Part shown: positions 1-64,000 of the stretch, in pieces | How the letters are laid out: every line of letters begins with the position of its first letter | Position numbering within the stretch: position 1 is the stretch's first letter | Sequence record: PZ809289.1 | Source: a phage | Strand: one strand, 5' to 3' | DNA length: 64,000 bases | Notes under the pieces: model-generated | What the model saw: the letters and a program-made list of their open reading frames with translations, nothing else | Told to the model about the DNA's origin: nothing | Databases searched by the model: none | Translations under genes and position numbers: made by a program

Positions 1-123
1 GTCCCTAGTGATAAGCTTGCTAAATTGACTGGCTCTATCAATGAAAAAGGTGGCAAGGTCACGTTTTCTGCTGGCGGCATAGCCAATCTTAAAAAACTTT
101 TGAAAGCCGCTGGCGCTGAATAA
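1..123 (+). CDS. 3' end of an upstream gene (5'-truncated by window edge)
   Basis: Open frame from position 1 ending TAA at 121-123; directly precedes an internal-protein-like gene. Confidence 0.3.
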   Translation, partial: VPSDKLAKLTGSINEKGGKVTFSAGGIANLKKLLKAAGAE

Positions 124-124
124 A

Positions 125-397
125 ATGAAATCATACCAAGAATTTATCGCTGAATCTATTCTTAATGAGGAAGTAAAAATTAACAAATCTGTTAAGACTA
201 TGATTGATGATATAAATCATCTCTATAACATCGATTTGACTAATCACGTAACTTTAGGCAATAAGCGAAACTTTTTTGTTTTTGATACTTCAGAACTCGA
301 CCAGAATCAAATTAACAATATTGAACGTTTTGCTAATGAAAAAGGGTTGCGTCACGAAACAGCTGGTTATAAAAAGTATGCAATTTATCTAAAATAA
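125..397 (+). CDS. internal-protein-like protein with capsid targeting sequence
   Basis: N-terminus MKSYQEFIAES matches the T4 IP capsid-targeting sequence (MKTYQEFIAE); position upstream of tRNA cluster as for T4 ipI. Confidence 0.65.
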   Translation: MKSYQEFIAESILNEEVKINKSVKTMIDDINHLYNIDLTNHVTLGNKRNFFVFDTSELDQNQINNIERFANEKGLRHETAGYKKYAIYLK

Positions 398-464
398 TTG
401 TTTACAAGGTCTATAGGTGTGATACTATAGACCTATCAAAACAAATGAGTGATTGGAGAATAAA

Positions 465-650
465 ATGAAACGTTGTGAATTAATTAGAAATGTTACTGCA
501 CTGGTCGCCGTTACTGCTTTTGGCTTTAGTATGTTTGCAGGATTCATGCTCGATATGCTTTCAACTTCCGAGAATATAATCTCTTTAGTAGTGGCATTTT
601 TAATTGGTTCAATCTCTTTTGTTATGGATAAAATCTCTAAAGGTGAATAA
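465..650 (+). CDS. small hydrophobic membrane protein
   Basis: ATG 465 six nt after GGAG within promoter-cassette leader; track start 453 is TTG; hydrophobic 61 aa. Confidence 0.5.
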   Translation: MKRCELIRNVTALVAVTAFGFSMFAGFMLDMLSTSENIISLVVAFLIGSISFVMDKISKGE

Positions 651-1057
651 TGAACGTTGAATATTATGTATATGCGGATTATGAAAATAACCCGTCTAAA
701 GATGAAGATAACCGTTTAGGTGTAGATGCTTTTGAATCCCCTTCTGCAGCTTGGCAATGGGTTGAAAGTACTGATATCCCTTATCGTTATATTGAAGTGG
801 TAGACCAAGCAGGAAACAAGTATCCTAAGGAAGCATATGTTCCTTCTGGTAAAGTAAATTTCCTTCTGTTCGCAGGTGACAACTATTACCCACGTGGCGG
901 CTATACCGATTTAATCGCTAAAGCATTTTCTGAAGACGAACTACGTGATATTATTAACGAAAATGAGAAAAAGCCTCGTTACGGTTCTAATCGTTTTGAC
1001 TGTGACTGGTGGCAGATTGTTAATGCTAATACCCATACTATTGTAGACGAGGGTTAA
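650..1057 (+). CDS. hypothetical protein
   Basis: ATGA overlap with preceding gene; 135 aa ORF. Confidence 0.5.
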   Translation: MNVEYYVYADYENNPSKDEDNRLGVDAFESPSAAWQWVESTDIPYRYIEVVDQAGNKYPKEAYVPSGKVNFLLFAGDNYYPRGGYTDLIAKAFSEDELRDIINENEKKPRYGSNRFDCDWWQIVNANTHTIVDEG

Positions 1058-1348
1058 ATGCTATACGTTAAGGTTACTAATCCAGAGAATGGCTATAATT
1101 CAGACCAGGTTGCAGCAGAGCTACTGATTCGCAACTTTGGCAAAGGTGCTGTGCTTGATGTTCAACAGGTTAACATAGGTCGTAGTTCAAGCGATGTTAA
1201 ACTCAAAGTTAACAGCCATCGTTATAATTCTGTTAACTTTACTTTTTATACCGCAACTGAAAACGGATTGGTCGAATATGACATCTTTAAAAATCCTTTG
1301 AAGATTGCTTCTATTAAACTTGATTACATTAATATGTGGCCACAATGA
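1058..1348 (+). CDS. hypothetical protein
   Basis: ATG immediately after preceding stop with GAGGG upstream; 96 aa. Confidence 0.5.
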   Translation: MLYVKVTNPENGYNSDQVAAELLIRNFGKGAVLDVQQVNIGRSSSDVKLKVNSHRYNSVNFTFYTATENGLVEYDIFKNPLKIASIKLDYINMWPQ

Positions 1349-1527
1349 ATCAAATTTGACCAGACTATTCCTAAAAATAGTAATATGCTTTAAGAGTAAT
1401 GTGTTATTATTACTCTAACATTATTAAGTAACCCTCTATTACCAAAGGTTCTTCCCTCAAAGAACCTTTCATAATAGACAAGGTCTATTAATCAAACTTA
1501 CTTTACTTAATTTTATTTGAGGTGTTT

Positions 1528-1794
1528 ATGTTAGTATTAAAATTAGCTTTTTACGACCCAGAAACCAAGACAACAACTACCAAACGTTGTTCTATTTCAT
1601 ATGAATGTCAATTTGGCGAAGTTGAGACTGATGGCGAGCCCTTTATGGCAATTGCCGATAGCACATTCGCTAAACCAAAAATAATTCCACTAGTTAACGC
1701 TGCGGCTTATCTGGTTGCTCCTGAAGAAATGACTTATCATACAATTCAGCACATGGCTAAAGATGATAATGCTCCTGCTGGATTTGTAGTTTGA
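1528..1794 (+). CDS. hypothetical protein
   Basis: ATG 1528 after GAGGTG; ends 5 nt before tRNA; no recognisable motif. Confidence 0.35.
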   Translation: MLVLKLAFYDPETKTTTTKRCSISYECQFGEVETDGEPFMAIADSTFAKPKIIPLVNAAAYLVAPEEMTYHTIQHMAKDDNAPAGFVV

Positions 1795-1799
1795 TTTAA

Positions 1800-1870
1800 G
1801 GCCCTGTAGCTGGACGGTCGAGCGAGCGACTCATAATCGCTGGATGGTGGTTCGATTCCACCCAGGGCCA
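1800..1870 (+). tRNA. tRNA with CAT anticodon (Ile-lysidine type or Met)
   Basis: Cloverleaf by hand folding: acceptor GGCCCTG/CAGGGCC, anticodon stem AGCGA/TCGCT with loop CTCATAA, T-arm GGTGG-TTCGATT-CCACC; CCA not encoded. Confidence 0.75.
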
Positions 1871-1911
1871 TATTTTGAGAACATAAATACTCTTAGAAAT
1901 AGGAGATATTT

Positions 1912-2577
1912 ATGTTCCATTACACTTATAAAATAACAAACAAAATTAATAATAAAATCTATATAGGTGTCCATTCAACCGAAAATTTGAATGATGCATA
2001 TTTTGGTTCCGGTAAACTCTTGAAAAGGGCCCAGGCCAAATACGGTATAGAAAATTTCTCTAAAGAAATATTAGAGTTCTTTGACGATAAAATCTCTATG
2101 TTTGAGTCAGAAAAGAATATTGTGACTGAAGAGTTTTTAAAGCGCCCCGATGTTTATAATTTGAAATTAGGCGGTGAAGGTGGTTGGGACCATTTAAACA
2201 CCGAAGAATATTTAGATAAAAAGAAAGAAGCTTCCTTAAAAGGAGTTGCTGCTTTTAAAACCAGATTTGAGAACGACCCAGACCTTAAAGAAAAATATCG
2301 TAAAATGGGTTCAGAAAGGTTTAAACAACTTTGGGATAATCCTAAGTATAGAGAGAAATTTTCAAATACTAAATCTTTCTTGGGTAAGACCCATTCAGAT
2401 GAAACCAAAAATAAAATTAAAGAATCTCACGCCAGAAATAAACACCAACAAGGTGAAAATAATTCCGGATATGGAAAAATGTGGATTCATTCTTTAGAAG
2501 AAAAAGTTTCTAAACGTATTAACAAAACGGATATTATTCCTGAAGGTTGGAATAAAGGCCGTAAAATAAAATTTTGA
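1912..2577 (+). CDS. segB: GIY-YIG family homing endonuclease (segB-like, within tRNA cluster)
   Basis: N-terminal YTYKITNKINNKIYIGVHST (GIY..YIG), basic C-terminal DNA-binding repeats; sits between two tRNA genes as T4 segB does; SD AGGAG. Confidence 0.75.
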   Translation: MFHYTYKITNKINNKIYIGVHSTENLNDAYFGSGKLLKRAQAKYGIENFSKEILEFFDDKISMFESEKNIVTEEFLKRPDVYNLKLGGEGGWDHLNTEEYLDKKKEASLKGVAAFKTRFENDPDLKEKYRKMGSERFKQLWDNPKYREKFSNTKSFLGKTHSDETKNKIKESHARNKHQQGENNSGYGKMWIHSLEEKVSKRINKTDIIPEGWNKGRKIKF

Positions 2578-2582
2578 ATTAC

Positions 2583-2657
2583 GTCCCGCTGGTGTAATGG
2601 ATAGCATACGATCCTTCTAAGTTTGCGGTCCTGGTTCGATCCCAGGGCGGGATACCA
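2583..2657 (+). tRNA. tRNA-Arg (anticodon TCT)
   Basis: Acceptor GTCCCGC/GCGGGAT with encoded CCA, anticodon loop CTTCTAA, T-arm CCTGG-TTCGATC-CCAGG. Confidence 0.8.
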
Positions 2658-2659
2658 AA

Positions 2660-3036
2660 TGAAGACTATTATATAGTCAAGCCGTCGTATGAAGACTGAT
2701 TACCAGCATTCACCGGCGCAACAAACAAGAAACCGGGTCGCTACCGGTAAGTCGTCGGACTGATGTTCCCTGAGTAAGGACTGGCATTAACAAATCTTTA
2801 CGATCTGTTAACGTCCCCTTACATCACAGCAGAAACGGCGCACCGAATTATCGATTCGAGGAAATATCTTTGCCGTAAGCCGAGTAGCGTTTTTGACGGA
2901 ACGTTCGGATATGGTCGAGATATGGCCTTTTAAAAATATTGAGTGGCGTCAACTACTTAATAACCGGGTTCGAATCCCGGCGTTTCGTACAAACACTTGC
3001 CTAGCAGGTGGAACCCCGACAAGGTTACCCTAGGTT
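2660..3036 (+). ncRNA. ORF-free structured region downstream of tRNA-Arg; candidate stable small RNAs (T4 species 1/2 RNA position)
   Basis: About 380 nt with no ORF in any frame, GC-rich paired segments, a T-arm-like CCGGG-TTCGAAT-CCCGG element, ends at a terminator. Confidence 0.3.
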
Positions 3037-3038
3037 AA

Positions 3039-3068
3039 AGGCCCTTCCGAAAGGTTGGGCCTTTTTTG
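3039..3068 (+). terminator. intrinsic terminator (hairpin plus T-run)
   Basis: GGCCCTTCC-GAAA-GGTTGGGCC followed by TTTTTT. Confidence 0.6.
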
Positions 3069-3076
3069 TATAAATA
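3069..3076 (+). promoter_or_regulatory. T4-type late promoter TATAAATA
   Basis: Exact TATAAATA about 28 nt upstream of ATG 3104. Confidence 0.45.
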
Positions 3077-3103
3077 TGTAGTTAAACTAACCTAGGAAAT
3101 AAT

Positions 3104-3658
3104 ATGAAACTTTTAAAATATTTGAGTTGGGTACTGTTGGTTCCTCTAGATTTTATCTCTATGGTTCTGGCTGTTATCCTTGCACCATTTGTGGTTCCTT
3201 TCCACAATAAAAAGACCGGTAAATTGCCTTATGGCTTTGATTGGATGATGACATACGATAATCCAATTGACGGTGACAAAGGTCATATTAAACGTTGGGC
3301 TAAAATCAGGAAAATGCCAGGTGGTGTTTATCTCCAGAGAGTAGCCTGGTTATGGCGAAATAAAGCTTATAACTTTGCTTATCATAAACTTGGACGCGAT
3401 TGTAGTTCGGAATTCCATTATCGTGGTAATCCTGACGTAGAATCAGGTTCTCCTGATAAAGCTCATCATGGGTGGCTATGGATGTGGAATGACGACGCCT
3501 GGGGTGTATTTGCTTCAGTTCCTTATCTTAAGGTTGGTGGAATCACATTTTACCTTCGAGTGTACTGTGGCTGGAAGCTTAAAAGTCTTTTGTCTCGTAA
3601 AATCCCTAAGGCTATGTTAGCCTTCCACATAAACCCATTCCGGTTCTACAAGAACTGA
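3104..3658 (+). CDS. membrane protein, unknown function
   Basis: SD AGGAAA; N-terminal hydrophobic segment; flanked on both sides by the same terminator sequence. Confidence 0.6.
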   Translation: MKLLKYLSWVLLVPLDFISMVLAVILAPFVVPFHNKKTGKLPYGFDWMMTYDNPIDGDKGHIKRWAKIRKMPGGVYLQRVAWLWRNKAYNFAYHKLGRDCSSEFHYRGNPDVESGSPDKAHHGWLWMWNDDAWGVFASVPYLKVGGITFYLRVYCGWKLKSLLSRKIPKAMLAFHINPFRFYKN

Positions 3659-3663
3659 TTCTA

Positions 3664-3693
3664 GGCCCTTCCGAAAGGTTGGGCCTTTTTTTG
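3664..3693 (+). terminator. intrinsic terminator (repeat of the 3039 terminator)
   Basis: Same GGCCCTTCCGAAAGGTTGGGCC hairpin followed by T7. Confidence 0.6.
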
Positions 3694-3716
3694 TTTCTAA
3701 AAGGTTTAAAAAAGAT

Positions 3717-3745
3717 GTTTACTCTTTCGTAGAACATGATACTAT
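3717..3745 (+). promoter_or_regulatory. early promoter cassette (GTTTAC-N17-TACTAT)
   Basis: GTTTAC 3717-3722, TACTAT 3740-3745, conserved AGACCTATCAA downstream. Confidence 0.6.
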
Positions 3746-3780
3746 AGACCTATCAAAACAACAGAGTGAAGGAGAGTAAA

Positions 3781-4044
3781 ATGGATAATTATGGTGAAGT
3801 GTTTAATTTCTTTATGAAATGCGTTCCTGAAGAATTTGGTGCTACTGTTAACGATATTAAAGTTATCGGCCCTGAACACCCGGTGTATGAAACCTATGCA
3901 GTAATGGGTAATGAAGATGGACAGTGGTATACAATTAAAGTTGTGATTAATATGTTCTCAGCTGAAGGTTACGCCAAATCGTCTACCAAAGTTTACCATG
4001 GTAATGATTTTGATGCAGAAAATTATTTCAATAATATGAAATAA
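3781..4044 (+). CDS. hypothetical protein
   Basis: ATG 3781 after GGAGAG; track start 3766 is GTG. Confidence 0.5.
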   Translation: MDNYGEVFNFFMKCVPEEFGATVNDIKVIGPEHPVYETYAVMGNEDGQWYTIKVVINMFSAEGYAKSSTKVYHGNDFDAENYFNNMK

Positions 4045-4047
4045 AAC

Positions 4048-4077
4048 GTTTACATGGGCTCATGATTAAGATATTAT
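4048..4077 (+). promoter_or_regulatory. early promoter with inverted repeat flanking -10
   Basis: GTTTAC 4048-4053, TATTAT 4072-4077, palindrome ATGGGCTCAT...ATGAGCCCAT. Confidence 0.5.
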
Positions 4078-4102
4078 GAGCCCATAATTTGAGGAGAACA
4101 TA

Positions 4103-4501
4103 ATGAATATCGAAGATAAAGAAATGCAAGAGTTGTATAATTCATTAACACCTGAACAACAAAAATATGCCAAAGAACTAGAGAAAGCTCTTACTTTCAA
4201 CTTGGCAAAAACTGATTGGGCCGCTATGTATGAAGAAAAAACTAGATTAGAACTTGAAGCCGTCGAAAGAAATGAATGGATTGTCGAAACCAAGATTTCT
4301 GATGGTGGTTGCTCTGTTGAGGTGTCAGCTGTAGTTAAAGGTACTCATGGTGAAAAATCATGGGGCTGGCATAATGAAGCAAACAAACATATTGTTCTCT
4401 CAACGTCAAAAACTTATGGCCAAAGGGCTCCTGTATCCAAAGCTATTATTAAGCAAGCTCAATGGGAAGCCAATGAAATTTGCCTCGCAAAAATGAAATA
4501 A
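4103..4501 (+). CDS. hypothetical protein
   Basis: SD GAGGAG 7 nt upstream; 132 aa. Confidence 0.55.
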   Translation: MNIEDKEMQELYNSLTPEQQKYAKELEKALTFNLAKTDWAAMYEEKTRLELEAVERNEWIVETKISDGGCSVEVSAVVKGTHGEKSWGWHNEANKHIVLSTSKTYGQRAPVSKAIIKQAQWEANEICLAKMK

Positions 4502-4504
4502 AAT

Positions 4505-4534
4505 GTTTACAAACCTCAGAGGACAGGGTATAAT
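4505..4534 (+). promoter_or_regulatory. early promoter (GTTTAC / TATAAT)
   Basis: GTTTAC 4505-4510, TATAAT 4529-4534 inside palindrome GAGGACA...TGTCCTC. Confidence 0.5.
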
Positions 4535-4577
4535 GTCCTCATGGATTACAAAACGTTAACCAACTGAAGGAAATACT

Positions 4578-5171
4578 ATGAACACTTTAAAGAAAATCGT
4601 TGAATTCATCCGTTCTAAACTGGGTACTGCAATGGCTCAGAACCTGTCAATCGAAGACCAGTATACTAAAGCTGCTTCTACCCTGATTGATAAAATCACT
4701 GAACTCCAGACTGCTCATGTTAAGTCTGTGAATGAAGAAAAACGTATTCGTGCGTTGGCTAATGAAAAAGACCAACTGGCTGCTTCTAAAGAACGTGAAA
4801 TTCGTAAACTGATTGCCGAAGGCGCTGATGTCCAGGTACATGCTAAACTTGGCCTCCTTTATCGTCGTACAGCTACTCAGCTTCGTAAGAAAGCTGATGA
4901 TTATATCGAAATGCGTAATGAAATTAAACTGAAGGTTAAGGAACTTGATGACTCTCGTCAGGAACTGGCTGTTAAGCTCGAGTACATCCGTGAAACTCGT
5001 AATATGGCTGCCCTTGGTATTGCTACTGCCGATGATGTTGTTGAAATCGCTGCACTGACTAAGATTGATATTGAAGACACCCTACTGCGTGTAGAAACGT
5101 TTAAAGGCCCGCAAGTTGGAATGGATACGACTTCTGCCGATATCGACGACTACATTAATTCACTTAAGTAA
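4578..5171 (+). CDS. coiled-coil protein (PspA/IM30-like architecture, speculative)
   Basis: 197 aa, heptad-rich Lys/Glu/Arg sequence throughout; SD GGAAA. Confidence 0.55.
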
Positions 5172-5178
5172 TGTTATT

Positions 5179-5201
5179 GGGAGACTTCGGTCTCCCTATT
5201 T
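5179..5201 (+). terminator. possible terminator or RNA stability hairpin
   Basis: GGGAGAC-TTCG-GTCTCCC followed by TATTT (weak T-run). Confidence 0.3.
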
Positions 5202-5219
5202 GGAGGAGAGGAGAATATT

Positions 5220-5756
5220 ATGAGTTTATATGATAACCTTATATCAAATATTGATTGGTTTAAAAATAGTGGTCTTTCCCATGAAACCAATGCAGTTCTT
5301 TATAGAATTCGCCAAGACCTAGGCTATTCAAACGATTTCTTAAGCAGAACATCTAGCCGTGGCGATACTACCAAATTACCTTTTATTTTTGCTTTAGCTG
5401 AAGACCTTTCTTTTGAAGATGCTTTGGAAATTATTGACGTAAATCTGGCTATTCAACGAGTGGAATTCGCTGGACTACGTTATTCAGTATATTCTTTAAA
5501 CGAGAGCGCTGATTGTGTGCTTCTTAATATGGCAGACGATGATTACCATTTAGTATGCTATGTAGCTTTAGAAAATGGTGATGTATTTGGAATGGTTGAC
5601 CGTCGCCCATCTTACTCTGATATTAAAAATTACGATAAAGATGAGCTTATTATTTTGGCTAATGAGTACACATTAGAAAGTCGTAAACAACAACGTAAGC
5701 TTAATCGTTTTATTGCTGAATGTCGCGAATACGCTAAAGAGGTTCAAAATGCATAA
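5220..5756 (+). CDS. hypothetical protein
   Basis: Strong SD GGAGGAGAGGAG; 178 aa; C-terminal region contains NRFIAECR motif shared with two other genes. Confidence 0.6.
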   Translation: MSLYDNLISNIDWFKNSGLSHETNAVLYRIRQDLGYSNDFLSRTSSRGDTTKLPFIFALAEDLSFEDALEIIDVNLAIQRVEFAGLRYSVYSLNESADCVLLNMADDDYHLVCYVALENGDVFGMVDRRPSYSDIKNYDKDELIILANEYTLESRKQQRKLNRFIAECREYAKEVQNA

Positions 5757-6102
5757 GCCTAGTAAAACCGACCCTGGTTACGCATTAGCAGATTACGATA
5801 TCTCTATTTCATTATTCCTCGGCATTGCTACTAGTATGACTGCAGGGATAATTGGATTTCTTGTCGGTGGGATTATTAATGGTATGCCTCGCCATCCGTT
5901 TGAAGATATGAGCCTCGCGTGGATTTGGGTTCCGGCTTTAATAGGATTTTTTATCCCATGGGTCTTTGATATTGCCCAAACTAATAAAATAAACAAGCCA
6001 CGTAAAAAGAGATATGCTTTAGCTATGGCTAATTATAATGAGTATGTAAAACAAACTAAACGTAATGACCTTGAAACCTTTATTAAGGAATGTAAATCAT
6101 GA
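5749..6102 (+). CDS. membrane protein
   Basis: ATG 5749 overlapping upstream stop, SD AAAGAGG; two hydrophobic helices; C-terminal ETFIKECKS. Confidence 0.5.
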   Translation: MHKPSKTDPGYALADYDISISLFLGIATSMTAGIIGFLVGGIINGMPRHPFEDMSLAWIWVPALIGFFIPWVFDIAQTNKINKPRKKRYALAMANYNEYVKQTKRNDLETFIKECKS

Positions 6103-6389
6103 ATAAAATTGAAATTGAAATCCCGGAACACAATGACGAGAAATCTGCAGAAAAGGCTATCTATGCTCTTCTGAATAAAGTGAATACCATCGAACATGAA
6201 TGTGAAGCTATTGCCGATAAGTATGGTATCCAATTCGGTACTGGTGATTATGGTTCAGGCCGTACATATTATCCTGTCGGTTATGAATGCTCCCAGTGGT
6301 TTAAAGATGAAATTGAAAACAACGGTGGTGAAGTTGAAAATGGCGTCGTTACAGTTGGTGCTTGGATCTCCTCTTCGGCAATGTGCTAA
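6099..6389 (+). CDS. small acidic protein, member 1 of a tandem paralog array ending in C-terminal Cys
   Basis: ATGA overlap; ends GAWISSSAMC; shares ADKYG core with next gene. Confidence 0.6.
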   Translation: MNKIEIEIPEHNDEKSAEKAIYALLNKVNTIEHECEAIADKYGIQFGTGDYGSGRTYYPVGYECSQWFKDEIENNGGEVENGVVTVGAWISSSAMC

Positions 6390-6398
6390 GGAAATTTT

Positions 6399-6680
6399 AT
6401 GATGAATGATTACCATAAAAATAAAGAGCTGGCTGACGCAGTAAATGATATCCACAAAGCTATTCGTCGTGCTGAGGAAATTGCTGACAAATATGAGACT
6501 CATTTTAATATATACCCTGCTCGCGGTATGGGCGGTGACTATTATTCTCCTGGCGCCTTGAAAGCCGACCTTGCCCACTGGGAAGAATACGGTGAAGCTC
6601 AGTACGCTATTGTAAACCAACATGATTACACTACCAGCCTAGAAAATGGTGGTTGGGTGTCCTCTTCTTCTGAATGTTAA
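6399..6680 (+). CDS. small acidic protein, paralog 2
   Basis: SD AAGGAAA; ends GGWVSSSSEC. Confidence 0.6.
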   Translation: MMNDYHKNKELADAVNDIHKAIRRAEEIADKYETHFNIYPARGMGGDYYSPGALKADLAHWEEYGEAQYAIVNQHDYTTSLENGGWVSSSSEC

Positions 6681-6689
6681 GGAAATAAA

Positions 6690-6902
6690 ATGACTATTGA
6701 TGAAATTGAAAACCAAATCCGTGAATTAGTACGTAAAGGCCAGTCTGTGGCTGACGAAACGGGTGAAGAGTTCCGTGTTTCTGGTCGTGGAGAATACATT
6801 TCTCCAAAGAACCCGGAATATGATGATTACGAATGGGTCCGTGATGACTACGGTATTCCGGAAGGTGAAGGTTTCTGGTTTACATCCTCTATGTCTTGCT
6901 AA
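6690..6902 (+). CDS. small acidic protein, paralog 3
   Basis: SD AAGGAAA; ends GFWFTSSMSC. Confidence 0.6.
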   Translation: MTIDEIENQIRELVRKGQSVADETGEEFRVSGRGEYISPKNPEYDDYEWVRDDYGIPEGEGFWFTSSMSC

Positions 6903-6913
6903 GGTGATAAAAA

Positions 6914-7138
6914 ATGTCTGATATTAATGAATTAGAAAAAGCTGCACTTGAACTGGCTGCACTGTATAAGAAAGTAAAAGATATGGCTTCTGCTCAAAGT
7001 TTTGGTGTTGAGCTCGACGATTATGACGGTGAAGTTCGTCTCGAAGATTGGCTGAATAGCTCGTGTTATGGCGAAGAAGCTGGTCGCACCTTCGTTGCTC
7101 GGGCCGATGGTAAAATCTGGTATCCGAGCTCATGCTAA
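6914..7138 (+). CDS. small acidic protein, paralog 4
   Basis: SD AAGGTGA; ends KIWYPSSC. Confidence 0.6.
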   Translation: MSDINELEKAALELAALYKKVKDMASAQSFGVELDDYDGEVRLEDWLNSSCYGEEAGRTFVARADGKIWYPSSC

Positions 7139-7359
7139 AATTAAAGAAAAGATACATTCGTAAAATAAATGGTCTTCGCGATTATGCCAAAGGTTGGCCG
7201 TTAAGTATTATTATGGCTGATAGACACCCGCGTTATAATACTGAGATGACTTATTACAAAAAGTACGATTCATATTGTCGGTCTAAAGCAGGTCGTTTAG
7301 ATGGTTCTTATGAAGACTATTTCGGTAAAAAACCTACTCGTATTTCGTTAGGAAAATAA
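7132..7359 (+). CDS. hypothetical basic protein
   Basis: ORF overlapping preceding stop; 75 aa. Confidence 0.4.
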   Translation: MLKLKKRYIRKINGLRDYAKGWPLSIIMADRHPRYNTEMTYYKKYDSYCRSKAGRLDGSYEDYFGKKPTRISLGK

Positions 7360-7389
7360 TTTAACCACATGGATGTGGTAGGAGGACTT

Positions 7390-7719
7390 ATGCATAAAGA
7401 TTCAGTATTCAAATATCTTTTGAAAACAAATAAAGAATTCTATATGAATGGACAGGCCTTCTTGTTCGTTCGTGGTAAACGTGAGATGTTTTACAAATGC
7501 GACCTCTCAATGCACCATCATATGTATCACACCCGCGGTGAGCCTATACTGGGGTTCTCTGGTGACGAGACTAGACACATAGCTATGTACTACGACCATT
7601 TTAAGCTCAATGATTGTGGTGACAACGCTTTGGTCTGGAACCCGTCTTGGCGTCGTTGGGATACAGTAGACAATGATAAATTATTTTTAGAATATTGCAG
7701 AAGTGATGTACAACTCTAG
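7390..7719 (+). CDS. hypothetical protein
   Basis: ATG 7390 four nt after GGAGG; His/Cys-rich. Confidence 0.5.
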   Translation: MHKDSVFKYLLKTNKEFYMNGQAFLFVRGKREMFYKCDLSMHHHMYHTRGEPILGFSGDETRHIAMYYDHFKLNDCGDNALVWNPSWRRWDTVDNDKLFLEYCRSDVQL

Positions 7720-7762
7720 AAAATCATGTTACTATTACCCTACACAAACATGAGGAGAACAT

Positions 7763-8002
7763 ATGTGGTATTACGCTCCGATGTCCGATAAGTCTAATGA
7801 ACCGGTACGCATTACTCGCGCCAAGTTTAAAAAGATTTATGGCTTCTCTTATAAGAAGTCTGATTACGGTGTTCGTTTTGAAGATGCCCACTGTATCAAT
7901 GACCCTTATGCTGAAGAAATCTCTAATGAGATAATTCCTATCATTAAGAATAATTCTGATGATATGTGGGAATTGCATAACGATTACGTCGCTGAAATTT
8001 AA
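7763..8002 (+). CDS. hypothetical protein
   Basis: SD GAGGAG; 79 aa. Confidence 0.5.
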   Translation: MWYYAPMSDKSNEPVRITRAKFKKIYGFSYKKSDYGVRFEDAHCINDPYAEEISNEIIPIIKNNSDDMWELHNDYVAEI

Positions 8003-8021
8003 GTTTACTGAGGAAAATATT

Positions 8022-8981
8022 ATGATGTTAGTTATTGGTTCTCGTGCACTGCACCACGCTGGTCTGATTGAAAGTAAGCATATCGAAAATTCTGATTGGG
8101 ATTTCATTGCCGACCAAGGCTCATGGAATCACTTTAAAGCACGTATGTTCGGCGCCCATGTACACGTTGACAATCCTGATGTCCAGGCTTTCAAATGTAT
8201 GCATAATGGTAAAGAAACCTATTTTGAAGCTTATATCGTTCGTGCTCTGACTAACGTACGAGAAATTACCGGTGAGCTTCAAGACGAAGATTTCACTTCA
8301 AGCTATCGTCTCCTGAAATATGCTGAAAATCATATTAAAAAGGACCGTCTTACTGGTTTCTATTGGGCCACCCCTGATATCTGTCTGGCTATCAAAACCT
8401 CTCATCGTTTCCTTAAGAATAATCCGTTCTTCTTGAAAACCATGTCCCACATCAAATACCTTCGTAATAAAGGTATCACCCTTAACGAAGAACTCCAGGA
8501 AATTATGTTGCAACGTCAAAAAGAAACGTTGAGCTATTCCCACCCTAAATTGGATGTAAACAAATCATCGTTCTTTAATGATACCATTTATACGCTGGAC
8601 CATGACTCTATTCATGAAGCAGTGGCATTGGCAGGGCGCCCTGCATATACCTTTTATATGAAGGAAGGTTCTGAAGTCATGACCTCTCGTGAGAAGTTCG
8701 AGGCTTTGCCTGAAGCTATTAAACTGGCTGGTGTATATGAAGAAACTTGTGTCCTGGCACTAGAACGTTCACAGGTTCCTAATGACTTCAATATTTCACC
8801 ATCATTAAGTTTTTATATGGCTCTTGAGAAAGTGTGTACCTCAATCACTTCAGGTTGGTTCCGCGAGTACGCCTGGGAAAACTACCAAGCTGTAGTGAAT
8901 ATGTATAAGACTTTAGGTGAAAACGACTACATTGAACGGTTTAAGCGTAACCAACATTTAATTCGTCCTTTCGAAAAATAA
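8022..8981 (+). CDS. putative nucleotidyltransferase-fold protein
   Basis: ATG 8022 after GAGGAAA; N-terminal IGSRALHHAGLIESKHIENSDWDFI resembles minimal NTase G-S...D-x-D motif, later HVHVD; about 320 aa. Confidence 0.45.
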   Translation: MMLVIGSRALHHAGLIESKHIENSDWDFIADQGSWNHFKARMFGAHVHVDNPDVQAFKCMHNGKETYFEAYIVRALTNVREITGELQDEDFTSSYRLLKYAENHIKKDRLTGFYWATPDICLAIKTSHRFLKNNPFFLKTMSHIKYLRNKGITLNEELQEIMLQRQKETLSYSHPKLDVNKSSFFNDTIYTLDHDSIHEAVALAGRPAYTFYMKEGSEVMTSREKFEALPEAIKLAGVYEETCVLALERSQVPNDFNISPSLSFYMALEKVCTSITSGWFREYAWENYQAVVNMYKTLGENDYIERFKRNQHLIRPFEK

Positions 8982-8993
8982 TTGCACAAAACA

Positions 8994-9022
8994 GTGTACA
9001 AGGTCTATAGGTGTGATACTAT
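8994..9022 (+). promoter_or_regulatory. early promoter cassette (near-identical copy of the 400-428 cassette)
   Basis: GTGTAC 8994-8999, TACTAT 9017-9022, palindrome AGGTCTATAG/CTATAGACCT. Confidence 0.55.
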
Positions 9023-9059
9023 AGACCTATCAAAACAACAGAGTGAAATGGAGAATAAA

Positions 9060-9272
9060 ATGAAACTTTCTAACCAAGCAATCAACATGTTAAACGAAGT
9101 TCGTGCAGCTGGTGCTAAATGCCTGATGGTTAACACTCGTGACGGTGACCTTCGTCAAGCATTTGGTGAATTGAAATCTGCTGACCTGGTTAAATGTTCA
9201 GTTGGTATTGGTAACGCACTTCGTGTATCCTTATCTCCTAAAGGTAAAATGTACTTTTTCAACAAAAAGTAA
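9060..9272 (+). CDS. hypothetical protein
   Basis: ATG 9060 six nt after GGAG; leader identical to the leader of gene 465-650. Confidence 0.5.
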   Translation: MKLSNQAINMLNEVRAAGAKCLMVNTRDGDLRQAFGELKSADLVKCSVGIGNALRVSLSPKGKMYFFNKK

Positions 9273-9286
9273 GTGAGGAAAATATT

Positions 9287-9973
9287 ATGAACGGTCCGAA
9301 AACTTTTAATTCTAAAGCTCGTGCAGTAGGTGGTTTTGCAGGTCATATTTCTAATGATGATATTAAAAACGAGCCTATGTTCTTTAACTGTGATTTGAAT
9401 TTTGCTGCACAAAATGGTGGTCCTATTACTCGTAGCTTTATTACTAATCTCCCTGATGAGTGGAAAGCCGTTGAATGCGTATTTGATTCCCGTGTACACA
9501 TGTTAATGCCCGGCTGGTACCCTGCAATTCCAGGCTTCCACCATGATGATGTACCCCGTCCGGATATTCCGGTTGGTCAACACTTTATTACCGCAGGGCA
9601 ACCTGATTATGATAATCCTCGATACCATTCTGAACATATTCTTGGTCTTGTTAACGCTGATGTGTGTCCTACTCATTTTGCAACCGGAACTGCCCAGTTC
9701 AGTCAGATTCCTGAAGGCGAACTTATCTATCGCCAGTGGCATAAAGAAGTTCTGGAAAAAATTGAGTCTAATGAATTAACTAAGTGGGATGCTCCTGACC
9801 GCACGTTGCTCCAGTTTGATTGGCAGACATGGCATACAGGTTCTCGTGCAGTAAGTAACGGTTGGCGCTGGTTTGGTCGTGTGTCTCGTAATACAGACCG
9901 TGTTAAAAAGATTACAAATGAAATCCGCGTTAATGCTCAAGTATATCTGGAATTTCCTATGGAGGGCTGGTAA
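9287..9973 (+). CDS. putative 2OG-Fe(II) oxygenase-like protein
   Basis: FHHDD (HxD), distal His in WHTGS and RWFGRVS (RxS) in the order expected for the 2-oxoglutarate dioxygenase fold; SD GAGGAAA. Confidence 0.45.
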   Translation: MNGPKTFNSKARAVGGFAGHISNDDIKNEPMFFNCDLNFAAQNGGPITRSFITNLPDEWKAVECVFDSRVHMLMPGWYPAIPGFHHDDVPRPDIPVGQHFITAGQPDYDNPRYHSEHILGLVNADVCPTHFATGTAQFSQIPEGELIYRQWHKEVLEKIESNELTKWDAPDRTLLQFDWQTWHTGSRAVSNGWRWFGRVSRNTDRVKKITNEIRVNAQVYLEFPMEGW

Positions 9974-10566
9974 TGGCCCTTTATGAACCTGGATGTATGG
10001 GTATTGATACAAACTTCATCCGTCGGTCGGAAAATGCCGGAATTATTATCCCAAGTGGTGAACATATGATTATTAAAAAGTCCTGGCGAAATATCGATGA
10101 CGGTGATGAAGGAATTTCAGCCAGTACAATAGATTGGTCAGGTTGTACTGCCGAAATGAAACAGCTTTTAATTGAGGAGTTCAGAATGGGTTATATCGTA
10201 AATGGTTGGCAACCGGTAAAGAAAATCACCCGCACTGACGATAAGTATATTTGTCTCCAAGATGGAAAGGCTAAGCTCATTGATACTGAATGGCTTACGT
10301 TCGGACGATATGTTGTAGCGTATTTTATTACTTTACTTCCAATGATAGTGTTGAGTTCATTTTTAATCGACGCCAATTGGAATGATGCGCTAGAACGAAC
10401 TATTATTGGTGCGGGATTAATGAACCTTTTCACCGCTGGAGCTGCTTTAAGTATTTGGTGCTTGGCTATTGAAATGCCATGGCGTTTACGTCGTCAACAA
10501 CGTCTTTACGACGAAGGTAAAAACAAACATAATTTAAATGAGTTTATTAAGGAATGCCGTAAATGA
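9973..10566 (+). CDS. membrane protein
   Basis: TAATG overlap; hydrophobic helices; C-terminal NLNEFIKECRK. Confidence 0.55.
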   Translation: MALYEPGCMGIDTNFIRRSENAGIIIPSGEHMIIKKSWRNIDDGDEGISASTIDWSGCTAEMKQLLIEEFRMGYIVNGWQPVKKITRTDDKYICLQDGKAKLIDTEWLTFGRYVVAYFITLLPMIVLSSFLIDANWNDALERTIIGAGLMNLFTAGAALSIWCLAIEMPWRLRRQQRLYDEGKNKHNLNEFIKECRK

Positions 10567-10799
10567 GTATTGCAATTTATATTAAATCTGAGTCATGTGA
10601 TTCTTATCTGTATTCCTATGATACCGGAACGTCAGAAGAGAAAATCAAAGAAGATTTAGAAAGCGACTTGGGTATGTTCTGTCCTATTGGTGACTATATG
10701 CTTCAAGTGTCTGATAGTGAAAGTCCATCATCAGAAAATAGACTTCAAATTATTATGCAAGATATTTTTAAACAATCATGGGAACGAGACGATGAGTAA
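10563..10799 (+). CDS. small acidic protein
   Basis: ATGA overlap; 78 aa. Confidence 0.4.
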   Translation: MSIAIYIKSESCDSYLYSYDTGTSEEKIKEDLESDLGMFCPIGDYMLQVSDSESPSSENRLQIIMQDIFKQSWERDDE

Positions 10800-11241
10800 G
10801 AAAGCTAAGGAATTATCGGCAGGTATTTTGTTCATGACCGTTGATAAAGAACTGGTCATGGGTCGTGTAACAGGCTCTCGTAATCCAGAGAACATGCGTC
10901 ATAAATGGGACATTCCTAAAGGCCATGTCGAACCAGGCGAAGAGCCTATTCAAGCGGCAATGCGCGAAACCGAAGAAGAGATTGGATTCACAGCATACGA
11001 TCCTGCATTCCTGAAAGACCTAGGTGAGTTCAAATATTCAAGCAATAAGAATCTACATCTGTTCTTATATACGGTGCCTGTGGAACACGAGCAGTTCAAG
11101 GATTGCAAATGTACGGCTTACCATACGTTCCCTGATGGTCGTACTATTCCTGAATTCGATGCTTTTGCCTTGATTAAACGTCCGCAATGGGAATATGTCA
11201 TGGGCCCGTCGATGTTTAAGGTTTTAGATTCGCTCTTTTGA
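10792..11241 (+). CDS. nudE: Nudix hydrolase NudE
   Basis: Nudix box GHVEPGEEPIQAAMRETEEEIG; immediately upstream of lysozyme e as T4 e.1; ATG 10792 chosen over track start. Confidence 0.8.
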   Translation: MSKKAKELSAGILFMTVDKELVMGRVTGSRNPENMRHKWDIPKGHVEPGEEPIQAAMRETEEEIGFTAYDPAFLKDLGEFKYSSNKNLHLFLYTVPVEHEQFKDCKCTAYHTFPDGRTIPEFDAFALIKRPQWEYVMGPSMFKVLDSLF

Positions 11242-11249
11242 TATAAATA
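11242..11249 (+). promoter_or_regulatory. late promoter TATAAATA upstream of lysozyme gene
   Basis: TATAAATA followed by hairpin ACCTCCT...AGGAGGT that contains the SD of e. Confidence 0.6.
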
Positions 11250-11271
11250 CCTCCTATACTCAGGAGGTATT

Positions 11272-11766
11272 ATGGATATTTTTGATATGTTACGCCTTGA
11301 TGAAGGCTGTAAATTAGACTTATATAAGGATACTGAGGGATACTATACTATTGGTATTGGCCAATTGATTACTAAGAATCCTTCTAAAGATGTTGCTCGG
11401 GCTGAACTTGATAAGCTTATGGGCCGGGTTTGTAACGGACGTATTACTATGGCTGAAGCCGAACAACTTTTTAACAGGTCGGTTGAAAATGCTCGTAGAG
11501 CTATTCTGCGTAATCCTAAATTGAAACCTGTTTATGATGTACTGGACGAAGTTCGTCGTTGTGCTTTAATTAACATGGTATTCCAAATGGGTGAAGCAGG
11601 TGTAGCTGGGTTCACTAACTCTTTACGTATGCTCCAACAGAAACGTTGGAATGATGCGGCAGTTAACCTGGCTCAATCCCGTTGGTATAAACAAACCCCT
11701 AATCGTGCTAAGCGCGTGATTTCTACATTTAAAACAGGTACTTGGAAAGCATATGAAAACTTATAA
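11272..11766 (+). CDS. e: T4-type lysozyme (endolysin) e
   Basis: 164 aa, near-colinear with T4 lysozyme ([22 protein letters not shown]..., catalytic E11/D20/T26 region conserved). Confidence 0.95.
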
Positions 11767-12151
11767 TGAATTTATCGCAGAGAATGTAATTCCTGCATCT
11801 AAAGAACTTTTGGCAATGTTCGAATCTGAAGAGTTCACTGAAGAACTGAATGAGAATCTGACCCAGGCCACTCCTCAGGTTATTCGCGTTCGTAATGCCC
11901 TTCAGACAGGCATGCAGGCTCGCGTCTCTAAGACTATGAAGCTGGCCTTCACCACTTCTAAAAATGAAGACTACGGTGATGGTATTGCAATGAACACTGG
12001 ACAGTATTATGTTGAGTGGAATGGCGAAACCGGTACTGCTAAGATTCGCCAAACCAGAGCAGCGGGTGGTAAAATGTTGGACATTAAACTGAACGTTAAA
12101 GAGAAAGACGTCGCGGCTTTGTTCAAGAATTGGATGAAGACCTATAAATAA
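11753..12151 (+). CDS. internal-protein-like protein with capsid targeting sequence
   Basis: Starts [11 protein letters not shown]; position of T4 ipIII; start overlaps stop of e. Confidence 0.7.
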
Positions 12152-12180
12152 GTTTACATCTCCTAGAATTGTGATAGTAT
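12143..12180 (+). promoter_or_regulatory. tandem late (TATAAATA) and early (GTTTAC...TAGTAT) promoters
   Basis: TATAAATA 12143-12150 immediately followed by GTTTAC 12152-12157 and a -10-like TAGTAT. Confidence 0.5.
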
Positions 12181-12233
12181 ATCTACAGTTACTTGAACAG
12201 ACCAATTAAAATATTTTCCTTTAAGGAACCCGT

Positions 12234-12830
12234 ATGAAAACGTATAAAGAATTTATCGCCGAAGCTTCTGTAGGAAAGGTCCAAGGCATTAATAAAGATG
12301 AGTGGACTTACAAAGGAAACGGCGTTGACAACCCAGGAAACGGTTTTGACGCTAAAACAGCTCCTATTGAACGGTACTTGGCTACAAAAGCTTCCGACTT
12401 TAAAGCTTTCGCCTGGGAAGGACTTCGCTGGCGTAACGACCTAAATATTGAAGCTGATGGACTTAAATTTGCCCATATCCAAGATGTTGTTGCTAGTAAC
12501 TTGGACGCAGCTTTTGTTAAAGCTGACGGTGACCTTCGTCGCTGGAATTTAAAACTGTTCTCTAAACAGAAAGGTCCTGTATTTGTACCTAAAGCAGGTA
12601 AATGGACTATTGATAATAAATTGGCTAAAGCAGTTAACTTCGCTGGTCTTGAATTTGCCAAGCATAAATCCGCATGGAAAGGTCTTGATGCAATGACTTT
12701 CCGTAAAGAATTTGCCGATGTTATGGCTAAAGGCGGCTTTAAGGCAGAAATAGATACCTCTAAAGGTACGTTTAAAGACGCTAATATTCAGTACGCTTAC
12801 GCCGTTGCTAATGCAGCCCGTGGTAATTAA
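12234..12830 (+). CDS. internal-protein-like protein with capsid targeting sequence
   Basis: Starts MKTYKEFIAEAS; 198 aa, Lys/Ala-rich; between e and denV like T4 ipII/ipIII. Confidence 0.7.
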   Translation: MKTYKEFIAEASVGKVQGINKDEWTYKGNGVDNPGNGFDAKTAPIERYLATKASDFKAFAWEGLRWRNDLNIEADGLKFAHIQDVVASNLDAAFVKADGDLRRWNLKLFSKQKGPVFVPKAGKWTIDNKLAKAVNFAGLEFAKHKSAWKGLDAMTFRKEFADVMAKGGFKAEIDTSKGTFKDANIQYAYAVANAARGN

Positions 12831-12854
12831 TAAAGCCGATACTTGATAAAAGTT

Positions 12855-12883
12855 GTTTACATCTCCTGTAGTCATGATACTAT
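12855..12883 (+). promoter_or_regulatory. early promoter cassette with flanking inverted repeat
   Basis: GTTTAC 12855-12860, TACTAT 12878-12883; ATCTCCTGTAG 12861-12871 pairs with CTACAGGAGAT 12895-12905 (contains SD). Confidence 0.6.
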
Positions 12884-12910
12884 AGACCTATCAACTACAG
12901 GAGATTAAAA

Positions 12911-13318
12911 ATGACTCGTATCAACCTTACCTTAGTATCTGAATTGGCTGACCAACACTTAATGGCTGAATATCGTGAATTACCACGTGTTTTCGGTGCA
13001 GTTCGTGAACGTATTGCCAAAGGGCAAGGCTTCTCTGATATCCCTAAAGACTTCCGCCTTGGTTCAGGGCACGTCAAGTTCTTTTATGACAAAATTGGTT
13101 TTTTGTTCTTGCGACAAAATGCAATAATTGAGGAACTTCTGAAGCGTGGTTACCAGATTCAAAATACCCATGTAGACGTAGCGGATATTCCATTACGGCT
13201 TATGAACGATTTCACTCCAACCGAAGCTGATATAGCTTTAAGCCAAGCTCGTCTGGATGAAAAAATTGCACAGCGTCCTACCTGGTACAAACATTATGGC
13301 AAGGCTATTTACGCTTAA
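12911..13318 (+). CDS. denV: endonuclease V (pyrimidine dimer DNA glycosylase) DenV
   Basis: Starts [32 protein letters not shown], essentially the T4 DenV N-terminus; C-terminal [15 protein letters not shown]. Confidence 0.95.
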
Positions 13319-13361
13319 TTAAATCCGTGATAGAATACTTCTATCAACTTAAGGAATAACA

Positions 13362-13661
13362 ATGAAAACTTATCAAGAATTTATCACAGAAGCCAAAGCT
13401 CCTAAAGCATTTCAAATTGGAGTTCAAGGCAATTTAGACCAAGAATATGTTGATGCTATTGTAGCAAGCCTCGGTAAACAGGGCGTACAAGTCGATTTTG
13501 TTGATTTTACCAAAGGTAATACTTTTAATATTGTTACATCTAAAGGTTCTTTAGCTAAAGTTAAAAAGGCCTTTGGCGTAGCACAAGCATATGAAATCGA
13601 CCACTCCGAATTAGAAAATAAAGGTCGCCAGAACACAATTAGAGGTTCTGGTTCTTTCTAA
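13362..13661 (+). CDS. internal-protein-like protein with capsid targeting sequence
   Basis: Starts MKTYQEFITEA; 99 aa. Confidence 0.65.
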   Translation: MKTYQEFITEAKAPKAFQIGVQGNLDQEYVDAIVASLGKQGVQVDFVDFTKGNTFNIVTSKGSLAKVKKAFGVAQAYEIDHSELENKGRQNTIRGSGSF

Positions 13662-13765
13662 TAAAGGCAAGCCGGCCCTCTCCTCATGAACGTCTAGTCC
13701 TCTGGGTGATGAACCCAAGGATGAATTATGTGCCAAGGATTAGTCCATAACTTAAAGAGTCAAAA

Positions 13766-14125
13766 ATGAAAACATATCAGCAATTTATTACTGAATCTAC
13801 CCAACGTATTAACGAAGCTATGTCGCCTGAACAGTTGGCTAAAGCTAAAGAAGGCCTGAACCCATCTGAAGTTTTTAAAGTTACAGGTAAAGACTTTGCT
13901 TCTATGGCCACTAACCAAAGCCTGGCTAAAGAACTTAAATCTAAATCTAACTTCATTCATGCTACATGGAATGGTGATTCTCTTACTTCAATAAGTGTGT
14001 ACAATAAAAAAGGTCTCCTTAAGAGTTCTTATGGCGCGGATGCCATCCGTGTTTCTAAATCAGATTGGCATAAAAACACTACTAAAGCAGAAAAACCTCA
14101 TAACCCGGCACTAGACCATCTTTAA
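13766..14125 (+). CDS. internal-protein-like protein with capsid targeting sequence
   Basis: Starts MKTYQQFITEST; 119 aa. Confidence 0.65.
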   Translation: MKTYQQFITESTQRINEAMSPEQLAKAKEGLNPSEVFKVTGKDFASMATNQSLAKELKSKSNFIHATWNGDSLTSISVYNKKGLLKSSYGADAIRVSKSDWHKNTTKAEKPHNPALDHL

Positions 14126-14133
14126 GGCTTAAT

Positions 14134-14391
14134 ATGAAAACTTACCAAGAATTTATTACAGAATCCACTTTAGTTTCTAAACGTTGGAATATGATTGTAA
14201 ACGTTAAACCTTCCGGCACTGAAGTTTCTATGGCCGACCCTAATGATGACGAACTTGAGCACGCTTTTAGCTCTAAAGAAACTGACGAGAAAGTGGTTAA
14301 GCAACTGGTTGCTGATGCAGATCAACTTCGTAAAGTAGCAGATGTTGTTAAGCTGTTTACTAAGAAAGGTTTTAAACACGAAGAACGTTAA
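14134..14391 (+). CDS. internal-protein-like protein with capsid targeting sequence
   Basis: Starts MKTYQEFITEST; 85 aa. Confidence 0.65.
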   Translation: MKTYQEFITESTLVSKRWNMIVNVKPSGTEVSMADPNDDELEHAFSSKETDEKVVKQLVADADQLRKVADVVKLFTKKGFKHEER

Positions 14392-14540
14392 TTAGCATTT
14401 TAAATGGGAGCAACCTGGACCTCACAATTCTGTGAGGGACTCCCGCCAACCTGTAATAAGGTCGAGCCCAAGTGCGGTAATGGGTAAATGCAGAAAGGGA
14501 CGAATTAATGTGCCAAGGAACGGCCCTCAAAGGAAATACT

Positions 14541-15068
14541 ATGAAATTTTTAACCCCTATTTATCTAACCTTAATGCACGCCTTCGCTGAACGCGCCATT
14601 GAACGTTTAGACTCAGACCAATATACCTGGTATGAACCTACTTCACGAATGCAAGAGTTTGGTACTCTTCGTCTTGATGGCGGTCGACAAACGGGTAAAA
14701 CAAGTGCCATTGCGCAGTTTGCTGCGGATTGGGTTTCCAAAGGTAATGATGTGATTGTTATGTCGAGTTCTTCGCATCGCTCGCGAGAAATTTGTAATAT
14801 AATAAAACAGGTTTCTAAGGCACACCCACATCTCCAAGTCGAAGGTCCCGGTTTTGTTGTCTATGATACCGTGCGCAGTTTCCTTGATGAAGACAATTTC
14901 CATAAGTATCGTGGACTATCTGTTACTCGATTATTGATTATTATCGAAGAGCCAATGCGCCTTCCAACGATGGATAAGTTCTATGAAGCTTACCAGGTAA
15001 TGATTAATAAATTTATGTGCCAAGGCGACAAGCCTTTGCCTCTGTTCTTTGTGATAGGAATGCAATGA
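14541..15068 (+). CDS. small P-loop NTPase
   Basis: Walker A GGRQTGKTS and Walker B-like RLLIIIEEP; start uncertain (ATG 14508 or 14541). Confidence 0.45.
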   Translation: MKFLTPIYLTLMHAFAERAIERLDSDQYTWYEPTSRMQEFGTLRLDGGRQTGKTSAIAQFAADWVSKGNDVIVMSSSSHRSREICNIIKQVSKAHPHLQVEGPGFVVYDTVRSFLDEDNFHKYRGLSVTRLLIIIEEPMRLPTMDKFYEAYQVMINKFMCQGDKPLPLFFVIGMQ

Positions 15069-15361
15069 TGACCGATGAAGAACTTTTTGAGTTCTGTTAT
15101 TTCTCACGTAAGGTCCGAAGAGAGGACCTTACTGCAAATTTCGAATATGCTTATTTCTACCCACTAGAATACGTGTTCATGACAGGGCCCTTTAAGGGCT
15201 CTCGTTTTAGATGTCATGCTCCTAGTATCCGATTAATGAAACAGGTTCCTTACTTCACTCTCGAGTTCATCTCAGGGCCTTGTAAGGGTATTATTACTCG
15301 TAGTCTCTTGACTTATGACCAAGAGATTCATATGATTTCTGACTGGAAAAAATATGTCTAA
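15065..15361 (+). CDS. hypothetical protein
   Basis: ATGA overlap with preceding gene; 98 aa. Confidence 0.4.
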   Translation: MMTDEELFEFCYFSRKVRREDLTANFEYAYFYPLEYVFMTGPFKGSRFRCHAPSIRLMKQVPYFTLEFISGPCKGIITRSLLTYDQEIHMISDWKKYV

Positions 15362-15572
15362 ATTGACAATTGAAGGCTCTGATGAAGCTCTGAAGATGTT
15401 TGTTGACTGGTTCCATGAACAAGGCGAGCATGGCTTTATGGAATGTTGGGATGGCGGACAATGGAATGGTAAAGAAACCGTTTATCCTAGCACATATATC
15501 TCTGTTCGTGGTGGATATGATGGGATTCATTTAGTTGAATATGATATTGCATCTGATGAGGAAGTGAAATGA
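15354..15572 (+). CDS. small acidic protein
   Basis: 72 aa ORF overlapping neighbours. Confidence 0.45.
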   Translation: MSKLTIEGSDEALKMFVDWFHEQGEHGFMECWDGGQWNGKETVYPSTYISVRGGYDGIHLVEYDIASDEEVK

Positions 15573-15847
15573 TTGAAGATATCAAGGGTTATAAACCGCA
15601 TACCGACGATAAAATCGGTAAAGTGAATGCTATCAAAGATGCTGAAGTTCGTCTTGGGTTAATGTTTAAAGCTCTAGAAGAAGAACATGTTACCTATTAT
15701 ATGAACTTAGATACCGAAGAGGTTTCTGAACAAGAACTAGACCAGGCTCATGAACGCATTACCCAGATTCGTAATGCAATTGACCGTCTTAAAGAAGCTA
15801 GTATGTGGGCTTGTCGCTCTGTGTTCCAACCAGAAGAAAAGTACTAA
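15569..15847 (+). CDS. small acidic protein
   Basis: ATGA overlap; 92 aa. Confidence 0.45.
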   Translation: MIEDIKGYKPHTDDKIGKVNAIKDAEVRLGLMFKALEEEHVTYYMNLDTEEVSEQELDQAHERITQIRNAIDRLKEASMWACRSVFQPEEKY

Positions 15848-15851
15848 AGCA

Positions 15852-15880
15852 GTTTACATCTCCTGTAGGTATGATACTAT
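15852..15880 (+). promoter_or_regulatory. early promoter cassette with flanking inverted repeat
   Basis: GTTTAC 15852-15857, TACTAT 15875-15880, arms ATCTCCTGTAG / CTACAGGAGAT. Confidence 0.6.
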
Positions 15881-15908
15881 AAACCTATCAACTACAGGAG
15901 ATTACAAA

Positions 15909-16367
15909 ATGTCAGAAATTAATTCAGAAGTATTCATCCGCCGCAACAAATTACGTCGTCAGTTCGAAACCGAATTCCGTGAACTGAATGCGTCCATCAA
16001 AAAAGCCGCCATTAAGAGCGGAGTCCCAGCCTTCTTTATTAAGTACTCTAATCACTTGTTGGACCGTGCTATCCAACGTGAAATCGACGAAAAATACGTT
16101 TTTGCTTTATTCAAGCAACTCCATAACCATGTTAAAGAAATTCATGAATTTTTAATCCAGGAACCTCTACCTGATGTAGAATCCGAAATTGTCCCTGGTA
16201 AAGTGTATCGTCCATTGCGTCTCGAAATTACCGATAAAACCTTATGGCTAGGTATGACAGTAGACCGTAAACATCCTGATAAAGGATACTCATTAAAATG
16301 TCGTATGGCATTTGTTAACTCTAAACGTTTAGAAGGTAAAACCAGCACGAAAGTAATCTATCTTTAA
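15909..16367 (+). CDS. regB: RegB endoribonuclease
   Basis: 152 aa; EVFIRRNKLRRQFETEFR...HLLDRAIQREIDE...RPLRLEITD matches my recollection of T4 RegB; ATG 15909 after GGAG, far downstream of track start. Confidence 0.8.
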   Translation: MSEINSEVFIRRNKLRRQFETEFRELNASIKKAAIKSGVPAFFIKYSNHLLDRAIQREIDEKYVFALFKQLHNHVKEIHEFLIQEPLPDVESEIVPGKVYRPLRLEITDKTLWLGMTVDRKHPDKGYSLKCRMAFVNSKRLEGKTSTKVIYL

Positions 16368-16379
16368 TAATGAGGTCTC

Positions 16380-16919
16380 ATGAAAAAAGTATTAGCCACT
16401 TTACTATTGACAGTTAGTATGTCTGCCTATAGCGTAGAGCCTACTTTCAACAGTGAGCAACTCGACAATTTGCATTATGCATATGCTTTCGGTGAACAAT
16501 ACCAAAAGTCGGGAAAGTTCAAAGAAACCCCTAATCAAAAAGGATTAGGATATATTATGGCCGGATTACTATGGCAGGAATCATCCGCCGGAATTAATCA
16601 AGGTTTAAATAAAGATAAGCACCATGCTTATGGCATGTTCCAAAATTACTTGCCTACGTTAAGAAGTCGTGTTCAACAGGTAGGTTGGAAGATGTCTGAC
16701 AAAGAAATAATTCGTATGGTCCAAAAACGACAGAACAGTGCCTCTTGGGCCTACATTGAGCTGTCTTATTGGATTGATGTTCACAAAGGTGACCTGAGAA
16801 AAGCGATTGCTTCTTATAATGCGGGCTGGAACGTCAAAGCAGGCAGTAAATATGCTTCTGAAGTTCTAGAAAAGGCCAATTATCTAAAATCTAAAAAGAT
16901 GTTTGAGGCGGTGTATTAA
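16380..16919 (+). CDS. secreted lytic transglycosylase-like protein (T4 vs.1 position)
   Basis: Signal peptide; SLT-type motifs E-S (LWQESSAG), GMFQ, YNAGW. Confidence 0.6.
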   Translation: MKKVLATLLLTVSMSAYSVEPTFNSEQLDNLHYAYAFGEQYQKSGKFKETPNQKGLGYIMAGLLWQESSAGINQGLNKDKHHAYGMFQNYLPTLRSRVQQVGWKMSDKEIIRMVQKRQNSASWAYIELSYWIDVHKGDLRKAIASYNAGWNVKAGSKYASEVLEKANYLKSKKMFEAVY

Positions 16920-17276
16920 ATGATTAAGCAGATGACTATAGCGCTTATGTTGATTGCTCCGGGAGTATTAGCGTCACAAGTTGGTGATAGTAATAATTCA
17001 ATTGTCGAGTATGCTACCCGTACAGCAAAAGATTATTGTCATCCGAGCAATACTGAATGCATTATCGAATTCAGTTCAAAAATCACAGCTGCTTTTAAAG
17101 ATGGCCAGAACGACGTAGAGCATCGCCGAATGAAAGAGAAAACTCTTTCTAAAAGATACGAGCAACGTCTAAACGTTACTGAATGTATTCCATCTGATAA
17201 AAAGTACAAAGAAATGTGCGCGTCTATGGTAGACAGACTCGTTGACTCATACAACCGAGGATTAAACTCTAAATGA
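16920..17276 (+). CDS. secreted/periplasmic protein (T4 vs position)
   Basis: N-terminal signal peptide, Cys-containing mature part. Confidence 0.45.
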   Translation: MIKQMTIALMLIAPGVLASQVGDSNNSIVEYATRTAKDYCHPSNTECIIEFSSKITAAFKDGQNDVEHRRMKEKTLSKRYEQRLNVTECIPSDKKYKEMCASMVDRLVDSYNRGLNSK

Positions 17277-17740
17277 TTATTGATTATATTAAGGGCGATA
17301 TCGTCGCCCTGTTTCTTCAAGGTAATAATGTTGCACACGGGTGCAACTGTTTCCACACAATGGGTTCAGGTGTAGCTGGGCAATTGGCTAAGGCTTATCC
17401 GCCTATTCTCGCTATCGATAAAACTACTTATTTAGGCAATTTGGCAAAACTTGGCACGTTTACTCAAGCTACAGGTAATAATGGCCAAATTTGCTATAAT
17501 TTATATACCCAATACGAACCAGGCCCTAATCTTGATTATGGTGCTTTAGTAAACTGTATGATAGAATTAAATCAACAAGCAAAAGGTCTTTTGTTTAAAC
17601 CAAGAATTTATATCCCTCGCATTGGTTGTGGTATTGCTGGTGGTGATTGGGACAAGGTTTATCAATTGATTAATTTGTTTACTCCTGATATTAATTTAGT
17701 GGTGGTAGATTATGAAAGCCCATTACCCGCATCCGTTTGA
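17273..17740 (+). CDS. macro-domain protein (putative ADP-ribose binding/hydrolase)
   Basis: VAHGCNC...GSGVAGQLA and GCGIAGG resemble macro-domain NAAN...GGGVAGAI and G-x-G motifs; ATGA overlap. Confidence 0.55.
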   Translation: MIIDYIKGDIVALFLQGNNVAHGCNCFHTMGSGVAGQLAKAYPPILAIDKTTYLGNLAKLGTFTQATGNNGQICYNLYTQYEPGPNLDYGALVNCMIELNQQAKGLLFKPRIYIPRIGCGIAGGDWDKVYQLINLFTPDINLVVVDYESPLPASV

Positions 17741-17924
17741 CCCTAAAAACAAAGCGGAAATTATTCGACGCTGGACCGAAACACGAGTAACTAAATGCCC
17801 TATAAAAAGTCAACACAACACCGATAAATGGTATATTGGTGAATATGTTGAATATACTTTTATAGATAAAAATAAACGTAAACAGCATGTAGAAGAATAT
17901 TGCTTAAAGGTGCAATGGTTATGA
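17712..17924 (+). CDS. hypothetical protein
   Basis: SD GGTGG; 70 aa. Confidence 0.4.
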   Translation: MKAHYPHPFDPKNKAEIIRRWTETRVTKCPIKSQHNTDKWYIGEYVEYTFIDKNKRKQHVEEYCLKVQWL

Positions 17925-18106
17925 GTCTGAGTAAAGAACAGAAAGATAAATTGTTTGAGCTTATCCATGAACTTCTAGATGAGCATGCAGAAGCAAATTC
18001 TTTTTATGATGAATATGGCCCGCTATCTCCCGAACATCAGGAAGAATTTGTCAATCGATTTGATGAGAAAGAAAACGAATTAATAGCTTATGTGAATACG
18101 CTTTAA
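17921..18106 (+). CDS. small acidic protein
   Basis: ATGA overlap at 17921; 61 aa. Confidence 0.4.
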   Translation: MSLSKEQKDKLFELIHELLDEHAEANSFYDEYGPLSPEHQEEFVNRFDEKENELIAYVNTL

Positions 18107-18115
18107 GAAGGTAAT

Positions 18116-18853
18116 ATGGCAAAGGAATTCCATTATAATTACTTGACTGTAATAAAAACCCATAAGGCAAATTATTACTATGTAGGTAAACACTCCACTG
18201 ATAATCTTTCAGACGGGTATTATGGAAGTGGTACGGTAGTTAAAAATATTTGTAAAAAGCATCCTTATAAAACTCGTATATTAGAATTCTTCGAATCTGA
18301 AGAAGAGGCGTATGCCGCCGAAATTCCTTTAGTTGAAAAGGCTAAATTAAAATATGGTAAGCATTCTTTAAATTTTGCTGATGGCGGAAGAGGTAAAAAG
18401 AAAGGAACCAAATTATCTAATTTAACTAAACAGAAAATGTCTAGGTCTAGAAAAGGAGTTAAATGGAGCAAAGCCAGAATAGAAGCTTCTAAATTCACCA
18501 CTTCTAATAAAGGTTTAAACCATTATTCCAATAGAATAGGATTTAGTGATGAGCATAAAGCTAAAATAGGATTAGCCTCTAAAAAATTAAAAGGATTTAA
18601 ACATAGCGCTGAAACCATAGAAAATATGAGTAACGCCAAAAAGGGCAAAAAGAATCCCATGTACGGTAAAAAGGGCGCTATGGCAGGAAAACCTTCTCCT
18701 ATAAGAAACGAATCTTGGAAATTTTACGATGAATTAAAACTCTTATGGGAAGAATCCAATAAGCCTTCAGCATATATGTTTAAAAAGATAGCTATAAGCA
18801 AAGGTTATCCTAATTGCTCTTATAGAGGAGTTGTATTTAAATGGCAAGCTTGA
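18116..18853 (+). CDS. GIY-YIG family homing endonuclease
   Basis: N-terminal YNYLTVIKTHKANYYYVGKHST, C-terminal repeated basic K/G-rich DNA-binding modules; overlaps start of tk. Confidence 0.7.
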   Translation: MAKEFHYNYLTVIKTHKANYYYVGKHSTDNLSDGYYGSGTVVKNICKKHPYKTRILEFFESEEEAYAAEIPLVEKAKLKYGKHSLNFADGGRGKKKGTKLSNLTKQKMSRSRKGVKWSKARIEASKFTTSNKGLNHYSNRIGFSDEHKAKIGLASKKLKGFKHSAETIENMSNAKKGKKNPMYGKKGAMAGKPSPIRNESWKFYDELKLLWEESNKPSAYMFKKIAISKGYPNCSYRGVVFKWQA

Positions 18854-19413
18854 TGTTTCACTATGCGGCGATGAATTCCGGGAAAACCGCTTCATTGCTA
18901 ACGGCAGCTCATAACTACAAAGAACGTGGTATGGGCGTACTCCTTTTAAAGCCTGCGATAGACAATAGAGAATCAAGCCATAGCATTTCGTCTCGTATAG
19001 GGATTAGTCAAGAGGCTAATGCCGTGACTCCGGATATGGACCTATACGAGTTCTATCGTTGGGCTGAATCTCAAAAAGATATCCACTGTGTATTTGTGGA
19101 TGAAGCACAGTTCTTAGAACCTGCACAGATAAAACAACTGGCAAAGATAGTAGACAATTATAATGTTCCGGTTATGTGCTATGGACTAAGAACTGATTTT
19201 CAGGGTAAACTGTTTCCTGGCTCTGCTGAATTACTCGCTACAGCAGATAAACTCGTTGAGTACAAAGGTGTGTGCCATTGCGGCCGTAAAGCTACTATGA
19301 CGGCTCGTATCCAGGATGGTATCGCAATTAAGGACGGCGCCCAAGTTTCTATAGGTGGCAACGATTCTTACGTGTCATTGTGCAGGAAGCACTGGATAGA
19401 AATAACGAGTTGA
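18841..19413 (+). CDS. tk: thymidine kinase
   Basis: MASLMFHYAAMNSGKTASLL P-loop, VFVDEAQFL, CHCGRKA zinc motif; colinear with T4 Tk. Confidence 0.95.
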   Translation: MASLMFHYAAMNSGKTASLLTAAHNYKERGMGVLLLKPAIDNRESSHSISSRIGISQEANAVTPDMDLYEFYRWAESQKDIHCVFVDEAQFLEPAQIKQLAKIVDNYNVPVMCYGLRTDFQGKLFPGSAELLATADKLVEYKGVCHCGRKATMTARIQDGIAIKDGAQVSIGGNDSYVSLCRKHWIEITS

Positions 19414-19420
19414 GGGTATT

Positions 19421-19699
19421 ATGGACCTAAATTCAAAGATTTTAATTCTAGCGTTCGCTGTGGCCATTTCTTATATTGTTCTTTCGCCTATCATGGATGA
19501 TGTGGCTTACAAAAGAGAGATAGAGGTTGTAGCAGCGACGTATAATGCTAATAATAAAGAGTGTCCTAATAAAAATGGGATGGATTTAATTAAAGCGCAT
19601 TATATGCTTTCCATTACCTCGCCTATACAGAGGAATTGGGTTGAATATAATTTTAACGACGTGTTCTATTCTTATTGTCGTAAGCTTAAAAAGCTATAA
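19421..19699 (+). CDS. small membrane protein (T4 rI.1 position)
   Basis: N-terminal transmembrane segment; SD GAGGG. Confidence 0.45.
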   Translation: MDLNSKILILAFAVAISYIVLSPIMDDVAYKREIEVVAATYNANNKECPNKNGMDLIKAHYMLSITSPIQRNWVEYNFNDVFYSYCRKLKKL

Positions 19700-19702
19700 A
19701 TA
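19695..19702 (+). promoter_or_regulatory. late promoter TATAAATA
   Basis: Exact TATAAATA in intergenic region upstream of rI-like gene. Confidence 0.4.
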
Positions 19703-19791
19703 ATAATACTAACCGTAGAGCTTTAGCTTTTGGTAATCGCTATCGGTTAAGGCCGAAAGGCAAATAGTATAAAACAACAAAGGACTTTTGT

Positions 19792-20085
19792 ATGGATATT
19801 TTCCGTACAGCGGCTTGTATCCTTATGGCGGGATGTTTAAGCCCTACAGTTTCACTAGCAAATAATACCAATGATAAATTGATGGATGCATTTGCTAGTA
19901 GTGCGATGCCTGTTTATGCGCAAATGAGTAGACCCAGCGTAAAGGCCTCCGAAGACTATTGGGCCTATGTTACGGCTTCCTGGAAGATTTCAAGTTGTCG
20001 GACTATAGAAGCGTGCTCAATTGAAGGTCGGGCCATCGGAGAGCGTTATGTAAAACTAATGAAGGTGGAAGATGAAGTTCAATGA
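19792..20085 (+). CDS. rI: RI-like lysis-inhibition antiholin
   Basis: 97 aa, N-terminal signal-anchor, Cys-containing periplasmic domain; adjacent to tk as in T4. Confidence 0.55.
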   Translation: MDIFRTAACILMAGCLSPTVSLANNTNDKLMDAFASSAMPVYAQMSRPSVKASEDYWAYVTASWKISSCRTIEACSIEGRAIGERYVKLMKVEDEVQ

Positions 20086-20455
20086 TTTCGTACCCGGTCG
20101 AGGGTCTGAAGTGGATTCTTATATTGGTTGGCTACTGGTTTCTTTAGCCTATTTTAAGTCAGCCCATTTAGAAACCAAAAGCTATGCAAGACACAAAGCG
20201 TATGACTTCTATTATGTAGAAGTTCAAGGACCGCTGGACCAATTTAGTGAGCAATATCTTGGGTTCAGTGGCAAAGAATATAAAGCATCATTACCGTCTG
20301 CTTCAGACTTGCCTAAGGACCCGGTAGATTTTCTTGACGAGCTTCTTAAAGCATCTGATAAAATCTATGACACCCTTCCTAAGGCCATCCAGTCGACTTT
20401 GGACGATATCACTGGCGTCTTTTACCAGACTAAGTATTTGCTGACGTTAGAATAA
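20072..20455 (+). CDS. hypothetical protein (T4 rI.-1 position)
   Basis: 127 aa ORF overlapping rI stop. Confidence 0.45.
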   Translation: MKFNDFVPGRGSEVDSYIGWLLVSLAYFKSAHLETKSYARHKAYDFYYVEVQGPLDQFSEQYLGFSGKEYKASLPSASDLPKDPVDFLDELLKASDKIYDTLPKAIQSTLDDITGVFYQTKYLLTLE

Positions 20456-20460
20456 TCAAA

Positions 20461-20487
20461 GGTCTCACTTCGGTGGGACCTTTTTTC
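20461..20487 (+). terminator. intrinsic terminator
   Basis: GGTCTCAC-TTCG-GTGGGACC followed by TTTTTT. Confidence 0.65.
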
Positions 20488-20495
20488 GTTTAGGT

Positions 20496-20524
20496 GTTTA
20501 CATCCTCTAGGAACATGATACTAT
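20496..20524 (+). promoter_or_regulatory. early promoter cassette
   Basis: GTTTAC 20496-20501, TACTAT 20519-20524, AGACCTATCAA. Confidence 0.6.
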
Positions 20525-20552
20525 AGACCTATCAACTAATGAGGAGAACAGT

Positions 20553-20789
20553 ATGAAACTTACAAGTACTACGGTTTCATTAGAATATGAAATCAACGGT
20601 CGTATCCTTGAGATTAAGATATTCGACGACCGAAGTATCTTCGCTGATTATCGAGGATACAGAATTCGTCTAGAAAAGGACGAGCTCAAGGAACCGTGGC
20701 TCCTTAAAGACACATTAAAGGGTTGTGGATGTAAACTGAATACTACTCAAGCCCAAGAATTAATTTCTACTATCAACAAATACTGGTGA
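20553..20789 (+). CDS. hypothetical protein
   Basis: SD GAGGAG; 78 aa. Confidence 0.5.
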   Translation: MKLTSTTVSLEYEINGRILEIKIFDDRSIFADYRGYRIRLEKDELKEPWLLKDTLKGCGCKLNTTQAQELISTINKYW

Positions 20790-20793
20790 TATT

Positions 20794-20976
20794 ATGTTAA
20801 CTACTGAACAGATTGAACAAATCCTTAAACTAGCTACTGCTATTGAACGTGATTCTTATGATAGTGCAGTAGAACATTGCGAAGGCTATTCATATTCCGC
20901 AATAGAGCAGTGTAAACGAGATTTGGATAACTCTAAAGCGGCATTGGTTGAGTATCTTAATGAGTTGAAAGCATAA
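20794..20976 (+). CDS. hypothetical protein
   Basis: 60 aa ORF 4 nt after preceding stop. Confidence 0.4.
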   Translation: MLTTEQIEQILKLATAIERDSYDSAVEHCEGYSYSAIEQCKRDLDNSKAALVEYLNELKA

Positions 20977-20995
20977 TGGCTGATGGCACAGGAAC

Positions 20996-21097
20996 ATGAA
21001 GATGATTTATTACTTAGAACCCTGGGCTTGGTCAACAATGATTATAGGCCCTATTTTAATCGGTTTATTCTTTTCATGGTTAGTGAGGAAATTGTAA
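20996..21097 (+). CDS. small hydrophobic peptide (33 aa)
   Basis: Not in ORF track (under 60 aa); fills gap, single transmembrane helix, stop abuts next start. Confidence 0.3.
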   Translation: MKMIYYLEPWAWSTMIIGPILIGLFFSWLVRKL

Positions 21098-21295
21098 ATG
21101 TTATACGATCCAAATGGTTGTTCTGAAGATGGTGTGATTGCCCTTTTAGCAGATGTTGAAGAATCTGACGATGACGTCTTTGTTAAAGATTGGGAAGAAA
21201 AAGGTGGAATCACGCTCCAACAAGAAAATGATATGATTTGTCTGAATGCAGACCAAGTCGAAGAGCTTTATAGTATTTTAAAACATAACCGTTGA
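21098..21295 (+). CDS. small acidic protein
   Basis: SD GAGGAAA; 65 aa. Confidence 0.45.
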   Translation: MLYDPNGCSEDGVIALLADVEESDDDVFVKDWEEKGGITLQQENDMICLNADQVEELYSILKHNR

Positions 21296-21305
21296 GGAAT
21301 AGAAA

Positions 21306-21866
21306 ATGATTATTGAAACAACTGAATTGTTTGGCGAACTGTCCGCTGAAGTAGTTAATAACGCAATTGAGCTTTCACAAGAAGACGATAAAATCGTACT
21401 GACTATCGCTGATATTAAACCGCTTTATGATTTAATGGTTTTAGATAGACACGATTATCTTAACGGTCGGGCTAGTGCTCCTATCGATATCAATGATGAT
21501 ATGTTTGCCTATATCTATAAAAATGAAACCGGGTTTAATCTGGAAAATGGTATTGAATGTCTGAGCATCAGCGATTCTGATAAATTCTTTGATTGTATTT
21601 TCAAACTGTTCCAGGAAGAATGCAAGCCGGAAGTTGAATGGAAAGTCCCTGGCCAAGATGCCGTGATTCGTTCTAGTGAAACCTTTGAAGGTGATGAAGA
21701 AGAACTGAATTATGATACTGAATTAACCGTGTATCAACATCAGGGCCGTGATTTGTTATCCTTGACCCAAAGACACGATGGTGAAAGTGAAGTGGTATTT
21801 ACTAAAGACGAACTAAAAGTTTTAGTCTCTTATCTGAACTCTGTTATCCCAACTATGAACTCTTAA
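21306..21866 (+). CDS. acidic hypothetical protein
   Basis: 186 aa ORF with upstream GAGGAA. Confidence 0.5.
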   Translation: MIIETTELFGELSAEVVNNAIELSQEDDKIVLTIADIKPLYDLMVLDRHDYLNGRASAPIDINDDMFAYIYKNETGFNLENGIECLSISDSDKFFDCIFKLFQEECKPEVEWKVPGQDAVIRSSETFEGDEEELNYDTELTVYQHQGRDLLSLTQRHDGESEVVFTKDELKVLVSYLNSVIPTMNS

Positions 21867-21876
21867 GGAAAATATT

Positions 21877-22329
21877 ATGATTATCAATGCAAACTCTTGG
21901 CACGCTAAACTTCATGACCGTTTTTATGACAGTCATTCTCGACCGCACTCTTTATGTGCTTACTTCTGGAAAATGGTTTGGGCTTGTTTTGCTTGTGCTG
22001 TTGTTGCAGGTAGTACGCTTTTTGGATTAACTGTTGCAGGTGTTGGTGTATTAGAGCATTTCTTTGTATTAAGTACCCCTGTTCTGTTGAGTCTAGGGTT
22101 TGTTTTAGGATTGGTTGCAATAGCTCTTATTATTGCGCTATCCATTGGTTTGGCATTAGGTGTGATGAATTTACACGCATGGTATGATGCACGTAGAGAA
22201 GAAAAGGAATGGCAACGTATTCAAGCTGAGCGTGAAGGCCGAGAAACTAAAGAAAATATCGTTATTCAATACATTAAAGCTCGTAAATCTAAGGTCTGTC
22301 CGGTAATCCACTTCGAGGACAAAGAATGA
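21877..22329 (+). CDS. membrane protein
   Basis: Several hydrophobic helices; SD AAGGAAA. Confidence 0.5.
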   Translation: MIINANSWHAKLHDRFYDSHSRPHSLCAYFWKMVWACFACAVVAGSTLFGLTVAGVGVLEHFFVLSTPVLLSLGFVLGLVAIALIIALSIGLALGVMNLHAWYDARREEKEWQRIQAEREGRETKENIVIQYIKARKSKVCPVIHFEDKE

Positions 22330-23336
22330 GAACAGTTATGAAAGGCTACTTCGGTAGCCACCTTTATGGAACAAGTACTCCGGAATCTGACGTCGATTTT
22401 AAAGAAATCTTTGTTCCACATCCGCGTGATATTCTGTTAGGTACGGCTATGAACCATACCAACCTGAATACGAATAACACTGCTTCCAAAAACACTAAAG
22501 ATGATGTTGACCATGAGCTTTACAGCCTGAAATATTTCTTTAAACTAGCGGCTGAAGGCGAAACCGTTGCTCTGGACATGATTCATACTCCACCTGAACT
22601 GGTGGTTAAATCTGATTTACCTGATGTATGGAAATTTATCCAAGACAATCGTTCTCGGTTCTATACGACTAACATGAAAGCCTATTTAGGGTACGTCCGT
22701 AAGCAAGCTTCTAAATATGGTGTTAAGGGTTCTCGACTAGCTGCACTGCGTGGTGTACTGGCTATTGTTAACCAGATTCCTGAACAGTGGGTCGATTATC
22801 AAGAAGATGGTTCGACTAAACAACGTCGTACTAAGGTAGAAGATATTAAACATCGACTCCCTGAAAATGAGTTCTGTGAATGGGTATTCCATAACCATGA
22901 GAAAACAGGCCCTCAAACGTTCTATACTGTTCTAGGACGTAAGTACCAAACTACTTTGTCTTTAATCGAGCTCAAGCAATCTCTGAATAAGCTTGATGCT
23001 GAATATGGCGAACGTGCTCGTAAGGCTGAAGCTAATGAAGGTATTGACTGGAAAGCTCTGAGCCATGCTTATCGGGCTGGATATCAATTGTTGGAAATCT
23101 ACCAAACAGGCGACCTGGTATTCCCATTGCGCGAAGCCTCTATCATTAAGCTGATTAAGGCCGGTGAACTTCCATTTAAAGAGGTCCAAGAACTTCTTGA
23201 AGACACTGTTGATTTAGTCGAAGTACTGGCTATCCAGGCTCATAAGAACGGTATGCCTGCTAAGGTAGATATGAAGTTCTGGGACAAGTTTGTTGAAGAG
23301 GTATACCTTGACAACCACAACTCTTATTATCGATAA
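22326..23336 (+). CDS. Pol-beta-superfamily nucleotidyltransferase (cGAS/OAS/PAP-like motif)
   Basis: N-terminal GSHLYGTSTPESDVDF = G-S-x3-G-T-x4-S-D-h-D-h, later DDVDHE; 336 aa; ATGA overlap. Confidence 0.6.
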   Translation: MRTVMKGYFGSHLYGTSTPESDVDFKEIFVPHPRDILLGTAMNHTNLNTNNTASKNTKDDVDHELYSLKYFFKLAAEGETVALDMIHTPPELVVKSDLPDVWKFIQDNRSRFYTTNMKAYLGYVRKQASKYGVKGSRLAALRGVLAIVNQIPEQWVDYQEDGSTKQRRTKVEDIKHRLPENEFCEWVFHNHEKTGPQTFYTVLGRKYQTTLSLIELKQSLNKLDAEYGERARKAEANEGIDWKALSHAYRAGYQLLEIYQTGDLVFPLREASIIKLIKAGELPFKEVQELLEDTVDLVEVLAIQAHKNGMPAKVDMKFWDKFVEEVYLDNHNSYYR

Positions 23337-23343
23337 CGAAGAA

Positions 23344-23532
23344 ATGAAGGTCTTTTTATCATATGGAAGACCCCATAAAACCCGACGTTGGTATCTTGAA
23401 GCTGTCTGTAAAGAAACCGGACGTCGAGTCAATATCAAGTACGTGTGCAAACCTACGCCTAAACAGACAAGACAATTTGTTAACTGGGCTATAAATGATA
23501 TACGCTTCCATAATTTTTGGAGCGCAATTTAG
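23344..23532 (+). CDS. small basic protein
   Basis: ATG 23344 after GAAGAAATG; 62 aa; followed by terminator. Confidence 0.4.
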   Translation: MKVFLSYGRPHKTRRWYLEAVCKETGRRVNIKYVCKPTPKQTRQFVNWAINDIRFHNFWSAI

Positions 23533-23554
23533 GAACCTTCGGGTTCCTTTTTTG
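23531..23554 (+). terminator. intrinsic terminator
   Basis: AGGAACC-TTCG-GGTTCCT followed by T-run; identical hairpin recurs at 58538. Confidence 0.65.
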
Positions 23555-23573
23555 GGTTTAGTGCAAAAAAAGA

Positions 23574-23602
23574 GTTTACACCTTCGTAGAGCATGTTATT
23601 AT
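23574..23602 (+). promoter_or_regulatory. early promoter cassette
   Basis: GTTTAC 23574-23579, TATTAT 23597-23602. Confidence 0.55.
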
Positions 23603-23639
23603 GGACCTATCAAATCTACTGAGTGAAATGGAGAATATA

Positions 23640-24620
23640 ATGTTAACTATCAAAATCAACAAAGGTATCTATCGCGGTAATGTAATCTCCGGTACGTTCA
23701 TGAGTTCAGGTAAAACCTGGTTCCCTAATAAAATTCATGAATCCGAAGCTCACCTCGGTGATGGTAAGGTATTTGTACAGATTGATGGTGTTGAACGTGG
23801 TGTATGGGTGTTCAAATGTGACGTTGAAATGGAAGGTGCTGAAGCTCCTGCAGTTGTTACTGAATCCGCTGAAGAAATGAAACATCGCATTAACAAACGT
23901 TTTAAAGTAATGAACATGATGACTAGTGGAATCATCGATGGTAAAATTCGTTCCCTTATCATCTCTGGTGCCGCAGGTATTGGTAAAACATATTCTTTGG
24001 ATAAAGCATTACAGAATGCCCACGAAAATGAAACTATCGAATATAAATCAATCAACGGAAAGATTAGTGGAATCGGTCTTTACGAGCAGCTTTGGAATAA
24101 CCGCGGCCCTAATAGTGTTCTTCTTATTGATGATGTTGATGTATTCTCTGATATGGATATCCTGAACCTGTTAAAAGCAGCATTGGATACTGGTGAAAAA
24201 CGTAAGGTGTGCTGGAGCACTTCAAGTTCTTATCTTGATGATAAAAATATCGATAAAGAATTTGAGTATGAAGGCACCATCGTGTTCATCACCAACGTTG
24301 ATATTGACCGTGAATTAGAGCGTGGAACTAAACTTGCTCCACACCTCCAGGCTTTAGTATCTCGTTCAGTTTACTTAGACCTCGGAGTTCACTCTAACGA
24401 AGAGATTATGGTTCGTGTTGAAGACGTTATCCTGTCCACTGATATGATGCAAAACCGTGGTCTGACTGATGCCGAGACTTACCAAGCTTTAGCATGGATG
24501 AAGGCTAATGTATCTCGTCTTCGTAACGTATCATTACGTACAGCTCTTTATCTGGCGGACTTCATTGCCACCGATAAAAATGACTGGAGCGAAATCGCTG
24601 AAGTTACACTTCTGAAATAA
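23640..24620 (+). CDS. AAA+-type ATPase
   Basis: Walker A SGAAGIGKTY, Walker B VLLIDDVDVF, sensor-1-like FITNVD; ATG 23640 after GGAGAA. Confidence 0.65.
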   Translation: MLTIKINKGIYRGNVISGTFMSSGKTWFPNKIHESEAHLGDGKVFVQIDGVERGVWVFKCDVEMEGAEAPAVVTESAEEMKHRINKRFKVMNMMTSGIIDGKIRSLIISGAAGIGKTYSLDKALQNAHENETIEYKSINGKISGIGLYEQLWNNRGPNSVLLIDDVDVFSDMDILNLLKAALDTGEKRKVCWSTSSSYLDDKNIDKEFEYEGTIVFITNVDIDRELERGTKLAPHLQALVSRSVYLDLGVHSNEEIMVRVEDVILSTDMMQNRGLTDAETYQALAWMKANVSRLRNVSLRTALYLADFIATDKNDWSEIAEVTLLK

Positions 24621-24629
24621 GGGTGAATT

Positions 24630-24971
24630 ATGTTTGAACAATTTAGTTATGACCTTATAAAAGCAGAGTTGAAGTACTCTAATGCCGTGAAACAGTCCGT
24701 CGAGGACTATGATAAAGAACTTATCGATGGATATACTAATAGAGTTTATAAAACTGATTGTGAAGAAGGAGACTACAAGAGACTGCTCTTGGCCGCGAAG
24801 ACCCAGGCCTTAATAAATCTAGACCGCAAGCAGGTAAAGTTGGCAGGCGACTTCCGAGATGAACTCTGCGCCATCAGGAATGAATATCGCATTCGTATTG
24901 AACACCAACGGAAAGAGAACACCCAATCCGCCTGGTTTAGTGGTCAAGCCGGTGAAAAAAGTTTCTATTAG
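24630..24971 (+). CDS. hypothetical protein
   Basis: SD AAGGGTGA; 113 aa. Confidence 0.5.
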   Translation: MFEQFSYDLIKAELKYSNAVKQSVEDYDKELIDGYTNRVYKTDCEEGDYKRLLLAAKTQALINLDRKQVKLAGDFRDELCAIRNEYRIRIEHQRKENTQSAWFSGQAGEKSFY

Positions 24972-24973
24972 TT

Positions 24974-25002
24974 GTTTACATCTCCAGTAGAAATGATACT
25001 AT
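24974..25002 (+). promoter_or_regulatory. early promoter cassette with flanking inverted repeat
   Basis: GTTTAC 24974-24979, TACTAT 24997-25002, arms ATCTCCAGTAG / CTACTGGAGG. Confidence 0.6.
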
Positions 25003-25028
25003 AGACCTATCAACTACTGGAGGTTAAC

Positions 25029-25553
25029 ATGAACGCTAAAGATATTTTTTCACTCATCAATTATAACAATGGTAATTTCAAATCCGAAAAACAAAGCAAG
25101 TTCTTTAACGACGTTGCTTGTGGTAATGAGATTACTGTATCTGGAGGAGAGATTTACAAAAGCCGTTGGAACTGGATTGTTGTCATCGATTCAGTTGGTA
25201 TTGTAGAGCTCTATAAAAACACTAACAAAAAACGTACTCTTCACTGGAGTCGTGAAACCAATCAAGCTTATCAAGCTGAACGTAACAAACGTTTAATGCC
25301 TACCGAATCTGACCTGGCAAACGTTAAATCTGATATCGCTTATTTCGATAATCTGATTGCTGAACAACAAGCAGTTATTGATAAGTTTGACGAAATCAAA
25401 GCTTGTAAAGAGATTCCTGAATTTATGCGGGAATCAGTAAACGAACAGTACGCCCTCACTTCAGGTCGTATCGAGCAGTACAAATCACAACGAGCTGAAC
25501 GCCAAGCTCTGCTTCATAAATTTGAAGAGCGTTTAAAGACGGTTCTCGCATAA
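25029..25553 (+). CDS. hypothetical protein with C-terminal coiled coil
   Basis: 174 aa ORF; SD GGAGG. Confidence 0.5.
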   Translation: MNAKDIFSLINYNNGNFKSEKQSKFFNDVACGNEITVSGGEIYKSRWNWIVVIDSVGIVELYKNTNKKRTLHWSRETNQAYQAERNKRLMPTESDLANVKSDIAYFDNLIAEQQAVIDKFDEIKACKEIPEFMRESVNEQYALTSGRIEQYKSQRAERQALLHKFEERLKTVLA

Positions 25554-25616
25554 ACGCTTTATACCAAGGATGGTATAATGGTTCTAGGTTCTTAATTACT
25601 TACTGAGGAAATTATT

Positions 25617-26459
25617 ATGTCACAGGCAATTAATCAAATTCGTTCTGAAGTTAAAAAAGTTATTAAATTTGGTCGTATTCCACTGAATAAAGAAGTGGTT
25701 GAAAAGGTTTTGGCCATGATGTGGGAAAAGTTTGAAGTTTGTATTTCTGTAGATGAATTCACTAAAATATTTGACAAGACTAAAGGTTTGTTTACGTTAG
25801 AAGACCGAGTCATGAAATCTCTTCACAGGGCCGGTATGTTGACTCGTGCTAACGCCAGAATTATTCTTAGAAATTATAACAAAGGCTATGACCTCTATGG
25901 TCGTTTAATTCCAGCGATGTCATTTGATGAAGTTGTTAAAGACCTTCGTACTAACCAACGTCGTTTACTAGCACTGGGTGCTCGCCTTGCAAAAGGTCAA
26001 GATAAGCAAATGCCATTTAAGACTAATGGTTCAGGCGATTGGATTATCTTTAATATTGTCAACCAACCAGGTAACGAAAACGAGTATCTTACTTCAACTT
26101 TTAGTGGTTGTCAATATGACAACTGGAAATTCCATCTTCGATTGGCTTTGTCCGAACTCGAACGTAGTGGTATTCTTACCTTCGATAATGTTAATACCAG
26201 TACAGGCTGGCGTATTAAACTTGTTAAGCCAGGTAATGATGTTAAGAGTCATTCAGAAGCTCCTAAACCGGAACCTGTACCAGTGCGCAGCAATGAGAAG
26301 CACCAAGCTCAAATCGAGTATTTTAGCAATTTGCTTACTTGTCTTAATGTTACAATTCAACAACAAGATGATGAGATTTTCCGACTCTCTGGTCTGAATG
26401 CTAAAGCCAAGGCTGAACGTCAAAAATATATCGATATCCTAAATCTTCTTAAGGATTAA
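25617..26459 (+). CDS. hypothetical protein with C-terminal coiled coil
   Basis: SD GAGGAAA; N-terminus MSQAIN shared with gene 32737. Confidence 0.55.
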   Translation: MSQAINQIRSEVKKVIKFGRIPLNKEVVEKVLAMMWEKFEVCISVDEFTKIFDKTKGLFTLEDRVMKSLHRAGMLTRANARIILRNYNKGYDLYGRLIPAMSFDEVVKDLRTNQRRLLALGARLAKGQDKQMPFKTNGSGDWIIFNIVNQPGNENEYLTSTFSGCQYDNWKFHLRLALSELERSGILTFDNVNTSTGWRIKLVKPGNDVKSHSEAPKPEPVPVRSNEKHQAQIEYFSNLLTCLNVTIQQQDDEIFRLSGLNAKAKAERQKYIDILNLLKD

Positions 26460-26461
26460 TT

Positions 26462-26677
26462 ATGGAAATTATTGGTTTTATTCTTGCTTATCTTGTGATA
26501 GGATTTATTACTGCTTTGATTGCGCATAAAACAGGCGCGTGGAACCCGGTTAAAATTGAATCAAGCTATGATGCGGTATTCATTACATTTGTATGGCCAG
26601 TATTTTGCTTTGCCTGGTTATGTATGCTAATTCTGTGGCCTATCGCTAAACTCTATGAAAAATTATTTGGACTCTGA
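26462..26677 (+). CDS. small membrane protein
   Basis: Two hydrophobic helices; 71 aa. Confidence 0.5.
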   Translation: MEIIGFILAYLVIGFITALIAHKTGAWNPVKIESSYDAVFITFVWPVFCFAWLCMLILWPIAKLYEKLFGL

Positions 26678-26678
26678 T

Positions 26679-27548
26679 ATGAACATTAAAACACGTAAAG
26701 AATATTCCATCTATGACCATGACACGACTCGTCGTATCGCTATCGATCGGCTGGCAGACTTTGGCCATATTTGTAATGGTAATTATACTTATGGTGTAGG
26801 TCGTAAAGGGACTTATATTAGTTCTTTGAACGATTATTGCCGTTGCCCTGCTCATTTATTTGGTGCAACACTGCGAGCTAATATCAAAGACCTCTTGGCT
26901 ACCGCAGGACGTATTTCTACGGTTCCTGTCAATATCAAGAATATTAATTTTACGGCTCGTAACCTAGTCATTAATATTCTGCCTGACGGTATTCAAGTTC
27001 GTTTCCGTCCTACCTCAAAAGGTAATAAGGCCCTTCGTGAAGCATTCGAAACCTTATTCAGAGAGGCAATGACCCGTATTAAGGCAGTAGAATCATATAA
27101 AGTTACAACCGATGAATATGCTGATTGTTTTGAGCGGGCTGATGCAGTGTATTTTAATGTTAAACTAACTCGTGAATATCTTTTGTCTTATGCCCCTTAT
27201 CAATCCCAACAAAAGGACCCACAAATGGAACGTCGTATCTCTACCGCATCATATGGGCCCGTAGGCCAGTATGCAGCCTATGACAAATTCAAAACCACTG
27301 CTGTACCAAGCCCATTCAATTCCGAACCGTATCATTGGAAAATTAAACCCGAGAATTCTTTGGTGGTTACTAACCCTACGATGAAACCTATCGAGAAGTA
27401 TCATGAGGACCACCTCCAGGAATCAATCCACCGTTTAAACGGTCAGATCGAAGATGAGAAAAAGAGTATCCAAGACGTATTGATTCGCATCAAGAACATG
27501 GAACTCCAGCGTGACAAGCTCCGCGCGGCAGTATTAGCTCTAAAATAA
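26679..27548 (+). CDS. hypothetical protein with C-terminal coiled coil
   Basis: Start uncertain (26655 or 26679); about 290 aa. Confidence 0.5.
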   Translation: MNIKTRKEYSIYDHDTTRRIAIDRLADFGHICNGNYTYGVGRKGTYISSLNDYCRCPAHLFGATLRANIKDLLATAGRISTVPVNIKNINFTARNLVINILPDGIQVRFRPTSKGNKALREAFETLFREAMTRIKAVESYKVTTDEYADCFERADAVYFNVKLTREYLLSYAPYQSQQKDPQMERRISTASYGPVGQYAAYDKFKTTAVPSPFNSEPYHWKIKPENSLVVTNPTMKPIEKYHEDHLQESIHRLNGQIEDEKKSIQDVLIRIKNMELQRDKLRAAVLALK

Positions 27549-27605
27549 TGTTTACATCCAAGGATGGATGGAGTATAATCTTTTAAATCTACTGAGGAGA
27601 ATATC

Positions 27606-28616
27606 ATGACTCGTACTGAATACATCAATGCCTTTACTACGTATATCACTACCAACACCCCTCCGTTAACCCCATACGAGGTAATAGTTTCTAATATCAA
27701 TAAATGGGTCGACCAAATTGATGATGCATTATCGCGCTGTTTCAAAGCTGAAATCGAAAAGATTGCAGGCCGTTTGTGCATTCATGATATCATTAAAACA
27801 TTTAAAGGTTCTCGACTGCTTTCGCGCCTGGTCAATAAGGACATCCTTTCTGAGTTCGGTAAAGAGAAATATCCAGGTTCCAACCGTGTTGTTAACTACA
27901 AATGGTTTGGTGATACCATAAAAGGTTATATCAAAATTAAAGGTATGGACCCTAATAGTTTATTTCCGCAACGTTGGGTTAGCGAATTCAAGGCTAACTC
28001 TGCATTAATTCTCAAAGCGGCCTCTAAAACTATAGTTTCCGGTGATTGTCGTACTATTCACCCGATGGCTAATTGCATGATTAAAACAAATAGTTATAAA
28101 GGAAAAGCTATTATTTCTGTTATTTGGTCACCTAATAGGAAACCTAAAGATGATGTGGAAGTTGTAAAGTATCAAGATATTGCTTACGATACCTTGAATA
28201 CTATCGAACAAGCTTTAGCTCTGATGGATACCGTAGAGAAATATGAGACCCAAGAAGTTAAACACCACTTAGGCTGGAAAGGATATGAAGTCTTAGTAAC
28301 AGTCCGTGAAATCAAATGTACCGTTCCAAAAACTGATGCTGAAATTTACAAAGAAAAATGTGAGGAAATTGTGAACACTGATAAAGAGCCTGCTACATTA
28401 GAAGATTTGATTAACGACTTGAACAGCCCTATCATGGCCCCTACACCAATTACTAAATCCAAGTTACCGGAAGTCGTTGCCTTGGAAAAAGCGTATAAAG
28501 ACGCCCTTGCTATCAACAAAAAACTGGCCGGGCAATATACTGCTGCCAAGAAACTTTGGGAAGAGTCTACCAATCGTTTAGACCGTCTTGAACAAGCTCT
28601 GGAGCTGTTGAAATGA
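27606..28616 (+). CDS. hypothetical protein with C-terminal coiled coil
   Basis: SD GAGGAGAA; 336 aa. Confidence 0.55.
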   Translation: MTRTEYINAFTTYITTNTPPLTPYEVIVSNINKWVDQIDDALSRCFKAEIEKIAGRLCIHDIIKTFKGSRLLSRLVNKDILSEFGKEKYPGSNRVVNYKWFGDTIKGYIKIKGMDPNSLFPQRWVSEFKANSALILKAASKTIVSGDCRTIHPMANCMIKTNSYKGKAIISVIWSPNRKPKDDVEVVKYQDIAYDTLNTIEQALALMDTVEKYETQEVKHHLGWKGYEVLVTVREIKCTVPKTDAEIYKEKCEEIVNTDKEPATLEDLINDLNSPIMAPTPITKSKLPEVVALEKAYKDALAINKKLAGQYTAAKKLWEESTNRLDRLEQALELLK

Positions 28617-28834
28617 AATACCAATTAGCTGAAGATATTGACCAAACTATTCCTGATTGGAATGCCATTATTAAAATTGTCGAACGTCGTGAAAAAGCTT
28701 CTAAGAACGTTCCGAACTGTCCGGAATGTGGAACTGAACAGGTTCAATTGGTCCATTGGCAGACTAGTAATCTTCGTTACAAATGCCGCCATTGTAAACA
28801 TAAATTTGAGCGAGAAGAAAATGGCAAAGCGTAA
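28613..28834 (+). CDS. zinc-ribbon protein
   Basis: CPEC...CRHC four-Cys motif; ATGA overlap. Confidence 0.5.
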
Positions 28835-29057
28835 AGAATATGTAGAGGCTGCCGATAAGGCAGTCCGCGAACTTACTCTAGCTTATTATAAAGAGCACGG
28901 TAAATTTCCGGACAGTTATTCAGTATTGAAATCTGCTTTAACTCGCTCGTATAATAATATACTATCTGATGTGTATAATTTAAAATATGAGCACATGGAA
29001 AAATATGGAACAGAACTTGACCGTTCTGAAGCATTCAAACAAATATTAGGAATTTAA
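28821..29057 (+). CDS. hypothetical protein
   Basis: ATG 28821 after GAGAAGAAA; 78 aa. Confidence 0.45.
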
Positions 29058-29058
29058 A

Positions 29059-29322
29059 ATGTTTAAAGTTTATGGTTATGATTCAAATATTCACCGTTGT
29101 GTTTTCTGTGATAATGCCAAACGACTGCTTGATGTTAAGAAACAACCTTACGAATTCATTAACGTGATGCCGGAAAAAGGTGTATTTGATGATGAGAAGA
29201 TTGCTCAACTCCTGGCTGCGCTTGGTCGCGAATCTCAAATCGGTTTGACCATGCCGCAAGTATTTGCTCCGGACGGAACTTCTATTGGTGGCTTTGACCA
29301 ACTGCGAGCGTATTTCAAATGA
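29059..29322 (+). CDS. nrdC: glutaredoxin/thioredoxin NrdC
   Basis: MFKVYGYDSNIHRCVFCDNAKRLL...GLTMPQVFAPDG, near-identical in pattern to T4 NrdC. Confidence 0.9.
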   Translation: MFKVYGYDSNIHRCVFCDNAKRLLDVKKQPYEFINVMPEKGVFDDEKIAQLLAALGRESQIGLTMPQVFAPDGTSIGGFDQLRAYFK

Positions 29323-29480
29323 TTGAATTAATGTTGGTTGTTTTGTATCTTATCATCGGTATTGGTTATGCTAAGACCCTAGCTAAATTAGATGATTCAG
29401 GTGACTTTTGTTGGTGGTTGACGTCTATGATTTGTTGGCCTTTATTTCTGGTTGGTGCTTCATTCTGGAACTTCAAATGA
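29319..29480 (+). CDS. small membrane peptide (53 aa)
   Basis: ATGA overlap with nrdC stop; hydrophobic; shares ATGATTGAATTAA start with next gene. Confidence 0.35.
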   Translation: MIELMLVVLYLIIGIGYAKTLAKLDDSGDFCWWLTSMICWPLFLVGASFWNFK

Positions 29481-29785
29481 TTGAATTAAACGAACAAACC
29501 ATTTTTCTAGGTGATGGTACCGAAGATGACCTGGAATATAAACTATACGAATATATGGTTTGGTTGGCTAAAGCAGAAGGTATAGACTTTGCTGTAGCCC
29601 ATCCATATGGCGAGAACACTGTTGTAATCGGCGGCACCGCTTACGAAGTCCAATGGCAATACGTTGGCCTTGAATCTGAAGAATTTGAAGAAGATGAACA
29701 CGGTGATTGGCATCCAGTCGGTCCTTGGTACTGGGAACACGGTGAACCTGATTTTGAAGTAAGTAGTTGGTGGTGTGACCGTTAA
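29477..29785 (+). CDS. acidic Trp-rich hypothetical protein
   Basis: ATGA overlap; 102 aa. Confidence 0.45.
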   Translation: MIELNEQTIFLGDGTEDDLEYKLYEYMVWLAKAEGIDFAVAHPYGENTVVIGGTAYEVQWQYVGLESEEFEEDEHGDWHPVGPWYWEHGEPDFEVSSWWCDR

Positions 29786-29916
29786 GCCATGGTATGTCGC
29801 TCGGTGGGATACGATAGAACCTACCGAGCCAGAGGAACCCGTTTACAACGATTCCGAAATAGAGTATAATGAACCTTCAAACAATGATTTAATTGATATG
29901 GAATATGGGTTTTACT

Positions 29917-30102
29917 ATGAAAACTGAACTGATTTATACTGAAAAGTTAAATGGCGGTAAAGTCTGGAAACTTCTTATTAAAGGAAGTCCTACTGATCAG
30001 TTTATGGCCACTTGTGTAGGGTTATACACCCGTCCTACTAAAAAGATGATTCGTCAATTTAAACGGTTGCATCGCTCGTTTTATAGTACATTTGAAAAAT
30101 AA
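29917..30102 (+). CDS. hypothetical basic protein
   Basis: Start ambiguous (29905 or 29917). Confidence 0.35.
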   Translation: MKTELIYTEKLNGGKVWKLLIKGSPTDQFMATCVGLYTRPTKKMIRQFKRLHRSFYSTFEK

Positions 30103-30137
30103 TAAATACCCTTATCTAATAATGGTAAGGGTTTATT

Positions 30138-30611
30138 ATGTTGTTGACCGGCAAATTATACAAAGAAGAAAAACAAAAACTTTATGATGCACAATGTGGT
30201 AAGTGTTTGATTTGTAAACGTGAATTAAACCCTGATGTTCAAAGTAACCACCTTGACCACGACCATGAATTGAACGGGCCAAAAGCCGGTAAGGTTCGTG
30301 GTTTACTATGTAACCTGTGCAATGCTGCAGAAGGACAAATGAAGCATAAGTTCAACCGTTCTGGTCTTAAAGGTCAAAACGTTGACTACCTCGAATGGTT
30401 AGAGAATTTGCTGGTCTATCTGAAAGCTGATTATACTGAAAACAATATTCATCCTAATTTCGTTCCTGATAAAACCAAAGAGTTCAGCAGGTTGGGTAAG
30501 GAAGAAATGATTGCTGAAATGCTTTCACACGGAATGACTTATAATGAATCTGCCACTAAGAAACAAATGGTGGATTCATTCAAAAAACAACTGAGGAAAT
30601 CGCTTAAATGA
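30138..30611 (+). CDS. 49: endonuclease VII (Holliday junction resolvase), gene 49
   Basis: MLLTGKLYKEEKQK...HLDHDHELNGPKAGKVRGLLCNLCNAAEG, matches T4 endo VII zinc/H-N-H core. Confidence 0.95.
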   Translation: MLLTGKLYKEEKQKLYDAQCGKCLICKRELNPDVQSNHLDHDHELNGPKAGKVRGLLCNLCNAAEGQMKHKFNRSGLKGQNVDYLEWLENLLVYLKADYTENNIHPNFVPDKTKEFSRLGKEEMIAEMLSHGMTYNESATKKQMVDSFKKQLRKSLK

Positions 30612-30733
30612 TTAATTTTTATGGCTACACATTTTATGCTTTAGCCGAATCTCTGAATGATGCGGTGCGTATTATGGGTGTTGAGTATCCTGCTCAATGG
30701 TTATTTGTTGTAACTAACATGTGGGTTCTTTAA
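30608..30733 (+). CDS. small peptide (41 aa)
   Basis: ATGA overlap with gene 49 stop; stop overlaps next start. Confidence 0.3.
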   Translation: MINFYGYTFYALAESLNDAVRIMGVEYPAQWLFVVTNMWVL

Positions 30734-30948
30734 TGAATAAATTTCGTAATGCTGTTTCTGATATCCTGGCTAATATAACATTGGTTCTGTTTATCGTATG
30801 CCTTTTAATCCTGGCTATTCCGTTTGGATTGCTGTTCATGATTATTGGTGCTCTGAGTACTGAAAAAGGTCTTGAAGGGTCCGAGTTCGACAAACGAATC
30901 CAGGCTGTTCATAGTGTTATTGCAAAAATGATGAAGGTGAAAGAATGA
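30733..30948 (+). CDS. small membrane protein
   Basis: TAATG overlap; hydrophobic helix. Confidence 0.45.
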   Translation: MNKFRNAVSDILANITLVLFIVCLLILAIPFGLLFMIIGALSTEKGLEGSEFDKRIQAVHSVIAKMMKVKE

Positions 30949-31241
30949 AACGTTTTGAAGAATATGTAGCTTTGAATTGGACCGCTTGGGACAAGTTTGG
31001 TGATGATTGGTACTTCCATGACTGTGACCTGAACCCTGAATTCTTTAAAGGTAAGGAAGACGACCTCAAGGACATCTATGCTCTGTCAGAGATTCATGGT
31101 ATTAAACCTACTGTCTATTTCTCTTTTGATGATACCGGGTTCCTTATCCAGATTTACGTCCCATACGGAACTAATGAAGACGAAGTTCTAAAAACTTGGG
31201 ACTACCAAGGAGTTATTTCCTGTGGACCAAAAGTTAACTAA
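30945..31241 (+). CDS. hypothetical protein
   Basis: ATGA overlap; 98 aa. Confidence 0.5.
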   Translation: MKRFEEYVALNWTAWDKFGDDWYFHDCDLNPEFFKGKEDDLKDIYALSEIHGIKPTVYFSFDDTGFLIQIYVPYGTNEDEVLKTWDYQGVISCGPKVN

Positions 31242-31539
31242 AATTGAGATTTACGGTATCCCTGAGACAGTCATGCGCTGTCCAGGGTGCATTGCTGTTC
31301 TATCGCTCCTAAATTCCCTTTCTATCCCACATACTTTCTATCCTGTGATTAATCAGACGCCGTCAGGCGCAGTATATGACAAGCCTCTTATAGTATCATT
31401 GGCCAAACGTGCAGGCTTCAAGAGCTTAGCGATACGCTATCCTGTCATATTTGTCGATAATAAGAAAATAGAAAATATTCCTGCCTTCAAATCGCTTTTG
31501 ATTGAACTTGGTTATGACCAAGATTTAATTGAAGATTAG
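31222..31539 (+). CDS. thioredoxin-fold CxxC protein (NrdH/glutaredoxin-like)
   Basis: CPGC motif near N-terminus; only GTG start (31222) available. Confidence 0.5.
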   Translation: MDQKLTKIEIYGIPETVMRCPGCIAVLSLLNSLSIPHTFYPVINQTPSGAVYDKPLIVSLAKRAGFKSLAIRYPVIFVDNKKIENIPAFKSLLIELGYDQDLIED

Positions 31540-31598
31540 TATTTACTTCCTCTCCTCACGTGTTATAGTCTATCCTATCAACACATGAGGAGAACATT

Positions 31599-31781
31599 AT
31601 GACTATCCAAGATAAAGAAATTAAAGCCGACCAGTATTATTCAGTAAATGGCTACCCTGTTCAAGTAACAAAGGTAACAAATCTCGATGTATGGTATCAA
31701 CCTTTGACTCACCCTGATGCTCCATTGATGGTGTGTGACCGTTCTTTATTTTGTTCAGTAGCTAAGGAAATTAAATCATGA
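31599..31781 (+). CDS. hypothetical protein
   Basis: SD GAGGAGAA; 60 aa. Confidence 0.45.
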   Translation: MTIQDKEIKADQYYSVNGYPVQVTKVTNLDVWYQPLTHPDAPLMVCDRSLFCSVAKEIKS

Positions 31782-32032
31782 GTCTGAAATTACATTCAAT
31801 GAAAAATATCATTACCCTTAATCTGGATGATGAGCGCCTGATTTTTCTCACCGTCACTGATAAGAATATTGAAATTGCAAATGGTCCTAAGACTTATTGT
31901 TGCCCGGTGAAGAATTGGAAACATGTAACCTTTTTGACCCTGTGCGACCGTCTGAAAGATATTAAGTTAGATTTGGATGTCAAAGATGTCCAATACATTA
32001 AAAATCTTATTGGATACAAACTGCTGAGGTAA
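31778..32032 (+). CDS. hypothetical protein
   Basis: ATGA overlap; 84 aa. Confidence 0.45.
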   Translation: MSLKLHSMKNIITLNLDDERLIFLTVTDKNIEIANGPKTYCCPVKNWKHVTFLTLCDRLKDIKLDLDVKDVQYIKNLIGYKLLR

Positions 32033-32034
32033 CT

Positions 32035-32328
32035 ATGGGTAAAACTATTCGTCGTAAAGAATTGTCTGTAAAAGATTTTTATTATTCCGGACGTCGTAAA
32101 GCACCGGACGGCGTAAGTCAGGAACTGGTTGAAGAAAATATCTTCCGTTCCGACAAGTGGAAACGTATGCGCGGTGTTGATTCTGAAGTTAAGAACGAAA
32201 TGAACCGCCAGCTTCGTAAAGAAGTGAGAAAGCTGAAAAAAGATGTTTACAATGACGATGAACCTGATTACAATACTTCTCATCGAGTTGCAAAACGTAA
32301 ATCAAACGAATGTTATCGTTATAGCTGA
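32035..32328 (+). CDS. basic hypothetical protein
   Basis: Highly basic 97 aa. Confidence 0.45.
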   Translation: MGKTIRRKELSVKDFYYSGRRKAPDGVSQELVEENIFRSDKWKRMRGVDSEVKNEMNRQLRKEVRKLKKDVYNDDEPDYNTSHRVAKRKSNECYRYS

Positions 32329-32336
32329 GGAAAATA

Positions 32337-32467
32337 TGAATATCAAACGAATGCTTTTTAAGCAAGGACTATACACTTTAAATGTTAGTCCAAAGGGCGA
32401 TACAACCACGTGGTCAGTAAATGACTGGATTAAATTCATTGATAAACACGGAAACTGGAAAATTTAA
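32337..32467 (+). CDS. small protein (43 aa)
   Basis: ATG 32337 after GAGGAAAAT; track start far upstream. Confidence 0.35.
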
Positions 32468-32668
32468 ATGAATCCTGAATCTAAATTATCACAGCGAATT
32501 GCTGAAGCTCGTCGTCAGTTCTTTGAAAATATGATAGCCCAAGGTATTGATGACGAAGTTTTTCTGAACTGGTTTTGGAACCACAAATATTCAAGTTGTT
32601 CAGGCGCTTTATTAATTTCAGCTGCATCTATGTACGAAGGCTGGAAAGGTGCAATGAGTCAAAAATAG
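32468..32668 (+). CDS. hypothetical protein
   Basis: 66 aa ORF overlapping preceding stop. Confidence 0.4.
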   Translation: MNPESKLSQRIAEARRQFFENMIAQGIDDEVFLNWFWNHKYSSCSGALLISAASMYEGWKGAMSQK

Positions 32669-32736
32669 TTTACAAACTCTTGGGACCAGAGTATAATGGT
32701 CCTACGGATTATAACTTTAAAACTGAGGAAATTATT

Positions 32737-33066
32737 ATGTCACAAGCTATTAAAAACGTACTGAACTCTTTCGCTTTCGATAAAGTAAACGAACTGATGA
32801 AAACAGGTTTTGTAACTCCTCAGGTTCTTGACCAATGGGTTGCTGAACTGTTACCTATCATGCACTCTAAAGACCAGAAAATTGGTAAGAACGGTATTCG
32901 TGAAATCCTGGTTCAATATATCCTCGATGAATTCGATGTCGCTGCCTTTGGTGTAGAATCTAAAGCTTGGTGCCCTGGTGAAATCACGGATAAAACTATC
33001 CGTCGTATGAAAAACCAACGTAAGAAAAAATTCGTCGACCTGAAAATTGTTAAGGCAGCTAAATGA
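32737..33066 (+). CDS. hypothetical protein
   Basis: ATG 32737 after GAGGAAA behind GTTTAC/TATAAT promoter; N-terminus MSQAIK paralogous to gene 25617. Confidence 0.5.
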   Translation: MSQAIKNVLNSFAFDKVNELMKTGFVTPQVLDQWVAELLPIMHSKDQKIGKNGIREILVQYILDEFDVAAFGVESKAWCPGEITDKTIRRMKNQRKKKFVDLKIVKAAK

Positions 33067-33311
33067 ATAATTTGCCTGAGGGTGTATCGGTTATAATAGT
33101 CCTTAAAGCTTTAGCCGGGTTCCAACGTACACCCATGATGAATAATATTGAAACTATTATAAAAGCGGCTAAGATGCTAAGTGGAAGTCATCGTGATTTC
33201 AGGATATTTCCTATAAGCTCTAAAACCACTTATATGAAAATGCCTGACCCAAAAATAGCTTGGGATGAAGGCATGACATTAAATGAATTTGAGGATTATT
33301 TGAATGATTAA
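33063..33311 (+). CDS. hypothetical protein
   Basis: ATGA overlap. Confidence 0.45.
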   Translation: MNNLPEGVSVIIVLKALAGFQRTPMMNNIETIIKAAKMLSGSHRDFRIFPISSKTTYMKMPDPKIAWDEGMTLNEFEDYLND

Positions 33312-33570
33312 AATAAAACTCTCTAATTACGATAAAAACTTGGAAATGATTGCTATGAAAGAAGAACTCTTGAATGATGTCCGCTTTACCGGTTATGCAG
33401 TTCAATTTAATGGTGATGGGACTCTCCAGATTGAGGGTGACCACTTTATCATCGAATACGAATTTAAACAGTACTGGCTTTATGCGAAGGATGAAGTTGG
33501 CGGTGTTGATTACGTCGACGAGTTCGATAACCTAGATGACGCATTGGAAGGAGCTCGATTCCTACAATGA
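33304..33570 (+). CDS. hypothetical acidic protein
   Basis: 88 aa ORF overlapping neighbours. Confidence 0.45.
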   Translation: MIKIKLSNYDKNLEMIAMKEELLNDVRFTGYAVQFNGDGTLQIEGDHFIIEYEFKQYWLYAKDEVGGVDYVDEFDNLDDALEGARFLQ

Positions 33571-33830
33571 AACCCATATCCACCACCCTCGCCTACGAAG
33601 GTCTCGGATTTTTCTTAATAGATAACTGTATGGATGTTGAGTTTGTTTGTGGTGAGACTTCTTTAGTATGGAAGTCTCATATTTCCAAATACAACCATCG
33701 CGAATATCCAGGTCTTTTTAAAGAATTTTGTGGATATATGTCTGAACATGGATGTACTGATACAATTTCTTATTCCGAGTTCACACAAATCCTTGAAACC
33801 GTATTTCAGGCTTATTGCTTACTCCGTTGA
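33567..33830 (+). CDS. hypothetical protein
   Basis: ATGA overlap. Confidence 0.45.
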   Translation: MKPISTTLAYEGLGFFLIDNCMDVEFVCGETSLVWKSHISKYNHREYPGLFKEFCGYMSEHGCTDTISYSEFTQILETVFQAYCLLR

Positions 33831-33896
33831 TGCTTTAAAAGGGTCTTCAAATACTATGATATAATAGACCTATGATTTGAGTTATCTGAGGTAACA

Positions 33897-34454
33897 ATGA
33901 CCGAAATTAAACTGACTAAAAATAACTATGTAAATAATAAGGAGCTTCTGAAAGCTATCACCCAATGGAAAACAGAACTCAGAGAAAATACCGATCCTAA
34001 TAAAATAGTTCGCCAGAACGACGTTATCGGCTTGGCTATTATGCTCATTGCTGAAGGACTAAGTAAACGTTTCAACTTCTCAGGATATACCCAATCTTGG
34101 AAGCAAGAAATGATTGCTGATGGAATCGAAGCTTCGATTAAAGGTCTTCACAACTTCGACGAAACAAAATACGACAACCCACATGCATATATCACTATGG
34201 CTTGTTTTAATGCCTTCGTTCAGCGTATCAAAAAAGAACGTAAAGAAATGGCAAAGAAATATAGCTACTTCGTCCATAATGTCTATGACAGTAATGATGA
34301 CGACATGGTAGGTATTGCAGATGAAACCTTTATCCAAGATATCTACGACAAAATGACTCAGTATGAAACCTCTTTAACTAAAGCACCAGGGTCTGATAAG
34401 AGTGCCGAACCTAAAGTTGGTGAACTGGATTTTTTATATGGAACATCAGATTAA
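33897..34454 (+). CDS. 55: late-transcription sigma factor gp55
   Basis: 185 aa; [13 protein letters not shown]...[49 protein letters not shown] matches T4 gp55. Confidence 0.9.
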
Positions 34455-34668
34455 TATCACTCCACTTTTAGATGGAATGGAAGACTTCGAAGCACTCCCT
34501 TATTTTATTAAATTGATATTACGGGATGTTAAAGGTCTTCCTATTGATATTGACCCACTTAACGTCAGGAATATTGAATTCACTTCTCCTGACAATAACG
34601 TAGATTACCGTTATCATGTTGAGAACGCTAATTTCTACTTCACTATTGAATTGACTCCAAAGGATTAA
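34441..34668 (+). CDS. hypothetical protein
   Basis: ATG 34441 overlapping gp55 stop. Confidence 0.4.
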
Positions 34669-34669
34669 T

Positions 34670-34981
34670 ATGCAAAGCCATGACATTTCTCAATTGACTG
34701 ATGAGCAAATTGAAGAAGCCCAGCAACGTTTAGAAGAGCACAATATTAAAGAAGCTAATTCTCAAGCGGCTAAGATTCTTAAGAAGAATGCTCGTGAAAT
34801 CCGTCGTTTAAATCTCCATGCCCAAGGCGCTGTACTTGAAAACAACTTTGAAGCATATAAGTACGCTTTAATTAAATTACGTGGTATTTACCGTCAACCT
34901 GTTACTGATGAACTTGTTCAATTGATGTGGGAATCTACCCGCAAACAAATTTGGGAAATCGTCAATGGCCCTAGTAAATAA
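34670..34981 (+). CDS. hypothetical protein
   Basis: 103 aa ORF immediately after preceding stop. Confidence 0.5.
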   Translation: MQSHDISQLTDEQIEEAQQRLEEHNIKEANSQAAKILKKNAREIRRLNLHAQGAVLENNFEAYKYALIKLRGIYRQPVTDELVQLMWESTRKQIWEIVNGPSK

Positions 34982-35223
34982 ACCCTTTAAACGGCTTCTT
35001 ATTGGAGCCGCCTTTAGACTTCGCTCATACGGTAATATCTGTATTAAGCAGTCCGAAACCGAATATAAAATGGTCGGCCAGTATTCCGATGGAATTTTTC
35101 GGATTGAGCCCGTAGCCAAGGTTTGGGTAGATTCTCATCAACTTAAGAAATGGTGGCAACGATGATAACGTGGACAGGCGGCTAATGAAAGACGAATACG
35201 AAAAAGTTTAAGAGGTTGTATGA

Positions 35224-35397
35224 ATGACGAATTCGATGGATTTTGATAAGATTAAATCTGACAAAAATGAGATGATACTTCAATTTGAAGCCGCTCGTAT
35301 TAAAGCAGAAAATGAAGGTACTATTACCTATAAGCCTATCAAGTTCAGGTCTAATCACGAACCTCTGTACGGTGTATTAGTTGGTAAAGGAGCTTAG
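35224..35397 (+). CDS. small protein (57 aa)
   Basis: Not in track; SD AAGAGG 8 nt upstream; ends in terminator stem. Confidence 0.3.
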   Translation: MTNSMDFDKIKSDKNEMILQFEAARIKAENEGTITYKPIKFRSNHEPLYGVLVGKGA

Positions 35398-35409
35398 GCT
35401 CCTTTTTTG
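35388..35409 (+). terminator. intrinsic terminator
   Basis: AAGGAGC-TTA-GGCTCCTT followed by TTTTTT. Confidence 0.6.
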
Positions 35410-35437
35410 CTTTATATTCGGATGATAAAATAAATCT

Positions 35438-36055
35438 ATGAAATACATCACATACCTGACAATATATTCCGGGACTAAGCTTCCACCGTTTTATATAGGG
35501 TCTACCACTTTAGAGAAGCATTCAAAAGGATATCACGGGAGTGTCCTTTCTAAAGCATATAAAGAAATCTATAAAAATGAGCTTTTAGAGCATCCAGAAT
35601 TATTTGACTCATGTATTGTAAGTGAACACCCTACAAGAGAAGAGGCTTTAGAAGCTGAAAGAATGTACCAGTTAAGAACGGATGCGGCCCAAAATCCTCT
35701 ATTCTTTAATAGGGCTGTCGCAGCTCCTAAAGGATTCTTTGGGCTTTCGCTACCTAAAGAGCAACACCCTCTTTACGGCTCTCATAATGCTAAAGGGTAT
35801 ATTCATTCCTATAATCCTATTACATTAGAACAAACCTTTGCACCTACAGTCCCCGAAGGATATGTAGAAGGTCGTTCACCTAATTATAAAGCATCTAGTC
35901 ATAATAAGGGCAGGAAGTGGTATAATAACGGAATAGAACATAAACTGATTAACCCATCTAATATTCCTGATGGGTGGGTCAAAGGTAAACTTCCTGGCTC
36001 TGCTTCTAAAGCAGCCTCCAAAATGTGGGAACGGATACGTAATGAAAATTCTTAA
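35438..36055 (+). CDS. GIY-YIG family homing endonuclease
   Basis: N-terminal YITYLTIYSGTKLPPFYIGST; freestanding, 3' end overlaps start of gene 47. Confidence 0.65.
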   Translation: MKYITYLTIYSGTKLPPFYIGSTTLEKHSKGYHGSVLSKAYKEIYKNELLEHPELFDSCIVSEHPTREEALEAERMYQLRTDAAQNPLFFNRAVAAPKGFFGLSLPKEQHPLYGSHNAKGYIHSYNPITLEQTFAPTVPEGYVEGRSPNYKASSHNKGRKWYNNGIEHKLINPSNIPDGWVKGKLPGSASKAASKMWERIRNENS

Positions 36056-37064
36056 TACGGGTGACTGGCACCTTGGAGTGAAGAACGACGACCCTTGGGT
36101 GCAAAATATTCAATTGGCAGGCATTAAAGACGCCATCAATTATTCTAAAGCAAATGGTATCACTGTCTGGATTCAGTATGGTGATATTTTTGATGTTCGT
36201 AAAGCAATTACTCATAAGTGCATGGAATTTGCCAGACATATTTCAGATTTGCTTAAAGAAAATGGCATTACCATGTATACTGTTGTTGGTAACCATGATG
36301 CACACTACAAAAATACCTTGACACCGAACGCTGCTTCTGAAGTTCTGGGTAAATACGACCATATCAAGGTTATTGAGAAACCTACTACGGTTAATTTTGA
36401 TGGTACAGAAATTGATTTGATTCCATGGATGTGTGAAGAAAACACGACCGATATCATGGACCATATCAAAAATACTACTGCCGATTTCTGTATTGGCCAC
36501 TGGGAATTAAATGGTTTCTATTTCTATAAAGGAATGAAATCACATGGTTTAGAACCTGATTTCCTTAAGAAGTATAAGCAAGTATGGTCTGGTCACTTCC
36601 ACACCATTTCTGATGCAGCAAACGTCAAGTATATTGGTACGCCATGGACCCTGACTGCAGGTGATGAGAACGACCCTCGTGGCTTCTGGATTTTCGATAC
36701 AGAAACCCATAAAATGGATTTCATCATCAATGAAACTTGTTGGCATCGTAAGATTCATTATCCGAATGCGACTATCGATTACAAAGATTTTACAAATATT
36801 GCGGTTCGTGTTATAGTCGATAAAATTGATGACGGGCTTACCAAGTTCGAATCTGAACTTGAAAAGGTTGTTCACTCTTTACGTATTGTGTCTAAGGTAG
36901 ATAACAGTGTTGATATCGATGATTCTGAAGAGGAAGATGAAGTTAAGTCCCTCTTGGATATGATGTATGATTATATCGATGCCCTTCCTGATGGCCACAC
37001 TGAAGACGATGTTAAAGCCCTTAAGACTATGGCCGCACAACTTTATAATGAGGTTACACGATGA
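36042..37064 (+). CDS. 47: recombination nuclease subunit gp47 (Mre11-like)
   Basis: MKILNTGDWHLGV..., GNHD, GHWE, GHFH phosphoesterase motifs; ATG 36042 rather than track start. Confidence 0.9.
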   Translation: MKILNTGDWHLGVKNDDPWVQNIQLAGIKDAINYSKANGITVWIQYGDIFDVRKAITHKCMEFARHISDLLKENGITMYTVVGNHDAHYKNTLTPNAASEVLGKYDHIKVIEKPTTVNFDGTEIDLIPWMCEENTTDIMDHIKNTTADFCIGHWELNGFYFYKGMKSHGLEPDFLKKYKQVWSGHFHTISDAANVKYIGTPWTLTAGDENDPRGFWIFDTETHKMDFIINETCWHRKIHYPNATIDYKDFTNIAVRVIVDKIDDGLTKFESELEKVVHSLRIVSKVDNSVDIDDSEEEDEVKSLLDMMYDYIDALPDGHTEDDVKALKTMAAQLYNEVTR

Positions 37065-37324
37065 CTTTAGATGAATTCAAAAAATCAGGCCTTGAACTAG
37101 AACACGACTGCATCGTTATTGATGACGATAACCAAACGAATATCATTAAGTTCTGGTTTGAAGCCGTGAGCACTCGCGATACCAACGAGCTTATTAAAGT
37201 TTATGTTGCTACTGATTGGGCTGTGGAATTTAGCTTTAATGTAATGGTAGATGATACTCCAGAAACATTAATTCATATGGCTGAATCATGCATCAAGGAT
37301 GCTTATAATGATGAAAATGTATAA
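37061..37324 (+). CDS. hypothetical acidic protein
   Basis: ATGA overlap with gene 47. Confidence 0.5.
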   Translation: MTLDEFKKSGLELEHDCIVIDDDNQTNIIKFWFEAVSTRDTNELIKVYVATDWAVEFSFNVMVDDTPETLIHMAESCIKDAYNDENV

Positions 37325-37523
37325 ACATGATTTTCATATTGGCGATGGCTGGTTCGGTAATGTAGAATGGGACGTGGATGGTTCTTGGTATACCGGAACT
37401 ATGTATGTCACTTCTGAATATTCTGAAGGTGTTTCATGGGCCATGGAACTTGACGACGTGTTTGCTTCTTCCGAAGAAATGCTAGAATATGCTGAACAAA
37501 CAATTCGTGAGAACAATACATGA
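37317..37523 (+). CDS. hypothetical acidic protein
   Basis: Start ambiguous among ATGs 37299-37317. Confidence 0.4.
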   Translation: MYKHDFHIGDGWFGNVEWDVDGSWYTGTMYVTSEYSEGVSWAMELDDVFASSEEMLEYAEQTIRENNT

Positions 37524-39202
37524 AAACGTTTAAGTTAAAGAAAGTAACGTATAAAAATATTATGTCGGTAGGCCAGCAACCTATTACAATCCAACTTGAT
37601 AAGGTCCAAAAGACCTTAGTCACCGGTAAAAACGGCGCTGGTAAATCTACGTTCCTTGAAGCCGTTACATTTGCTCTGTTCGGTAAGCCTTTTCGTGATG
37701 TTAAGAAAGGGCAGTTGATTAACTCAAGTAATAAGAAAGACCTTTTGGTCGAACTGTGGATGGAATATGATGGCAAAGAATACTATATCAAGCGCGGGCA
37801 AAAACCCAATATTTTTGAAATCTCTTGTGGCGGTGAACGTCTTGATGAATCTGCCAGCAGTAAAGACTTCCAAGCAGAATTTGAACAGCTTATCGGAATG
37901 TCATATACCAGTTTCAAACAGATTGTCGTACTTGGTACAGCAGGGTATACCCCTTTCATGGGTTTGTCGACCCCTGCGCGCCGAAAGCTTGTGGAAGACC
38001 TCTTAGAGGTTTCTGTATTAGCGGATATGGACAAGTTGAACAAATCTTTGATTCGTGAGACTAATAGCCAAATCCAAGTAATCGACGTTAAACAGGATTC
38101 TATTATCCAGCAAATTAAAATTTATAATGACAACGAAGAACGTCAGCGTAAATTATCAGGTGAGAACGCAGCACGTCTACAAACAATGTACGATGAGCTC
38201 GTTAAAGAAGCCAGGACTGCGAAGGGCAATATAGAAAAACTGACTGATGAATTACTCAATGTCATCGTCGATGATGACCCTAGCAACTCTATGAGTGACC
38301 TGAGCAATAAAGGATTTGCAATCAAGAATGATATGGCAACCTTTACTAAGGTCGTGAAATTATACGAAACCGGTGGTAGTTGTCCTACATGTATGCAAGG
38401 ACTGGAAGAGCATGGAAATATCCTTACTAAAATTAAGGATAAGAACTTTGAGCTTCAAAAATCTTTGGATAAGATTAACGAACAGTACCAAGAACTCAAG
38501 CTCATTAAGGACCAAGTAACCGAACAACGTAATAAAGCTCTGGCTATTAAATCTCAGATAGCTACTCATAAGCAACAAGCCATTACTGCCGTAGAGAAAG
38601 CTAAAAAAGTTAAAGTATTAATCGACCAAGCAGCTGCTGAGTTCGTAAGTAATGCCGAAGAGATTGCCGCGCTTCAAGCAGAGCTTGATAAAATCGTCTC
38701 TACCAAATCGTCCTTGGTAATGGAAAAATACCATCGTGGAATTCTGACAGAAATGTTGAAGGATACTGGTATTAAAGGTTCCATTATTAAGAAATACATT
38801 CCTATCTTTAATAAGCAGATAAATTCTTATTTGAAGATTATGGAAGCGGACTACGTCTTTACACTAGACGAAGAGTTCAATGAGACGATTAAATCACGTG
38901 GACGTGAAGACTTTAGTTATGCTTCATTTTCACAGGGTGAGAAAGCACGTATTGATATCGCACTACTTTTTACATGGCGCGATATTGCTTCTAAGGTATC
39001 AGGTGTTAATATCAGCACGTTAATTCTTGATGAGGTATTTGACAGTGCTACTGACGCTGAAGGCGTTAAGACCATTGCAACCATCTTGAATAGCCTTGAG
39101 GATACGAACGTGTTCATTATCTCTCACCGAGACCATGACCCACAAGCTTATGGCCAACATCTTCAAATGAAGAAAGTTGGACGATTCACGGTGATGGAAT
39201 GA
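37520..39202 (+). CDS. 46: recombination ATPase gp46 (Rad50/SbcC-like)
   Basis: Walker A GKNGAGKST, long coiled coil, signature/Walker B LILDEVFDSA, H-loop IISHRD. Confidence 0.9.
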   Translation: MKTFKLKKVTYKNIMSVGQQPITIQLDKVQKTLVTGKNGAGKSTFLEAVTFALFGKPFRDVKKGQLINSSNKKDLLVELWMEYDGKEYYIKRGQKPNIFEISCGGERLDESASSKDFQAEFEQLIGMSYTSFKQIVVLGTAGYTPFMGLSTPARRKLVEDLLEVSVLADMDKLNKSLIRETNSQIQVIDVKQDSIIQQIKIYNDNEERQRKLSGENAARLQTMYDELVKEARTAKGNIEKLTDELLNVIVDDDPSNSMSDLSNKGFAIKNDMATFTKVVKLYETGGSCPTCMQGLEEHGNILTKIKDKNFELQKSLDKINEQYQELKLIKDQVTEQRNKALAIKSQIATHKQQAITAVEKAKKVKVLIDQAAAEFVSNAEEIAALQAELDKIVSTKSSLVMEKYHRGILTEMLKDTGIKGSIIKKYIPIFNKQINSYLKIMEADYVFTLDEEFNETIKSRGREDFSYASFSQGEKARIDIALLFTWRDIASKVSGVNISTLILDEVFDSATDAEGVKTIATILNSLEDTNVFIISHRDHDPQAYGQHLQMKKVGRFTVME

Positions 39203-39390
39203 GTGATTTTATAACAGGCCAGCATTTGTTGGCCGTTCCTGAACTAAAGCGGTATGTTTTAGTTAATAACTTCTCTGGAGACGAACATCTTGTTACTGAA
39301 GATTATCTCCGAAATGCTTTTAAGTCAGAGTATGATAGAATCATGTCGAACAGGAATCCTGCCTGGTTCGTTTATGAATACTTTGATTAA
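39199..39390 (+). CDS. hypothetical protein (T4 45.2 position)
   Basis: ATGA overlap; 63 aa. Confidence 0.45.
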   Translation: MSDFITGQHLLAVPELKRYVLVNNFSGDEHLVTEDYLRNAFKSEYDRIMSNRNPAWFVYEYFD

Positions 39391-39450
39391 ATTAAGTGCT
39401 TTAAAATATTGATTTATAATACATCTACCAACCAAATGAGAGAAAATATT

Positions 39451-39864
39451 ATGTTTGCTAACGCTATTACTGTTAAAGATATCCAAGTTAAAACCATTCG
39501 TACTGATTCCAACCCACATAATCAAAACCGTATCCGTAAATCATGGGTACTGAATATTGATACCGACTCTGCACGTCGTCTGCAGTCTCTTCCACAAGAA
39601 ACTAAGTTCATGCTCTACGGTATCATTGATAACGACGTATCCGATAAGTGGGTAGAAATTATGCGTCGCCACTATAATGATTCACTGGCCGCAGGTGCTA
39701 AACTGGTTATCGACCGTGATGGTTCTGAACGTCTCGAAGATGATTATTGCGTAGATTTTGACGAACAACTGCTTGAAGCCGGTGCTATTGTTGCTTCCCA
39801 GATTCCAGAGTATATTGAATCTCTGCCTGAATCCATTCGTAAACAAATGATCGTTATTGCTTAA
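39451..39864 (+). CDS. hypothetical protein at rpbA position
   Basis: ATG 39451 after GAGAAAAT; assigned only by position upstream of gene 45. Confidence 0.4.
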   Translation: MFANAITVKDIQVKTIRTDSNPHNQNRIRKSWVLNIDTDSARRLQSLPQETKFMLYGIIDNDVSDKWVEIMRRHYNDSLAAGAKLVIDRDGSERLEDDYCVDFDEQLLEAGAIVASQIPEYIESLPESIRKQMIVIA

Positions 39865-39888
39865 TTTTTGACTTGATAAGGAAACATT

Positions 39889-40587
39889 ATGAAATTCTCT
39901 AAAGAAACTCTGAACATTCTGAAAAACTTCTCCAGTATTAACCCAGGTATCATGCTTAAGCCTGGTAACACTATTCTAACTCGTTCAGTAACGGGTGCAA
40001 GTTATGGTGAAGCTACTGTAAGCGATACCTTTGATATCGAAGCCGCAATCTATGATTTGAACGGCTTCTTAAGTATTCTGTCATTGGTATCTGATAGTGC
40101 TGAAGTTTCGGTAAGTGAAGACCAAACCACCTTAATTATTAAAGACCAACGTTCAACTATTAAATGGCCTATTGCCGACCCAAGTACAATTGCATTCCCA
40201 AGCAAAGCTATTCCATTCCCGGTGGCTGAAGTTATTTTTGACCTTAAAGCCGAAGATTACCAACAGTTGATGCGTGTGTCCTCTGGATTGAGTATTGATA
40301 CATTTGCTATCACTGTAGACAACGGTAAAATTGTAATCAATGGCTACAAACAAGTTGATGATAAGGACCTGGCACGTCCATTGTATTCCTTAGTGGTTGC
40401 AGACCATGATGGTCCTGAATTCAAATTCATTATCAACAAAACTAATATGAAAATGATGCCTGCCGATTACCATGTATTGTTATGGGCTCGTGGTGAAGGT
40501 CAGGACGCTCGTTTCGCAGCCAAGTTTGAAGGTTCACAAGCTTCTTATGTATTGGCTATGGAAGCAGGCTCAAGCCACTCGTTCTAA
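39889..40587 (+). CDS. 45: sliding clamp gp45
   Basis: MKFSKETLNILKNFSSINPGIMLKPGN...; colinear with T4 gp45 including PIADPSTIAFPSK and FEG...YVLAMEA. Confidence 0.95.
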   Translation: MKFSKETLNILKNFSSINPGIMLKPGNTILTRSVTGASYGEATVSDTFDIEAAIYDLNGFLSILSLVSDSAEVSVSEDQTTLIIKDQRSTIKWPIADPSTIAFPSKAIPFPVAEVIFDLKAEDYQQLMRVSSGLSIDTFAITVDNGKIVINGYKQVDDKDLARPLYSLVVADHDGPEFKFIINKTNMKMMPADYHVLLWARGEGQDARFAAKFEGSQASYVLAMEAGSSHSF

Positions 40588-41165
40588 TGTATATATGTTA
40601 TCATAATACGATAACCAACACTAAAACCAAGTGTGTCTATCATTATTTTGGTAGACACCGTGTTACTGCTGAAGAATACTACGGTACAGGTAAGTTTGTT
40701 AAGAAATGCAAACGAGAAAATGCTATTACTCCAGGTCTTTGGGAGTTTTGTGTTGAAGTTATCCATACAGTGGATACGTTTAAAGAAGCCAAGATTATTG
40801 AAGAAGAGCTTGTTAAAGAAGGCATATCAAAATATGGTATCCTTTGTGTTAATAAGAATCCTGGTGGTGATGGCGGTGTGGATTACCACACCGAAGAATC
40901 TAAACGTAAAATGTCAGAAACTAGAACAGGAAAATCAAGAATATTTTCCGAAAGTCATAAAGAAAATTTAAGTAAACGAGCCAGAAAATACTCTGATGTT
41001 TGGTCCGAACCTGTATATTCAAATCTTAAAACCATTTGGCTGGAAACAGGTATGTTAAAACGCGGACGGTTTAGTACGCTTTTACAAAAATATGGGTATA
41101 ATTATTCTGCGAATGAATTGAATAAAATTGTTAAACATTTTAATGAGGAAAATAATAATGAGTAA
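40587..41165 (+). CDS. GIY-YIG-like homing endonuclease inserted between genes 45 and 44
   Basis: N-terminal YICYHNTITNTKTKCVYHYFGRH, YYGTGKF and GGDGG motifs shared with the segB-like protein; T4 has no gene here. Confidence 0.6.
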   Translation: MYICYHNTITNTKTKCVYHYFGRHRVTAEEYYGTGKFVKKCKRENAITPGLWEFCVEVIHTVDTFKEAKIIEEELVKEGISKYGILCVNKNPGGDGGVDYHTEESKRKMSETRTGKSRIFSESHKENLSKRARKYSDVWSEPVYSNLKTIWLETGMLKRGRFSTLLQKYGYNYSANELNKIVKHFNEENNNE

Positions 41166-42135
41166 AGTAGTAAATGGTTTAACTATTAATGAAAACGACT
41201 TCATGTGGGAACAGAAATATCGTCCAGGTACTTTATCTGAGTGTATTCTGCCTGCTCATGATAAAGAAACCCTCCAAGCCATTGTTAATAAGGGCCTAAT
41301 CCCTAACATTATCCTAGTCTCTGCTTCACCAGGCACAGGTAAAACTACCGTAGCTAAAGCATTGTGTGCTGATACAAATTCAGATATGCTTTTTGTTAAC
41401 GGTTCCGACTGCCGTATTGATTTCGTTCGTAATGAACTTACTCGTTTTGCATCTTCCAAATCTATCGAAGGTAAACGTAAGGTAATTGTTATCGACGAAT
41501 TCGACCGTGCTGGTGTTGCTGAAGCTCAACGTCACCTTCGTTCGTTCTTAGAAGCCTATTCCTCAAACTGTTCTGTAATTATTACAGCAAACAATATTGA
41601 TGGTATTATCGGCCCACTTCAATCCCGTTGTCGCGTTATTAAATTTGGTGAAGCCACTCCAGCTGACCAAACATCCATGATGAAAGAAATGATTCATCGT
41701 GCTGTAGCGATCTGTAAAAACGAAAATATCGAAGTCGAAGACCTTAAAGTTATTGCTGCTTTAGTTAAACAAAACTTTCCTGATTTCCGTAAAACAGTTA
41801 ACCAACTGGACCGTTACTCATCCAGTGGTAAAATCGATACAGGCATTTTGAGTATTGTAATGAATACCAATTCGCCTATCGATGAAGTAGTGGCTGCACT
41901 TAAAGATAAAAACTTTAAAGAACTCCGTGCATTAGCTCCACGCCATGTCAATGACTATTCCAACTTTATTATGACGCTGGCTAACGAACTCTATGGTAAA
42001 TTGCCTGGGCCAAGCATTGTTAGAATGTATGAAATTGTCGGTGAAAATAACCAATACCACGGTATTGCGGCTAACCCAGAAATTCACATGACTTATCTGT
42101 TCATCCAACTTGCTCTGGAGCTCCAATGGCTATAA
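41158..42135 (+). CDS. 44: clamp loader large subunit gp44
   Basis: WEQKYRPGTL, Walker A SPGTGKTT, DEFDR, SRC motif; ATG 41158. Confidence 0.95.
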   Translation: MSKVVNGLTINENDFMWEQKYRPGTLSECILPAHDKETLQAIVNKGLIPNIILVSASPGTGKTTVAKALCADTNSDMLFVNGSDCRIDFVRNELTRFASSKSIEGKRKVIVIDEFDRAGVAEAQRHLRSFLEAYSSNCSVIITANNIDGIIGPLQSRCRVIKFGEATPADQTSMMKEMIHRAVAICKNENIEVEDLKVIAALVKQNFPDFRKTVNQLDRYSSSGKIDTGILSIVMNTNSPIDEVVAALKDKNFKELRALAPRHVNDYSNFIMTLANELYGKLPGPSIVRMYEIVGENNQYHGIAANPEIHMTYLFIQLALELQWL

Positions 42136-42698
42136 GTCTTTTTGATGATGACGTTGAACTGAACGAACATGAAGTTGCTTGGAAATCACGTAACGACGCT
42201 GCAATTCAAGCCTTGGCCGATTCATTTAAAGAAAAGGCTGAAAACGAACTGTTCGCCATTATGAACGATATCACATATGGTAAGAACCAACGTAACTTGG
42301 CTCAGTCGGAAAACTACAATCAATTTTGGCTCGATAATAGTTTGAGCCAACATGTGGATTGTATTATGCAGGCTGCAATGGTTAACTGTCTGAAACTTGA
42401 TGACCAAAGTCATTTCAACTATCTTTTACACGCTGTTCCTAAGGGTAAGAGGTTTGGTAAATGGGCTAAGGCCCATGATGATGAAGTTAGTGTAGTTTTT
42501 ATTACTCGTTTATTGATGAAATACCATTCAATTAATAATGATGACGCTTATCGTTATCTCGAGACTTATAAAATTAAAGGCCATCTTCCTGCAGTGCTTA
42601 AGAAGATGAAAGGGTTGGTTACGGACGAATTCCTGAAATCCGTAACTAAAAATGTTAAAGAACAAAAAGACTTGAAAAAGAAAGCATTGGAATGGTAA
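42126..42698 (+). CDS. 62: clamp loader small subunit gp62
   Basis: 187-190 aa, colinear with T4 gp62 (KEQKDLKKKALEW C-terminus). Confidence 0.85.
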   Translation: MAISLFDDDVELNEHEVAWKSRNDAAIQALADSFKEKAENELFAIMNDITYGKNQRNLAQSENYNQFWLDNSLSQHVDCIMQAAMVNCLKLDDQSHFNYLLHAVPKGKRFGKWAKAHDDEVSVVFITRLLMKYHSINNDDAYRYLETYKIKGHLPAVLKKMKGLVTDEFLKSVTKNVKEQKDLKKKALEW

Positions 42699-42704
42699 AT
42701 TAAA

Positions 42705-43067
42705 ATGATTGAAATTACTCTGAAACAACCTGAAGACTTCTTGAAAGTTAAAGAGACCCTAACTCGTATGGGTATCGCTAATAATAAAGAAAAGAAACTA
42801 TATCAATCCTGCCACATTCTGCAAAAGCAAGGGCTGTATTATATCGTCCACTTTAAAGAGATGTTACGTATGGATGGCCGCCAAGTTGATATCGATGGTG
42901 AAGACTACCAACGTCGTGATTCAATTGCCCAGCTTCTTAAGGAGTGGGGACTGATTGATATAGTAGACGACTCTGAGCTGTTCGAAATCACTAATAATTT
43001 CCGTGTCATTTCCTTTAAGCAGAAAAATGACTGGGAACTACTGTCTAAGTATACCATTGGTAATTAA
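42705..43067 (+). CDS. regA: translational repressor RegA
   Basis: MIEITLKQPEDFLKVKETLTRMGIANNK...NNFRVISFKQK, near-identical pattern to T4 RegA. Confidence 0.95.
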   Translation: MIEITLKQPEDFLKVKETLTRMGIANNKEKKLYQSCHILQKQGLYYIVHFKEMLRMDGRQVDIDGEDYQRRDSIAQLLKEWGLIDIVDDSELFEITNNFRVISFKQKNDWELLSKYTIGN

Positions 43068-43068
43068 T

Positions 43069-43284
43069 ATGATTCTTGAAATTGAAACGTGTGAACGTCT
43101 TAAAGAGGTATACGGACTTTCTCCAACTCAAACGATTTTTGACCTTTCCGAAGAGCTCCAAATAGAATTTCAAAAGGACCTCCAAAAGTTACTACATCCT
43201 GGCCAGCAAGTCTTCCAGGCTATGATTAAAACTAAAGACGAAGATGGTAATTCAACTATTAAACGTCAGACAATAGAAATTTAA
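43069..43284 (+). CDS. hypothetical protein
   Basis: ATG 43069 right after regA stop; 71 aa. Confidence 0.45.
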   Translation: MILEIETCERLKEVYGLSPTQTIFDLSEELQIEFQKDLQKLLHPGQQVFQAMIKTKDEDGNSTIKRQTIEI

Positions 43285-43287
43285 GCA

Positions 43288-43309
43288 AAGGGACTTCGGT
43301 CCCTTTTGG
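43288..43309 (+). terminator. terminator/attenuator hairpin
   Basis: AAGGGAC-TTCG-GTCCCTT followed by TTTT. Confidence 0.5.
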
Positions 43310-43365
43310 AGTATAATGATTCATCAACAAACAAAAGACAATCACTCGTCTATAAAGGAAATGAA

Positions 43366-46077
43366 ATGCAAGAATTCTATTTGACAGTCGAACAAATCGG
43401 TGATAATATTCTCGAACGTTACATCGATAAAAATGGTAACGAACGTAGTCGTGAAGTTCCTTACAAGCCTACAATGTTTATGCATGCTAATCCAGAGCAA
43501 GCCGTAAAATACATTGATATCTATGGTAAGGGTTGTGTTAAGAAAGAATTCGATTCTATGCGTGATGCATCCCAATGGATGAAACGTATGGATGATATGG
43601 GTCTCGAAGCCCTGGGTATGGACGACTATAAATTAGCCTATTTGTCTGATACCTATCGTAAAGAAATCAGATATGATTCTTCTAAGATTCGTATTGCTAA
43701 CTTCGACATCGAGGTAACATCTCCTGATGGATTCCCTGAACCAGCTCAGGCTAAACATCCTATCGATGCCATTACCCACTACGACTCGATTGACGATAAA
43801 TTCTATGTATTCGACCTTTTAGTTTCGCCTTATGGTACTGTCGAAGAGTGGTCGATTAAAATCGCTGAGAAACTCCAAGACGAAGGCGGTGACGAAGTTC
43901 CACAAGAAATCATTGACAAAATCGTTTATCTTCCGTTTAATTCTGAAGAAGAAATGATGCTTGAGTACTTGAATTTCTGGCAACAGAAAACTCCTGTGAT
44001 TTTGACTGGATGGAACGTTGAGTCGTTTGACGTACCATACGTTTATAACCGTCTGAAAAATCTGTTCGGTGAGAACACTGCTAAGCGATTAAGCCCACAT
44101 CGTAAAACTCGTGTTAAAGTTATCGAGAACATGTACGGTGCTCGTGAAATCATTACATTGTTCGGTATCTCTGTTCTGGATTATATCGACCTGTATAAAA
44201 AATTCAGCTTTACCAACCAGCCTTCTTATTCTCTGGATTATGTTTCTGAATATGAATTGAAAGTAGGTAAGTTGAAATATGATGGCCCAATCTCCAAGTT
44301 ACGTGAGACGAACCACCAACGATATATTTCCTATAACATTATCGACGTATATCGTGTAGTGCAGATTGATATGAAGCGTCAGTTCATTCTTCTGAGTTTG
44401 GACATGGGTTATTATGCCAAGATGCAGATTCAGTCGGTGTTCAGCCCAATTAAGACTTGGGACGCTATTATCTTTAATAGCCTTAAAGAACAAGGCAAGG
44501 TAATTCCACAAGCTCGTTCGCACGTGGTCCAACCTTATCCTGGTGCTTTCGTTAAGGAACCGATTCCTAACGCTTACAAATATGTAATGAGTTTCGACCT
44601 TACATCTCTGTACCCGAGTATCATTAGACAAGTGAATATAAGCCCAGAGACCATCGCAGGGACATTCGCTAACGCACCGATACATGAATATATTGCCGGA
44701 ACAGCTCCGCGTCCTAGCGACACCTACAGTTGCTCTCCTAACGGCATGATGTATTATAAAGACCGTGAAGGTGTGATTCCGACAGAAATCACAAAGGTAT
44801 TCTTGCAGCGTAAAGAACATAAAGGTTACATGCTTGCAGCTCAACGTAATGGCGAGTTAATTAAAGAAGCATTGGAAAATCCTAATCTCTCAGTTGATAG
44901 TCCACTGGATATCGATTATCGTTTTGACTTCTCTGACGAAATCAAAGCCCAGATTAAAGCACTGTCAGCGCCTTCTTTAAGAGAAATGTTGAAGAAAGCC
45001 GAGCTCACTGAAGTTGCAGGTAACACTGCTCAGATTAACCGTAAGTTGCTTATCAACTCCCTTTATGGTGCACTTGGTAACGTATGGTTCCGTTACTATG
45101 ACCTCAGGAACGCAACTGCAATCACATTGTTTGGTCAAATGGCCCTCCAATGGATTGAACGTAAGGTTAACGAATATCTGAATAGCGTGTGTAAGACTGA
45201 AAACCAGAAGTTCGTGCTCTACGGTGATACTGACTCCATTTATGTTAAGGCAGATGCAATCATCAATAAAGTAGGCGAAGATAAATTCCGTGATACTAAC
45301 CACTGGGTCGACTTCTTAGATAAATTTGCACGTGAACGTATGGAACCAGCTATTGATGCAGGCTTCCGTGAGATGTGTGAGTACATGAACAACAAACAGC
45401 ACTTGATGTTCATGGACCGAGAAGCTATCGCAGGTCCTCCACTTGGTTCTAAAGGCCTTGGTGGATTCTGGACAGGCAAGAAACGTTATGCACTTAACGT
45501 TTGGGACATGGAAGGTACTCGTTATGCTGAACCACACTTGAAAATCATGGGTCTCGAAACTCAGAAATCAAGTACACCTAAAGCAGTTCAGAAAGCTCTG
45601 AAGGAATGTATCCGTCGTATGCTTCAGGAAGGCGAGGCATCTTTGCAAGAATATTTCAAACAGTTTAATAAGGAATTTAACGAACTCGATTATGTAAGCA
45701 TTGCAGCAGTATCCAGTGCTAACAACATCGAGAAATATAATGAAGGTGGATTCCCGGGTTCTAAATGTCCATACCACATCAAAGGTTGCTTAGCTTACAT
45801 GCGTGCTTCTGCAGGTGATTTGACTATGCCTCGCATCGTTGATGGTGAAAAGGTATATGTACTGCCACTTAAAGAAGGCAACCCGTTTGGTGAAGCTTGT
45901 ATGGCATGGCCGTCAGGTATTGAACTTCCGGTTCAGATTCGTGACCAAGTCCTCCGTTGGATGGACTACAACGTACTGTTCCAAAAGACCTTTATCAAAC
46001 CTCTGACCGGTTTTACTGAGTCTGCTAAAATCGACTACGAGAAAAAAGCAACATTATTTGATATGTTCGACTTTTAA
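43366..46077 (+). CDS. 43: DNA polymerase gp43 (family B, T4/RB69-type)
   Basis: Exo motifs FDIEV..., YGDTDS polymerase motif, KKRY; N-terminus MQEFYLTVEQIGD; ATG 43366 after AAGGAA. Confidence 0.97.
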   Translation: MQEFYLTVEQIGDNILERYIDKNGNERSREVPYKPTMFMHANPEQAVKYIDIYGKGCVKKEFDSMRDASQWMKRMDDMGLEALGMDDYKLAYLSDTYRKEIRYDSSKIRIANFDIEVTSPDGFPEPAQAKHPIDAITHYDSIDDKFYVFDLLVSPYGTVEEWSIKIAEKLQDEGGDEVPQEIIDKIVYLPFNSEEEMMLEYLNFWQQKTPVILTGWNVESFDVPYVYNRLKNLFGENTAKRLSPHRKTRVKVIENMYGAREIITLFGISVLDYIDLYKKFSFTNQPSYSLDYVSEYELKVGKLKYDGPISKLRETNHQRYISYNIIDVYRVVQIDMKRQFILLSLDMGYYAKMQIQSVFSPIKTWDAIIFNSLKEQGKVIPQARSHVVQPYPGAFVKEPIPNAYKYVMSFDLTSLYPSIIRQVNISPETIAGTFANAPIHEYIAGTAPRPSDTYSCSPNGMMYYKDREGVIPTEITKVFLQRKEHKGYMLAAQRNGELIKEALENPNLSVDSPLDIDYRFDFSDEIKAQIKALSAPSLREMLKKAELTEVAGNTAQINRKLLINSLYGALGNVWFRYYDLRNATAITLFGQMALQWIERKVNEYLNSVCKTENQKFVLYGDTDSIYVKADAIINKVGEDKFRDTNHWVDFLDKFARERMEPAIDAGFREMCEYMNNKQHLMFMDREAIAGPPLGSKGLGGFWTGKKRYALNVWDMEGTRYAEPHLKIMGLETQKSSTPKAVQKALKECIRRMLQEGEASLQEYFKQFNKEFNELDYVSIAAVSSANNIEKYNEGGFPGSKCPYHIKGCLAYMRASAGDLTMPRIVDGEKVYVLPLKEGNPFGEACMAWPSGIELPVQIRDQVLRWMDYNVLFQKTFIKPLTGFTESAKIDYEKKATLFDMFDF

Positions 46078-46139
46078 GTGTTTACATACCACAAGGAACG
46101 TGGTAGTATCCTTCCTATCAACTACATGAGGAAATTACA

Positions 46140-46376
46140 ATGGAAGCTTTAATCGTTAGTGCTGGTGTTTTAGGATTCGGTTCTCTGGTTATTATGTTCA
46201 TCGGTTACTTTTTACCATGGATTCTGGCTCTTCTGCGAGGCACTCGTAGTAATGTAGGAATTTTCTTCCTTAATCTCCTGTTAGGCTGGACGATGATTGG
46301 TTGGGTAGTGGCTTTAATCTGGGCTATCGTCGCTGAACGTAAATCAAACGCACAAATCATTATTGTTAAACAATGA
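46140..46376 (+). CDS. imm: superinfection immunity protein Imm-like
   Basis: 78 aa, two transmembrane helices, GWTMIGWVVALIWA motif; directly downstream of gene 43. Confidence 0.7.
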   Translation: MEALIVSAGVLGFGSLVIMFIGYFLPWILALLRGTRSNVGIFFLNLLLGWTMIGWVVALIWAIVAERKSNAQIIIVKQ

Positions 46377-46399
46377 AAATAATTGTTTTATTTCTTATA

Positions 46400-46510
46400 A
46401 TGGCTGCCTTTACCGTTTATTGGGCAGTGGCAATTCCGCCAATGATTCCGACACTCATCATTGGATGGATTATTCTTATAGCACAAATTAAGTATAACTG
46501 TTTTAATTGA
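46400..46510 (+). CDS. small hydrophobic peptide (36 aa)
   Basis: Not in track; single transmembrane helix; weak SD. Confidence 0.25.
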   Translation: MAAFTVYWAVAIPPMIPTLIIGWIILIAQIKYNCFN

Positions 46511-46517
46511 GGATATT

Positions 46518-47018
46518 ATGAAAAAGTTAATTATCGCAATGAGTATGCTCCTATCAGGTTGCGCGGTCCAATATGGTGATACAGTTTCGGCCGATGAAGT
46601 TGGTAAAGCTCGTATCGCAGCTGAACAGAAACAATTCGATGGCGAAATGAAATTCCGTGCAGGTTCTGGACTTGTGTACACCCGAGCTAATAATCAATGC
46701 GGTAATAACTGTGCAAAATATGCTCAACAAGAAATCGAATTCCAACGTGAACAAGAGTCCAAGCGTGAAGCGGTACTAGCCAAACACCAGGCAGAAATGA
46801 AGCGTCAAGATGATTTGTACAAAAAGCAGAAACTGTATGCGATGTGCGTAAACCATATCAATCTACAGATTTCCATCCACGAGGCTCGTTATTACGAAAT
46901 GCTCGAAACCGAGAGCTTCGGTAAAGCTCGTGATTATAAGAAACAAATCGATAAGCTCAAGACCAAAGTACCGGCGGCAATAGAACAGTGTATTGAAATC
47001 GGTAAAGATAAGATTTAA
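46518..47018 (+). CDS. lipoprotein
   Basis: Signal peptide with lipobox LLSGC; charged coiled-coil mature region. Confidence 0.6.
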   Translation: MKKLIIAMSMLLSGCAVQYGDTVSADEVGKARIAAEQKQFDGEMKFRAGSGLVYTRANNQCGNNCAKYAQQEIEFQREQESKREAVLAKHQAEMKRQDDLYKKQKLYAMCVNHINLQISIHEARYYEMLETESFGKARDYKKQIDKLKTKVPAAIEQCIEIGKDKI

Positions 47019-47078
47019 GCAATACCAATTTATTAAAAATAGTGTATAATGTACCTACATTCACTTGAGGAACAGATA

Positions 47079-48752
47079 ATGAAAAAGGTTGTTATTTTAG
47101 GCGCGGGTCTTGGCTCACGGTTGTATCCAATTACCAACGAAATCCCGAAGGTACTGGTTAACTACAAACAACATACTGTATTAAAACATTTGTATGATTT
47201 GTATAGTAATCAATCAGATGAAATTATTCTGGTTATTCACAGCAAATTTAACGACCTCGTTAAAGGCTATATTAAATCCATTAACATGATTAATAGTGAT
47301 AAGCCTAAATTCACTATTCGTAACGTTGATGTTGCCAATGGTTCGGCTCATGCTATCGATTGCATTGCTGAAGATATCATTGGGCACAATGTCTTGTTTA
47401 ACTGGTGTGATATTATTCCTGAAGGTCATAAAGTTGAGTGGGATACCGACTACTGTTATACCTATGGGACCGACTGTCGTTTTACATTTGAAGAACCGTA
47501 CTTGCGTGAAATTGGTACCGGTGGTGGCGTAGTTGGCTTGTATCAGGTGGCTAATTGGACAGGTTTCGACCGTTCTAATTATGGTGAAGACCTTGCTGAC
47601 AACCTGGATTCAATGGTCCATTTGACTGAACGTAAGTTAGACTTTGTAGTTGATGTTGGTGACAAACTGAAACTGGCTAAGGCCCATGAAGATTCTGAAA
47701 TTAACCGTGAATTTAATAAATTAGAGTTCACTGAGAATCTAGCTATTAAAGTACCTACAAACGAATTAGGTAAAGAAATCCAATCTAAAGAAATCAATTG
47801 GTACAATTCTATTGATTCTGAATTCGTTCCTAGCATTGTAGACTTTGCTCCAGGTGAATTCATTAAAATGGAACGTATCTTTGGTCGAACCATGGCAGAT
47901 GCCTACCGGTTTATGTCTAAAGAAACTAAAGTCCTAATGGTTTATAAGGTTATTAGTGCATTACGTTCGTTCGGTGGAACTATCGATAATCCGTCCGATG
48001 AGCAATGGTATTCTGATGTTAAGAAAGAAGTATTGGACAAGGTCCTTATTCGTAATGCTTCTATTGCCGGATTGATTGAAGGCTTTGCTCCACAGGGTAT
48101 TACCCATGTTAACGACTTCAAGGTAGGCGACCCAGAAAAACTTCTTCGTCACGCCTTAGAAATTCTGTCTGAACATAAAGAACCGTACCAACTTATTCAT
48201 GGCGACCCGCACTACAGTAATATTATGTTGTCGGACGAAGGTAATATTAAAATCATCGACCCACGTGGTTATTTTGGTAATAGTTCTAAAGGCCCTGCGA
48301 TTTATGATGAAGCTAAGGTGCTTTATTCTATCGATGGTTATGACAAATTTAACTCTGACCCTCTATGGGGTGGCTTAACTCGTAACGGAACTCGTGTATT
48401 CGTTGATATTGAAAAGGTTATGCCTTTAGATGATATTCCGATGTGTACATTTAAGCACAAGCTCTGGATTGCTGTTATCTGGATGGCATTGGCAGGTTAC
48501 TTTAAAAATAACCCTCTGAAAGCTCTGGGCGCTTATTACAATGGGCTATATCAACTGAGTGTGCTGCTGAAGCGGCATCCTCGTAAGCGTAAGCTTATCA
48601 CAGGTGAATTCGTTGATGAAGTTCGCGACCCTATCACGGCTCAAATTATCACTCGTTGTCCTGATAAGTGGGTTTTGCTTGACCAGGAAACTGGTGTAAA
48701 ATATAAACCTACAGGTTCTACCGAACTCCACAAACAATGGAAGAAAATTTAA
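47079..48752 (+). CDS. bifunctional sugar-1-phosphate nucleotidyltransferase / APH-fold kinase
   Basis: N-terminal ILGAGLGSRLYPITNEIPKVLV (RmlA/GlmU-type); C-terminal LIHGDPHYSNIML and IKIIDPRG (Brenner motif); ATG 47079 after GAGGAACAG. Confidence 0.7.
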   Translation: MKKVVILGAGLGSRLYPITNEIPKVLVNYKQHTVLKHLYDLYSNQSDEIILVIHSKFNDLVKGYIKSINMINSDKPKFTIRNVDVANGSAHAIDCIAEDIIGHNVLFNWCDIIPEGHKVEWDTDYCYTYGTDCRFTFEEPYLREIGTGGGVVGLYQVANWTGFDRSNYGEDLADNLDSMVHLTERKLDFVVDVGDKLKLAKAHEDSEINREFNKLEFTENLAIKVPTNELGKEIQSKEINWYNSIDSEFVPSIVDFAPGEFIKMERIFGRTMADAYRFMSKETKVLMVYKVISALRSFGGTIDNPSDEQWYSDVKKEVLDKVLIRNASIAGLIEGFAPQGITHVNDFKVGDPEKLLRHALEILSEHKEPYQLIHGDPHYSNIMLSDEGNIKIIDPRGYFGNSSKGPAIYDEAKVLYSIDGYDKFNSDPLWGGLTRNGTRVFVDIEKVMPLDDIPMCTFKHKLWIAVIWMALAGYFKNNPLKALGAYYNGLYQLSVLLKRHPRKRKLITGEFVDEVRDPITAQIITRCPDKWVLLDQETGVKYKPTGSTELHKQWKKI

Positions 48753-49111
48753 TGCATCTGTGTTTTGATATCGATAATACCATTACTCACTGGCAAGATG
48801 ACCGTGATTACGAAAACTTTAAACCGGACACCGAAATGGTGTCCATGATTAATAAGCTTTATGATGAAGGGTACGAGATTACCTTGTTCACTGCCCGTGG
48901 TATGACTTCATGCGGCCCGGGTCGAATCTTGGTTGAAGTAGTTCCTGCATTAGTTAAGAACCTTGAAAAGATTGGATTGAAATATCACAATCTGCTTACA
49001 CATAAGCCGAGTTATACTTTTATCATCGATGACCGAGCAATCCGTCCTGACCACTTTAAAGAAATGGTTCGTGAAGGAACTCTTGAAACCTATAAGGCAT
49101 ATCATCCGTGA
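48752..49111 (+). CDS. HAD-superfamily phosphatase
   Basis: Motif I FDIDNTIT (DxDxT) at N-terminus, downstream TARG and IIDD; TAATG overlap. Confidence 0.65.
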   Translation: MHLCFDIDNTITHWQDDRDYENFKPDTEMVSMINKLYDEGYEITLFTARGMTSCGPGRILVEVVPALVKNLEKIGLKYHNLLTHKPSYTFIIDDRAIRPDHFKEMVREGTLETYKAYHP

Positions 49112-49644
49112 AACCAAAAATCATTGTTATCGACGGCCCGGATAATTCCGGGAAGTCTACTTTAATTGAATCACTTTTATCTGATAAGAAATATCGTCTT
49201 ATTGATTTCCCTAAAAAGATTAATGGCAAATGCATTTCATTAGGGACTGATAATGACAAGGCTTTAGTCGAGACGTTGTATAAGTTTTTAGACCCTAATT
49301 TTGTCTACATCTTAGACCGTGGGTATCCTAGTAATATTGTTTACTCTGGATTCCTTCGTGGTGAAATGGACCCTTATGTAGAACTGGAAGATTGGAAAGG
49401 GTTTAAATCTGAATTCAATATTATTGAGGTTATTTTAACCCGTAATCCACTGGATAAAGACTTTGAAGATGACCTTATTAAATTAACCAAAGACGAGTTC
49501 AACCTAACTATCCGGCAATATGAAACATGTTTTGAAAACGTGTTTAAAATCTTAAATCACGACGGCCATAATAACTTGCTTAACGTCGATATGGTAGAAT
49601 TAAAACGTCTGAATGAATATATTGAAAATAAGGTGAATAAATGA
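49108..49644 (+). CDS. P-loop nucleotide kinase (dNMP/thymidylate-kinase-like)
   Basis: Walker A IVIDGPDNSGKST, DRG-Y motif; ATGA overlap. Confidence 0.6.
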   Translation: MKPKIIVIDGPDNSGKSTLIESLLSDKKYRLIDFPKKINGKCISLGTDNDKALVETLYKFLDPNFVYILDRGYPSNIVYSGFLRGEMDPYVELEDWKGFKSEFNIIEVILTRNPLDKDFEDDLIKLTKDEFNLTIRQYETCFENVFKILNHDGHNNLLNVDMVELKRLNEYIENKVNK

Positions 49645-50339
49645 AACACATTACCGCTGTTAGTTTTGAAAACGCGTTTAAGCAAATGAACGAAGAAATC
49701 CTGGAAGCCCCACAGTTTGCAGTTGATTCTCGTATCGGCCGTTGTTATGAAATTGGTTCTGCTTCGGTAGAAGTACTGGATGCAAGCACCTATAAATTCA
49801 CCGACCCTCGTATTAATCGTATCAACTATGATTATGCCGAATCTTTCTGGAAGTTTATGATTTCTGGTGGTACTGACGCCGCCGAAGCATTTAAGGAATA
49901 CCCTAATGTTGCTAAGTTCATTGATAAGCCGAAAAGTGACGTATTGCCTGCAAACTTCAACACTTTCTATGGACCTAGAATTGTGGCCCAACTCCCAGCC
50001 TTACTTAAAGAGCTTAAAGAGAAGCCTAACTCAAGACGAGTTGTGTTCCAAATTCTCCAAGAACAAGACCAAGCCCTCCTTGATTCTGACGAATCCTTAG
50101 AATATCCATGTACTGATTCAGTGACATATTATATTCGTGATGGACGTCTTTATGCACATACCCATATGCGTTCACAGAACTGTGCTATTGTTATGCAGCT
50201 GGATTTCTATCTGCAGGGTAAACTGATGGCCTTTATTGCTGAACAGTGTGGTGTTGGTCTGGGTACGTATTCCCATACTATGGTTAGTGCACACGTATTT
50301 GAACGTGATTTTGACTACGTTCGAGGATTCCTGAAATGA
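49641..50339 (+). CDS. 42: pyrimidine hydroxymethylase of thymidylate-synthase family (gp42-like)
   Basis: CTDSVTYYIRDGRLYAHTHMRSQNCAIVMQLDFY aligns with the T4 gp42 active-site region; ATGA overlap. Confidence 0.75.
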   Translation: MKHITAVSFENAFKQMNEEILEAPQFAVDSRIGRCYEIGSASVEVLDASTYKFTDPRINRINYDYAESFWKFMISGGTDAAEAFKEYPNVAKFIDKPKSDVLPANFNTFYGPRIVAQLPALLKELKEKPNSRRVVFQILQEQDQALLDSDESLEYPCTDSVTYYIRDGRLYAHTHMRSQNCAIVMQLDFYLQGKLMAFIAEQCGVGLGTYSHTMVSAHVFERDFDYVRGFLK

Positions 50340-51229
50340 GTTTGTTTATCGTTCCTATTTTCAGTATGCGTAGTTACGAAACAGGTGAATATGCCGTCCT
50401 TAAGGACGGCAATTTTCAACTCCATTTAAACCGTGCTTGCCCAGGTGATTATCTGGCTTATCCTAGAAATTCGAGCGATATCAAAGAATGCATTGAATTA
50501 TTTCCTGAACTGAATTTTGTACCTCTTTGGTATAAAGAAAATGCTTATGAAACTCGTAAACATTTTTGGTCTGAAAATGAGTTCGTTGTTGATTCGTTAA
50601 TCGAATACTATGACTGCTCAGGATTGGTAACCGATATCACAGGTTATGATGGTGCTCATACCGTACAATTCAACTTTAACATTACAATGGACCCTGAAGT
50701 TCCTCGTTATTACATCGATGAGTTTATTGATACCGACGTGGGTTCAGTTGAACGTTCGATTTATACTACAGTCTTGAATCAATGTCAGAAAGACGTCCTG
50801 GTGTCACGAGGTGCGTCCTCTGATAAGATTTTTGTAGACCAAAAGGTAATTAATCCGGCAGTAATTGAGCGTTACTCTGAAGGTCTAGCGCCTATTAAAA
50901 TTGATGGTATTTTCCATCCATTCCGTATCTCTGATAAATGTTATCAATTCGAAAGAGTTGTAGACCAAGCTGCGGCTGAAGGTTCTCGCCTTTATATCAC
51001 CGATCCGAATGATTCATTTAAGCGTGAAGACTATCGTCCTGATGTAGAGATTATTAAATTCAAACCGAGTAAGGTTGAATATTATCAGATTCTGAAATCA
51101 AGACCTCATATCATTTATCATGAGAATCCCGGTTTAGTATTCCATCCTGGTCTGGCTGAATTCATTTATTTCGGTGCCCACATCCATTCTGAGCACGAAA
51201 TGCCAAGTTATGAGGACGTGGTCCTTTAA
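50336..51229 (+). CDS. putative DNA glycosyltransferase (occupies beta-gt position, not beta-gt-like)
   Basis: 297 aa ORF between gp42-like gene and uvsX, ATGA coupled to gene 42; no motif recognised by eye. Confidence 0.4.
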   Translation: MSLFIVPIFSMRSYETGEYAVLKDGNFQLHLNRACPGDYLAYPRNSSDIKECIELFPELNFVPLWYKENAYETRKHFWSENEFVVDSLIEYYDCSGLVTDITGYDGAHTVQFNFNITMDPEVPRYYIDEFIDTDVGSVERSIYTTVLNQCQKDVLVSRGASSDKIFVDQKVINPAVIERYSEGLAPIKIDGIFHPFRISDKCYQFERVVDQAAAEGSRLYITDPNDSFKREDYRPDVEIIKFKPSKVEYYQILKSRPHIIYHENPGLVFHPGLAEFIYFGAHIHSEHEMPSYEDVVL

Positions 51230-51306
51230 CGCTGTAAATGTGAAGTGATATAATTACCCTATCTTAAAACGTGAGTAAAATATAATGATGCCTATGGAAA
51301 AATATA

Positions 51307-52479
51307 ATGTCTGATTTAAAATCCCGTTTGATTAAAGCTTCTACTTCTAAAATGACCGCCGACCTGACCAAATCTAAATTGTTTAATGGTCGTGACGAAG
51401 TTCCTACTCGTATCCCTATGCTGAATATTGCATTGGGCGGTGCGTTGAATGCAGGCTTACAATCAGGTTTGACAATCTTTGCTGCTCCATCTAAACACTT
51501 TAAAACGTTGTTTGGACTTACCATGGTTGCGGCATATATGAAGAAATATCCAGACGCAATTTGTTTGTTCTATGACTCTGAGTTTGGTGCTTCAGAATCT
51601 TATTTCCGTTCGATGGGTGTTGATTTGGAACGTGTGGTTCATACACCAATCCAGTCAGTCGAACAGCTTAAAGTTGATATGACCAACCAGTTAGAAGAAA
51701 TTACTCGTGGCGAAAAGGTTATTATCTTTATCGACTCCATTGGTAACACTGCTTCTAAGAAAGAAACCGAAGATGCTTTGAACGAGAAAGTTGTAGGTGA
51801 TATGACCCGTGCTAAGTCACTGAAATCTCTGTTCCGTATCGTAACACCTTATCTGACTATCAAAGATATCCCTTGTGTAGCAATCAACCACACGGCTATG
51901 GAAATTGGTGGAATGTACCCTAAAGAGATTATGGGTGGTGGTACTGGTATTCTGTACTCTGCTTCTACCGTGTTCTTTATCTCTAAACGTCAGGTTAAAG
52001 ATGGTACTGAGCTCACTGGTTATGACTTCACACTGAAGGCCGAGAAATCTCGTACGGTTAAAGAGAAATCAACGTTCCCGATTACAGTGAACTTCGAAGG
52101 TGGTATCGACCCATTCAGTGGATTGCTTGAAATGGCTACTGATATTGGCTTTGTCGTGAAACCTAAAGCTGGCTGGTATAATCGTGCATTCCTTGACGAA
52201 ACCACAGGCGAAATGGTTCAAGAAGAAAAAGCATGGCGTGCTAAAGCTACCGATTGTGTCGAGTTCTGGGGACCGCTGTTTAAACATGCCCCGTTCCGTG
52301 AAGCAATCGAGAATAAGTATAAGCTCGGTGCAATTAATTCTATTAAAGAAGTTGACGATGCAGTGAACGACCTTATTAACTCTCGTGTCTCTAAGAACGT
52401 TGCTGTTAAATTAGGTGGTAATGCCCAAAGCGCCGCTGATATCGAAAACGATTTGGAAGAGATGAATTTAGATGACTGA
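51307..52479 (+). CDS. uvsX: recombinase UvsX (RecA-like)
   Basis: MSDLKSRLIKASTSK..., Walker A region, FIDSIGN..., colinear with T4 UvsX. Confidence 0.95.
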   Translation: MSDLKSRLIKASTSKMTADLTKSKLFNGRDEVPTRIPMLNIALGGALNAGLQSGLTIFAAPSKHFKTLFGLTMVAAYMKKYPDAICLFYDSEFGASESYFRSMGVDLERVVHTPIQSVEQLKVDMTNQLEEITRGEKVIIFIDSIGNTASKKETEDALNEKVVGDMTRAKSLKSLFRIVTPYLTIKDIPCVAINHTAMEIGGMYPKEIMGGGTGILYSASTVFFISKRQVKDGTELTGYDFTLKAEKSRTVKEKSTFPITVNFEGGIDPFSGLLEMATDIGFVVKPKAGWYNRAFLDETTGEMVQEEKAWRAKATDCVEFWGPLFKHAPFREAIENKYKLGAINSIKEVDDAVNDLINSRVSKNVAVKLGGNAQSAADIENDLEEMNLDD

Positions 52480-52801
52480 TTTATCTGATTTAGATAATTT
52501 CGTTAAAGATACCGAAGAGGGTCCTAGTGACCCTCGTTATTATGAGAAATCATTAGATATAATCCGTAAGTCAATGGGTTCTGTTAAGCAGGAAATTATG
52601 CTTACTTTACCCGATGGCACTGCTCACATCGTTTATGTGATGAATATTGTTATTGAGAAAGATGGAAAAGTGTCGGTTGATTTCGGAACACCTTCCGAAG
52701 ACCGAAAAGAAGAGCTGGCGCTTCATGTAGAAAAATGTGTTACAATGCAAATACAAGAAGAACTGGATAAAATTAAATCTAAGAGGTGGTGGAAGTGGTA
52801 G
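52472..52801 (+). CDS. hypothetical protein at gene 40 position
   Basis: 109 aa ORF between uvsX and 41; assigned by synteny only. Confidence 0.45.
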   Translation: MTDLSDLDNFVKDTEEGPSDPRYYEKSLDIIRKSMGSVKQEIMLTLPDGTAHIVYVMNIVIEKDGKVSVDFGTPSEDRKEELALHVEKCVTMQIQEELDKIKSKRWWKW

Positions 52802-54225
52802 AAACTATTTTGGCTCAACTGCTAGGCAATAGTGATTATTTCACTAAGGTCTGGCCTTATATGAATGATTCTTATTTTGACCAGGGTCCTGCAAAGACCC
52901 TTTTCAAAGAAATTAAAAAACATGTCAATGAATATAATGCAGTGCCTTCTAAGAACGCATTGAGCATTGCATTAGATAACAGTACGCTTTCAGAAGTTGA
53001 ACACCAAGGCGCTAAAGAGCTTTTAAGTTCGCTGAATGCCGGACCTGAAGACCAAGAATGGTTGGTTAAAGAGACGGAGAAATACGTTCAGAAAGCAGCG
53101 ATGTATAATGCAACTTCAAAAATCATTGAAATCCAAACTAATGCCGACCTTCCGGTTGAGCAACAAAATAGAAAACTTCCAGGTATTGGTGCTATTCCAG
53201 ATATCATGCGTGATGCATTATCGATTTGTTTCGATTCTGAATTAGGTCATGACTGGATGGATGACTATGAAGAACGATTCAAAAGTTATTCTGATAAAGC
53301 ACGTAAGGTTCCATTCCGTCTTAATATTCTGAATAAGATTACCAAGGGTGGTGCTGAGTTTGGTACTGAAAACGTATTGTTGGCAGGAACAAACGTAGGT
53401 AAGTCTCTTGGTCTTTGTTCATTGGCTGCTGATTACCTTCAATCTGGTTACGATGTTCTTTATATCTCCATGGAGATGGCAGAGGAAGTATGTGCTAAGC
53501 GTATCGATGCCAACCTTCTGGACGTGTCGCTGGATGATATCGATGATGGTCACGTCTCGTGGCCTGAATATAAAGCTAAGATGGATAAATGGCGTTCAAC
53601 TGCTACTTTAGGTCGTTTAAAGATTAAACAGTATCCTACTGGCGGTGCTAATGCCGATACATTCCGTGCATTATTAAACGAATACAAGCTCAAACAAAAC
53701 TTTGTCCCTCAGGTTGTTATCGTTGACTACTTGGCTATCTGTGCATCGTCTCGTACGAAAGTTTTCTCTGAAAACAGTTACGGATTGATTAAGATGGTCG
53801 CCGAAGAACTACGTGGACTTGCAGTAGAGAAGAAATTATTGCTGTGGACAGCAGCCCAGACTACTCGTGGTGCGAACGTTGCAGCCGAAATCGATATGGC
53901 CGATATTGCTGAATCCTTTGGTATTGCACATACTGCAGACTTCATGTTAGGTGTGGTCGAGACAGAAGAATTTGCTCAAATGGGTATGCAGATGGTTAAG
54001 CAGCTTAAATCTCGTTATGGTGATAAGAGCTACTACAACAAATTTAAGATTGGTGTTAAGAAAGGAAATCAACGTTGGTATGAAGTTGAAGACGATTCCA
54101 ACCCAGGTCCAGTGAACACGGTACGTGAGGCTACAGGTGAGATGAATCGCCAAGCCGAGGTCAATCGACAGACGCGTGTTAATAGAAGTGATTTGGACGA
54201 TTTAGCAGCATCTATCAAATTTTAA
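52795..54225 (+). CDS. 41: replicative helicase gp41 (DnaB-like)
   Basis: GTNVGKSLGLCSLAADYLQSGYDVLYISMEMAEE, IVDYL, WTAAQ; GTG start 52795 (MVETIL) inferred from alignment to T4 MVEIIL, alternative GTG 52786. Confidence 0.9.
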   Translation: MVETILAQLLGNSDYFTKVWPYMNDSYFDQGPAKTLFKEIKKHVNEYNAVPSKNALSIALDNSTLSEVEHQGAKELLSSLNAGPEDQEWLVKETEKYVQKAAMYNATSKIIEIQTNADLPVEQQNRKLPGIGAIPDIMRDALSICFDSELGHDWMDDYEERFKSYSDKARKVPFRLNILNKITKGGAEFGTENVLLAGTNVGKSLGLCSLAADYLQSGYDVLYISMEMAEEVCAKRIDANLLDVSLDDIDDGHVSWPEYKAKMDKWRSTATLGRLKIKQYPTGGANADTFRALLNEYKLKQNFVPQVVIVDYLAICASSRTKVFSENSYGLIKMVAEELRGLAVEKKLLLWTAAQTTRGANVAAEIDMADIAESFGIAHTADFMLGVVETEEFAQMGMQMVKQLKSRYGDKSYYNKFKIGVKKGNQRWYEVEDDSNPGPVNTVREATGEMNRQAEVNRQTRVNRSDLDDLAASIKF

Positions 54226-54247
54226 GGAGCTTCGGCTCCTTTTTTGT
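54225..54247 (+). terminator. intrinsic terminator
   Basis: AGGAGC-TTCG-GCTCCT followed by TTTTTT. Confidence 0.65.
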
Positions 54248-54255
54248 TTTTAAGG

Positions 54256-54284
54256 GTTTACATCTCCTGTAGGTGTGATACTAT
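54256..54284 (+). promoter_or_regulatory. early promoter cassette
   Basis: GTTTAC 54256-54261, TACTAT 54279-54284, AGACCTATCAA. Confidence 0.6.
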
Positions 54285-54308
54285 AGACCTATCAACTTGG
54301 AGAACAAA

Positions 54309-54626
54309 ATGAAAACCATCGACTGTAAAGCAGAATATAAAGTGTATTATCACGGAAGTTGTAGTGTTGCTAATATCGGTAATATGCTTTGTCCTCCTGA
54401 GGAGACAGGAGTTCTGTCTGAAACTGGTCGTAAGAAAAACCTAAATCGTGTGTTCTTTACTGAAGATATTGGTTTGGCTAAGATTTATGCTGGACGTGCA
54501 GCTCGTTCAGTGGGAGGAGAACCCCGTCTTTATCGTGTAATTGCTCCGGTAGATGTGGTTTGTTTAAATGATACTAAAGGCGCTACGGTTTATCATGCTG
54601 AATGGGCCTTCTGTGAGGAAATCTAA
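54309..54626 (+). CDS. hypothetical protein
   Basis: ATG 54309 after GGAGAACAAA; 105 aa. Confidence 0.5.
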   Translation: MKTIDCKAEYKVYYHGSCSVANIGNMLCPPEETGVLSETGRKKNLNRVFFTEDIGLAKIYAGRAARSVGGEPRLYRVIAPVDVVCLNDTKGATVYHAEWAFCEEI

Positions 54627-54821
54627 ATGTCCAAATTGACTACGGTAAAATTTGTATGCTGTTTTAATAATGATGATACCACTACCAAAGAAGCTTCAGT
54701 ACCTGAAAATGATATTGTGTGGGTGGCTACTCAATTCGCTGAAGTCAATAACATTCTAGTCAAGGCCTATGTTGATGGCGTAGAAGTTTATGAACATGAT
54801 GCACGTATTAAGGAAATCTAA
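54627..54821 (+). CDS. Dmd-like protein (tandem paralog of dmd)
   Basis: 64 aa; V.F..CF.N......KE......DIVWVATQFAEVNNILVKAYVD pattern parallels adjacent dmd. Confidence 0.6.
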   Translation: MSKLTTVKFVCCFNNDDTTTKEASVPENDIVWVATQFAEVNNILVKAYVDGVEVYEHDARIKEI

Positions 54822-55025
54822 ATGCCTAAATTAGAGAAAGTAGTGTTTATTGGTTGGTTTGAAAATGGTAATATGTTTACCAAAGAAACCGTTCTAGATG
54901 TTAGTGACCAAAATATGATTGAATGGGTTACAGTGCAGTATGCAGAAGTGAATAATGCGCTGGTGAAAGCCTTTGTTGATGACAATAAAGTTTTTGAGTG
55001 TGATTATCGTTCTAACGAAAAATAA
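54822..55025 (+). CDS. dmd: Dmd antitoxin (inhibitor of RnlA/LsoA-type toxins)
   Basis: KVVFIGWFENGNMFTKETV...VQYAEVNNALVKAFVDDNKVFECDYR matches my recollection of T4 Dmd. Confidence 0.75.
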   Translation: MPKLEKVVFIGWFENGNMFTKETVLDVSDQNMIEWVTVQYAEVNNALVKAFVDDNKVFECDYRSNEK

Positions 55026-55085
55026 CAGTTTACATCAAAGGGGTAATGTAGTATATTACCCCTATCAACTACCGAGGAGAACATT

Positions 55086-55379
55086 ATGAAAAAGTTATTA
55101 ATCGCAGCAATCCTTACAGTAGCATCATGTGGCACAGCTCCAGTTACGGCTGGATTGGATAAAGACCTTTGTGAATGGTCTATGACTGCAGACCAAGAAT
55201 CGGTTGAACATCAGATTTATGCCGATATCATGAACATCACTAAACGCGACCGCCCTGATATGGCTAAAGAAGTGTCAGACCAATTAGCTTCAGGTGGTGT
55301 TATGCAATATAACCGGAATTTGTATTGTGATGCCAATTTCGATAACAAAAATATCGTTAAAGAGGTGACAGGTGAATAA
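55086..55379 (+). CDS. secreted lipoprotein-like protein (spackle position)
   Basis: 97 aa; signal peptide with ASCG lipobox-like motif; synteny with T4 sp, not confirmed by sequence. Confidence 0.5.
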   Translation: MKKLLIAAILTVASCGTAPVTAGLDKDLCEWSMTADQESVEHQIYADIMNITKRDRPDMAKEVSDQLASGGVMQYNRNLYCDANFDNKNIVKEVTGE

Positions 55380-55812
55380 GATTAACAGAAATTTAGTTAT
55401 CAAAAAACTTCGTTGTAAAAATCCAAATGCACAAGCATACAGGATGTTTTGGAGCGACGACCACCAATACCTGGGTTATTTTCTTGTTGATAGCGATGAT
55501 CGAATTACAATGGCTCATAAACTTCTTAACAGAGAATTAAACCATTGGCAAGAACTTATCGCGGTGAGGTCTAAATTATTTTCGTGCAATACAATGCACC
55601 AATTGGTTTATTTTTTCGCTGAAGGTATTCCTGACAAGGTTGAGTTTGATGGATTCGAATTTAAAGACATCCTCCCAGACAACGAATTGAACGACCGCGT
55701 TAATATGGACATCCCTAGCAAGTATATCAAAAACAGTCTGTTGAAAATTCTGGAAGCTCCGGTTTATTCAATAGATGACCAGATTTTTAATGCCTTTATG
55801 AATCGAGGTTAA
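55372..55812 (+). CDS. hypothetical protein
   Basis: GTG start 55372 overlapping preceding stop; 146 aa. Confidence 0.45.
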   Translation: MNKINRNLVIKKLRCKNPNAQAYRMFWSDDHQYLGYFLVDSDDRITMAHKLLNRELNHWQELIAVRSKLFSCNTMHQLVYFFAEGIPDKVEFDGFEFKDILPDNELNDRVNMDIPSKYIKNSLLKILEAPVYSIDDQIFNAFMNRG

Positions 55813-55813
55813 T

Positions 55814-56035
55814 ATGTTTGTCTTAACTCAATTCTCTAAAGCGGTGTATAGTTACTCTTGTCAGTGGGAAGTCTTTATCGATTCTCCTTCACCTAAGTAT
55901 GGTGTTTTTGGACGAGTAACTACTCAAGCTTATGTCGCACGGCCGACTAAGCGCCAGCTTCGTAAACTTAAAAAGGCCCATCGCCAACTGATTGAGAGAA
56001 GGGAACAATATGAGTGCAATGTGTACGGGCTCTAA
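55814..56035 (+). CDS. hypothetical basic protein
   Basis: SD GAGG; 73 aa. Confidence 0.45.
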   Translation: MFVLTQFSKAVYSYSCQWEVFIDSPSPKYGVFGRVTTQAYVARPTKRQLRKLKKAHRQLIERREQYECNVYGL

Positions 56036-56201
56036 GATTTCTGTATTCGAATTATTCGAAGAGTATGAAATCGTATCAAAGGACCAAGAAGCTATCCATA
56101 TTATTGCCGGTGATGGTGTGACTTGGATTATTCCACTTTACCACGAAGATACGTACGAAGTCACTGATGCAAATGGTGATAAAGCTATTTTCGTAATATA
56201 A
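56010..56201 (+). CDS. hypothetical protein
   Basis: ATG 56010 after GAAGGGAA; overlaps preceding ORF in another frame. Confidence 0.4.
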   Translation: MSAMCTGSKISVFELFEEYEIVSKDQEAIHIIAGDGVTWIIPLYHEDTYEVTDANGDKAIFVI

Positions 56202-56204
56202 ATA
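56197..56204 (+). promoter_or_regulatory. late promoter TATAAATA
   Basis: Exact TATAAATA 14 nt upstream of a 54-codon ORF. Confidence 0.5.
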
Positions 56205-56217
56205 AGGCCAGGAGCCT

Positions 56218-56382
56218 ATGAAATCTTTTAAAGAAGTTATGAACGAAGATATGGTCGCAGGCGATGCAGGTGGAAACCCATCTAATATTGCCTCCGGAAC
56301 TACCTCAGGCGCAGTCGTCAACAAAGGGCCTGAACAAATCCCATCTAAAAAGCGTAAAGAAAAATCCGAAAACGAATGATAT
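56218..56382 (+). CDS. small late protein (54 aa), Gly/Ser-rich
   Basis: Not in track; late promoter plus SD GGAGCC; MKSFKEVMNEDMVAGDAGGNP... Confidence 0.4.
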
Positions 56383-56417
56383 AATGGCTCTATTAATTTA
56401 GAGCCCAAGGAAAAATA

Positions 56418-57446
56418 ATGTCATATGTCGATAGAGAATTTGCTGTACGTGCCTTGAATTATCAACCTAAATTCAGACAAGTAACTGGTAGTGATTTTAA
56501 ATTAAACTGTCGTTGTCGTGTATGTGGCGACTCCCTAAAAGATGAGAACAAAGCTCGTTTTTGGGCCTATCCGGCCAATGACGGCTCCGTAATGCTGCAC
56601 TGTTTTAACTGTGACTATTCAGCAGGAATTAAGAAGTATCTATACGAATATGAGCCTGATTTATATCGAGAATATATTCTTGAGAAACATAAAGAGCAAT
56701 CGTTCGGGAGACAAGCTGCACCTAAGGTGGAGATATCAGAAAAGATTAAAGCCAAGATGCCTGTCATCGAAAAGCTTAATTTCTGTGAACGTCTGGATAG
56801 AATGCCAAAGGACCATCCTATTATCAAATATGTGACGTTACGCTGCATTCCTGAAAACAAATGGAACCGGCTGTGGTTTACTAAAGAATGGCCGGCATTG
56901 GTGAACTCTGTCAATCCAGGGACCTATTCTAAAGAAATGCCTGAGCCTCGTTTGGTTATTCCAATTTTCAATAAGAATAAACAAATTGAAAGTTTTCAGG
57001 GTCGAGCCTTACGTAAAGATGCTCCACAAAAATATATTACAATAAAAGCTCATGACCAAGCTACAAAAATATATGGAATGGATACAGTTGACGAACGTCA
57101 GTTGGTGTGGGTAATGGAAGGCCCTATTGACTCTTTGTTTGTTCCGAATGCAATAGCAATTACTGGCGGGTCGTTGGACTTGGCTATGGTTCCATGTAAA
57201 GAAACTCGTGCCTGGGTAATGGACAATGAACCCCGCCATCCTGACACAATTAAGCGTATGCAACGATTAGTTGATGCTGGCGAAAGGGTTCTATTCTGGG
57301 ACAAGGCTCCATGGCCTTCTAAAGATATAAATGATATGATTATGAAAGATAAAGCTGATATAAATGATGTACTGGCATATATGAAAGCTAATATAGCCCA
57401 AGGTTTAATGGCAAAAATGAGACTTTCAAAATATTCTAAAATTTAG
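56418..57446 (+). CDS. 61: DNA primase gp61
   Basis: Zinc ribbon CRCRVCGDS...HCFNC, TOPRIM-like EGPIDS, DNEPRHPD; colinear with T4 gp61. Confidence 0.95.
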   Translation: MSYVDREFAVRALNYQPKFRQVTGSDFKLNCRCRVCGDSLKDENKARFWAYPANDGSVMLHCFNCDYSAGIKKYLYEYEPDLYREYILEKHKEQSFGRQAAPKVEISEKIKAKMPVIEKLNFCERLDRMPKDHPIIKYVTLRCIPENKWNRLWFTKEWPALVNSVNPGTYSKEMPEPRLVIPIFNKNKQIESFQGRALRKDAPQKYITIKAHDQATKIYGMDTVDERQLVWVMEGPIDSLFVPNAIAITGGSLDLAMVPCKETRAWVMDNEPRHPDTIKRMQRLVDAGERVLFWDKAPWPSKDINDMIMKDKADINDVLAYMKANIAQGLMAKMRLSKYSKI

Positions 57447-57643
57447 GCAGGAACTCCGCTAAAGAATCCAATTATGCTTAATACGTGTTCCATTGTAACC
57501 GCTGGTAAAATTATCCCTTGGCTAGCGGCTACAGGGACTACTAGAAGATTCCAAAGGAATACGTCTAGCGCAAGAAAACCTAACATCATTTTCTTGTCTT
57601 TCTTTTCAGCCAATTTCCAGATTTGGTAAAAAATACTGCCCAT
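57443..57643 (-). CDS. small membrane protein on the opposite strand
   Basis: Minus-strand ATG preceded by AGGAGG at 5 nt spacing; 66 aa with hydrophobic helices; convergent with gene 61. Confidence 0.5.
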   Translation of the reverse strand: MGSIFYQIWKLAEKKDKKMMLGFLALDVFLWNLLVVPVAASQGIILPAVTMEHVLSIIGFFSGVPA

Positions 57644-57734
57644 GTTATCCTCCTGTTAAAATAATATTTATTCGCTTTAATCTAACAGTTTATAATTATC
57701 TAACTTACTAATGAATTGAAAAGGAAAAAATATA

Positions 57735-58256
57735 ATGGCACACTTTAACGAATGCTCACAACTTATTGCTGGTGTTGATAAAGCTGAGGAAGCTTATTTT
57801 AATGCTCTGATTCACGAAGATAAAGACCCTCTGCAGGTTATGCTTGATATGCAGAAATCATTACAAGTCCGTTTGGCTAAAGATAAACCTGAATATAACC
57901 GTCATCCTGATGACTTGGCTACTGCAGGTGAAGTTGTTGATTGGTTGCGCAATCAGAAAGATTATATTGATGATGAATTCCGCGAACTTCTGACTTCTCT
58001 TGGTGGCATGAGCAATGGCGAAAAAGATGCGAGCGCTGTATGGAAGCCTTGGAAAGCTCAACATGCTGAACGTCGTGAAACCCTGATTAACGATTTGTCT
58101 CCTGAAGACCAGCTCGAAATTAAATTCGAAATGATTGATATTCTGCACTTTGTTCTGAATATGTTCCAAGGTCTTGGACTGACTGCTGAAGAAATCTTTA
58201 AACTGTATTACCTGAAAAATGCCGAGAACTTTGCTCGCCAGGACCGAGGTTATTAA
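57735..58256 (+). CDS. 56: dCTPase gp56-like (all-alpha NTP pyrophosphatase)
   Basis: 173 aa; synteny between 61 and soc; acidic helical sequence as expected for the MazG-like fold. Confidence 0.6.
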   Translation: MAHFNECSQLIAGVDKAEEAYFNALIHEDKDPLQVMLDMQKSLQVRLAKDKPEYNRHPDDLATAGEVVDWLRNQKDYIDDEFRELLTSLGGMSNGEKDASAVWKPWKAQHAERRETLINDLSPEDQLEIKFEMIDILHFVLNMFQGLGLTAEEIFKLYYLKNAENFARQDRGY

Positions 58257-58258
58257 GT

Positions 58259-58266
58259 TATAAATA
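58259..58266 (+). promoter_or_regulatory. late promoter TATAAATA upstream of soc
   Basis: Exact TATAAATA about 30 nt upstream of soc ATG. Confidence 0.6.
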
Positions 58267-58297
58267 CACCTGTAATTAAACAACAAAGGAGTTAATT

Positions 58298-58531
58298 ATG
58301 GGTGGTTTCGTTAATATCAAAACCTTTACGCATCCGGCTGGTGAAGGTAAAGAAGTTAAAGGTGTTGAAGTATCTGTCCCGTTTGAAATCTATTCAAACG
58401 AGCATCGTATTGCGAATGCACACTATCAGACATTTCCTTCTGAAAAGGCGGCATACACTACTGTAGTAACTGATGCAGCCGATTGGCGAACTAAGAACGC
58501 GGCGATGTTTACGCCTACCCCAGTAGTTTAA
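58298..58531 (+). CDS. soc: small outer capsid protein Soc
   Basis: VNIKTF...HYQTFPSEKAAYTTV matches T4 Soc; late promoter upstream. Confidence 0.85.
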   Translation: MGGFVNIKTFTHPAGEGKEVKGVEVSVPFEIYSNEHRIANAHYQTFPSEKAAYTTVVTDAADWRTKNAAMFTPTPVV

Positions 58532-58537
58532 TTATAA

Positions 58538-58561
58538 GGAACCTTCGGGTTCCTTTTTTGG
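58538..58561 (+). terminator. intrinsic terminator (same hairpin as 23531)
   Basis: AGGAACC-TTCG-GGTTCCT followed by TTTTTT. Confidence 0.65.
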
Positions 58562-58625
58562 TTTTAAGGGTTTACTTTCTAAGAAGGTTATGTTAAGATG
58601 GTCTTATCTTATAGAGGAGAATGCT

Positions 58626-58835
58626 ATGTTAAATCGTTGGATTAAACCAAATAAAACTTTAGATGAAATTATCGCTAACCACGTATTGAAAAAGTACTTT
58701 TATACGCCTTGGTATACCGAAGTTATTGTCCATTCATTTATGATGCATGAAGACGGTTCTATCGAATTTAATGCCGAAATCCGTCACGAGACTGATGATA
58801 TTGATAAAGTTGAATTTAAACGAGGTTTCCTATGA
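58626..58835 (+). CDS. hypothetical protein
   Basis: ATG 58626 after GGAGAATGCT. Confidence 0.45.
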   Translation: MLNRWIKPNKTLDEIIANHVLKKYFYTPWYTEVIVHSFMMHEDGSIEFNAEIRHETDDIDKVEFKRGFL

Positions 58836-59155
58836 TTCGTTGGCTTAAGAATTTTTTCAAGACCAAACCTGGTGAAGGGGTGGTTCCTATCTCAGGTCTG
58901 AAGGAATATGTTTATGTGGGCGATGGTATGATGGAAGAAGTTATCCGTCAACCTGAAAAAGCCGGTAATGTAGGCCCGGGTGCCCTTCCTTTGAATTCTA
59001 AAAAGTTTAAAGAGCATCTAGAAGCTCGTCGCACAAGCCATATTGATACTACTCCTATTATGGTTGCGGCTGCTGTCAGTTCTTGGACTGGTGATTCTTC
59101 TTATTCGTCTTATGACTCAGGAAGCTGTGACTCATCGTCCGGCTCGTGTGATTAA
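58832..59155 (+). CDS. hypothetical protein with Ser/Cys-rich C-terminal tail
   Basis: ATGA overlap; tail SSWTGDSSYSSYDSGSCDSSSGSCD. Confidence 0.5.
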   Translation: MIRWLKNFFKTKPGEGVVPISGLKEYVYVGDGMMEEVIRQPEKAGNVGPGALPLNSKKFKEHLEARRTSHIDTTPIMVAAAVSSWTGDSSYSSYDSGSCDSSSGSCD

Positions 59156-59355
59156 TGAAACCTTTATCATGGCTTAAAGATTGGCTGGACCGTCCTGGTG
59201 ATTATCTTGATGACGGGTGGTTGGACCAAGCTAATGCAGAAATGAAACGCGAGTCCGAAGAATGGATTCTTAAAGGTATCCGTGAAGAACGCGAAAAGAA
59301 ATTAGAACGCGAAGCTCTTAGAATTATGCGTGACATCTATGGGGATAAATCATGA
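59155..59355 (+). CDS. hypothetical protein
   Basis: TAATG overlap; 66 aa. Confidence 0.45.
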
Positions 59356-59519
59356 CTACTGAAGAGGCCGAAAAACAAGCTAAAGAGGCACTGGATTTGC
59401 TTCTTAAAATTGGTAGTAAAATGATGGAAGAAAACGAGAAATACATCCAAGAAAATAAAATTCCGGATGGTCCTTTAGTAGGTAAACTAAAAAGAGGAAA
59501 ACATAATGAAAGTCTATGA
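59352..59519 (+). CDS. small protein (55 aa)
   Basis: Not in track; ATGA overlap with preceding stop. Confidence 0.3.
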
Positions 59520-59994
59520 ACTCGAATTCTTTGTTCGTGATTCTGCCGGACAAACGCGACCTTATGATGCTACAGTGGGTCTTATCTTTGTCGACAATGG
59601 TACGAATTCTATAACCCAGCTAGAAACACGATTAAAAGATATTAAGCCACCAGAAAATATTCTAATGAAGGCATATCATAATAAAAATGTTGATGTTGCT
59701 GAGGGTTGTCCTTTTAGCCTGGCTGAAGCATTACATATCAAGGGTTATCGCCATCCGGACCCGTATGGCGAAGGAACAATGGACATTTTCTATAAAGATA
59801 CCGATAGAATGTCCAACGAACGTCTTAAAGGTCGTACTTATCTGATTTCCGCTACCGAAGGCCTTATTGAAGTTGAACGTCAGATTTGGAAGCACTTTGA
59901 TATTGGATTGCGCTTTACCATGACTGAAGACGCTATTCGTGATGCTAAGGCGAGAGCTCGTATGTATGGCTATGGTCCTATCGGTGGTTACTAA
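59506..59994 (+). CDS. hypothetical protein
   Basis: SD AAGAGGAAA; 162 aa. Confidence 0.55.
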
Positions 59995-60182
59995 TGGACT
60001 TGTTTGATATGTTTGTCATTCCGGACCCTGAGCCTGAAACAACTCAGGAGCCGCCTGTTGACCTTGTCAACGAACTTGATATGATTATACAGAAGCACGG
60101 TTTTAAGTTGCCTAAAGAGGTCCTTAGTGACCTTGCTTCTTATTACTTAGACCCTCCACCTTGGGCTCCTTGGGTAAAATAA
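59994..60182 (+). CDS. small acidic protein
   Basis: TAATG overlap. Confidence 0.4.
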   Translation: MDLFDMFVIPDPEPETTQEPPVDLVNELDMIIQKHGFKLPKEVLSDLASYYLDPPPWAPWVK

Positions 60183-60415
60183 TGAATTGGCTAACTAATA
60201 TACCTACATCGGCGTTGGATATCGACCGTAAACAGGCTCGTAATGAAATCGAGCAAAAAAATATTCAGGCGAAAGCCCCTAAGATTGAAGCTGAGAAGCC
60301 AGAAACAAAAAGCTCGTATGAATCAAAAAGCTCCTATACTTCATATACCCAATCCTCATTAGGCATGGCTGCTGACATTGCAGTGTTTGGCGTCCCACTT
60401 GGTGTGTTTAAGTAG
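60181..60415 (+). CDS. hypothetical protein
   Basis: ATG 60181 overlapping preceding stop; C-terminal hydrophobic segment. Confidence 0.4.
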
Positions 60416-60467
60416 TTTACACCTCCTCCCTTCATGTTATAATGACCTCTAAATCGCTGGAGGTCAT

Positions 60468-61037
60468 ATGAACATCGAACAAAAATGTCTTTATCAAGAC
60501 CGAATCAATTCCAAATTTTCAAAATCTGAACAAGCCTTGTTAGAGAAATGTCTGGATGCCAAAAAAGACCCTAACTTCCATTACGACCTTGACAAACTGG
60601 TTCGTAAGCATGTTACTTCGGCCGTTCCTGTAGAGCTTTATCGCGGGATTACCGCCAGAGAACTTGAGCAATTAGAGCTCCTTTCAGTAGGATGTCAATG
60701 GTCTCCTGGTCGAGTTACTTCTTTTAGTACACAATACTCTCAGGCTCGTCAGTTTGCAGGGGCATGGGAATATGGAACCAAAACCATTTTAAGTCTCAGG
60801 AATGCACCGTTCATTTTCGACTACTACAATCATGCTATCGACCTTGTTCTTGCTGGGAATGTAGACGCCCTTGAAATTGATGAAACTCGTATTGATCTCT
60901 ATGATATGGTCGAAACTGAATGTGAGTTCATGGTCTCTAGCCAATCGCGATTTGAGATTGTTGCAATCGAAACCGTCAAAAGAGACCCATATGAAATCGA
61001 GTACAAAACAATTCATTTAAAAATGTTGGATTTTTAG
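60468..61037 (+). CDS. ADP-ribosyltransferase (ModA/ModB family)
   Basis: R-S-EXE triad: LYRG, SFSTQ, ECEF; 189 aa; SD GGAGG. Confidence 0.75.
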   Translation: MNIEQKCLYQDRINSKFSKSEQALLEKCLDAKKDPNFHYDLDKLVRKHVTSAVPVELYRGITARELEQLELLSVGCQWSPGRVTSFSTQYSQARQFAGAWEYGTKTILSLRNAPFIFDYYNHAIDLVLAGNVDALEIDETRIDLYDMVETECEFMVSSQSRFEIVAIETVKRDPYEIEYKTIHLKMLDF

Positions 61038-61091
61038 TTTACAGGCAAGGAAGCTTGTGGTACTATCTTTCTATCAACTGAGGAGAATAAT

Positions 61092-61706
61092 ATGTTATAT
61101 CCGAGCCATAAATTAGCAGAATTTATCAACAATGCCAAATGCGATGATTTCCGTGAGAATACTCAGATAGAAATTGATGAAGTGTATTCTGATTTAGAAC
61201 AGAGTACCCTCTGGCAGTGCATGGAAAATAAACCAGATTGTATCCAGGAAACTCTGAACAAAATCATCCGTAAGAACCTGACTTCTGTAGTGCCTGATAA
61301 GCTCTATCGCGGCATATCTAAAAAGACTATGAAGTATCTAGAGTCCACAATGTGTGTAGGTGCGGTAATTGAATTCGACCGCGTGATGAGCTTCTCTAAA
61401 GACTTCAACGTGGCAAGGAATTTCGCATCTTATAACTTCTACGGCACATTTAATATCTTTTGTATTAATGATGCACCATTTGTGTACAATTATCAGGAAG
61501 AAATCTTTAAAATGTTATGTGCTGCGCCCCCTGAAGAGTTCCCAGGAGCATTTCCTGAATCTACCCGTGTAGCAAACTTACAATTAATCAATGATGAAGA
61601 TGAGATGATGTTCCCTGCGGGAACTACGCTGCGCGTAGACTCTATTGAGAGAAATCCTAAATGGAATAATTACACCATTTGGAATCTTTCCGTTCTTTCT
61701 TACTGA
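61092..61706 (+). CDS. ADP-ribosyltransferase (ModA/ModB family), second copy
   Basis: LYRG, SFSKDF, EDEMMF; 204 aa; SD GAGGAG. Confidence 0.75.
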   Translation: MLYPSHKLAEFINNAKCDDFRENTQIEIDEVYSDLEQSTLWQCMENKPDCIQETLNKIIRKNLTSVVPDKLYRGISKKTMKYLESTMCVGAVIEFDRVMSFSKDFNVARNFASYNFYGTFNIFCINDAPFVYNYQEEIFKMLCAAPPEEFPGAFPESTRVANLQLINDEDEMMFPAGTTLRVDSIERNPKWNNYTIWNLSVLSY

Positions 61707-61774
61707 ACCACCCGGTTTAATTGAAAGGCAAAGTCCTTGATTCATTATACCGTCGAAAATTTAAAGCAAAAAGT

Positions 61775-61803
61775 GTTTACTTTACCGAGCAACATGATAC
61801 TAT
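61775..61803 (+). promoter_or_regulatory. early promoter cassette
   Basis: GTTTAC 61775-61780, TACTAT 61798-61803, AGACCTATCAG. Confidence 0.6.
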
Positions 61804-61843
61804 AGACCTATCAGCTAATCGTCCGTAAGATGAGAAAAATATT

Positions 61844-62593
61844 ATGCCTACTATTAAAACTAACGATGAATTTGAGTTAAAGGTTTACAAACGTCGCGAA
61901 CACACTAAAGCCTCTGCCAAAAAACGTGGTAAGGACTTTAACCTGTCTAGTAAGTACGTTCGTAGACTTCTTGAACAAAAAGTGTGTGCATATTCAGGCG
62001 AGCGCTTTGATGAGAATTCAGATAAAGATAAGATTTCGTTTGAACGCTTTAACAACGATATAGGTTATATCGAAGGTAATGTAATCCCGGTTAAAGTTAA
62101 GTACAACGGGTTGCGAGCTGATTTGTCTTTAGATGAATTGAAACGTGCACAGACTCGTTTAGCGTCCCGTATTTCAGGTGGTTCTAAAATGCCTAATAGT
62201 TTTAAAGTTACCCCAGATAATTATTATAAAATTCGTAAAATAGTTAAAAATATTAAAGATACCCAAAGAGGTCTTAAAAAGCGTGAAAAACGTCTTAAGG
62301 ACCTTATTAAATCAGGAGCCACTGATAATACCCCTTCTGTCATCGCGGTTAAGGCCCGTATCCATGGTTCTAACGCTTCAATAGGTACTATGGAAAAGGG
62401 TCTTAAATCTTTAATTGGTGGGCCTGATTGGCGTGTCAAGTTTAAATTGTCTGAAGCAGAAACGCGTTACGATATGTATGATAAAATTATTCAAGGTCTG
62501 GAGCGTTTAGAACACCTTTCTTTTATTGACAAAATGAAGTTGAAAAAAGGTCTTCCGCTGAATGCTTCAATTTTTTCACTGATTAGAGGTTAA
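61844..62593 (+). CDS. HNH-like (Mob-type) homing endonuclease-related protein
   Basis: CAYSG...ISFERFNNDIGYIEGNV resembles the HNH core with His positions substituted; basic C-terminus. Confidence 0.4.
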   Translation: MPTIKTNDEFELKVYKRREHTKASAKKRGKDFNLSSKYVRRLLEQKVCAYSGERFDENSDKDKISFERFNNDIGYIEGNVIPVKVKYNGLRADLSLDELKRAQTRLASRISGGSKMPNSFKVTPDNYYKIRKIVKNIKDTQRGLKKREKRLKDLIKSGATDNTPSVIAVKARIHGSNASIGTMEKGLKSLIGGPDWRVKFKLSEAETRYDMYDKIIQGLERLEHLSFIDKMKLKKGLPLNASIFSLIRG

Positions 62594-62597
62594 CGTG

Positions 62598-62894
62598 ATG
62601 TACTATGCATACGTATTAGTTCACAAGGACAAAGACGGGTACGAAATTCCATTAGAAGAGGCCGGTGAAGTGACTTTGTATTCGACAAAGATTGGAGCCG
62701 ATACCGCTCTATCCGTTTATGAAATGTCAACAAAAAGATATCTTCGGCTTGGACGCCTTGAAACGGTGTGCACACCTAGAAAATGGTGGTTTGATAAGTG
62801 GGAAACTAAAACAGTATATCCTACCGAAGAACGAGCCCGAGAACTTAAATTAGTTTTAGACACTTTATATGTTAAGCGAGTAAAATTGGCATGA
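62598..62894 (+). CDS. hypothetical protein (dda.1 position)
   Basis: ATG 62598; 98 aa. Confidence 0.45.
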   Translation: MYYAYVLVHKDKDGYEIPLEEAGEVTLYSTKIGADTALSVYEMSTKRYLRLGRLETVCTPRKWWFDKWETKTVYPTEERARELKLVLDTLYVKRVKLA

Positions 62895-64000
62895 TTACAT
62901 TTGAAGACTTGAACATCGGCCAGAGGACGGCCTTTAAAGAAATCATTGAAGCTATTAAACGACGTAAGGGCGAATGGATTACATTGAACGGCCCTGCTGG
63001 TACGGGTAAAACAACCCTTACCAAATTTATTCTTGACCATCTAGTCAAGAATGGTGAACTCGGAGTTATTTTGACTGCACCTACCCATGCGGCCAAAAAG
63101 GTGCTGTCGAAACTCGCAGGTCAAGAAGCATCAACAATTCATAGAATTCTAAAAATTAACCCTACTACGTACGAAGACCAGGACATCTTTGAACAACGCG
63201 AAGCTCCTGACTTGAGCAAATGCAATGTGTTAGTTGTTGATGAAGGCTCGATGATTGACGGTAAGCTGTTTAAGATTATTGAATCCTCCGTGCCACCATG
63301 GTGTACTGTATTAGGGATTGGCGACAGAGCTCAGCTACAGCCAGTGGAACCTGGAAGTGATGGTAGCCCTCAGTTGTCTCCATTCTTTACACATCCAAAA
63401 ATCAAACAATTACATTTGACTGAAGTGATGCGTAGTAATGCTCCTATCATTGAGGTGGCTACTGAAATCCGTAATGGTGGGTGGTTTAGAGATTGTGTAT
63501 TCGAAGGACATGGTGTCCATGGTTTTAAATCCCAAACAGCATTAAAAGATTTTATGATGAATTATTTTTCCATTGTAAAAGATGCTGATGCCCTGTTTGA
63601 GAATAGGATGTTTGCTTATACCAATAAATCGGTTGAAAAGCTGAATAGCATTATTCGTAAAAAGCTTTATGAAACCGATGCACCTTATATCAAGGGCGAA
63701 ATCCTGGTGATGCAAGAGCCTTTTATGAAGGAACTTGAATACGACGGTAAGAAATTCTCTGAAACTATTTTTAATAACGGACAAATGGTTCGTATTCTGG
63801 ATGTGAACCACACCTCATTGTTCTTGTCTGCCAAGGATGTAGGCACTCGACAAATGATTAATTACTGGGACCTGCAAGTAGAATCTATCGATGAAGACGA
63901 TGAGTATTACGTAGAGCATTTAAAGGTTATTGATGAGGCTTCAGTCGAGAAGTTCCATTATTTCTTGGCTAAGGTTGCTACCGAGTACAAAGCCATGCGT
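62891..64000 (+). CDS. dda: Dda helicase (SF1), 3'-truncated by window edge
   Basis: TLNGPAGTGKTTLTKFI, APTHAAKK, VVDEGSM, colinear with T4 Dda; ORF runs to position 64000. Confidence 0.9.
   Translation, partial: MITFEDLNIGQRTAFKEIIEAIKRRKGEWITLNGPAGTGKTTLTKFILDHLVKNGELGVILTAPTHAAKKVLSKLAGQEASTIHRILKINPTTYEDQDIFEQREAPDLSKCNVLVVDEGSMIDGKLFKIIESSVPPWCTVLGIGDRAQLQPVEPGSDGSPQLSPFFTHPKIKQLHLTEVMRSNAPIIEVATEIRNGGWFRDCVFEGHGVHGFKSQTALKDFMMNYFSIVKDADALFENRMFAYTNKSVEKLNSIIRKKLYETDAPYIKGEILVMQEPFMKELEYDGKKFSETIFNNGQMVRILDVNHTSLFLSAKDVGTRQMINYWDLQVESIDEDDEYYVEHLKVIDEASVEKFHYFLAKVATEYKAMR

Follow-up and report, generated by a model that had tools for sequence, protein, structure and literature searches.

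Probable internal protein genes behind a common capsid-targeting leader in two loci of a Dhakavirus

Several open reading frames of a T4-like phage begin with almost the same ten residues and continue into proteins that bear no resemblance to each other. This raises the question of whether they encode internal proteins (Ips) that are packaged into the head, delivered to the host together with the DNA and directed against its defences, and whether such a set is unusual for the group. The window analyzed here, i.e., the whole stretch of 64,000 nucleotides from sequence record PZ809289.1, originates from a Dhakavirus, a JS98-like relative of T4 within the Tevenvirinae.

Leader-bearing genes in both ip loci

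A six-frame regular-expression scan of the entire 64 kb returned six open reading frames starting with MK[ST]Y[QNK][EQ]FI[AT]E, and these six only, all on the plus strand and exactly where the earlier note had placed them (125-397, 11753-12151, 12234-12830, 13362-13661, 13766-14125 and 14134-14391). The corresponding degenerate DNA pattern was observed six times, with 0.00 occurrences expected from 100 dinucleotide-preserving shuffles. Moreover, a seventh leader-bearing gene, encoding Ip8, is truncated by the window start (1-123). The identification of the leader as the capsid-targeting sequence (CTS) of T4 holds, both in the motif and in the residues for targeting and cleavage: Tyr4 and Phe7, which serve targeting in T4 IPIII, as well as Ile8 and Glu10, which serve cleavage, are invariant in 6/6 leaders. 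Each copy matches the leader MKTYQEFIAE of T4 IPII/IPIII at 8–9 of 10 residues and retains the same I-x-E (for T4 IPI, IPII and IPIII, see Mullaney & Black 1996; Bair, Rifat & Black 2007; Silas et al. 2025).

Behind the leader, the cargo domains proved to be mutually unrelated at the BLASTP level, forming six separate clusters with no pairwise match at E<1e-3. In searches of Pfam and NCBIfam, all six proteins remained at noise level. The structure models were of low quality (pLDDT 53 and 64), and a fold search with these models gave no informative match. All six genes are under purifying selection, their codon changes being overwhelmingly synonymous (synonymous to nonsynonymous e.g., 45:4, 16:0 and 14:0).

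Synteny was compared with T4, JS98, ABTNLS3 and QL01. The genes occupy both known T-even ip loci, namely the one from 57B to the tRNA genes and the one from e via denV to vs.8. In the arrangement proposed earlier, three genes flank lysozyme and denV at the ipII/ipIII position and three more follow denV. The latter part stands; however, only the genes at 11753 and 12234 lie between the lysozyme gene e (11272-11766) and denV (12911-13318), and the gene at 125-397 resides at the T4 ipI position, approximately 11 kb further upstream, not at ipII/ipIII. The T4 Ips are encoded at the same two loci and are likewise small, mostly basic proteins. Unlike T4, the window carries neither an IPI nor an IPII orthologue, and 5/6 of its cargo domains are without detectable similarity to any T4 Ip. 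The window, in which dda is the last gene identified, does not include the head-gene cluster; gp21 and the scaffolding core belong to the core genes of the Tevenvirinae.

Annotation and expression signals of the individual genes

At the ipI locus, the 3' end of Ip8 (1..123, plus strand; last 40 codons and stop) was recognized by the identity of its C-terminus to QL01 gp142: the translation VPSDKLAKLTGSINEKGGKVTFSAGGIANLKKLLKAAGAE* equals the C-terminus of this protein, named 'Ip8', and that of the LQ5 ORF. In QL01 and LQ5, Ip8 comprises 74 amino acids and starts with MKTYQEFITEAKRHED (MKTYQEFITE). The adjacent gene at the T4 ipI position (125..397, plus strand) encodes Ip9, a protein of 90 amino acids with the CTS MKSYQEFIAE, which matched phrog_7673 'internal head protein' at E 5e-56; its name follows the annotations 'Ip9 gene product' in QL01 and 'similar to RB15 and K3 Ip9' in IME08. 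Its codon changes relative to related phages are 4–9 synonymous and 1–2 nonsynonymous ones. Directly after Ip9, an early-promoter/stem-loop (PeSL-like) repeat was found (394..456, plus strand), which is a member of a six-copy direct-repeat family (GTTTACA...TGATACTATAGACCTATCAA); the same PeSL-like element precedes Ip8 in LQ5.

Between e and denV, the proposed internal protein B132 (11753..12151, plus strand; 132 amino acids, CTS-bearing) starts 14 nt before the stop codon of e and thus overlaps this gene. A late promoter matching the T4 consensus TATAAATA exactly (11242..11249, plus strand) is located upstream of e and probably also serves B132. The protein belongs to phrog_15461, a family of unknown function, and occurs in 50 phage records, being termed 'hypothetical protein' in 30/30 of the matches listed. 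Its CTS is invariant in 11/11 aligned homologues at identities down to 56%, and comparison with JS98 revealed 45 synonymous and four nonsynonymous codon changes. B132 was also considered as the target-recognition domain of a C5-cytosine DNA methyltransferase and rejected as such, since neither its sequence nor its fold resembled the M.HhaI domain significantly. The following gene (12234..12830, plus strand; 198 amino acids) encodes an IpIII orthologue, which shares 87% identity with T4 IPIII over 187 residues (E 2e-119) and matches phrog_5341 'internal virion protein' (E 4e-115). Upstream of it, a further exact TATAAATA late promoter (12143-12150, plus strand) overlaps an early-promoter repeat (12146-12208, plus strand). 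The reference copy of the six-copy family is a PeSL-like early promoter in an inverted repeat upstream of denV (12849..12911, plus strand; TTTACA-N16-TACTAT within CTCCTGTAGT/ACTACAGGAG), and relatives carry many copies of this repeat.

Among the genes after denV, C99 (13362..13661, plus strand; 99 amino acids, CTS MKTYQEFITE) is an Ip7-family internal protein. It matched phrog_2667 'internal head protein' at E 7e-43 and shares approximately 50% identity with Ip7 of T2 and RB32; it is found in 284 records. An assignment to IPII was discarded, since BLASTP with the cutoff relaxed to E 10 gave no significant match between the mature part and T4 IPII. The proposed internal protein D119 (13766..14125, plus strand; 119 amino acids, CTS MKTYQQFITE) matched phrog_3966, a family of unknown function, at E 4e-26. 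It occurs in 90 records; among 25 matches listed, 22 are called 'hypothetical protein', three are unannotated and none is called an internal protein, a relative at 34%, RB69ORF123c, also being listed without an internal-protein name. Relative to WG01, 14 synonymous and no nonsynonymous codon changes were counted. A word-indexed protein search for D119 homologues returned its own cluster only; more was learned from tblastn against phage genomes. A match to PDB 9hnh_A (E 4e-4) was dismissed; it covers a short helical repeat of an unnamed chain and looks compositional. E85 (14134..14391, plus strand; 85 amino acids, CTS MKTYQEFITE), likewise a proposed internal protein, is rare: it was found in 7/50,697 phage records and in only two clusters among 1.84 billion representatives, including a 56%-identical relative starting with MKTYQEFITES, and no PHROG match extends beyond the leader. 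B132, D119 and E85 all lack an Ip name among the matches listed, and one of them may correspond to an older Ip number.

Ip9, C99, D119 and E85 have no exact TATAAATA immediately in front of them, the promoters found there being of the early type only (13308-13336); late synthesis of these proteins would therefore need read-through.

Cassette exchange between related phages

Comparison of nine Dhakavirus e-vs.8 intervals revealed nine different cassette combinations or orders. Sister Dhakaviruses contain 2–5 CTS genes in this interval alone and approximately 5–7 per genome in those cases in which both loci were inspected, and the presence or absence of cassettes varies freely between sister phages. 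Accordingly, the description of the set as an enlarged arsenal is correct relative to T4 (seven genes as compared to three) but not relative to sister Dhakaviruses; with six CTS genes in ABTNLS3 and probably seven in AnYang, the number found here is high but not exceptional.

Junctions between cassettes were located to the CTS in three cases, namely Ip9 in the window as compared to ABTNLS3, AnYang D119 with a C99-type CTS, and the 3' end of D119, after which either E85 or C99 follows and the sequences diverge immediately past the CTS. The 30-nt leader, with crossover points inside it, is a recombination site in addition to its proposed role as packaging signal. Furthermore, the leader is kept as a peptide while its codons drift; its amino acids are conserved whereas synonymous sites diverge, so that it is the peptide, and neither DNA nor RNA, that is under selection. 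This also bears on the suggestion that the common MKTYQ.FITEST of D119 and E85 reflects recent module shuffling. The identity is real at the protein level, but the leader DNAs differ at 7/36 nt, six of these differences being synonymous, which argues for an old sequence held by peptide selection and against a recent copy.

Traces of exchange were also observed next to vs.8. A recombination scar is present at 13662..13765 (plus strand): the GC-rich pre-vs.8 spacer occurs here a second time, with an internal deletion and with a remnant of the vs.8 start (ATGTGCCAAGGA), as deduced from a blastn piece map and from alignment with the spacers that separate C99 or E85 from vs.8 in QL01, WG01, AnYang, LHE83 and JS98. 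The full spacer is located upstream of vs.8 (14392..14540, plus strand), and the conserved 3' two-thirds of it are likely the right-hand crossover zone for cassette swaps. A structured RNA in this spacer was considered and rejected (folding z -0.09, +0.20 and -1.26; no Rfam match), and the spacer is therefore treated as a recombination landmark only. Both cassette arrays (57B to tRNA; e to vs.8) would owe their changing content and order in related phages to homologous recombination at short stretches of common sequence, namely the 30-nt CTS, the PeSL-like repeats and the pre-vs.8 spacer.

This organization resembles the described PeSL-mediated shuffling (Arbiol 2010; Comeau, Arbiol & Krisch 2014) in that six repeats flank the Ip8-Ip9 module, IpIII and the block from denV to vs.8, and in that the -35/-10 elements fit the published PST/T4 consensus TTTACW-N17-TAYWAT; it differs in that many breakpoints lie inside the coding CTS or the pre-vs.8 spacer and not in promoter repeats. 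It also resembles the polymorphic Ip series of T-even phages, of which at least 10 members are reported (including Ip7, Ip8 and Ip9 of T2, RB15, RB32 and K3), in the Ip8/Ip9 tandem at the ipI locus and in unrelated cargo behind a common leader being swapped between phages. Unlike in that series, the Ip7-like gene resides here in the denV-vs.8 locus and not in the ipI locus. Diverse leader-bearing Ips in T-even phages were reportedly described by Repoila in 1994.

Proposed function and competing explanations

T-even Ips were portrayed as diverse defence proteins that have only the CTS in common (Rao & Black 2010). Since Ips are defined by this leader, homology of the cargo to a named Ip is not strictly required; such homology applies to IpIII, Ip9, the Ip7-like C99 and the truncated Ip8, and B132, D119 and E85 have 'hypothetical' relatives only. 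The genes described here are likely T-even Ip genes, carried on shuffled cassettes and encoding products that are packaged, cleaved and injected and that probably counteract restriction. By analogy to T4, the ten-residue CTS (MK[TS]Y..FI.E) would bind each protein into the prohead scaffolding core, and the prohead protease gp21 would cut after Glu10 (I-x-E). The mature protein of 75–188 residues would remain in the head with the DNA and enter the host together with it, and could thus act before any phage gene expression. Its most likely task would be the stoichiometric inhibition of nucleases attacking hypermodified DNA, i.e., GmrSD-type type IV enzymes, with one cargo per enzyme variant. Each of the T4 proteins Ip1, Ip2 and Ip3 was shown to inhibit a GmrSD type IV restriction enzyme of its own, that of Ip3 being the ECOR17 GmrSD system (Silas 2025). 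Judged from its identity to T4 Ip3, the IpIII orthologue probably blocks the GmrS1/GmrSD2 (ECOR17-type) system. A literature search returned no Dhakavirus virion proteomics. DarA/DarB/Hdf of P1 and the T7 internal proteins are comparable in being packaged into the head, delivered with the DNA and protective before gene expression; however, they are unrelated proteins with other packaging signals and type I instead of type IV targets.

Between imm and uvsX, the window harbors an RB69-type cytosine hypermodification (arabinosylation) cluster (47079..51223, plus strand) and not glucosyltransferase genes. Homologues of JS98 orf38-42, similar to RB69 orf047c/048c/045c/051c/052c, were detected there at 90-99% identity (tblastn). 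RB69-type cytosine arabinosylation has been predicted for Dhakaviruses in the literature, from which this chemistry is deduced; the phage DNA is thus probably arabinosylated rather than glucosylated, unlike that of T4, and the relevant restriction enzymes may differ accordingly. The cluster is relevant to the question of which restriction enzymes would confront the injected proteins.

Some of the proteins might be injected effectors against defence or for host takeover that are not aimed at GmrSD, their targets being other DNA-sensing defences, nucleases specific to arabinosylated cytosine or host functions on which the phage depends right after injection. Screening of ip4-10 against 15 GmrSD groups yielded no reproducible pairs (Silas 2025), so that a GmrSD target is established for Ip1-3 only. 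This result and the modification cluster point in the same direction, as do approximately 55 unrelated CTS cargo clusters in a partial IMG/VR sample, more than one target family obviously needs. On the other hand, all three Ips of known function target GmrSD, whose diversity could absorb many inhibitors and which cuts RB69-type arabinosylated DNA, too; this explanation is considered possible but not probable. With similar reserve, B132, D119 and E85 may be regarded as three unrecognised families of injected effectors directed at arabinosylated-cytosine-specific or other immediate-early defences and not at the mapped GmrSD variants.

A mainly physical role of the packaged proteins in the head, i.e., charge neutralisation, DNA condensation or help in ejection, for which cargo identity hardly matters and no specific defence target exists, appears improbable. 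Approximately 1000 Ip molecules are embedded in T4 DNA, and 4/6 of the mature proteins are basic (pI 8.8–9.5), resembling T4 IPII and IPIII (9.6); the lack of a GmrSD partner for ip4-10 would also fit. However, the pI of mature Ip9 (6.8) and E85 (6.1) lies near neutrality or in the acidic range, the strong purifying selection on specific cargo sequences would be needless for a generic polycation, and both the free variation in cassette presence and the specific GmrSD inhibition by all three T4 Ips argue against it. For B132, D119 and E85, it is very unlikely that MKTYxEFIxE is only a module for translation initiation and recombination, with products that are early, cytoplasmic and never packaged. 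The early-type promoter upstream of C99 and its downstream genes, the lack of a late consensus directly before D119 and E85, the clear action of the CTS as crossover site and the missing internal-protein name among the matches listed agree with such a scenario. It is opposed by the peptide conservation of the leader despite synonymous divergence, by the retention of the targeting and cleavage residues in all copies as well as in distant homologues, and by the overlap of B132 with e, which has a late promoter; moreover, the first ten residues suffice to package unrelated foreign proteins in T4.

The reading as co-injected anti-defence proteins, already put forward in the earlier note, accordingly remains the best one, albeit not as a novelty: a shuffled, injected and probably anti-restriction set is already well documented in T-even phages, and the finding is real but largely ordinary. 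New is the proposed placement of B132, D119 and E85, based on their sequences, as leader-bearing members of the established Ip class, and with the general principle already established the gain is incremental. Proteins that a T4-like phage delivers along with its DNA can be picked out cheaply and reliably by the leader, and every leader-tagged protein of known function disarms a host restriction enzyme. Furthermore, the cassette comparison directly shows a coding leader that doubles as a recombination site. Re-annotating B132, D119 and E85 as candidate injected anti-defence proteins provides a short, testable list, which is relevant for host-range prediction and for the choice and engineering of therapeutic phages for E. 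coli, Salmonella and Shigella. If these three proteins represent new effector families, the ip arrays of Dhakaviruses would constitute a ready catalogue of leader-tagged anti-defence proteins.

Leader-bearing genes in the window and in related phages

The window belongs to a phage of the genus Dhakavirus, which comprises JS98-like relatives of T4. Its closest match is Salmonella phage vB_SalD_ABTNLS3 (ABTNLS3; 96%), followed by WG01, QL01, JS10 and JS98. Six ORFs starting with the capsid-targeting leader MK[ST]Y[QNK][EQ]FI[AT]E were observed on the + strand, exactly at the positions reported in the earlier note: Ip9 (125-397, MKSYQEFIAE), B132 (11753-12151, leader fitting the motif), IpIII (12234-12830, MKTYKEFIAE), C99 (13362-13661, MKTYQEFITE), D119 (13766-14125, MKTYQQFITE) and E85 (14134-14391, MKTYQEFITE). 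B132, C99, D119 and E85 are working names by length for genes without another name. When all six frames of the 64 kb were scanned for a relaxed form of the motif, these six alone were recovered, and the back-translated leader DNA pattern matched six times versus 0.00 matches expected from 100 dinucleotide-preserving shuffles. Compared to orthologues of sister phages, codon changes in the leader genes were overwhelmingly synonymous (e.g., 45 synonymous and 4 nonsynonymous for B132 versus JS98, ratios of 14:0 for D119 versus WG01 and 13:0 for IpIII versus LHE83), which marks them as real genes under selection. Moreover, a seventh leader gene, Ip8, is split by the window start, its last 40 residues being encoded at 1-123. 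In QL01, where it is annotated as "Ip8", and in LQ5, the protein comprises 74 aa, starts with MKTYQEFITE and is identical over the visible 40 residues. Based on this 3' end at the window edge, the source phage probably possesses at least seven leader genes.

An enlarged arsenal, as proposed previously, holds relative to T4 with its three internal proteins (Ips) and does not hold within the genus. Six leader genes were found in the 32 kb compared for ABTNLS3, five in the compared region of JS98 and five strict matches genome-wide in QL01. AnYang features five in the interval between the lysozyme gene e and vs.8 and two further genes annotated as "putative internal head proteins" in the part matching window positions 1-700, implying seven. 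The strict DNA pattern, when searched for in IMG/VR, yielded 105 stretches encoding 165 distinct leader-bearing proteins, which together with the six window proteins formed about 55 cargo clusters; some singletons among these clusters, drawn from short metagenomic contigs, may have matched by chance. The window's seven genes, Ip8 included, represent the top of the sampled range, a difference of degree.

Leader peptide, cargo families and proposed targets

For T4 IPIII, Mullaney & Black 1996 reportedly found that the first 10 residues suffice to bring a foreign protein into the head, with targeting involving residues 4 and 7 and cleavage residues 8 and 10. Tyr4, Phe7, Ile8 and Glu10 are retained in all six window proteins, for which packaging and cleavage at I-x-E would proceed as in the T4 work. 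The B132 leader is invariant among homologues to as low as 56% identity. The most variable part of B132 comprises the 20 residues past the cut site, which are deleted in distant homologues and appear to behave as expected of a linker. Just 20 nucleotides are invariant across the six leaders. Between D119 and E85, whose leader peptides are nearly identical, 7 of 36 nt are exchanged, six of them synonymously. Judged from these alignments, it is the leader peptide that is under selection, rather than its nucleotide sequence.

No BLASTP similarity was detected among the six cargo domains, in line with the suggestion that they are mutually unrelated, and Pfam, NCBIfam and PDB sequence searches with the six returned nothing above noise. 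The product of 12234-12830 is classified by sequence as the IpIII orthologue (87% identity to T4 IPIII, E 2e-119); an IPI or IPII orthologue was not found among the window proteins in comparison with the T4 Ips. The gene at 125-397 is annotated as Ip9 in QL01, and the corresponding IME08 record reads "similar to RB15 and K3 Ip9". C99, represented in 284 phage records, matches Ip7 of T2 and RB32 at ~50%; its assignment to IPII was ruled out in favor of the Ip7 family, as BLASTP versus T4 IPII gave no significant match. B132 was found in 50 records from Dhakavirus, Klebsiella, Serratia and Erwinia phages, D119 in 90 records (among them RB69ORF123c at ~34%) and E85 in seven phage records. None of the records listed for these three carries an internal-protein name; wherever annotated, they read "hypothetical protein", and one of the families may match an older Ip number. 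E85 has a very narrow distribution, with only two 50%-identity clusters among 1.84 billion representative proteins; its 56%-identical relative likewise begins with MKTYQEFITES. AlphaFold models of B132 and E85 were of low confidence (pLDDT 53 and 64, respectively), and fold searches with them returned generic small alpha/beta folds or nothing. A weak match of B132 to M.HhaI (E 0.01) gained no support from further sequence and fold searches.

T4 IPI* is an inhibitor of GmrSD. Ip2 and Ip3 each block a different GmrSD variant without cross-protection (Silas et al. 2025), and GmrSD variants were proposed as targets of all proteins from both ip loci (Silas et al. 2025). Combining ip4-10 with 15 GmrSD groups never provided a reproducible pair (Silas 2025); these published screens were run with the T-even phages T2, T4 and T6. 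Given its 87% identity to T4 IPIII, the window orthologue probably blocks an ECOR17-type GmrS1/GmrSD2 system, and an anti-restriction function of the window's Ips would follow the example of T4 Ip1-3. Furthermore, an RB69-type cytosine hypermodification cluster (47079-51223), located between imm and uvsX, takes the place of gene 42 of T4 and of the gene for the beta-glucosyltransferase, suggesting that the DNA of this phage is probably arabinosylated. In the annotated relative JS98, the alpha-gt gene is likewise absent between gp47 and gp55. RB69-type DNA is cut by GmrSD enzymes, and the GmrSD variants relevant to a phage with arabinosylated DNA may differ.

Exact matches to the late promoter TATAAATA were identified on the + strand at two positions: 11242, ahead of e (11272-11766) and of B132, which overlaps e, and 12143, ahead of IpIII. 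No exact copy was found near Ip9, C99, D119 or E85, which are preceded by early-type promoters only, so that their late synthesis would need read-through.

Gene order and cassette combinations

The + strand of the window is reversed relative to the standard T4 map. From the 57B side, it encodes Ip8' - Ip9 - trna.4, followed at a distance by tRNA-Met - GIY-YIG - tRNA-Arg and later by nudE - e - B132 - IpIII - denV - C99 - D119 - E85 - vs.8. Three leader genes thus follow denV (12911-13318), as noted earlier; of the three formerly placed around the lysozyme gene and denV, just two are located between these genes, and Ip9 (125-397) occupies the T4 ipI position ~11 kb from e.

Further features were observed along this order. 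JS98 and IME08 harbor a contiguous Met-Asn-Arg tRNA array where the window has the segB-like GIY-YIG homing-endonuclease ORF (1912-2577, within 1800-2657), indicating that tRNA-Asn is absent from the window phage. ORF 3104-3658 (184 aa) lies between two perfect copies (3039-3067 and 3663-3691) of a 29-nt hairpin repeat, AGGCCCTTCCGAAAGGTTGGGCCTTTTTT, that resembles a terminator; the arrangement looks like another bounded cassette. Within 6099-7138, four small paralogous ORFs are arranged in tandem (6099-6389, 6399-6680, 6690-6902, 6914-7138), each ending with W-x-[STP]-S-S-x(0-2)-C. Two denV alleles occur within the genus: that of the window is common to ABTNLS3, LHE83 and 04086 (96-100% aa), and the other, present in JS98, WG01, QL01, AnYang and KIT01, is ~69% identical to it, as distant as T4 denV.

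The e-to-vs.8 interval was compared among nine Dhakavirus sequences and T4. The window carries B132, IpIII, denV, C99, D119 and E85; ABTNLS3 B132, IpIII, IpII, denV, D119 and E85; AnYang B132, IpIII, IpII, denV, D119 and C99; KIT01 B132, IpII, denV, D119 and C99; WG01 B132, IpIII, denV, D119 and E85; QL01 B132, IpIII, denV and C99; JS98 IpIII, B132, denV and C99; LHE83 IpIII, IpII, denV and C99; 04086 denV, D119 and E85; and T4 IpIII, IpII and denV. Since no phage record covers 12700-14450 in one piece, the combination in the window is counted, among the records compared, as a new mosaic of known parts.

Crossovers within the leader and shared boundaries

Several breakpoints are directly visible and place crossovers within the coding leader. 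Ip9 of the window and of ABTNLS3 have unrelated upstream flanks, differ within the first four codons (MKS versus MKT) and are identical from codon 5 onward in the aligned stretch displayed. D119 starts with MKTYQQFITE in the window and in the four other phages carrying it, and with C99-type leader DNA (MKTYQEFITE) in AnYang. The D119 3' end, which includes a ribosome-binding site, leads into E85 in the window and in WG01; in AnYang and KIT01 the next gene is C99, and the sequences diverge immediately past the leader. These crossovers bear out the module shuffling postulated in the earlier note as a process between genomes; a recent event between D119 and E85 within the window is contradicted by the 7 of 36 nt separating their leaders.

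The ip cassettes are bracketed by early-promoter/stem-loop repeats and by the pre-vs.8 spacer. The repeat, GTTTACA ... TGATACTATAGACCTATCAA, resembles known PeSL elements, matches the published PeSL promoter consensus and occurs six times (394-456, 3711-3773, 8988-9050, 12146-12208, 12849-12911, 15846-15908); the copies at 12849 and 15846 sit within an inverted repeat. The GC-rich spacer 5' of vs.8 (14392-14540, ~150 nt) is conserved in its 3' two-thirds regardless of the adjoining cassette. A second copy between C99 and D119 (13662-13765) is internally deleted and still carries what remains of the start codon of vs.8. As the spacer gave neither an RNA-structure nor an Rfam signal, this copy is read as a recombination scar marking the joining of C99 to the D119-E85 pair.

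The concept of leader-tagged, shuffled Ips is already published in full. Polymorphic ip loci with a common leader were reportedly described by Repoila et al. 1994, and at least 10 Ips were reported in T-even phages. Kuhn & Thomas 2022 and Comeau 2014 give the same account of diverse leader-sharing Ips, and functional proof for Ip1-3 was provided by Silas 2025. The window adds little to this: three leader-tagged cargo families left "hypothetical" in the listed database records, a new cassette combination and clean examples of crossover within the coding leader.

Follow-up and report, generated by a model that had tools for sequence, protein, structure and literature searches.

Immediate-early promoter cassettes of a JS98-like T4-type phage are PeSL-type elements whose stem-loops may act on read-through RNA

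A promoter-like unit, GTTTAC-N17-TACTAT, recurs between genes of the phage sequence PZ809289.1, which raises the question of what this repeat is and what the inverted repeats associated with it might do. A sequence-only reading had taken it for a PeSL-like cassette, promoter plus stem-loop, that marks gene-module boundaries and carries the Shine-Dalgarno (SD) sequence in the 3′ arm of the stem. We analyzed the whole stretch of 64,000 nucleotides, hereafter the window, which represents the early region of a T4-type phage of the JS98-like group (Dhakavirus), with 92–97% identity to three phages of that group, JS98, JS10, and WG01. All genes of the window lie on the plus strand.

The unit is present far above chance. 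Allowing at most one mismatch, GTTTAC-N17-TACTAT matched the plus strand 11 times against 0.43 expected from shuffles, a number that no shuffle reached, and TACTATAGACCTATCAA with up to three mismatches matched 10 times, always on the plus strand, against 0.32 expected. Altogether we count 22 early-promoter cassettes in the window, of which 10 are canonical; every one is on the plus strand and ends in an SD and a start codon, and a search of the minus strand of the window found none. The sites named in the sequence-only reading (400, 3717, 8994, 12855, 15852, 20496, 24974, 54256, and 61775, with variants at 23574, 46080, and 55027, the −35 of the last beginning at 55028) all hold, and further copies lie at 4048, 4505, 12152, 13307, 27550, 31541, 32668, 58570, 60415, and 61037. 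The cassettes run from an A/T-rich upstream stretch (72% A+T over 22 nt, compared with 61% for the window) through a GTTTAC −35, a spacer of 17–18 bp mostly ending in TGn (present in 16 of the 22), a TACTAT or TATAAT −10, and a discriminator to a start at the A of ATCAAC, predicted from standard σ70 geometry, and a leader of 18–24 nt. All 22 stand directly upstream of genes, mostly orthologues of T4 early genes, which agrees with their having been read as σ70-type early promoters.

The repeat thus belongs to a known class of element, being the immediate-early promoter cassette of a JS98-like T4-type phage. T4 early promoters likewise combine a GTTTAC −35, a TGn-extended −10, and an A-rich upstream element (Hinton 2010, PMC2988021; Nolan 2006, PMC1524935), and they share GTTTAC, TACTAT, and the start-site motif CTATCAAC with the window; between −10 and start many of them have ACAACT, whereas the Dhakavirus consensus there is AGACCT. 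Conservation beyond the needs of σ70, to which the sequence-only reading had drawn attention, is present, with the caveat that it is an already known property of T4 early promoters (PMC2988021).

Complementarity between the spacer and the region past the −10 occurs in 12 of the 22 cassettes, far above shuffled controls; folding against shuffles gave no significant hairpin in the other 10 cassettes of the window. The pairing takes two geometries. In one, the SD itself is the 3′ arm (denV, regB, nrdC.8, a 55.6-like orf, and modB). Including two weaker copies, the SD is predicted to be occluded in read-through RNA in about seven of the 22, or about one third. These are listed here, with SD unpaired probabilities given for read-through RNA versus local transcript and fold z-scores for denV, regB, nrdC.8, and the 55.6-like orf from dinucleotide shuffles:

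3717..3783, plus strand: e.8 cassette, spacer pairing weakly with the SD, CTCTTTC / GAAGGAG, one pair being G-U; SD unpaired 0.28 versus 0.91; spacer-shuffle z = −0.7
12855..12913, plus strand: denV cassette, SD-type; arms ATCTCCTGTAG 12861–12871 / CTACAGGAGAT 12895–12905; fold −20.7 kcal/mol, z = −6.2, local leader just −1.6 kcal/mol; SD unpaired 0.12 versus 0.43
15852..15911, plus strand: regB cassette, SD-type; arms ATCTCCTGTAG 15858–15868 / CTACAGGAGAT 15892–15902; fold −18.9 kcal/mol, z = −4.8; SD unpaired 0.22 versus 0.55
20496..20555, plus strand: cassette of a 78-aa orf (orf at 20553), weak SD-type, TCCTC / GAGGA; SD unpaired 0.15 versus 0.75; spacer-shuffle z = −1.8
24974..25031, plus strand: nrdC.8 cassette, SD-type; arms ATCTCCAGTAG / CTACTGGAGGT; fold −19.3 kcal/mol, z = −5.3; SD unpaired 0.01 versus 0.59
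31541..31601, plus strand: cassette of a 60-aa 55.6-like orf, ATTTAC/TATAGT, SD-type; arms TCTCCTCACGTGT / ACACATGAGGAGA; fold −21.1 kcal/mol, z = −5.7; SD unpaired 0.12 versus 0.62
60415..60470, plus strand: modB cassette; 5′ arm in the −10/discriminator, ATGACCTC, 3′ arm from SD through start codon, GGAGGTCAT; fold −14.3 kcal/mol, z = −3.8

The inverted repeat ATCTCCTGTAG / CTACAGGAGAT had been placed at 12861/12895 and 15858/15891; both copies are there, with the last arm beginning one position later, at 15892. When leaders were folded with and without upstream sequence, the SD-type arms were predicted to pair in read-through segments (−18.9 to −21.1 kcal/mol, z −4.8 to −6.2 against dinucleotide shuffles), whereas local leaders were predicted to be unstructured (−1.4 to −1.6 kcal/mol, compared with −19 to −21). 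As had been proposed, local transcripts would lack the 5′ arm, which always lies upstream of the predicted start, and therefore only read-through RNA can fold the hairpin.

The other geometry is a tight hairpin whose loop contains the −10 and whose stem stops at the predicted start, so that the SD stays free. It is found among the remaining cassettes, which are given here together with those of modest or non-significant structure (z from spacer shuffles unless stated):

400..467, plus strand: trna.4 cassette, tight hairpin AGGTCTATAG 407–416 / CTATAGACCT 425–434, −10 at 423–428, predicted start 435, SD GGAGAATAAAA; fold −16.5 kcal/mol, fold z = −3.45
4048..4105, plus strand: cassette of a 132-aa orf, tight 13-bp hairpin round the −10, ATGGGCTCATGAT / ATTATGAGCCCAT; fold −20.1 kcal/mol, fold z = −5.5
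4505..4580, plus strand: e.6 cassette, hairpin round TATAAT, GAGGAC / GTCCTC, z = −2.5
8994..9062, plus strand: cassette with −35 GTGTAC, hairpin as in the cassette at 400, z = −4.8
12152..12236, plus strand: ipIII cassette, −10 TAGTAT, hairpin not significant, z = −0.2
13307..13364, plus strand: degenerate cassette (ATTTAC, TAGAAT, CTATCAAC) of an internal-head-protein gene, z = −1.1
23574..23642, plus strand: nrdC.10 variant cassette, −10 TATTAT, hairpin not significant, z = 0.6
27550..27608, plus strand: nrdC.4 cassette, TATAAT, modest structure, z = −2.1
32668..32739, plus strand: 55.2 cassette, tight hairpin round TATAAT, GGGACC / GGTCCT, z = −2.4
46080..46142, plus strand: imm variant cassette, the sole one within the replication-gene core, z = −2.5
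54256..54311, plus strand: cassette of the orf preceding dmd, modest pairing, z = −1.7
55028..55088, plus strand: sp (spackle) variant cassette, tight hairpin GGGGTAATGTA / TATATTACCCC, z = −3.0 (−1.7 against whole-sequence shuffles)
58570..58628, plus strand: mrh.2 cassette, −10 TAAGAT, hairpin not significant, z = 0.6
61037..61094, plus strand: modA cassette, z = −1.9
61775..61846, plus strand: srd cassette, long 34-nt leader without GGAG, hairpin not significant

The view that the SD sits in the 3′ arm stands for about one third of the copies, the other structured copies being tight hairpins with a free SD. Tight helices end at a median position of 0 relative to the predicted start.

The unit is a PeSL-type element, a composite of promoter and stem-loop. 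PeSLs of RB49 and phi1 (Arbiol, Comeau, Kutateladze, Adamia, Krisch 2010, PMC2839356) similarly consist of an A/T-rich stretch and a strong σ70-type early promoter, have an SD and start codon at the 3′ end, and are concentrated in plastic regions, where copies recombine; their stem-loop varies in position, mostly between −35 and −10 or over the −10, and the straddling of the −10 seen here bears out the match that had been suggested. They differ in having TTGACA/TATAAT promoters and GGGG/CCCC stems, compared with GTTTAC/TACTAT and sequence-variable stems in the window. The promoter type of the window (TTTACW-N17-TAYWAT) is shared by the PeSLs of T4 and PST, which belong to the same phage subfamily as the present phage, and by the elements of the T-even internal-protein locus (Comeau 2014, PMC4122927; Repoila 1994, as cited by Arbiol et al.). 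The T4/PST stem-loops are described just upstream of the promoter (PMC4122927), whereas the helices here lie within and downstream of it; the T4 ipI, ipII, and ipIII promoters have tight hairpins round the −10, as in the window.

The explanation that we favor, and consider fairly probable, is that these are Dhakavirus immediate-early promoters in PeSL form, in which the spacer or −10/discriminator pairs downstream and acts on read-through RNA. One may postulate instead that, as in the original PeSL model, the hairpins attenuate or terminate upstream transcripts and that SD pairing is incidental, a scenario that we regard as unlikely. The one PeSL stem-loop tested in RB49 behaved as a transcription terminator and not as a translational device: in a transcriptional fusion it lowered expression of a downstream lacZ to the same degree as did the rrnB T1 terminator (PMC2839356). 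The SD is, moreover, free in the tight hairpins. Five intrinsic terminators bear on this point:

3664..3692, plus strand: intrinsic terminator, GGCCCTTCCGAAAGGTTGGGCC followed by T7, just upstream of the cassette at 3717
20461..20486, plus strand: intrinsic terminator just upstream of the cassette at 20496
23532..23553, plus strand: intrinsic terminator just upstream of the cassette at 23574
54226..54245, plus strand: intrinsic terminator just upstream of the cassette at 54256
58538..58559, plus strand: intrinsic terminator just upstream of the cassette at 58570

Median hairpin z was −0.95 where an intrinsic terminator lies just upstream, compared with −2.44 where none does (p = 0.0036), and in the window z fell below −2 in one of six cassettes with an upstream terminator versus 11 of 16 without. 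Hairpins and canonical terminators substitute for each other, as termination would have it. None of the cassette hairpins, the tight ones included, is followed by a U-run, however, ATCAAAAC or ATCAACTA standing there instead; the loops of SD-type helices are at least 20 nt; and the denV SD-AUG region covaries with the discriminator, which termination would not need. The 3′ arm also lies on the SD in 26 of 48 structured cassettes, about half, whereas in the PeSL paper the stem-loop figures as a terminator, and translation is not mentioned (PMC2839356).

Alternatively, the repeats may act in DNA, as a cruciform or single-stranded hairpin that serves as a recombination signal or a target for a structure-specific nuclease and drives modular shuffling. 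Recombination between near-identical cassettes, which had been suggested as possible from such pairs as 400 and 8994 (68 identical positions in a 73-column alignment), is borne out by crossovers inside cassettes. JS10, which lacks e.8, has a hybrid of the 3717 and 4048 cassettes joined at the SD; transposition of the ipIII module has its junctions at the −35 of the cassettes at 12152 and 12855, one of them at 12151–12164; at the denV cassette, breakpoints lie at 12849 and 12908, and a denV allele has been replaced downstream of a conserved cassette; and, relative to JS10, JS98, and WG01, a crossover falls within the spacer of the cassette at 23574. An RB49 mini-circle junction was moreover mapped to the loop of a stem-loop, with a DNA-binding protein speculated (Arbiol 2010, PMC2839356). 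Nevertheless, breakpoints affect 10 of 22 cassette junctions and 44 of 111 other gene junctions (odds ratio 1.27, p = 0.39), so that the cassettes are not statistically special as module boundaries, contrary to the sequence-only reading and different from the RB49/phi1 PeSLs. The crossovers fall at the −35, the spacer, or the SD/ATG and not in the stem; arms of 11 bp round a 23-nt loop should form cruciforms poorly; and a DNA signal leaves the identity of 3′ arm and SD unexplained. Composition-controlled comparison of sense and antisense z favored the sense strand overall (p = 0.016) and in T4 (p = 0.02), whereas in the window the antisense scores nearly match the sense scores (p = 0.37); sense helices also contain G-U pairs. 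The case for sense RNA over DNA as the relevant strand is only moderate, and we consider the DNA-level scenario improbable.

Could the hairpins lack selected function altogether, the cassettes being alike through recent spread by duplication or gene conversion and the pairing of a pyrimidine-rich spacer with a purine-rich SD being fortuitous? Near-identical cassettes (400 with 8994, 12855 with 15852) are what this would produce, and complementarity of TCTCC with GGAGA could be trivial. Yet spacer shuffles that keep composition still yield z down to −7, and the pairing extends past the SD core and covaries (TGTAG / CTACA, AGTAG / CTACT, GTTTG / CAAAC, CAAG / CTTG). A covarying inverted repeat, ATCTCCAGTAG / CTACTGGAG, lies at 24980/25014, the nrdC.8 arms differing from those of denV and regB by two changes that compensate each other. 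Among orthologous cassettes the helix persists despite differing sequence at the trna.4 locus (GGGCTTTAG / CTATAGCCC in JS10 and JS98), at sp (GGTCTAT / ATAGACC in JS10, GGTCTAT / ATGGACC in WG01), and at e.8 (CTCCTT / AAGGAG in JS98); regB keeps it in six lineages with different arm sequences, and denV keeps pairing through at least 12 arm variants and two geometries. T4 cassettes show the same hairpin design: denV has the same promoter core and arms, ATCTCCTGTAG / CTACAGGAGA, with a different spacer and post-SD leader; nrdC.8 pairs GTTCCTC / GAGGAAC and modB GATAGCTTC / GGAGGCTATC; and position 7215 has GGGACC / GGTCCC in the same spacer context as the 55.2 cassette. In a set of 98 distinct cassettes drawn from five genomes, spacer-shuffle z averaged −2.36 and was below −2 in 49%, and the median unpaired probability of the denV SD was 0.24 in read-through RNA versus 0.64 in local transcripts (24 cassettes, p = 1.8e-5), pooled p-values being optimistic because sequences of related phages are not independent. 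The pairing thus appears to be under selection; the helix also recurs at the same genes in lineages with unrelated promoter sequences, and we consider a chance origin very improbable. Least credible of all is an operator through which a phage protein, binding as a dimer, would shut off the early promoters: the symmetry is centered on the −10 and T4 early-promoter shut-off is incompletely understood (PMC3014915), but arm sequence, length, and position vary among cassettes and orthologues while complementarity is kept, and therefore the repeat bears the signature of a structure and not of a sequence-specific binding site.

The leaders are also candidate targets of RegB, whose gene lies in the window:

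15909..16367, plus strand: regB, endoribonuclease cutting GGAG

Its identification stands on Pfam REGB_T4 (E = 4.7e-69) and on synteny with the annotated regB of JS10. A GGAG SD precedes 16 of the 22 cassette genes and 10 of 113 other genes (p = 1e-9), and the cassette GGAG SDs average 9.6 out of a possible 11 when scored by the RegB/S1 consensus GGAGRAYARAA (Durand 2006, PMC1702504), in line with their proposed role as potential RegB sites. As in known RegB/S1 targets, GGAG is followed by an A-rich tract, and regB has such a site in its own leader; in SD-type cassettes, in contrast, the site is predicted to be double-stranded in read-through RNA, and RNA structure inhibits RegB (PMC3014915).

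A precedent for promoters that act on read-through RNA comes from T4 e, soc, 49, and I-TevI, where a promoter lies within a hairpin that sequesters the SD (PMC3014915). The two systems share their logic: in a long transcript the SD or AUG is covered by a helix, and RNA started at the internal promoter lacks the 5′ arm and is translated. In those T4 genes, however, the internal promoter is late (TATAAATA) and the purpose is delayed expression, whereas in the window it is an early σ70 promoter whose own spacer or discriminator is the anti-SD. Under our favored explanation, the hairpin would exist only in RNA reading in from an upstream promoter and would act on that RNA. In SD-type copies (denV, regB, nrdC.8, the 55.6-like orf, and modB; weakly e.8 and the orf at 20553) it would bury the SD, a sequence that doubles as the cleavage site of RegB, so that long transcripts would cross these cassettes untranslated and uncut, and the gene would be translated, and later silenced by RegB, solely from its own promoter's transcript. 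The tight hairpins, ending at the predicted start with the SD free, would most likely be attenuators or RNA-stability barriers that replace a canonical terminator. Because the units share 50–70 nt, cassettes would at times also offer patches of homology through which genes are gained, lost, or exchanged. A limited literature search found no published description of an SD-occluding early-promoter form. In about one third of the copies, then, the promoter spacer could silence translation of RNA arriving from upstream.

A whole-window motif search bore out the central observation of the sequence-only reading, namely that a conserved promoter unit recurs between genes: GTTTAC-N17-TACTAT with at most one mismatch was matched 11 times against 0.43 expected, and TACTATAGACCTATCAA with at most three mismatches 10 times against 0.32 expected, both on the + strand only. 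A weight matrix trained on the 10 canonical copies proved overfitted, recovering only its own seeds, and was replaced by a relaxed pattern search in which an SD (ribosome-binding site) and a start codon were required; this search, together with the common CTATCAAC motif, added degenerate copies. Curation gave 22 cassettes, every one with an SD and a start codon behind it; each is named here by the start of its −35 element. The coordinates given earlier were right save one, 15891, which should be 15892.

Early-promoter cassettes of the window (start of the −35 element, strand, gene where named in the text)
400, + strand, cassette of trna.4
3717, + strand, cassette of e.8
4048, + strand, cassette
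4505, + strand, cassette
8994, + strand, cassette
12152, + strand, cassette
12855, + strand, cassette of denV
13307, + strand, cassette
15852, + strand, cassette of regB
20496, + strand, cassette
23574, + strand, cassette
24974, + strand, cassette of nrdC.8
27550, + strand, cassette
31541, + strand, cassette of a 55.6-like ORF
32668, + strand, cassette
46080, + strand, cassette
54256, + strand, cassette
55028, + strand, cassette of sp
58570, + strand, cassette
60415, + strand, cassette of modB
61037, + strand, cassette
61775, + strand, cassette

The promoter core consists of a GTTTAC-like −35, a spacer of 17–18 bp and a TAnnnT −10 that is preceded by TGn in 16 of the 22 cassettes; the 22 nt upstream of the −35 are 72% A+T and 39% A, compared with 61% and 32% in the whole window. 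With standard sigma-70 spacing, transcription is predicted to begin 7 nt past the −10, at an A in 19 of 22 cassettes (typically that of ATCAAC), and the leaders measure 18–47 nt, mostly 18–24 nt. The core, the A-rich UP-like stretch and the placement upstream of early genes on the same strand are those of T4-type early (sigma-70) promoters, which were already known to be conserved beyond the needs of sigma-70 (Hinton 2010, PMC2988021). Genes behind the cassettes include trna.4, e.8, e.6, ipIII, denV, regB, nrdC.x, 55.2, imm, sp, mrh.2, modB, modA and srd, and T4 has promoters at the same genes.

Megablast placed the window in the Dhakavirus (JS98-like) T4-type group, with 96–98% identity to WG01, QL01 and LQ5 and 91–92% to JS10 and JS98. 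Its + strand corresponds to the early-gene strand of T4 and carries nearly all long ORFs. By the annotation of JS10 and WG01, gene order begins with the tRNA/trna.4 region and continues through e.x, ipIII, denV, regB, tk, nrdC.x and 55.x to genes 47, 46, 45, 44, 62, regA, 43, imm, uvsX and 41, and then to dmd, sp, 61, 56, soc, mrh, modB, modA, srd and dda. An Rfam scan of the whole window returned two tRNAs only, and no match at any cassette:

1800-1870, + strand, tRNA-Met (CAT)
2583-2657, + strand, tRNA-Arg (TCT)

The region around these tRNAs is unlike JS10, JS98 and WG01 in its gene content, and alignment blocks break at 1811-1870, 2577 and 2722-2992. Elsewhere, unusually G+C-rich, structured-looking intergenic stretches at 13661-13766 and 14391-14508 flank ORFs 13766-14125 and 14134-14391, neither of which has a Pfam match, and a segment of ~730 nt (13715-14446) is missing from JS10 and JS98; a group I intron suspected at 13.6-14.5 kb was rejected, as Rfam gives no match even at E = 1.

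The cassettes resemble the promoter-early stem-loops (PeSLs) defined in RB49 and phi1, which combine a strong early promoter with a stem-loop at variable position, most often over the −10 or between the −35 and −10, have an SD and start codon at the 3′ end, are overrepresented in plastic regions and recombine among themselves (Arbiol 2010, PMC2839356). Termination or attenuation of transcription by the stem-loop and the formation of mini-circles through recombination between copies are further, experimentally defined properties of PeSLs. The same paper notes PeSL-like sequences close to gene 43 of JS98 and regards elements of the T-even internal-protein locus as PeSL analogues on T4 early promoters. 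Two traits of that definition recur in the window: a stem-loop built into the promoter unit at variable position, predicted in 12 of the 22 cassettes, and an SD plus start codon at the 3′ end. PeSLs were later extended to T4/PST and KVP40/nt-1, although the T4/PST stems described there lie upstream of the promoter (Comeau 2014, PMC4122927). The window cassettes also avoid the replication-gene core, showing the preference of PeSLs for hyperplastic regions: the block at 33.0–54.2 kb makes up 33% of the window and holds one of the 22 cassettes (binomial p = 0.0017).

Every unit was folded twice, as read-through RNA arriving from an upstream promoter and as locally initiated RNA. Twelve of the 22 cassettes gave a read-through fold far better than those obtained after shuffling the upstream part or the spacer only (spacer-shuffle z < −2), with the helix lying either over the −10 or from spacer to leader. 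The earlier proposal that the arms pair in read-through but not in local RNA agrees with the predicted energies: read-through segments of the denV, regB, nrdC.8 and 31541 cassettes folded at −18.9 to −21.1 kcal/mol (z −4.8 to −6.2), whereas the local leaders of denV and regB are predicted to be unstructured (−1.6 and −1.4 kcal/mol, z near 0). Its further proposal, that the 3′ arm carries the SD, holds for one of two geometries. In this one, the SD type, cassettes 12855, 15852, 24974 and 31541 pair the spacer with a leader stretch that contains the SD, with the −10 in the loop, and 20496 and 3717 do so weakly; in 60415, the −10/discriminator forms the helix with the stretch from SD to AUG. The predicted probability that the SD is unpaired is 0.01–0.28 in read-through and 0.43–0.91 in local RNA for the spacer-pairing copies, with a smaller fall at 60415 (0.35 against 0.58). 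In the tight type (400, 8994, 4048, 4505, 32668 and 55028), the −10 sits in the loop of a hairpin and the SD is left free; read-through folds here reach −20.1 kcal/mol at 4048 and −16.5 kcal/mol at 400. Across five genomes, 48 structured cassettes divide into 26 of SD type and 22 tight, the tight helices reaching, at the median, to position 0 with respect to the predicted start. Each 5′ arm stops short of the start predicted from standard sigma-70 spacing, so the helix could form only in RNA arriving from upstream and would be confined to read-through transcripts.

The start-site motif TATCA, invariant in the canonical cassettes, is complementary to the extended −10 TGATA (e.g., 12875-12893) and forms an inner 5-bp helix of the predicted read-through structure; TGGTA replaces TGATA in T4, giving a G-U pair with TATCA. 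This pairing may add to the conservation of CTATCAAC, an effect not separable from shared ancestry.

Among 98 distinct cassettes from the window, JS10, JS98, WG01 and T4, the spacer-shuffle z averaged −2.36 and fell below −2 in 49%; p-values for pairing are optimistic, however, as the samples are phylogenetically related. A stronger argument that the predicted pairing is selected comes from how varied the arm sequences are. Orthologous trna.4, sp and e.8 cassettes retain the helix despite changed arms, and within the window CCAGTAG / CTACTGG at nrdC.8 differs from CCTGTAG / CTACAGG at denV and regB by a compensatory double change. The T4 denV promoter has the same arms and core as the window denV cassette; other T4 arms are listed below.

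Arms (5′ / 3′) of individual cassettes
trna.4, window: AGGTCTATAG / CTATAGACCT
trna.4, JS10 and JS98: GGGCTTTAG / CTATAGCCC
trna.4, WG01 paralogue: ATAGGGTA / TACCCTAT
sp, three variants: GGGGTAA / TTACCCC; GGTCTAT / ATAGACC; GGTCTAT / ATGGACC (G-U pair)
e.8, two variants: CTCTTTC / GAAGGAG; CTCCTT / AAGGAG
regB, T4: TTCCTCTTGACTG / CAGTTAAGAGGAG
nrdC.8, T4: GTTCCTC / GAGGAAC
modB, T4: GATAGCTTC / GGAGGCTATC

T4 dexA is also of SD type, and the T4 ipI, ipII and ipIII promoters have tight hairpins. In a MAFFT alignment of the denV, regB and nrdC.8 cassettes the 3′ arms were out of register, and covariation is described here from per-lineage helices. The regB loci from IMG/VR represent six lineages with differing arms; among denV loci the arms take at least 12 forms and follow two geometries (spacer with SD, and −10/discriminator with SD through AUG), with a median predicted SD accessibility of 0.24 in read-through versus 0.64 in local RNA (n = 24, p = 1.8e-5). 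As far as predicted helices can tell, the SD-in-3′-arm design persists from T4 to Dhakavirus and further afield, with compensatory change in the arms.

Sense folds were more stable than antisense folds overall (p = 3.5e-4) and in T4 alone (mean 3.4 kcal/mol, p = 3e-4), but this raw energy difference could stem from base composition; with composition controlled the preference was modest (p = 0.016 overall, 0.02 in T4 and 0.37 in the window). A role at the RNA level is favored because roughly half of the structured cassettes have their 3′ arm on the SD, and because cassettes with a canonical terminator directly upstream have weak hairpins (median z −0.95 versus −2.44, p = 0.0036; in the window, z < −2 in 1 of 6 with and 11 of 16 without such a terminator), suggesting that the hairpin's job matters only when upstream RNA reads in. 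One may postulate instead that the hairpins are themselves terminators, a rival we retain on account of the RB49 experiment; it fits the sequence poorly, as none of the cassette hairpins examined is followed by a U-run, and they are thus not canonical terminators. A reading of the inverted repeats as operators was rejected, since the arms differ in both sequence and position.

A separate arrangement occurs upstream of a denV relative in phage contigs of 346–378 kb (L062-L065), where a −35 TTGAC lies inside the canonical terminator stem GGGTTGACTTCGGTCAGCCCTTTTT and is followed by TATAAT, a compact terminator-promoter overlap and a solution unlike that of the window.

The position given earlier for regB, 15909-16367, was confirmed (Pfam REGB_T4, E = 4.7e-69), and the suggestion that GGAG leaders are potential RegB sites gained support. 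A GGAG SD precedes 16 of 22 cassette genes but 10 of 113 other genes (p = 1e-9, with crude gene calls). Against the RegB/S1 consensus GGAGRAYARAA (Durand 2006, PMC1702504), these GGAG SDs of the cassettes score 9.6/11 on average, nine reaching at least 10 and other genes none. These SDs are predicted to be unpaired in local transcripts, and thus combine the GGA(G), A-rich tract and single-strandedness of RegB/S1 sites. RegB requires single-stranded RNA and is inhibited by structure (PMC3014915), so the SD-type helix would block RegB cleavage as well as ribosome binding in read-through RNA.

It had also been proposed that near-identical cassettes could recombine and that cassettes mark gene-module boundaries. 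Cassettes 400 and 8994 are indeed identical at 68 positions of a 73-column alignment, and genome comparison located clear crossovers within cassettes. In JS10, e.8 is absent and a hybrid of cassettes 3717 and 4048 is found, the joint lying at the SD; the ipIII module has been transposed with respect to a neighboring ORF (junctions 12151-12164 and 12844-12855); cassette 23574 has had its upstream half replaced, with the crossover in the spacer; and WG01 has one extra gene between two 400-type copies. In a comparison with loci L036-L047, the window denV protein (gene 12911-13318) shares 93% identity with its counterpart in another T4-like lineage and only ~70% with JS98-type alleles, yet the gene sits behind a JS98/T4-type cassette with breakpoints at 12849 and 12908; the allele appears to have been swapped through a crossover at the SD/ATG. 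PeSLs are associated with insertions, deletions and replacements between close relatives. At the window cassettes no excess of breakpoints was seen: across five genomes, 69 of 73 fell at gene junctions of any kind, and 10 of 22 cassette junctions bore one compared with 44 of 111 others (odds ratio 1.27, p = 0.39). No enrichment was found with three genomes (odds ratio 1.7, p = 0.19) or with five genomes and junction gaps of at least 40 nt (odds ratio 0.6). A recombination role is backed by individual events, with no statistical excess over other gene junctions. Some breakpoints away from cassettes flank ORFs with homing-endonuclease-like motifs:

18116-18853, + strand, ORF with NUMOD3 motif (E = 3.9e-13)
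40587-41165, + strand, ORF with weak NUMOD3 motif (E = 0.006, 17 bits against a Pfam gathering cut-off of 20.4)

Both are missing from JS10, JS98 and WG01 exactly at these junctions, and their absence from these relatives explains some gene-content breakpoints without a promoter cassette. The first is, by its predicted motif, a free-standing homing-endonuclease gene, and the second possibly another.

At the end of an ORF, 6878-6905 (GTTTACATCCTCTATG) resembles a cassette −35 and spacer without a proper −10, the TAAGGT there being the SD of the next gene; it may be a degraded half cassette of the sort reported for PeSLs, and there is a breakpoint close by, at 6653-6695.

The finding is real and the interpretation given to it in the sequence-only reading is correct; the cassettes are of a known kind, being T4-type early promoters of the PeSL form, and the SD-in-3′-arm design is a variant joining two known T4 themes. 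In the translational control of T4 e, soc, 49 and I-TevI, the SD and/or AUG lies in a helix of the long transcript, as predicted for the SD-type cassettes of the window, and an internal promoter starts within the structure to give a transcript without the 5′ arm, as their geometry implies. The internal promoters of that family are of the late class (TATAAATA), whereas those of the window are sigma-70 early; the design thus works like the family without being a member. A review of T4 post-transcriptional control lists only e, soc, 49 and I-TevI, with late promoters, and homing-endonuclease genes (PMC3014915). An early promoter whose own spacer occludes the SD is absent from the PeSL paper and from the T4 transcription and post-transcriptional reviews, though older papers may note cases; the words "translation" and "ribosome" do not occur in the PeSL paper (Arbiol 2010, PMC2839356).

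A broader reading, to which we give somewhat less than an even chance, is that many immediate-early promoters of T-even-like phages, T4 included, carry an anti-SD in the spacer or discriminator as a general promoter-embedded translation insulator, kept by compensatory change at denV, regB, nrdC.8 and modB. An SD-type gene would then be translated and RegB-inactivated only via its own promoter's transcript, and in RNA coming from upstream it would be neither translated nor cut.

For the PeSL recombination model, the five genome comparisons are tempering, as cassettes are used for crossover no more often than ordinary junctions. PeSL-type stem-loops, discussed so far only as terminators and recombination sites, gain a testable function, and the insulation of immediate-early genes from upstream transcription a testable mechanism. 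If true, this would give a sequence-level account of how separate early-gene schedules are kept in a dense region with a promoter every 1–3 kb and few terminators: a gene such as regB or denV would be made in a single brief burst driven by its own promoter, and long transcripts needed for downstream genes would pass untranslated and shielded from RegB.

Follow-up and report, generated by a model that had tools for sequence, protein, structure and literature searches.

The closest described counterpart of the locus analyzed here is the tRNA operon of bacteriophage T4, which carries eight tRNA genes together with genes for two further small RNAs, rnaC (species 1 RNA, 139 nt) and rnaD (species 2 RNA, 119 nt). 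The enzyme properties of the T4 homing endonuclease SegB and the operon transcript have been described, including site-specific cleavage of the DNA encoding tRNA T-loops and preferential inheritance in co-infection, a hairpin that occludes the segB ribosome-binding site and a middle promoter located 'just upstream of the tRNA gene cluster' (PMC2330249). RNAC and RNAD of T4 have been classed as late RNAs, and an RNAC probe has been used for Northern blotting; accumulation of rnaC in infected cells as a stable species of about 140 nt is reported for T4 (PMC9697503). A function for rnaC or rnaD is given in none of the open-access papers. The JS98-type relatives have been listed with three tRNAs, and this lineage has been reported to be devoid of homing endonucleases (PMC2993671).

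We analyzed a stretch of 64,000 nucleotides of phage DNA (sequence record PZ809289.1), which in its full length is referred to as the window. The region listed in Table 1 is, with high confidence in the explanation as a whole, the tRNA operon of a T4-type phage resembling Dhakavirus, an operon that is trimmed in comparison with the operon of T4. Positions 2658-3067 are orthologous to the terminal part of the tRNA operon in T4 and contain, in this order, a lineage-specific insert, rnaD, rnaC, a trailer hairpin and the terminator. The records for T4, RB3 and Aplg8 carry the annotated order tRNA-Arg, rnaD, rnaC and terminator, and the window aligns with them throughout. A first-pass annotation of the sequence had suggested stable small RNAs of the T4 species 1/2 kind in this place, and the base-for-base alignment with the annotated rnaD and rnaC genes of the three phages bears this out. 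Sequence searches returned about 800 phage records matching positions 2655-3075, including QL01 with 99.8% identity; LHE83 matches positions 1700-3200 with 96.3%. Given this number of records and the covariation-backed fold described below, the conserved element within 2658-3067 is far from chance. The locus is already known, and any novelty may be limited to the structural model for rnaC.

Table 1 Features of the tRNA operon region (positions refer to the window).
Feature	Position	Strand	Basis
Candidate T4-type middle promoter (MotA-box-like TATGCTTTA, 12 nt, TATTAT)	1384..1410	+	Regular-expression match only
tRNA, anticodon CAU, no encoded CCA	1800..1870	+	ARAGORN, Rfam
Hairpin with perfect 11-bp arms (1879-1889 / 1907-1917), spanning the segB Shine-Dalgarno sequence and AUG	1879..1917	+	Repeat search
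segB orthologue, free-standing GIY-YIG homing endonuclease, 221 aa	1912..2577	+	ORF, Pfam, identity with T4 SegB
tRNA-Arg (UCU), encoded CCA	2583..2657	+	ARAGORN, Rfam, alignment with T4
Lineage-specific insert, about 64-67 nt, flanked by tRNA-Arg and the conserved rnaD start	2658..2724	+	Alignments
rnaD (T4 species 2 RNA) orthologue	about 2725..2845	+	Mapped from annotated T4 and RB3 rnaD
rnaC (T4 species 1 RNA) orthologue, oversized tRNA-like cloverleaf	2851..2989	+	Coordinates transferred from T4 and RB3
Apical loop UUGACG of the long rnaC hairpin	2893..2898	+	Putative kissing contact with 2947-2952
Loop CGUCAA (6 nt) of the hairpin in anticodon position	2947..2952	+	Putative kissing contact with 2893-2898
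Trailer hairpin CACUUGC-CUA-GCAGGUG, between rnaC and terminator	2994..3010	+	Fold
Intrinsic-terminator-like hairpin GGCCCUUCC-GAAA-GGUUGGGCC, followed by six U	3040..3067	+	Sequence reading and fold

ARAGORN and an Rfam scan (cmscan at gathering thresholds), both covering the 64 kb of the genome that make up the window, agree on exactly two tRNAs, with Rfam scores of 59 bits for the tRNA with CAU anticodon and 48.8 bits for tRNA-Arg. This is the number given in the first-pass annotation, and its comparison with eight tRNAs in T4 agrees with the T4 annotation. A permissive Rfam scan of positions 1500-3300 (E up to 10) did not reveal a third tRNA, so the covariance models add no canonical tRNA to the pair; the best extra match, to tRNA-Sec, reached 16.6 bits compared with a gathering score of 47. 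A tmRNA was not detected in the window by ARAGORN. The tRNA-Arg gene is identical to that of T4 in a four-way alignment, and the CAU and UCU pair forms the minimal tRNA set also in LHE83, QL01, AnYang and P896.

Judging by its sequence, the tRNA with CAU anticodon is most likely a lysidine-dependent tRNA-Ile2 reading AUA and not a tRNA-Met. ARAGORN and most phage records, among them the RB3 and T2-type annotations, label it as tRNA-Met, and an unmodified CAU anticodon would indeed read AUG. That it serves as an elongator tRNA-Met is nevertheless unlikely. Its best matches in E. coli are CAT-anticodon genes named tRNA-Ile by PGAP, and alignment scores are 33-41 for Ile2-type tRNAs versus 15 for elongator and 9 for initiator tRNA-Met. 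With E. coli tRNA-Ile2 (ileX/ileY type) it shares the CAU anticodon, the acceptor start GGCCC and the anticodon stem GCGAC/UCGC; the entire anticodon arm (GCGAC-CUCAUAA-UCGC) and the GGCCC acceptor fit the Ile2 type, unlike tRNA-Met. The acceptor stem (GGCCCUG / CAGGGCC) contains the pairs C4-G69 and C5-G68, which are determinants for TilS, and the gene occupies the slot of T4 tRNA-Ile. It differs from both E. coli tRNA-Ile2 and T4 tRNA-Ile by a short D-loop and the absence of an encoded CCA, and its sequence follows the RB3/T2 type (65 of 71 positions identical) rather than the T4 type (47 of 71). The two tRNAs would back up the two scarcest decoders of the host, those for AUA (lysidine-modified tRNA-Ile2) and AGA. 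In 69 ORFs of the window, ATA is used 6.7 times and AGA 5.4 times per 1000 codons, which is a modest enrichment.

The segB-like endonuclease gene that the first-pass annotation had placed between the two tRNAs is confirmed as an ORF for a protein that aligns with T4 SegB without gaps over 221 of 221 residues, is of equal length and shares 76% identity. It scores 24.4 bits against the Pfam GIY-YIG model (PF01541; cutoff 22.6) and lies near the cutoff for NUMOD3. As in T4, where the gene is flanked by the tRNA-Ile slot and tRNA-Arg, segB is enclosed by the tRNA with CAU anticodon and tRNA-Arg, and the hairpin over its ribosome-binding site is the same as that known for T4 segB. Positions 1849 and 2967 of the window carry the published SegB core target GGTTCRANTCC. 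By analogy with the T4 enzyme, SegB would cleave tRNA genes within their T-loop-coding sequence in related phages without a segB gene and thereby cause its own locus to be inherited. In contrast to what has been reported for the JS98-type lineage, a homing endonuclease gene resides at this locus in the phage studied here as well as in LHE83, AnYang and IME540.

The operon is probably transcribed as a single RNA of about 1.6-1.7 kb that would start near 1384-1410 from a middle promoter of the MotA type, run through a small ORF, tRNA(CAU), segB, tRNA-Arg(UCU), the 67-nt insert, rnaD and rnaC up to the terminator-like hairpin and be cut by host tRNA-processing enzymes. The candidate promoter sits just 3' of the trna.2 homologue, and it is proposed on the basis of the pattern match and a position that agrees with that of the T4 promoter (PMC2330249). 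The hairpin at 3040-3067 is the presumed end of the transcript, and the annotation of Aplg8 places a terminator at the equivalent site 3' of rnaC. A simple scan for sigma-70 promoters and terminators, which is uninformative for promoters of the T4 type, did not list it; the stem carries an internal U.U/U.U mismatch. The trailer hairpin is conserved in T4, RB3, QL01, AnYang and P896 and stays in place even where rnaC is absent. In the permissive Rfam scan, a match to BjrC68 (21.4 bits) overlaps the terminator, while nothing credible was returned at E up to 10 for the insert, rnaD or rnaC.

The insert is present in QL01, AnYang and ABTNLsp5 and absent from T4, RB3, sutha, SP18, Shfl2 and Aplg8. 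It is predicted to fold into two small hairpins (2664-2678 and 2681-2719). An origin as a partial duplicate of rnaD was considered and found unsupported, since 84 of 500 shuffled sequences also attained its local alignment score of 21. The adjoining rnaD is homologous to T4 rnaD, with which it is 87.6% identical, and resides between tRNA-Arg and rnaC. Both share invariant 5' and 3' blocks, the 5' hairpin (2732-2748) and the closing stem, a long-range helix formed by 2751-2757 and 2836-2843, while the hairpin at the apex forms a variable cassette that differs from that in T4. The RNAalifold consensus comprises 25 pairs, six of them with compensatory change. In T4, rnaD starts 2 nt past tRNA-Arg, whereas here the insert of 64-67 nt lies in between; the mature RNA would then be either about 186 nt long or further processed. 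It would be the structured piece that remains between tRNA-Arg and rnaC after cleavage of the transcript.

The last RNA gene of the operon, situated 3' of rnaD and 5' of the terminator, is rnaC. It matches T4 rnaC (T4 positions 70908-71046) at 141 of 143 aligned positions, with two differing, and shares its location and predicted fold without any substantive difference. The T-arm CCGGG-TTCGAAT-CCCGG noticed in the first-pass annotation is present and perfect; it had been assigned to 2963-2979, one base off, and in fact spans 2964-2980. The accompanying statement that this arm lacks a matching acceptor stem does not hold: 2852-2858 (CGAUUCG) pairs with 2981-2987 (CGUUUCG) in a covarying helix that directly abuts the T-arm. 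This acceptor-type stem is 7 bp long, contains an invariant tandem U.U and exhibits an A-U to G-C compensatory change. A long bent hairpin (2859-2928, 70 nt) takes the position of the D-arm and is followed by an A-rich linker (2929-2936) and a hairpin of 9-10 bp (2937-2962) in the position of the anticodon arm.

For covariation analysis, 26 distinct homologues of 142-145 nt from several T4-like genera were aligned. In the consensus cloverleaf, pairing extends to 98.9% of the alignment cells, and compensatory changes with both sides altered are seen in 24 of 38 pairs. None of 500 shuffles was as good, and slid controls reached only 39-52% pairing. The minimum free energy fold of rnaC has a z score of -4.25. 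A covariance model built for rnaC assigns 160 bits to the sequence in the window and separates the family (at least 124 bits) cleanly from tRNAs (24 bits at most). The acceptor and T-arm helices both covary and the T-loop consensus is kept, with the exception of MY742-type members with the loop UGCAUGC. The 3' tail is UACAA instead of CCA, except for the F48 clade with UCCAA, and the termini annotated for mature T4 rnaC lie 1-2 nt beyond the covarying terminal helix. The RNA would present a tRNA-like coaxial helix of acceptor and T-arm, and with such a helix it is expected to be excised in the same way as a tRNA, with a 5' cut of the RNase P type at the terminal helix base. Given the two invariant U.U mismatches in the acceptor and the UACAA tail, handling of rnaC by RNase P and CCA-type enzymes is an assumption. 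Species I RNA may also contain T and psi and serve as a substrate for RNase III in vitro.

In 26 of 26 sequences, the apical loop of the long hairpin is perfectly complementary to the anticodon-position loop, and the F48/Marfa clade shows one double change from A-U to G-C. A complementary loop run of at least 6 nt arose in 34 of 5000 shuffles. A 6-bp kissing contact between UUGACG and CGUCAA likely closes rnaC, as judged from this single compensatory event in one clade. Stricter rnaC patterns retrieved the same 20 viral loci plus 12 metagenome loci and added little diversity, so that support for the contact stays at one compensatory event. When the pattern was loosened in a scan of IMG/VR, 100 of the resulting loci (L039-L138, with L139-L147 left out) were searched with the rnaC covariance model. 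As there was a single weak match among them (17.4 bits, E 0.65), these loci look like chance matches.

In Dhakavirus AnYang, rnaC is precisely deleted, and in P896 it is replaced; it follows that rnaC is dispensable. The survivable loss in these two phages, together with a perfect T-arm within a tRNA cluster and the weak tRNA-Sec-like score, could be taken as signs that 2658-3036 is functionless debris of decayed tRNA genes left by the loss of most of the T4 cluster; a decayed tRNA was also the alternative in the first-pass annotation. Yet, records of Tequatro-, Dhaka-, Gapriver-, Karam-, Gelderland-, Kanagawa-, Moon- and Marfaviruses all keep the same element of 142-145 nt, with near-complete pairing across the alignment and 24 of 38 pairs maintained by double changes. 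A constant length of the RNA and compensatory changes across several T4-like genera speak against decay. Furthermore, T4 possesses rnaC and rnaD along with its full set of eight tRNAs, so the two RNAs are not leftovers of cluster reduction, and RNAC and RNAD of T4 have been reported as late RNAs with Northern blot work (PMC9697503). We regard debris as exceedingly improbable.

Nor is rnaC a canonical tRNA. Neither ARAGORN nor the Rfam tRNA models call it as a tRNA, it matches no Rfam model, and it fails on two canonical features by having no D-arm and a 6-nt instead of a 7-nt loop in the anticodon position. An unusual but chargeable tRNA that uses the internal acceptor strand 2896-2903 instead of the terminal stem had to be weighed as well. 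This idea was prompted by the weak Rfam match to tRNA-Sec and by tRNA calls in GenBank, where the 3' 95 nt of rnaC are labeled tRNA-Met in PG7 and tRNA-Phe in KKP_3262. The canonical T-arm would suit a chargeable tRNA, as would the U-CCA that the F48 clade encodes past the rnaC stem, and an alternative internal stem of 8 bp is possible in T4-like sequences with 88% of cells paired. However, the resulting tRNA-like unit of 93 nt was rejected, as the internal stem shows no compensatory change and one of its pairs is disrupted in 13 of the 26 sequences, while the terminal stem covaries and is preferred. In addition, a D-arm is missing, the anticodon-position loop of 6 nt never varies and is complementary to a second one, and most rnaC sequences end in UACAA whereas tRNA genes inspected in Melville and Ursula end in an encoded CCA. 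We therefore consider charging of rnaC very improbable. Melville and Ursula carry rnaC besides these CCA-encoding tRNA genes.

The remaining option is that 2658-3036 encodes small proteins. The first-pass annotation saw no ORF in 2660-3036; ORFs of at least 60 aa are indeed missing from 2658-3103, but a 46-aa ORF with a TTG start (2893-3033), which is one candidate for a coding sequence, and a 34-aa ORF on the minus strand do occur. Many records annotate a CDS for a 'hypothetical protein' here. Against translation, single-base indels between close relatives fall inside the element (columns 59, 75, 81 and 85 of alignment A8), substitutions compensate each other in pairs, the TTG-initiated ORF crosses the boundary between rnaC and the trailer, and the T4 products are known RNAs. 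A coding function is almost certainly wrong.

Taken as an RNA that is neither a decayed nor a canonical tRNA, rnaC can be compared with canonical tRNA, the tRNA-like domain of tmRNA and the tRNA-like module of bacterial YrlA/Y-RNA. Its resemblance to them lies in a 7-bp terminal stem stacked on a 5-bp T-stem, a T-loop of the sequence UUCGAAU and the four-way junction. In contrast to these molecules, rnaC measures 143 nt and carries a bent hairpin of 70 nt in place of the D-arm. Its anticodon-position stem comprises 9-10 bp and is capped by a loop of 6 nt, the acceptor contains a tandem U.U, and most members encode no CCA. It appears to be a tRNA-shaped, non-decoding RNA that would be stable by homology with T4 and whose anticodon-position loop seems locked in the kissing contact. 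Homologues in hosts were found neither in 5,426 E. coli genomes nor, by pattern search, in GTDB representative genomes. Most likely, rnaC would act as a tRNA mimic that binds or decoys a protein recognizing the acceptor/T-arm end of tRNA. The more far-reaching proposal that rnaC represents an uncatalogued phage RNA family (not in Rfam 15), i.e., a 143-nt, kissing-closed and non-decoding tRNA mimic, is quite unlikely in our estimation. In this case, the anticodon-position loop would be permanently closed and only the acceptor/T-arm end exposed, and rnaC could serve, for instance, as a decoy or sponge for a host or phage protein recognizing the top half of tRNA, candidates being a processing or repair enzyme and a tRNA-targeting defence nuclease.

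The locus itself is ordinary, a reduced T4 tRNA operon typical of phages of the JS98/Dhakavirus type with near-identical copies in GenBank. Its relevance lies partly in annotation, because many records call rnaC and rnaD 'hypothetical protein' or 95-nt tRNAs and the CAU tRNA a tRNA-Met, and there is no Rfam model by which the rnaC and rnaD labels could be corrected. Moreover, the model of a cloverleaf with kissing loops offers concrete mutations with which the function of T4 species 1 RNA can be probed, and AnYang and P896 are natural rnaC knock-outs that are usable for phenotype comparison. If rnaC is indeed a tRNA mimic of the closed kind described above, a T4 RNA without an assigned function since the 1970s would gain one that is open to testing.

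The 1700-3200 region is matched by 766 phage records, with LHE83 (Dhakavirus, 96.3%) at the top, and its non-coding part by 804, led by QL01 (Dhakavirus, 99.8%). In the records of T4, RB3 and Aplg8, tRNA-Arg is followed by rnaD (species 2 RNA) and then by rnaC (species 1 RNA), and the T4 order Ile-segB-Arg-rnaD-rnaC is kept in full in the window. The first-pass annotation had described 2660-3036 as free of ORFs, in agreement with the absence of any ORF of at least 60 aa from 2658-3103, and had offered species 1/2 RNA or a decayed tRNA as explanations. Gene order and annotation transfer show the first of these to be correct by orthology; the locus is already known. Unlike T4, the window lacks the upstream Gln-Leu-Gly-Pro-Ser-Thr tRNA block and carries in its place a 90-aa ORF (1522-1794) without Pfam match, which has conserved counterparts, labelled 'hypothetical protein', in LHE83, QL01 and AnYang.

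Features of the tRNA-rnaD-rnaC locus and structural elements of rnaC
Feature	Position	Basis or remark
tRNA, anticodon CAT	1800-1870	Slot of T4 tRNA-Ile; alignment and coordinate transfer
segB	1912-2577	Alignment and coordinate transfer
tRNA-Arg (TCT)	2583-2657	CCA encoded; alignment and coordinate transfer
rnaD	about 2725-2845	Alignment and coordinate transfer from T4/RB3/Aplg8 annotation
rnaC	2851-2989	Alignment and coordinate transfer from T4/RB3/Aplg8 annotation
rnaC terminal stem, 7 positions	2852-2858 / 2981-2987	RNAalifold; invariant tandem U.U mid-stem
rnaC bent hairpin, 70 nt	2859-2928	RNAalifold; D-arm position
rnaC A-rich linker	between 2859-2928 and 2937-2962 hairpins	RNAalifold
rnaC hairpin, 9-10 bp	2937-2962	RNAalifold; anticodon-arm position
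rnaC T-arm	2964-2980	RNAalifold; stacked directly upon terminal stem
Trailer hairpin	2994-3010	Conserved; 3' of rnaC
GC-rich hairpin and U-run	3040-3067	Position corresponding to annotated terminator in Aplg8

The operon frame, i.e., promoter, trailer and terminator, is one that we partly infer. A MotA-box-like middle-promoter match at 1384-1410 is the candidate operon promoter; T4 has its middle promoter at the corresponding place, immediately 5' to the tRNA genes (PMC2330249). Transcription in T4 is said to end 3' of the species I gene (PMC2330249), and the Aplg8 record carries an annotated terminator 3' of rnaC. Positions 1435-1478, which separate the candidate promoter from the 90-aa ORF, hold a strong hairpin with a 6-nt loop and 19-nt arms of 89% complementarity. 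An exact T4 late-promoter consensus, TATAAATA, occupies 3069-3076 directly after the terminator U-run and upstream of a DUF7338 gene (3104-3658; Pfam 212.9 bits).

ARAGORN and a gathering-threshold Rfam scan agree with the earlier count of two tRNA genes, CAT and Arg-TCT, a number that applies to the 64-kb window as part of the genome; a permissive Rfam scan of 1500-3300 with covariance models added nothing credible. By sequence, the CAU tRNA belongs to the RB3/T2 type (65/71 identical) and not to the T4 tRNA-Ile type. Among 5,426 E. coli genomes, it is matched best by CAT-anticodon genes that PGAP names tRNA-Ile. Its acceptor start, GGCCC, and its anticodon arm, GCGAC-CUCAUAA-UCGC, are those of Ile2-type sequences, and its scores against elongator and initiator Met are far lower. 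For these reasons it is probably a lysidine-dependent AUA decoder, tRNA-Ile2 rather than tRNA-Met. With CAU and Arg-UCU the phage would retain predicted decoders for AUA and AGA; codon usage in the window ORFs (ATA 6.7 and AGA 5.4 per 1000) fits a rare-codon explanation only modestly. The same pair is the minimal tRNA set in LHE83, QL01, AnYang and P896, while SP18 has Asn besides; three tRNAs are listed for JS98-type genomes (PMC2993671).

On the chromosome of E. coli 504838 (L009, 301-611), Ile2(CAU), Arg(UCU), Thr and Gly form a compact cluster next to a DNA methyltransferase gene; its first gene is the nearest E. coli relative of the CAU tRNA. This cluster, which opens with the same CAU and UCU pair as the window, may be a mobile-element tRNA island. 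A tRNA annotated 'Met' in Salmonella phage Melville (L007, 808-883) is identical in sequence to E. coli ileX (tRNA-Ile2) and probably represents a further mislabelled Ile2, possibly a host-derived copy.

That a segB-like endonuclease separates the two tRNAs was borne out: the intervening 221-aa ORF has a GIY-YIG domain scoring above the Pfam cutoff and is 76% identical to T4 SegB over its full length without gaps. A perfect 11-bp hairpin (1879-1889 / 1907-1917) covers its ribosome-binding site and start codon, in agreement with the occlusion mechanism proposed for T4 segB (PMC2330249); a late-promoter near-match, CATAAATA, occurs within it at 1882. The published SegB core motif GGTTCRANTCC has only two copies in the 64 kb, in the T-loops of the CAU tRNA (1849) and of rnaC (2967); the T-loop of tRNA-Arg, GGTTCGATCCC, is without it.

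The rnaC window sequence folds with z = -4.25. BLAST walking and pattern scans yielded 26 distinct homologues, all of 142-145 nt with divergent interiors, from Tequatrovirus, Dhakavirus, Karamvirus, Gelderlandvirus and Marfavirus records among others; members from Gaprivervirus (SP18), Kanagawavirus and Moonvirus were found via the covariance model and checked apart from this set. RNAalifold returned a four-way junction in which a standard pair occupies 98.9% of cells, compared with 39-52% in slid-partner controls. Both sides have changed in 24 of the 38 pairs, and none of 500 shuffles matched the observed covariation values. The T-arm-like element noticed earlier is real and lies one base to the right of where it had been placed. 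Since covariation is seen in the terminal stem (A-U to G-C) as well as in the T-stem (G-C, U-A, A-U, U.G), the view that an acceptor stem is missing was wrong. Constant length and abundant double changes likewise contradict a decayed tRNA: rnaC is conserved and has the shape of a tRNA. With a covariance model derived from the alignment, members score 124-163 bits and the next best sequences, tRNAs, no more than 24 bits. In T4, mature rnaC has its annotated ends 1-2 nt outside the terminal helix, as would be expected from tRNA-type end processing. The 3' tail past this helix (alignment columns 142-146) is mostly UACAA, and UCCAA, with encoded CCA, in the F48/Marfa clade. In MY742/CIP9-type Enterobacter phages (four loci: L006, L023, L035 and L037), the T-loop reads UGCAUGC instead of UUCGAAU, which abolishes T-loop consensus and SegB core motif and leaves the stem and remaining fold intact.

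Two loops of rnaC are exact reverse complements of each other: UUGACG (2893-2898), at the tip of the long hairpin, and CGUCAA (2947-2952), which forms the 6-nt loop in the anticodon-position hairpin. Complementary runs of at least 6 nt between unpaired segments arose in 34 of 5000 shuffles. While the stems vary, these loops are invariant except in the F48/Marfa clade, where both changed jointly to UUGGCG and CGCCAA; pairing is also intact in Kosakonia phage 305 and Citrobacter phage NM4.3. A loop-loop contact is therefore probable from the sequences and not proven, because the joint change is one evolutionary event. An intermolecular rnaC dimer would explain the same complementarity. An intramolecular contact would block the 'anticodon' from decoding.

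Neither rnaC nor rnaD has an Rfam family in gathering-threshold or permissive scans, and rnaC homologues were found neither in E. coli genomes nor, by pattern, in GTDB representatives. The 3' 95 nt of rnaC are annotated as a 95-96-nt 'tRNA-Met' in PG7 (L012, 1554-1648) and 'tRNA-Phe(gaa)' in KKP_3262 (L015, 1552-1647), and many Tequatrovirus records have 'hypothetical protein' CDSs drawn over both RNAs. These labels look like misannotations that arose because no family model covers these RNAs. The tRNA calls and a weak tRNA-Sec match are based on an internal acceptor strand, which we rejected: it shows no compensatory change, and one pair is broken in half of the sequences.

In rnaD, two near-invariant blocks surround a variable apical hairpin of at least three versions. 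Support for its consensus fold (5' hairpin 2732-2748; closing stem 2751-2757 / 2836-2843) is modest, with double changes in 6 of 25 pairs. A convergent SNP in rnaD has been reported from a T4-like phage undergoing host adaptation (PMC12685909). The 64-67-nt insert between tRNA-Arg and rnaD (2658-2724), absent from T4 and common to QL01, AnYang and a few others, has two predicted hairpins; its apparent similarity to rnaD does not reach significance.

Among the Karam-, Gelderland- and related phage loci examined, rnaC is flanked by tRNA-Trp and tRNA-Gly, and since tRNA-Trp ends only a few bases upstream, rnaD has no room there. Conversely, AnYang and P896 have rnaD and no rnaC, and the two RNAs are therefore separable modules. 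AnYang (L160, MK234886.1) is a natural rnaC knock-out: relative to window positions 2846-2992, exactly rnaC is cleanly deleted from a locus otherwise ~97% identical, and the rnaD 3' end ...CACCG (...GGCGCACCG) is fused directly to the AACACUUGCC (AACACTTGCC) trailer. In P896 (Gaprivervirus; L008, OL451225.1, about 1630-2130), a ~0.5-kb insert with an annotated 127-aa ORF replaces rnaC, and rnaD, trailer hairpin and terminator are kept. Deletion in one phage and replacement in the other mark rnaC as accessory.

Published work assigns no role to RNAC or RNAD (PMC3014915; PMC9697503; PMC12685909). Judging from its shape, rnaC might act as a stable tRNA mimic that presents the acceptor/T-arm end alone, the mechanism that we prefer, though with low confidence. 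The significance of these findings is low to moderate and lies only in the long-open role of the T4 species 1/2 RNAs and in the structural model for rnaC.
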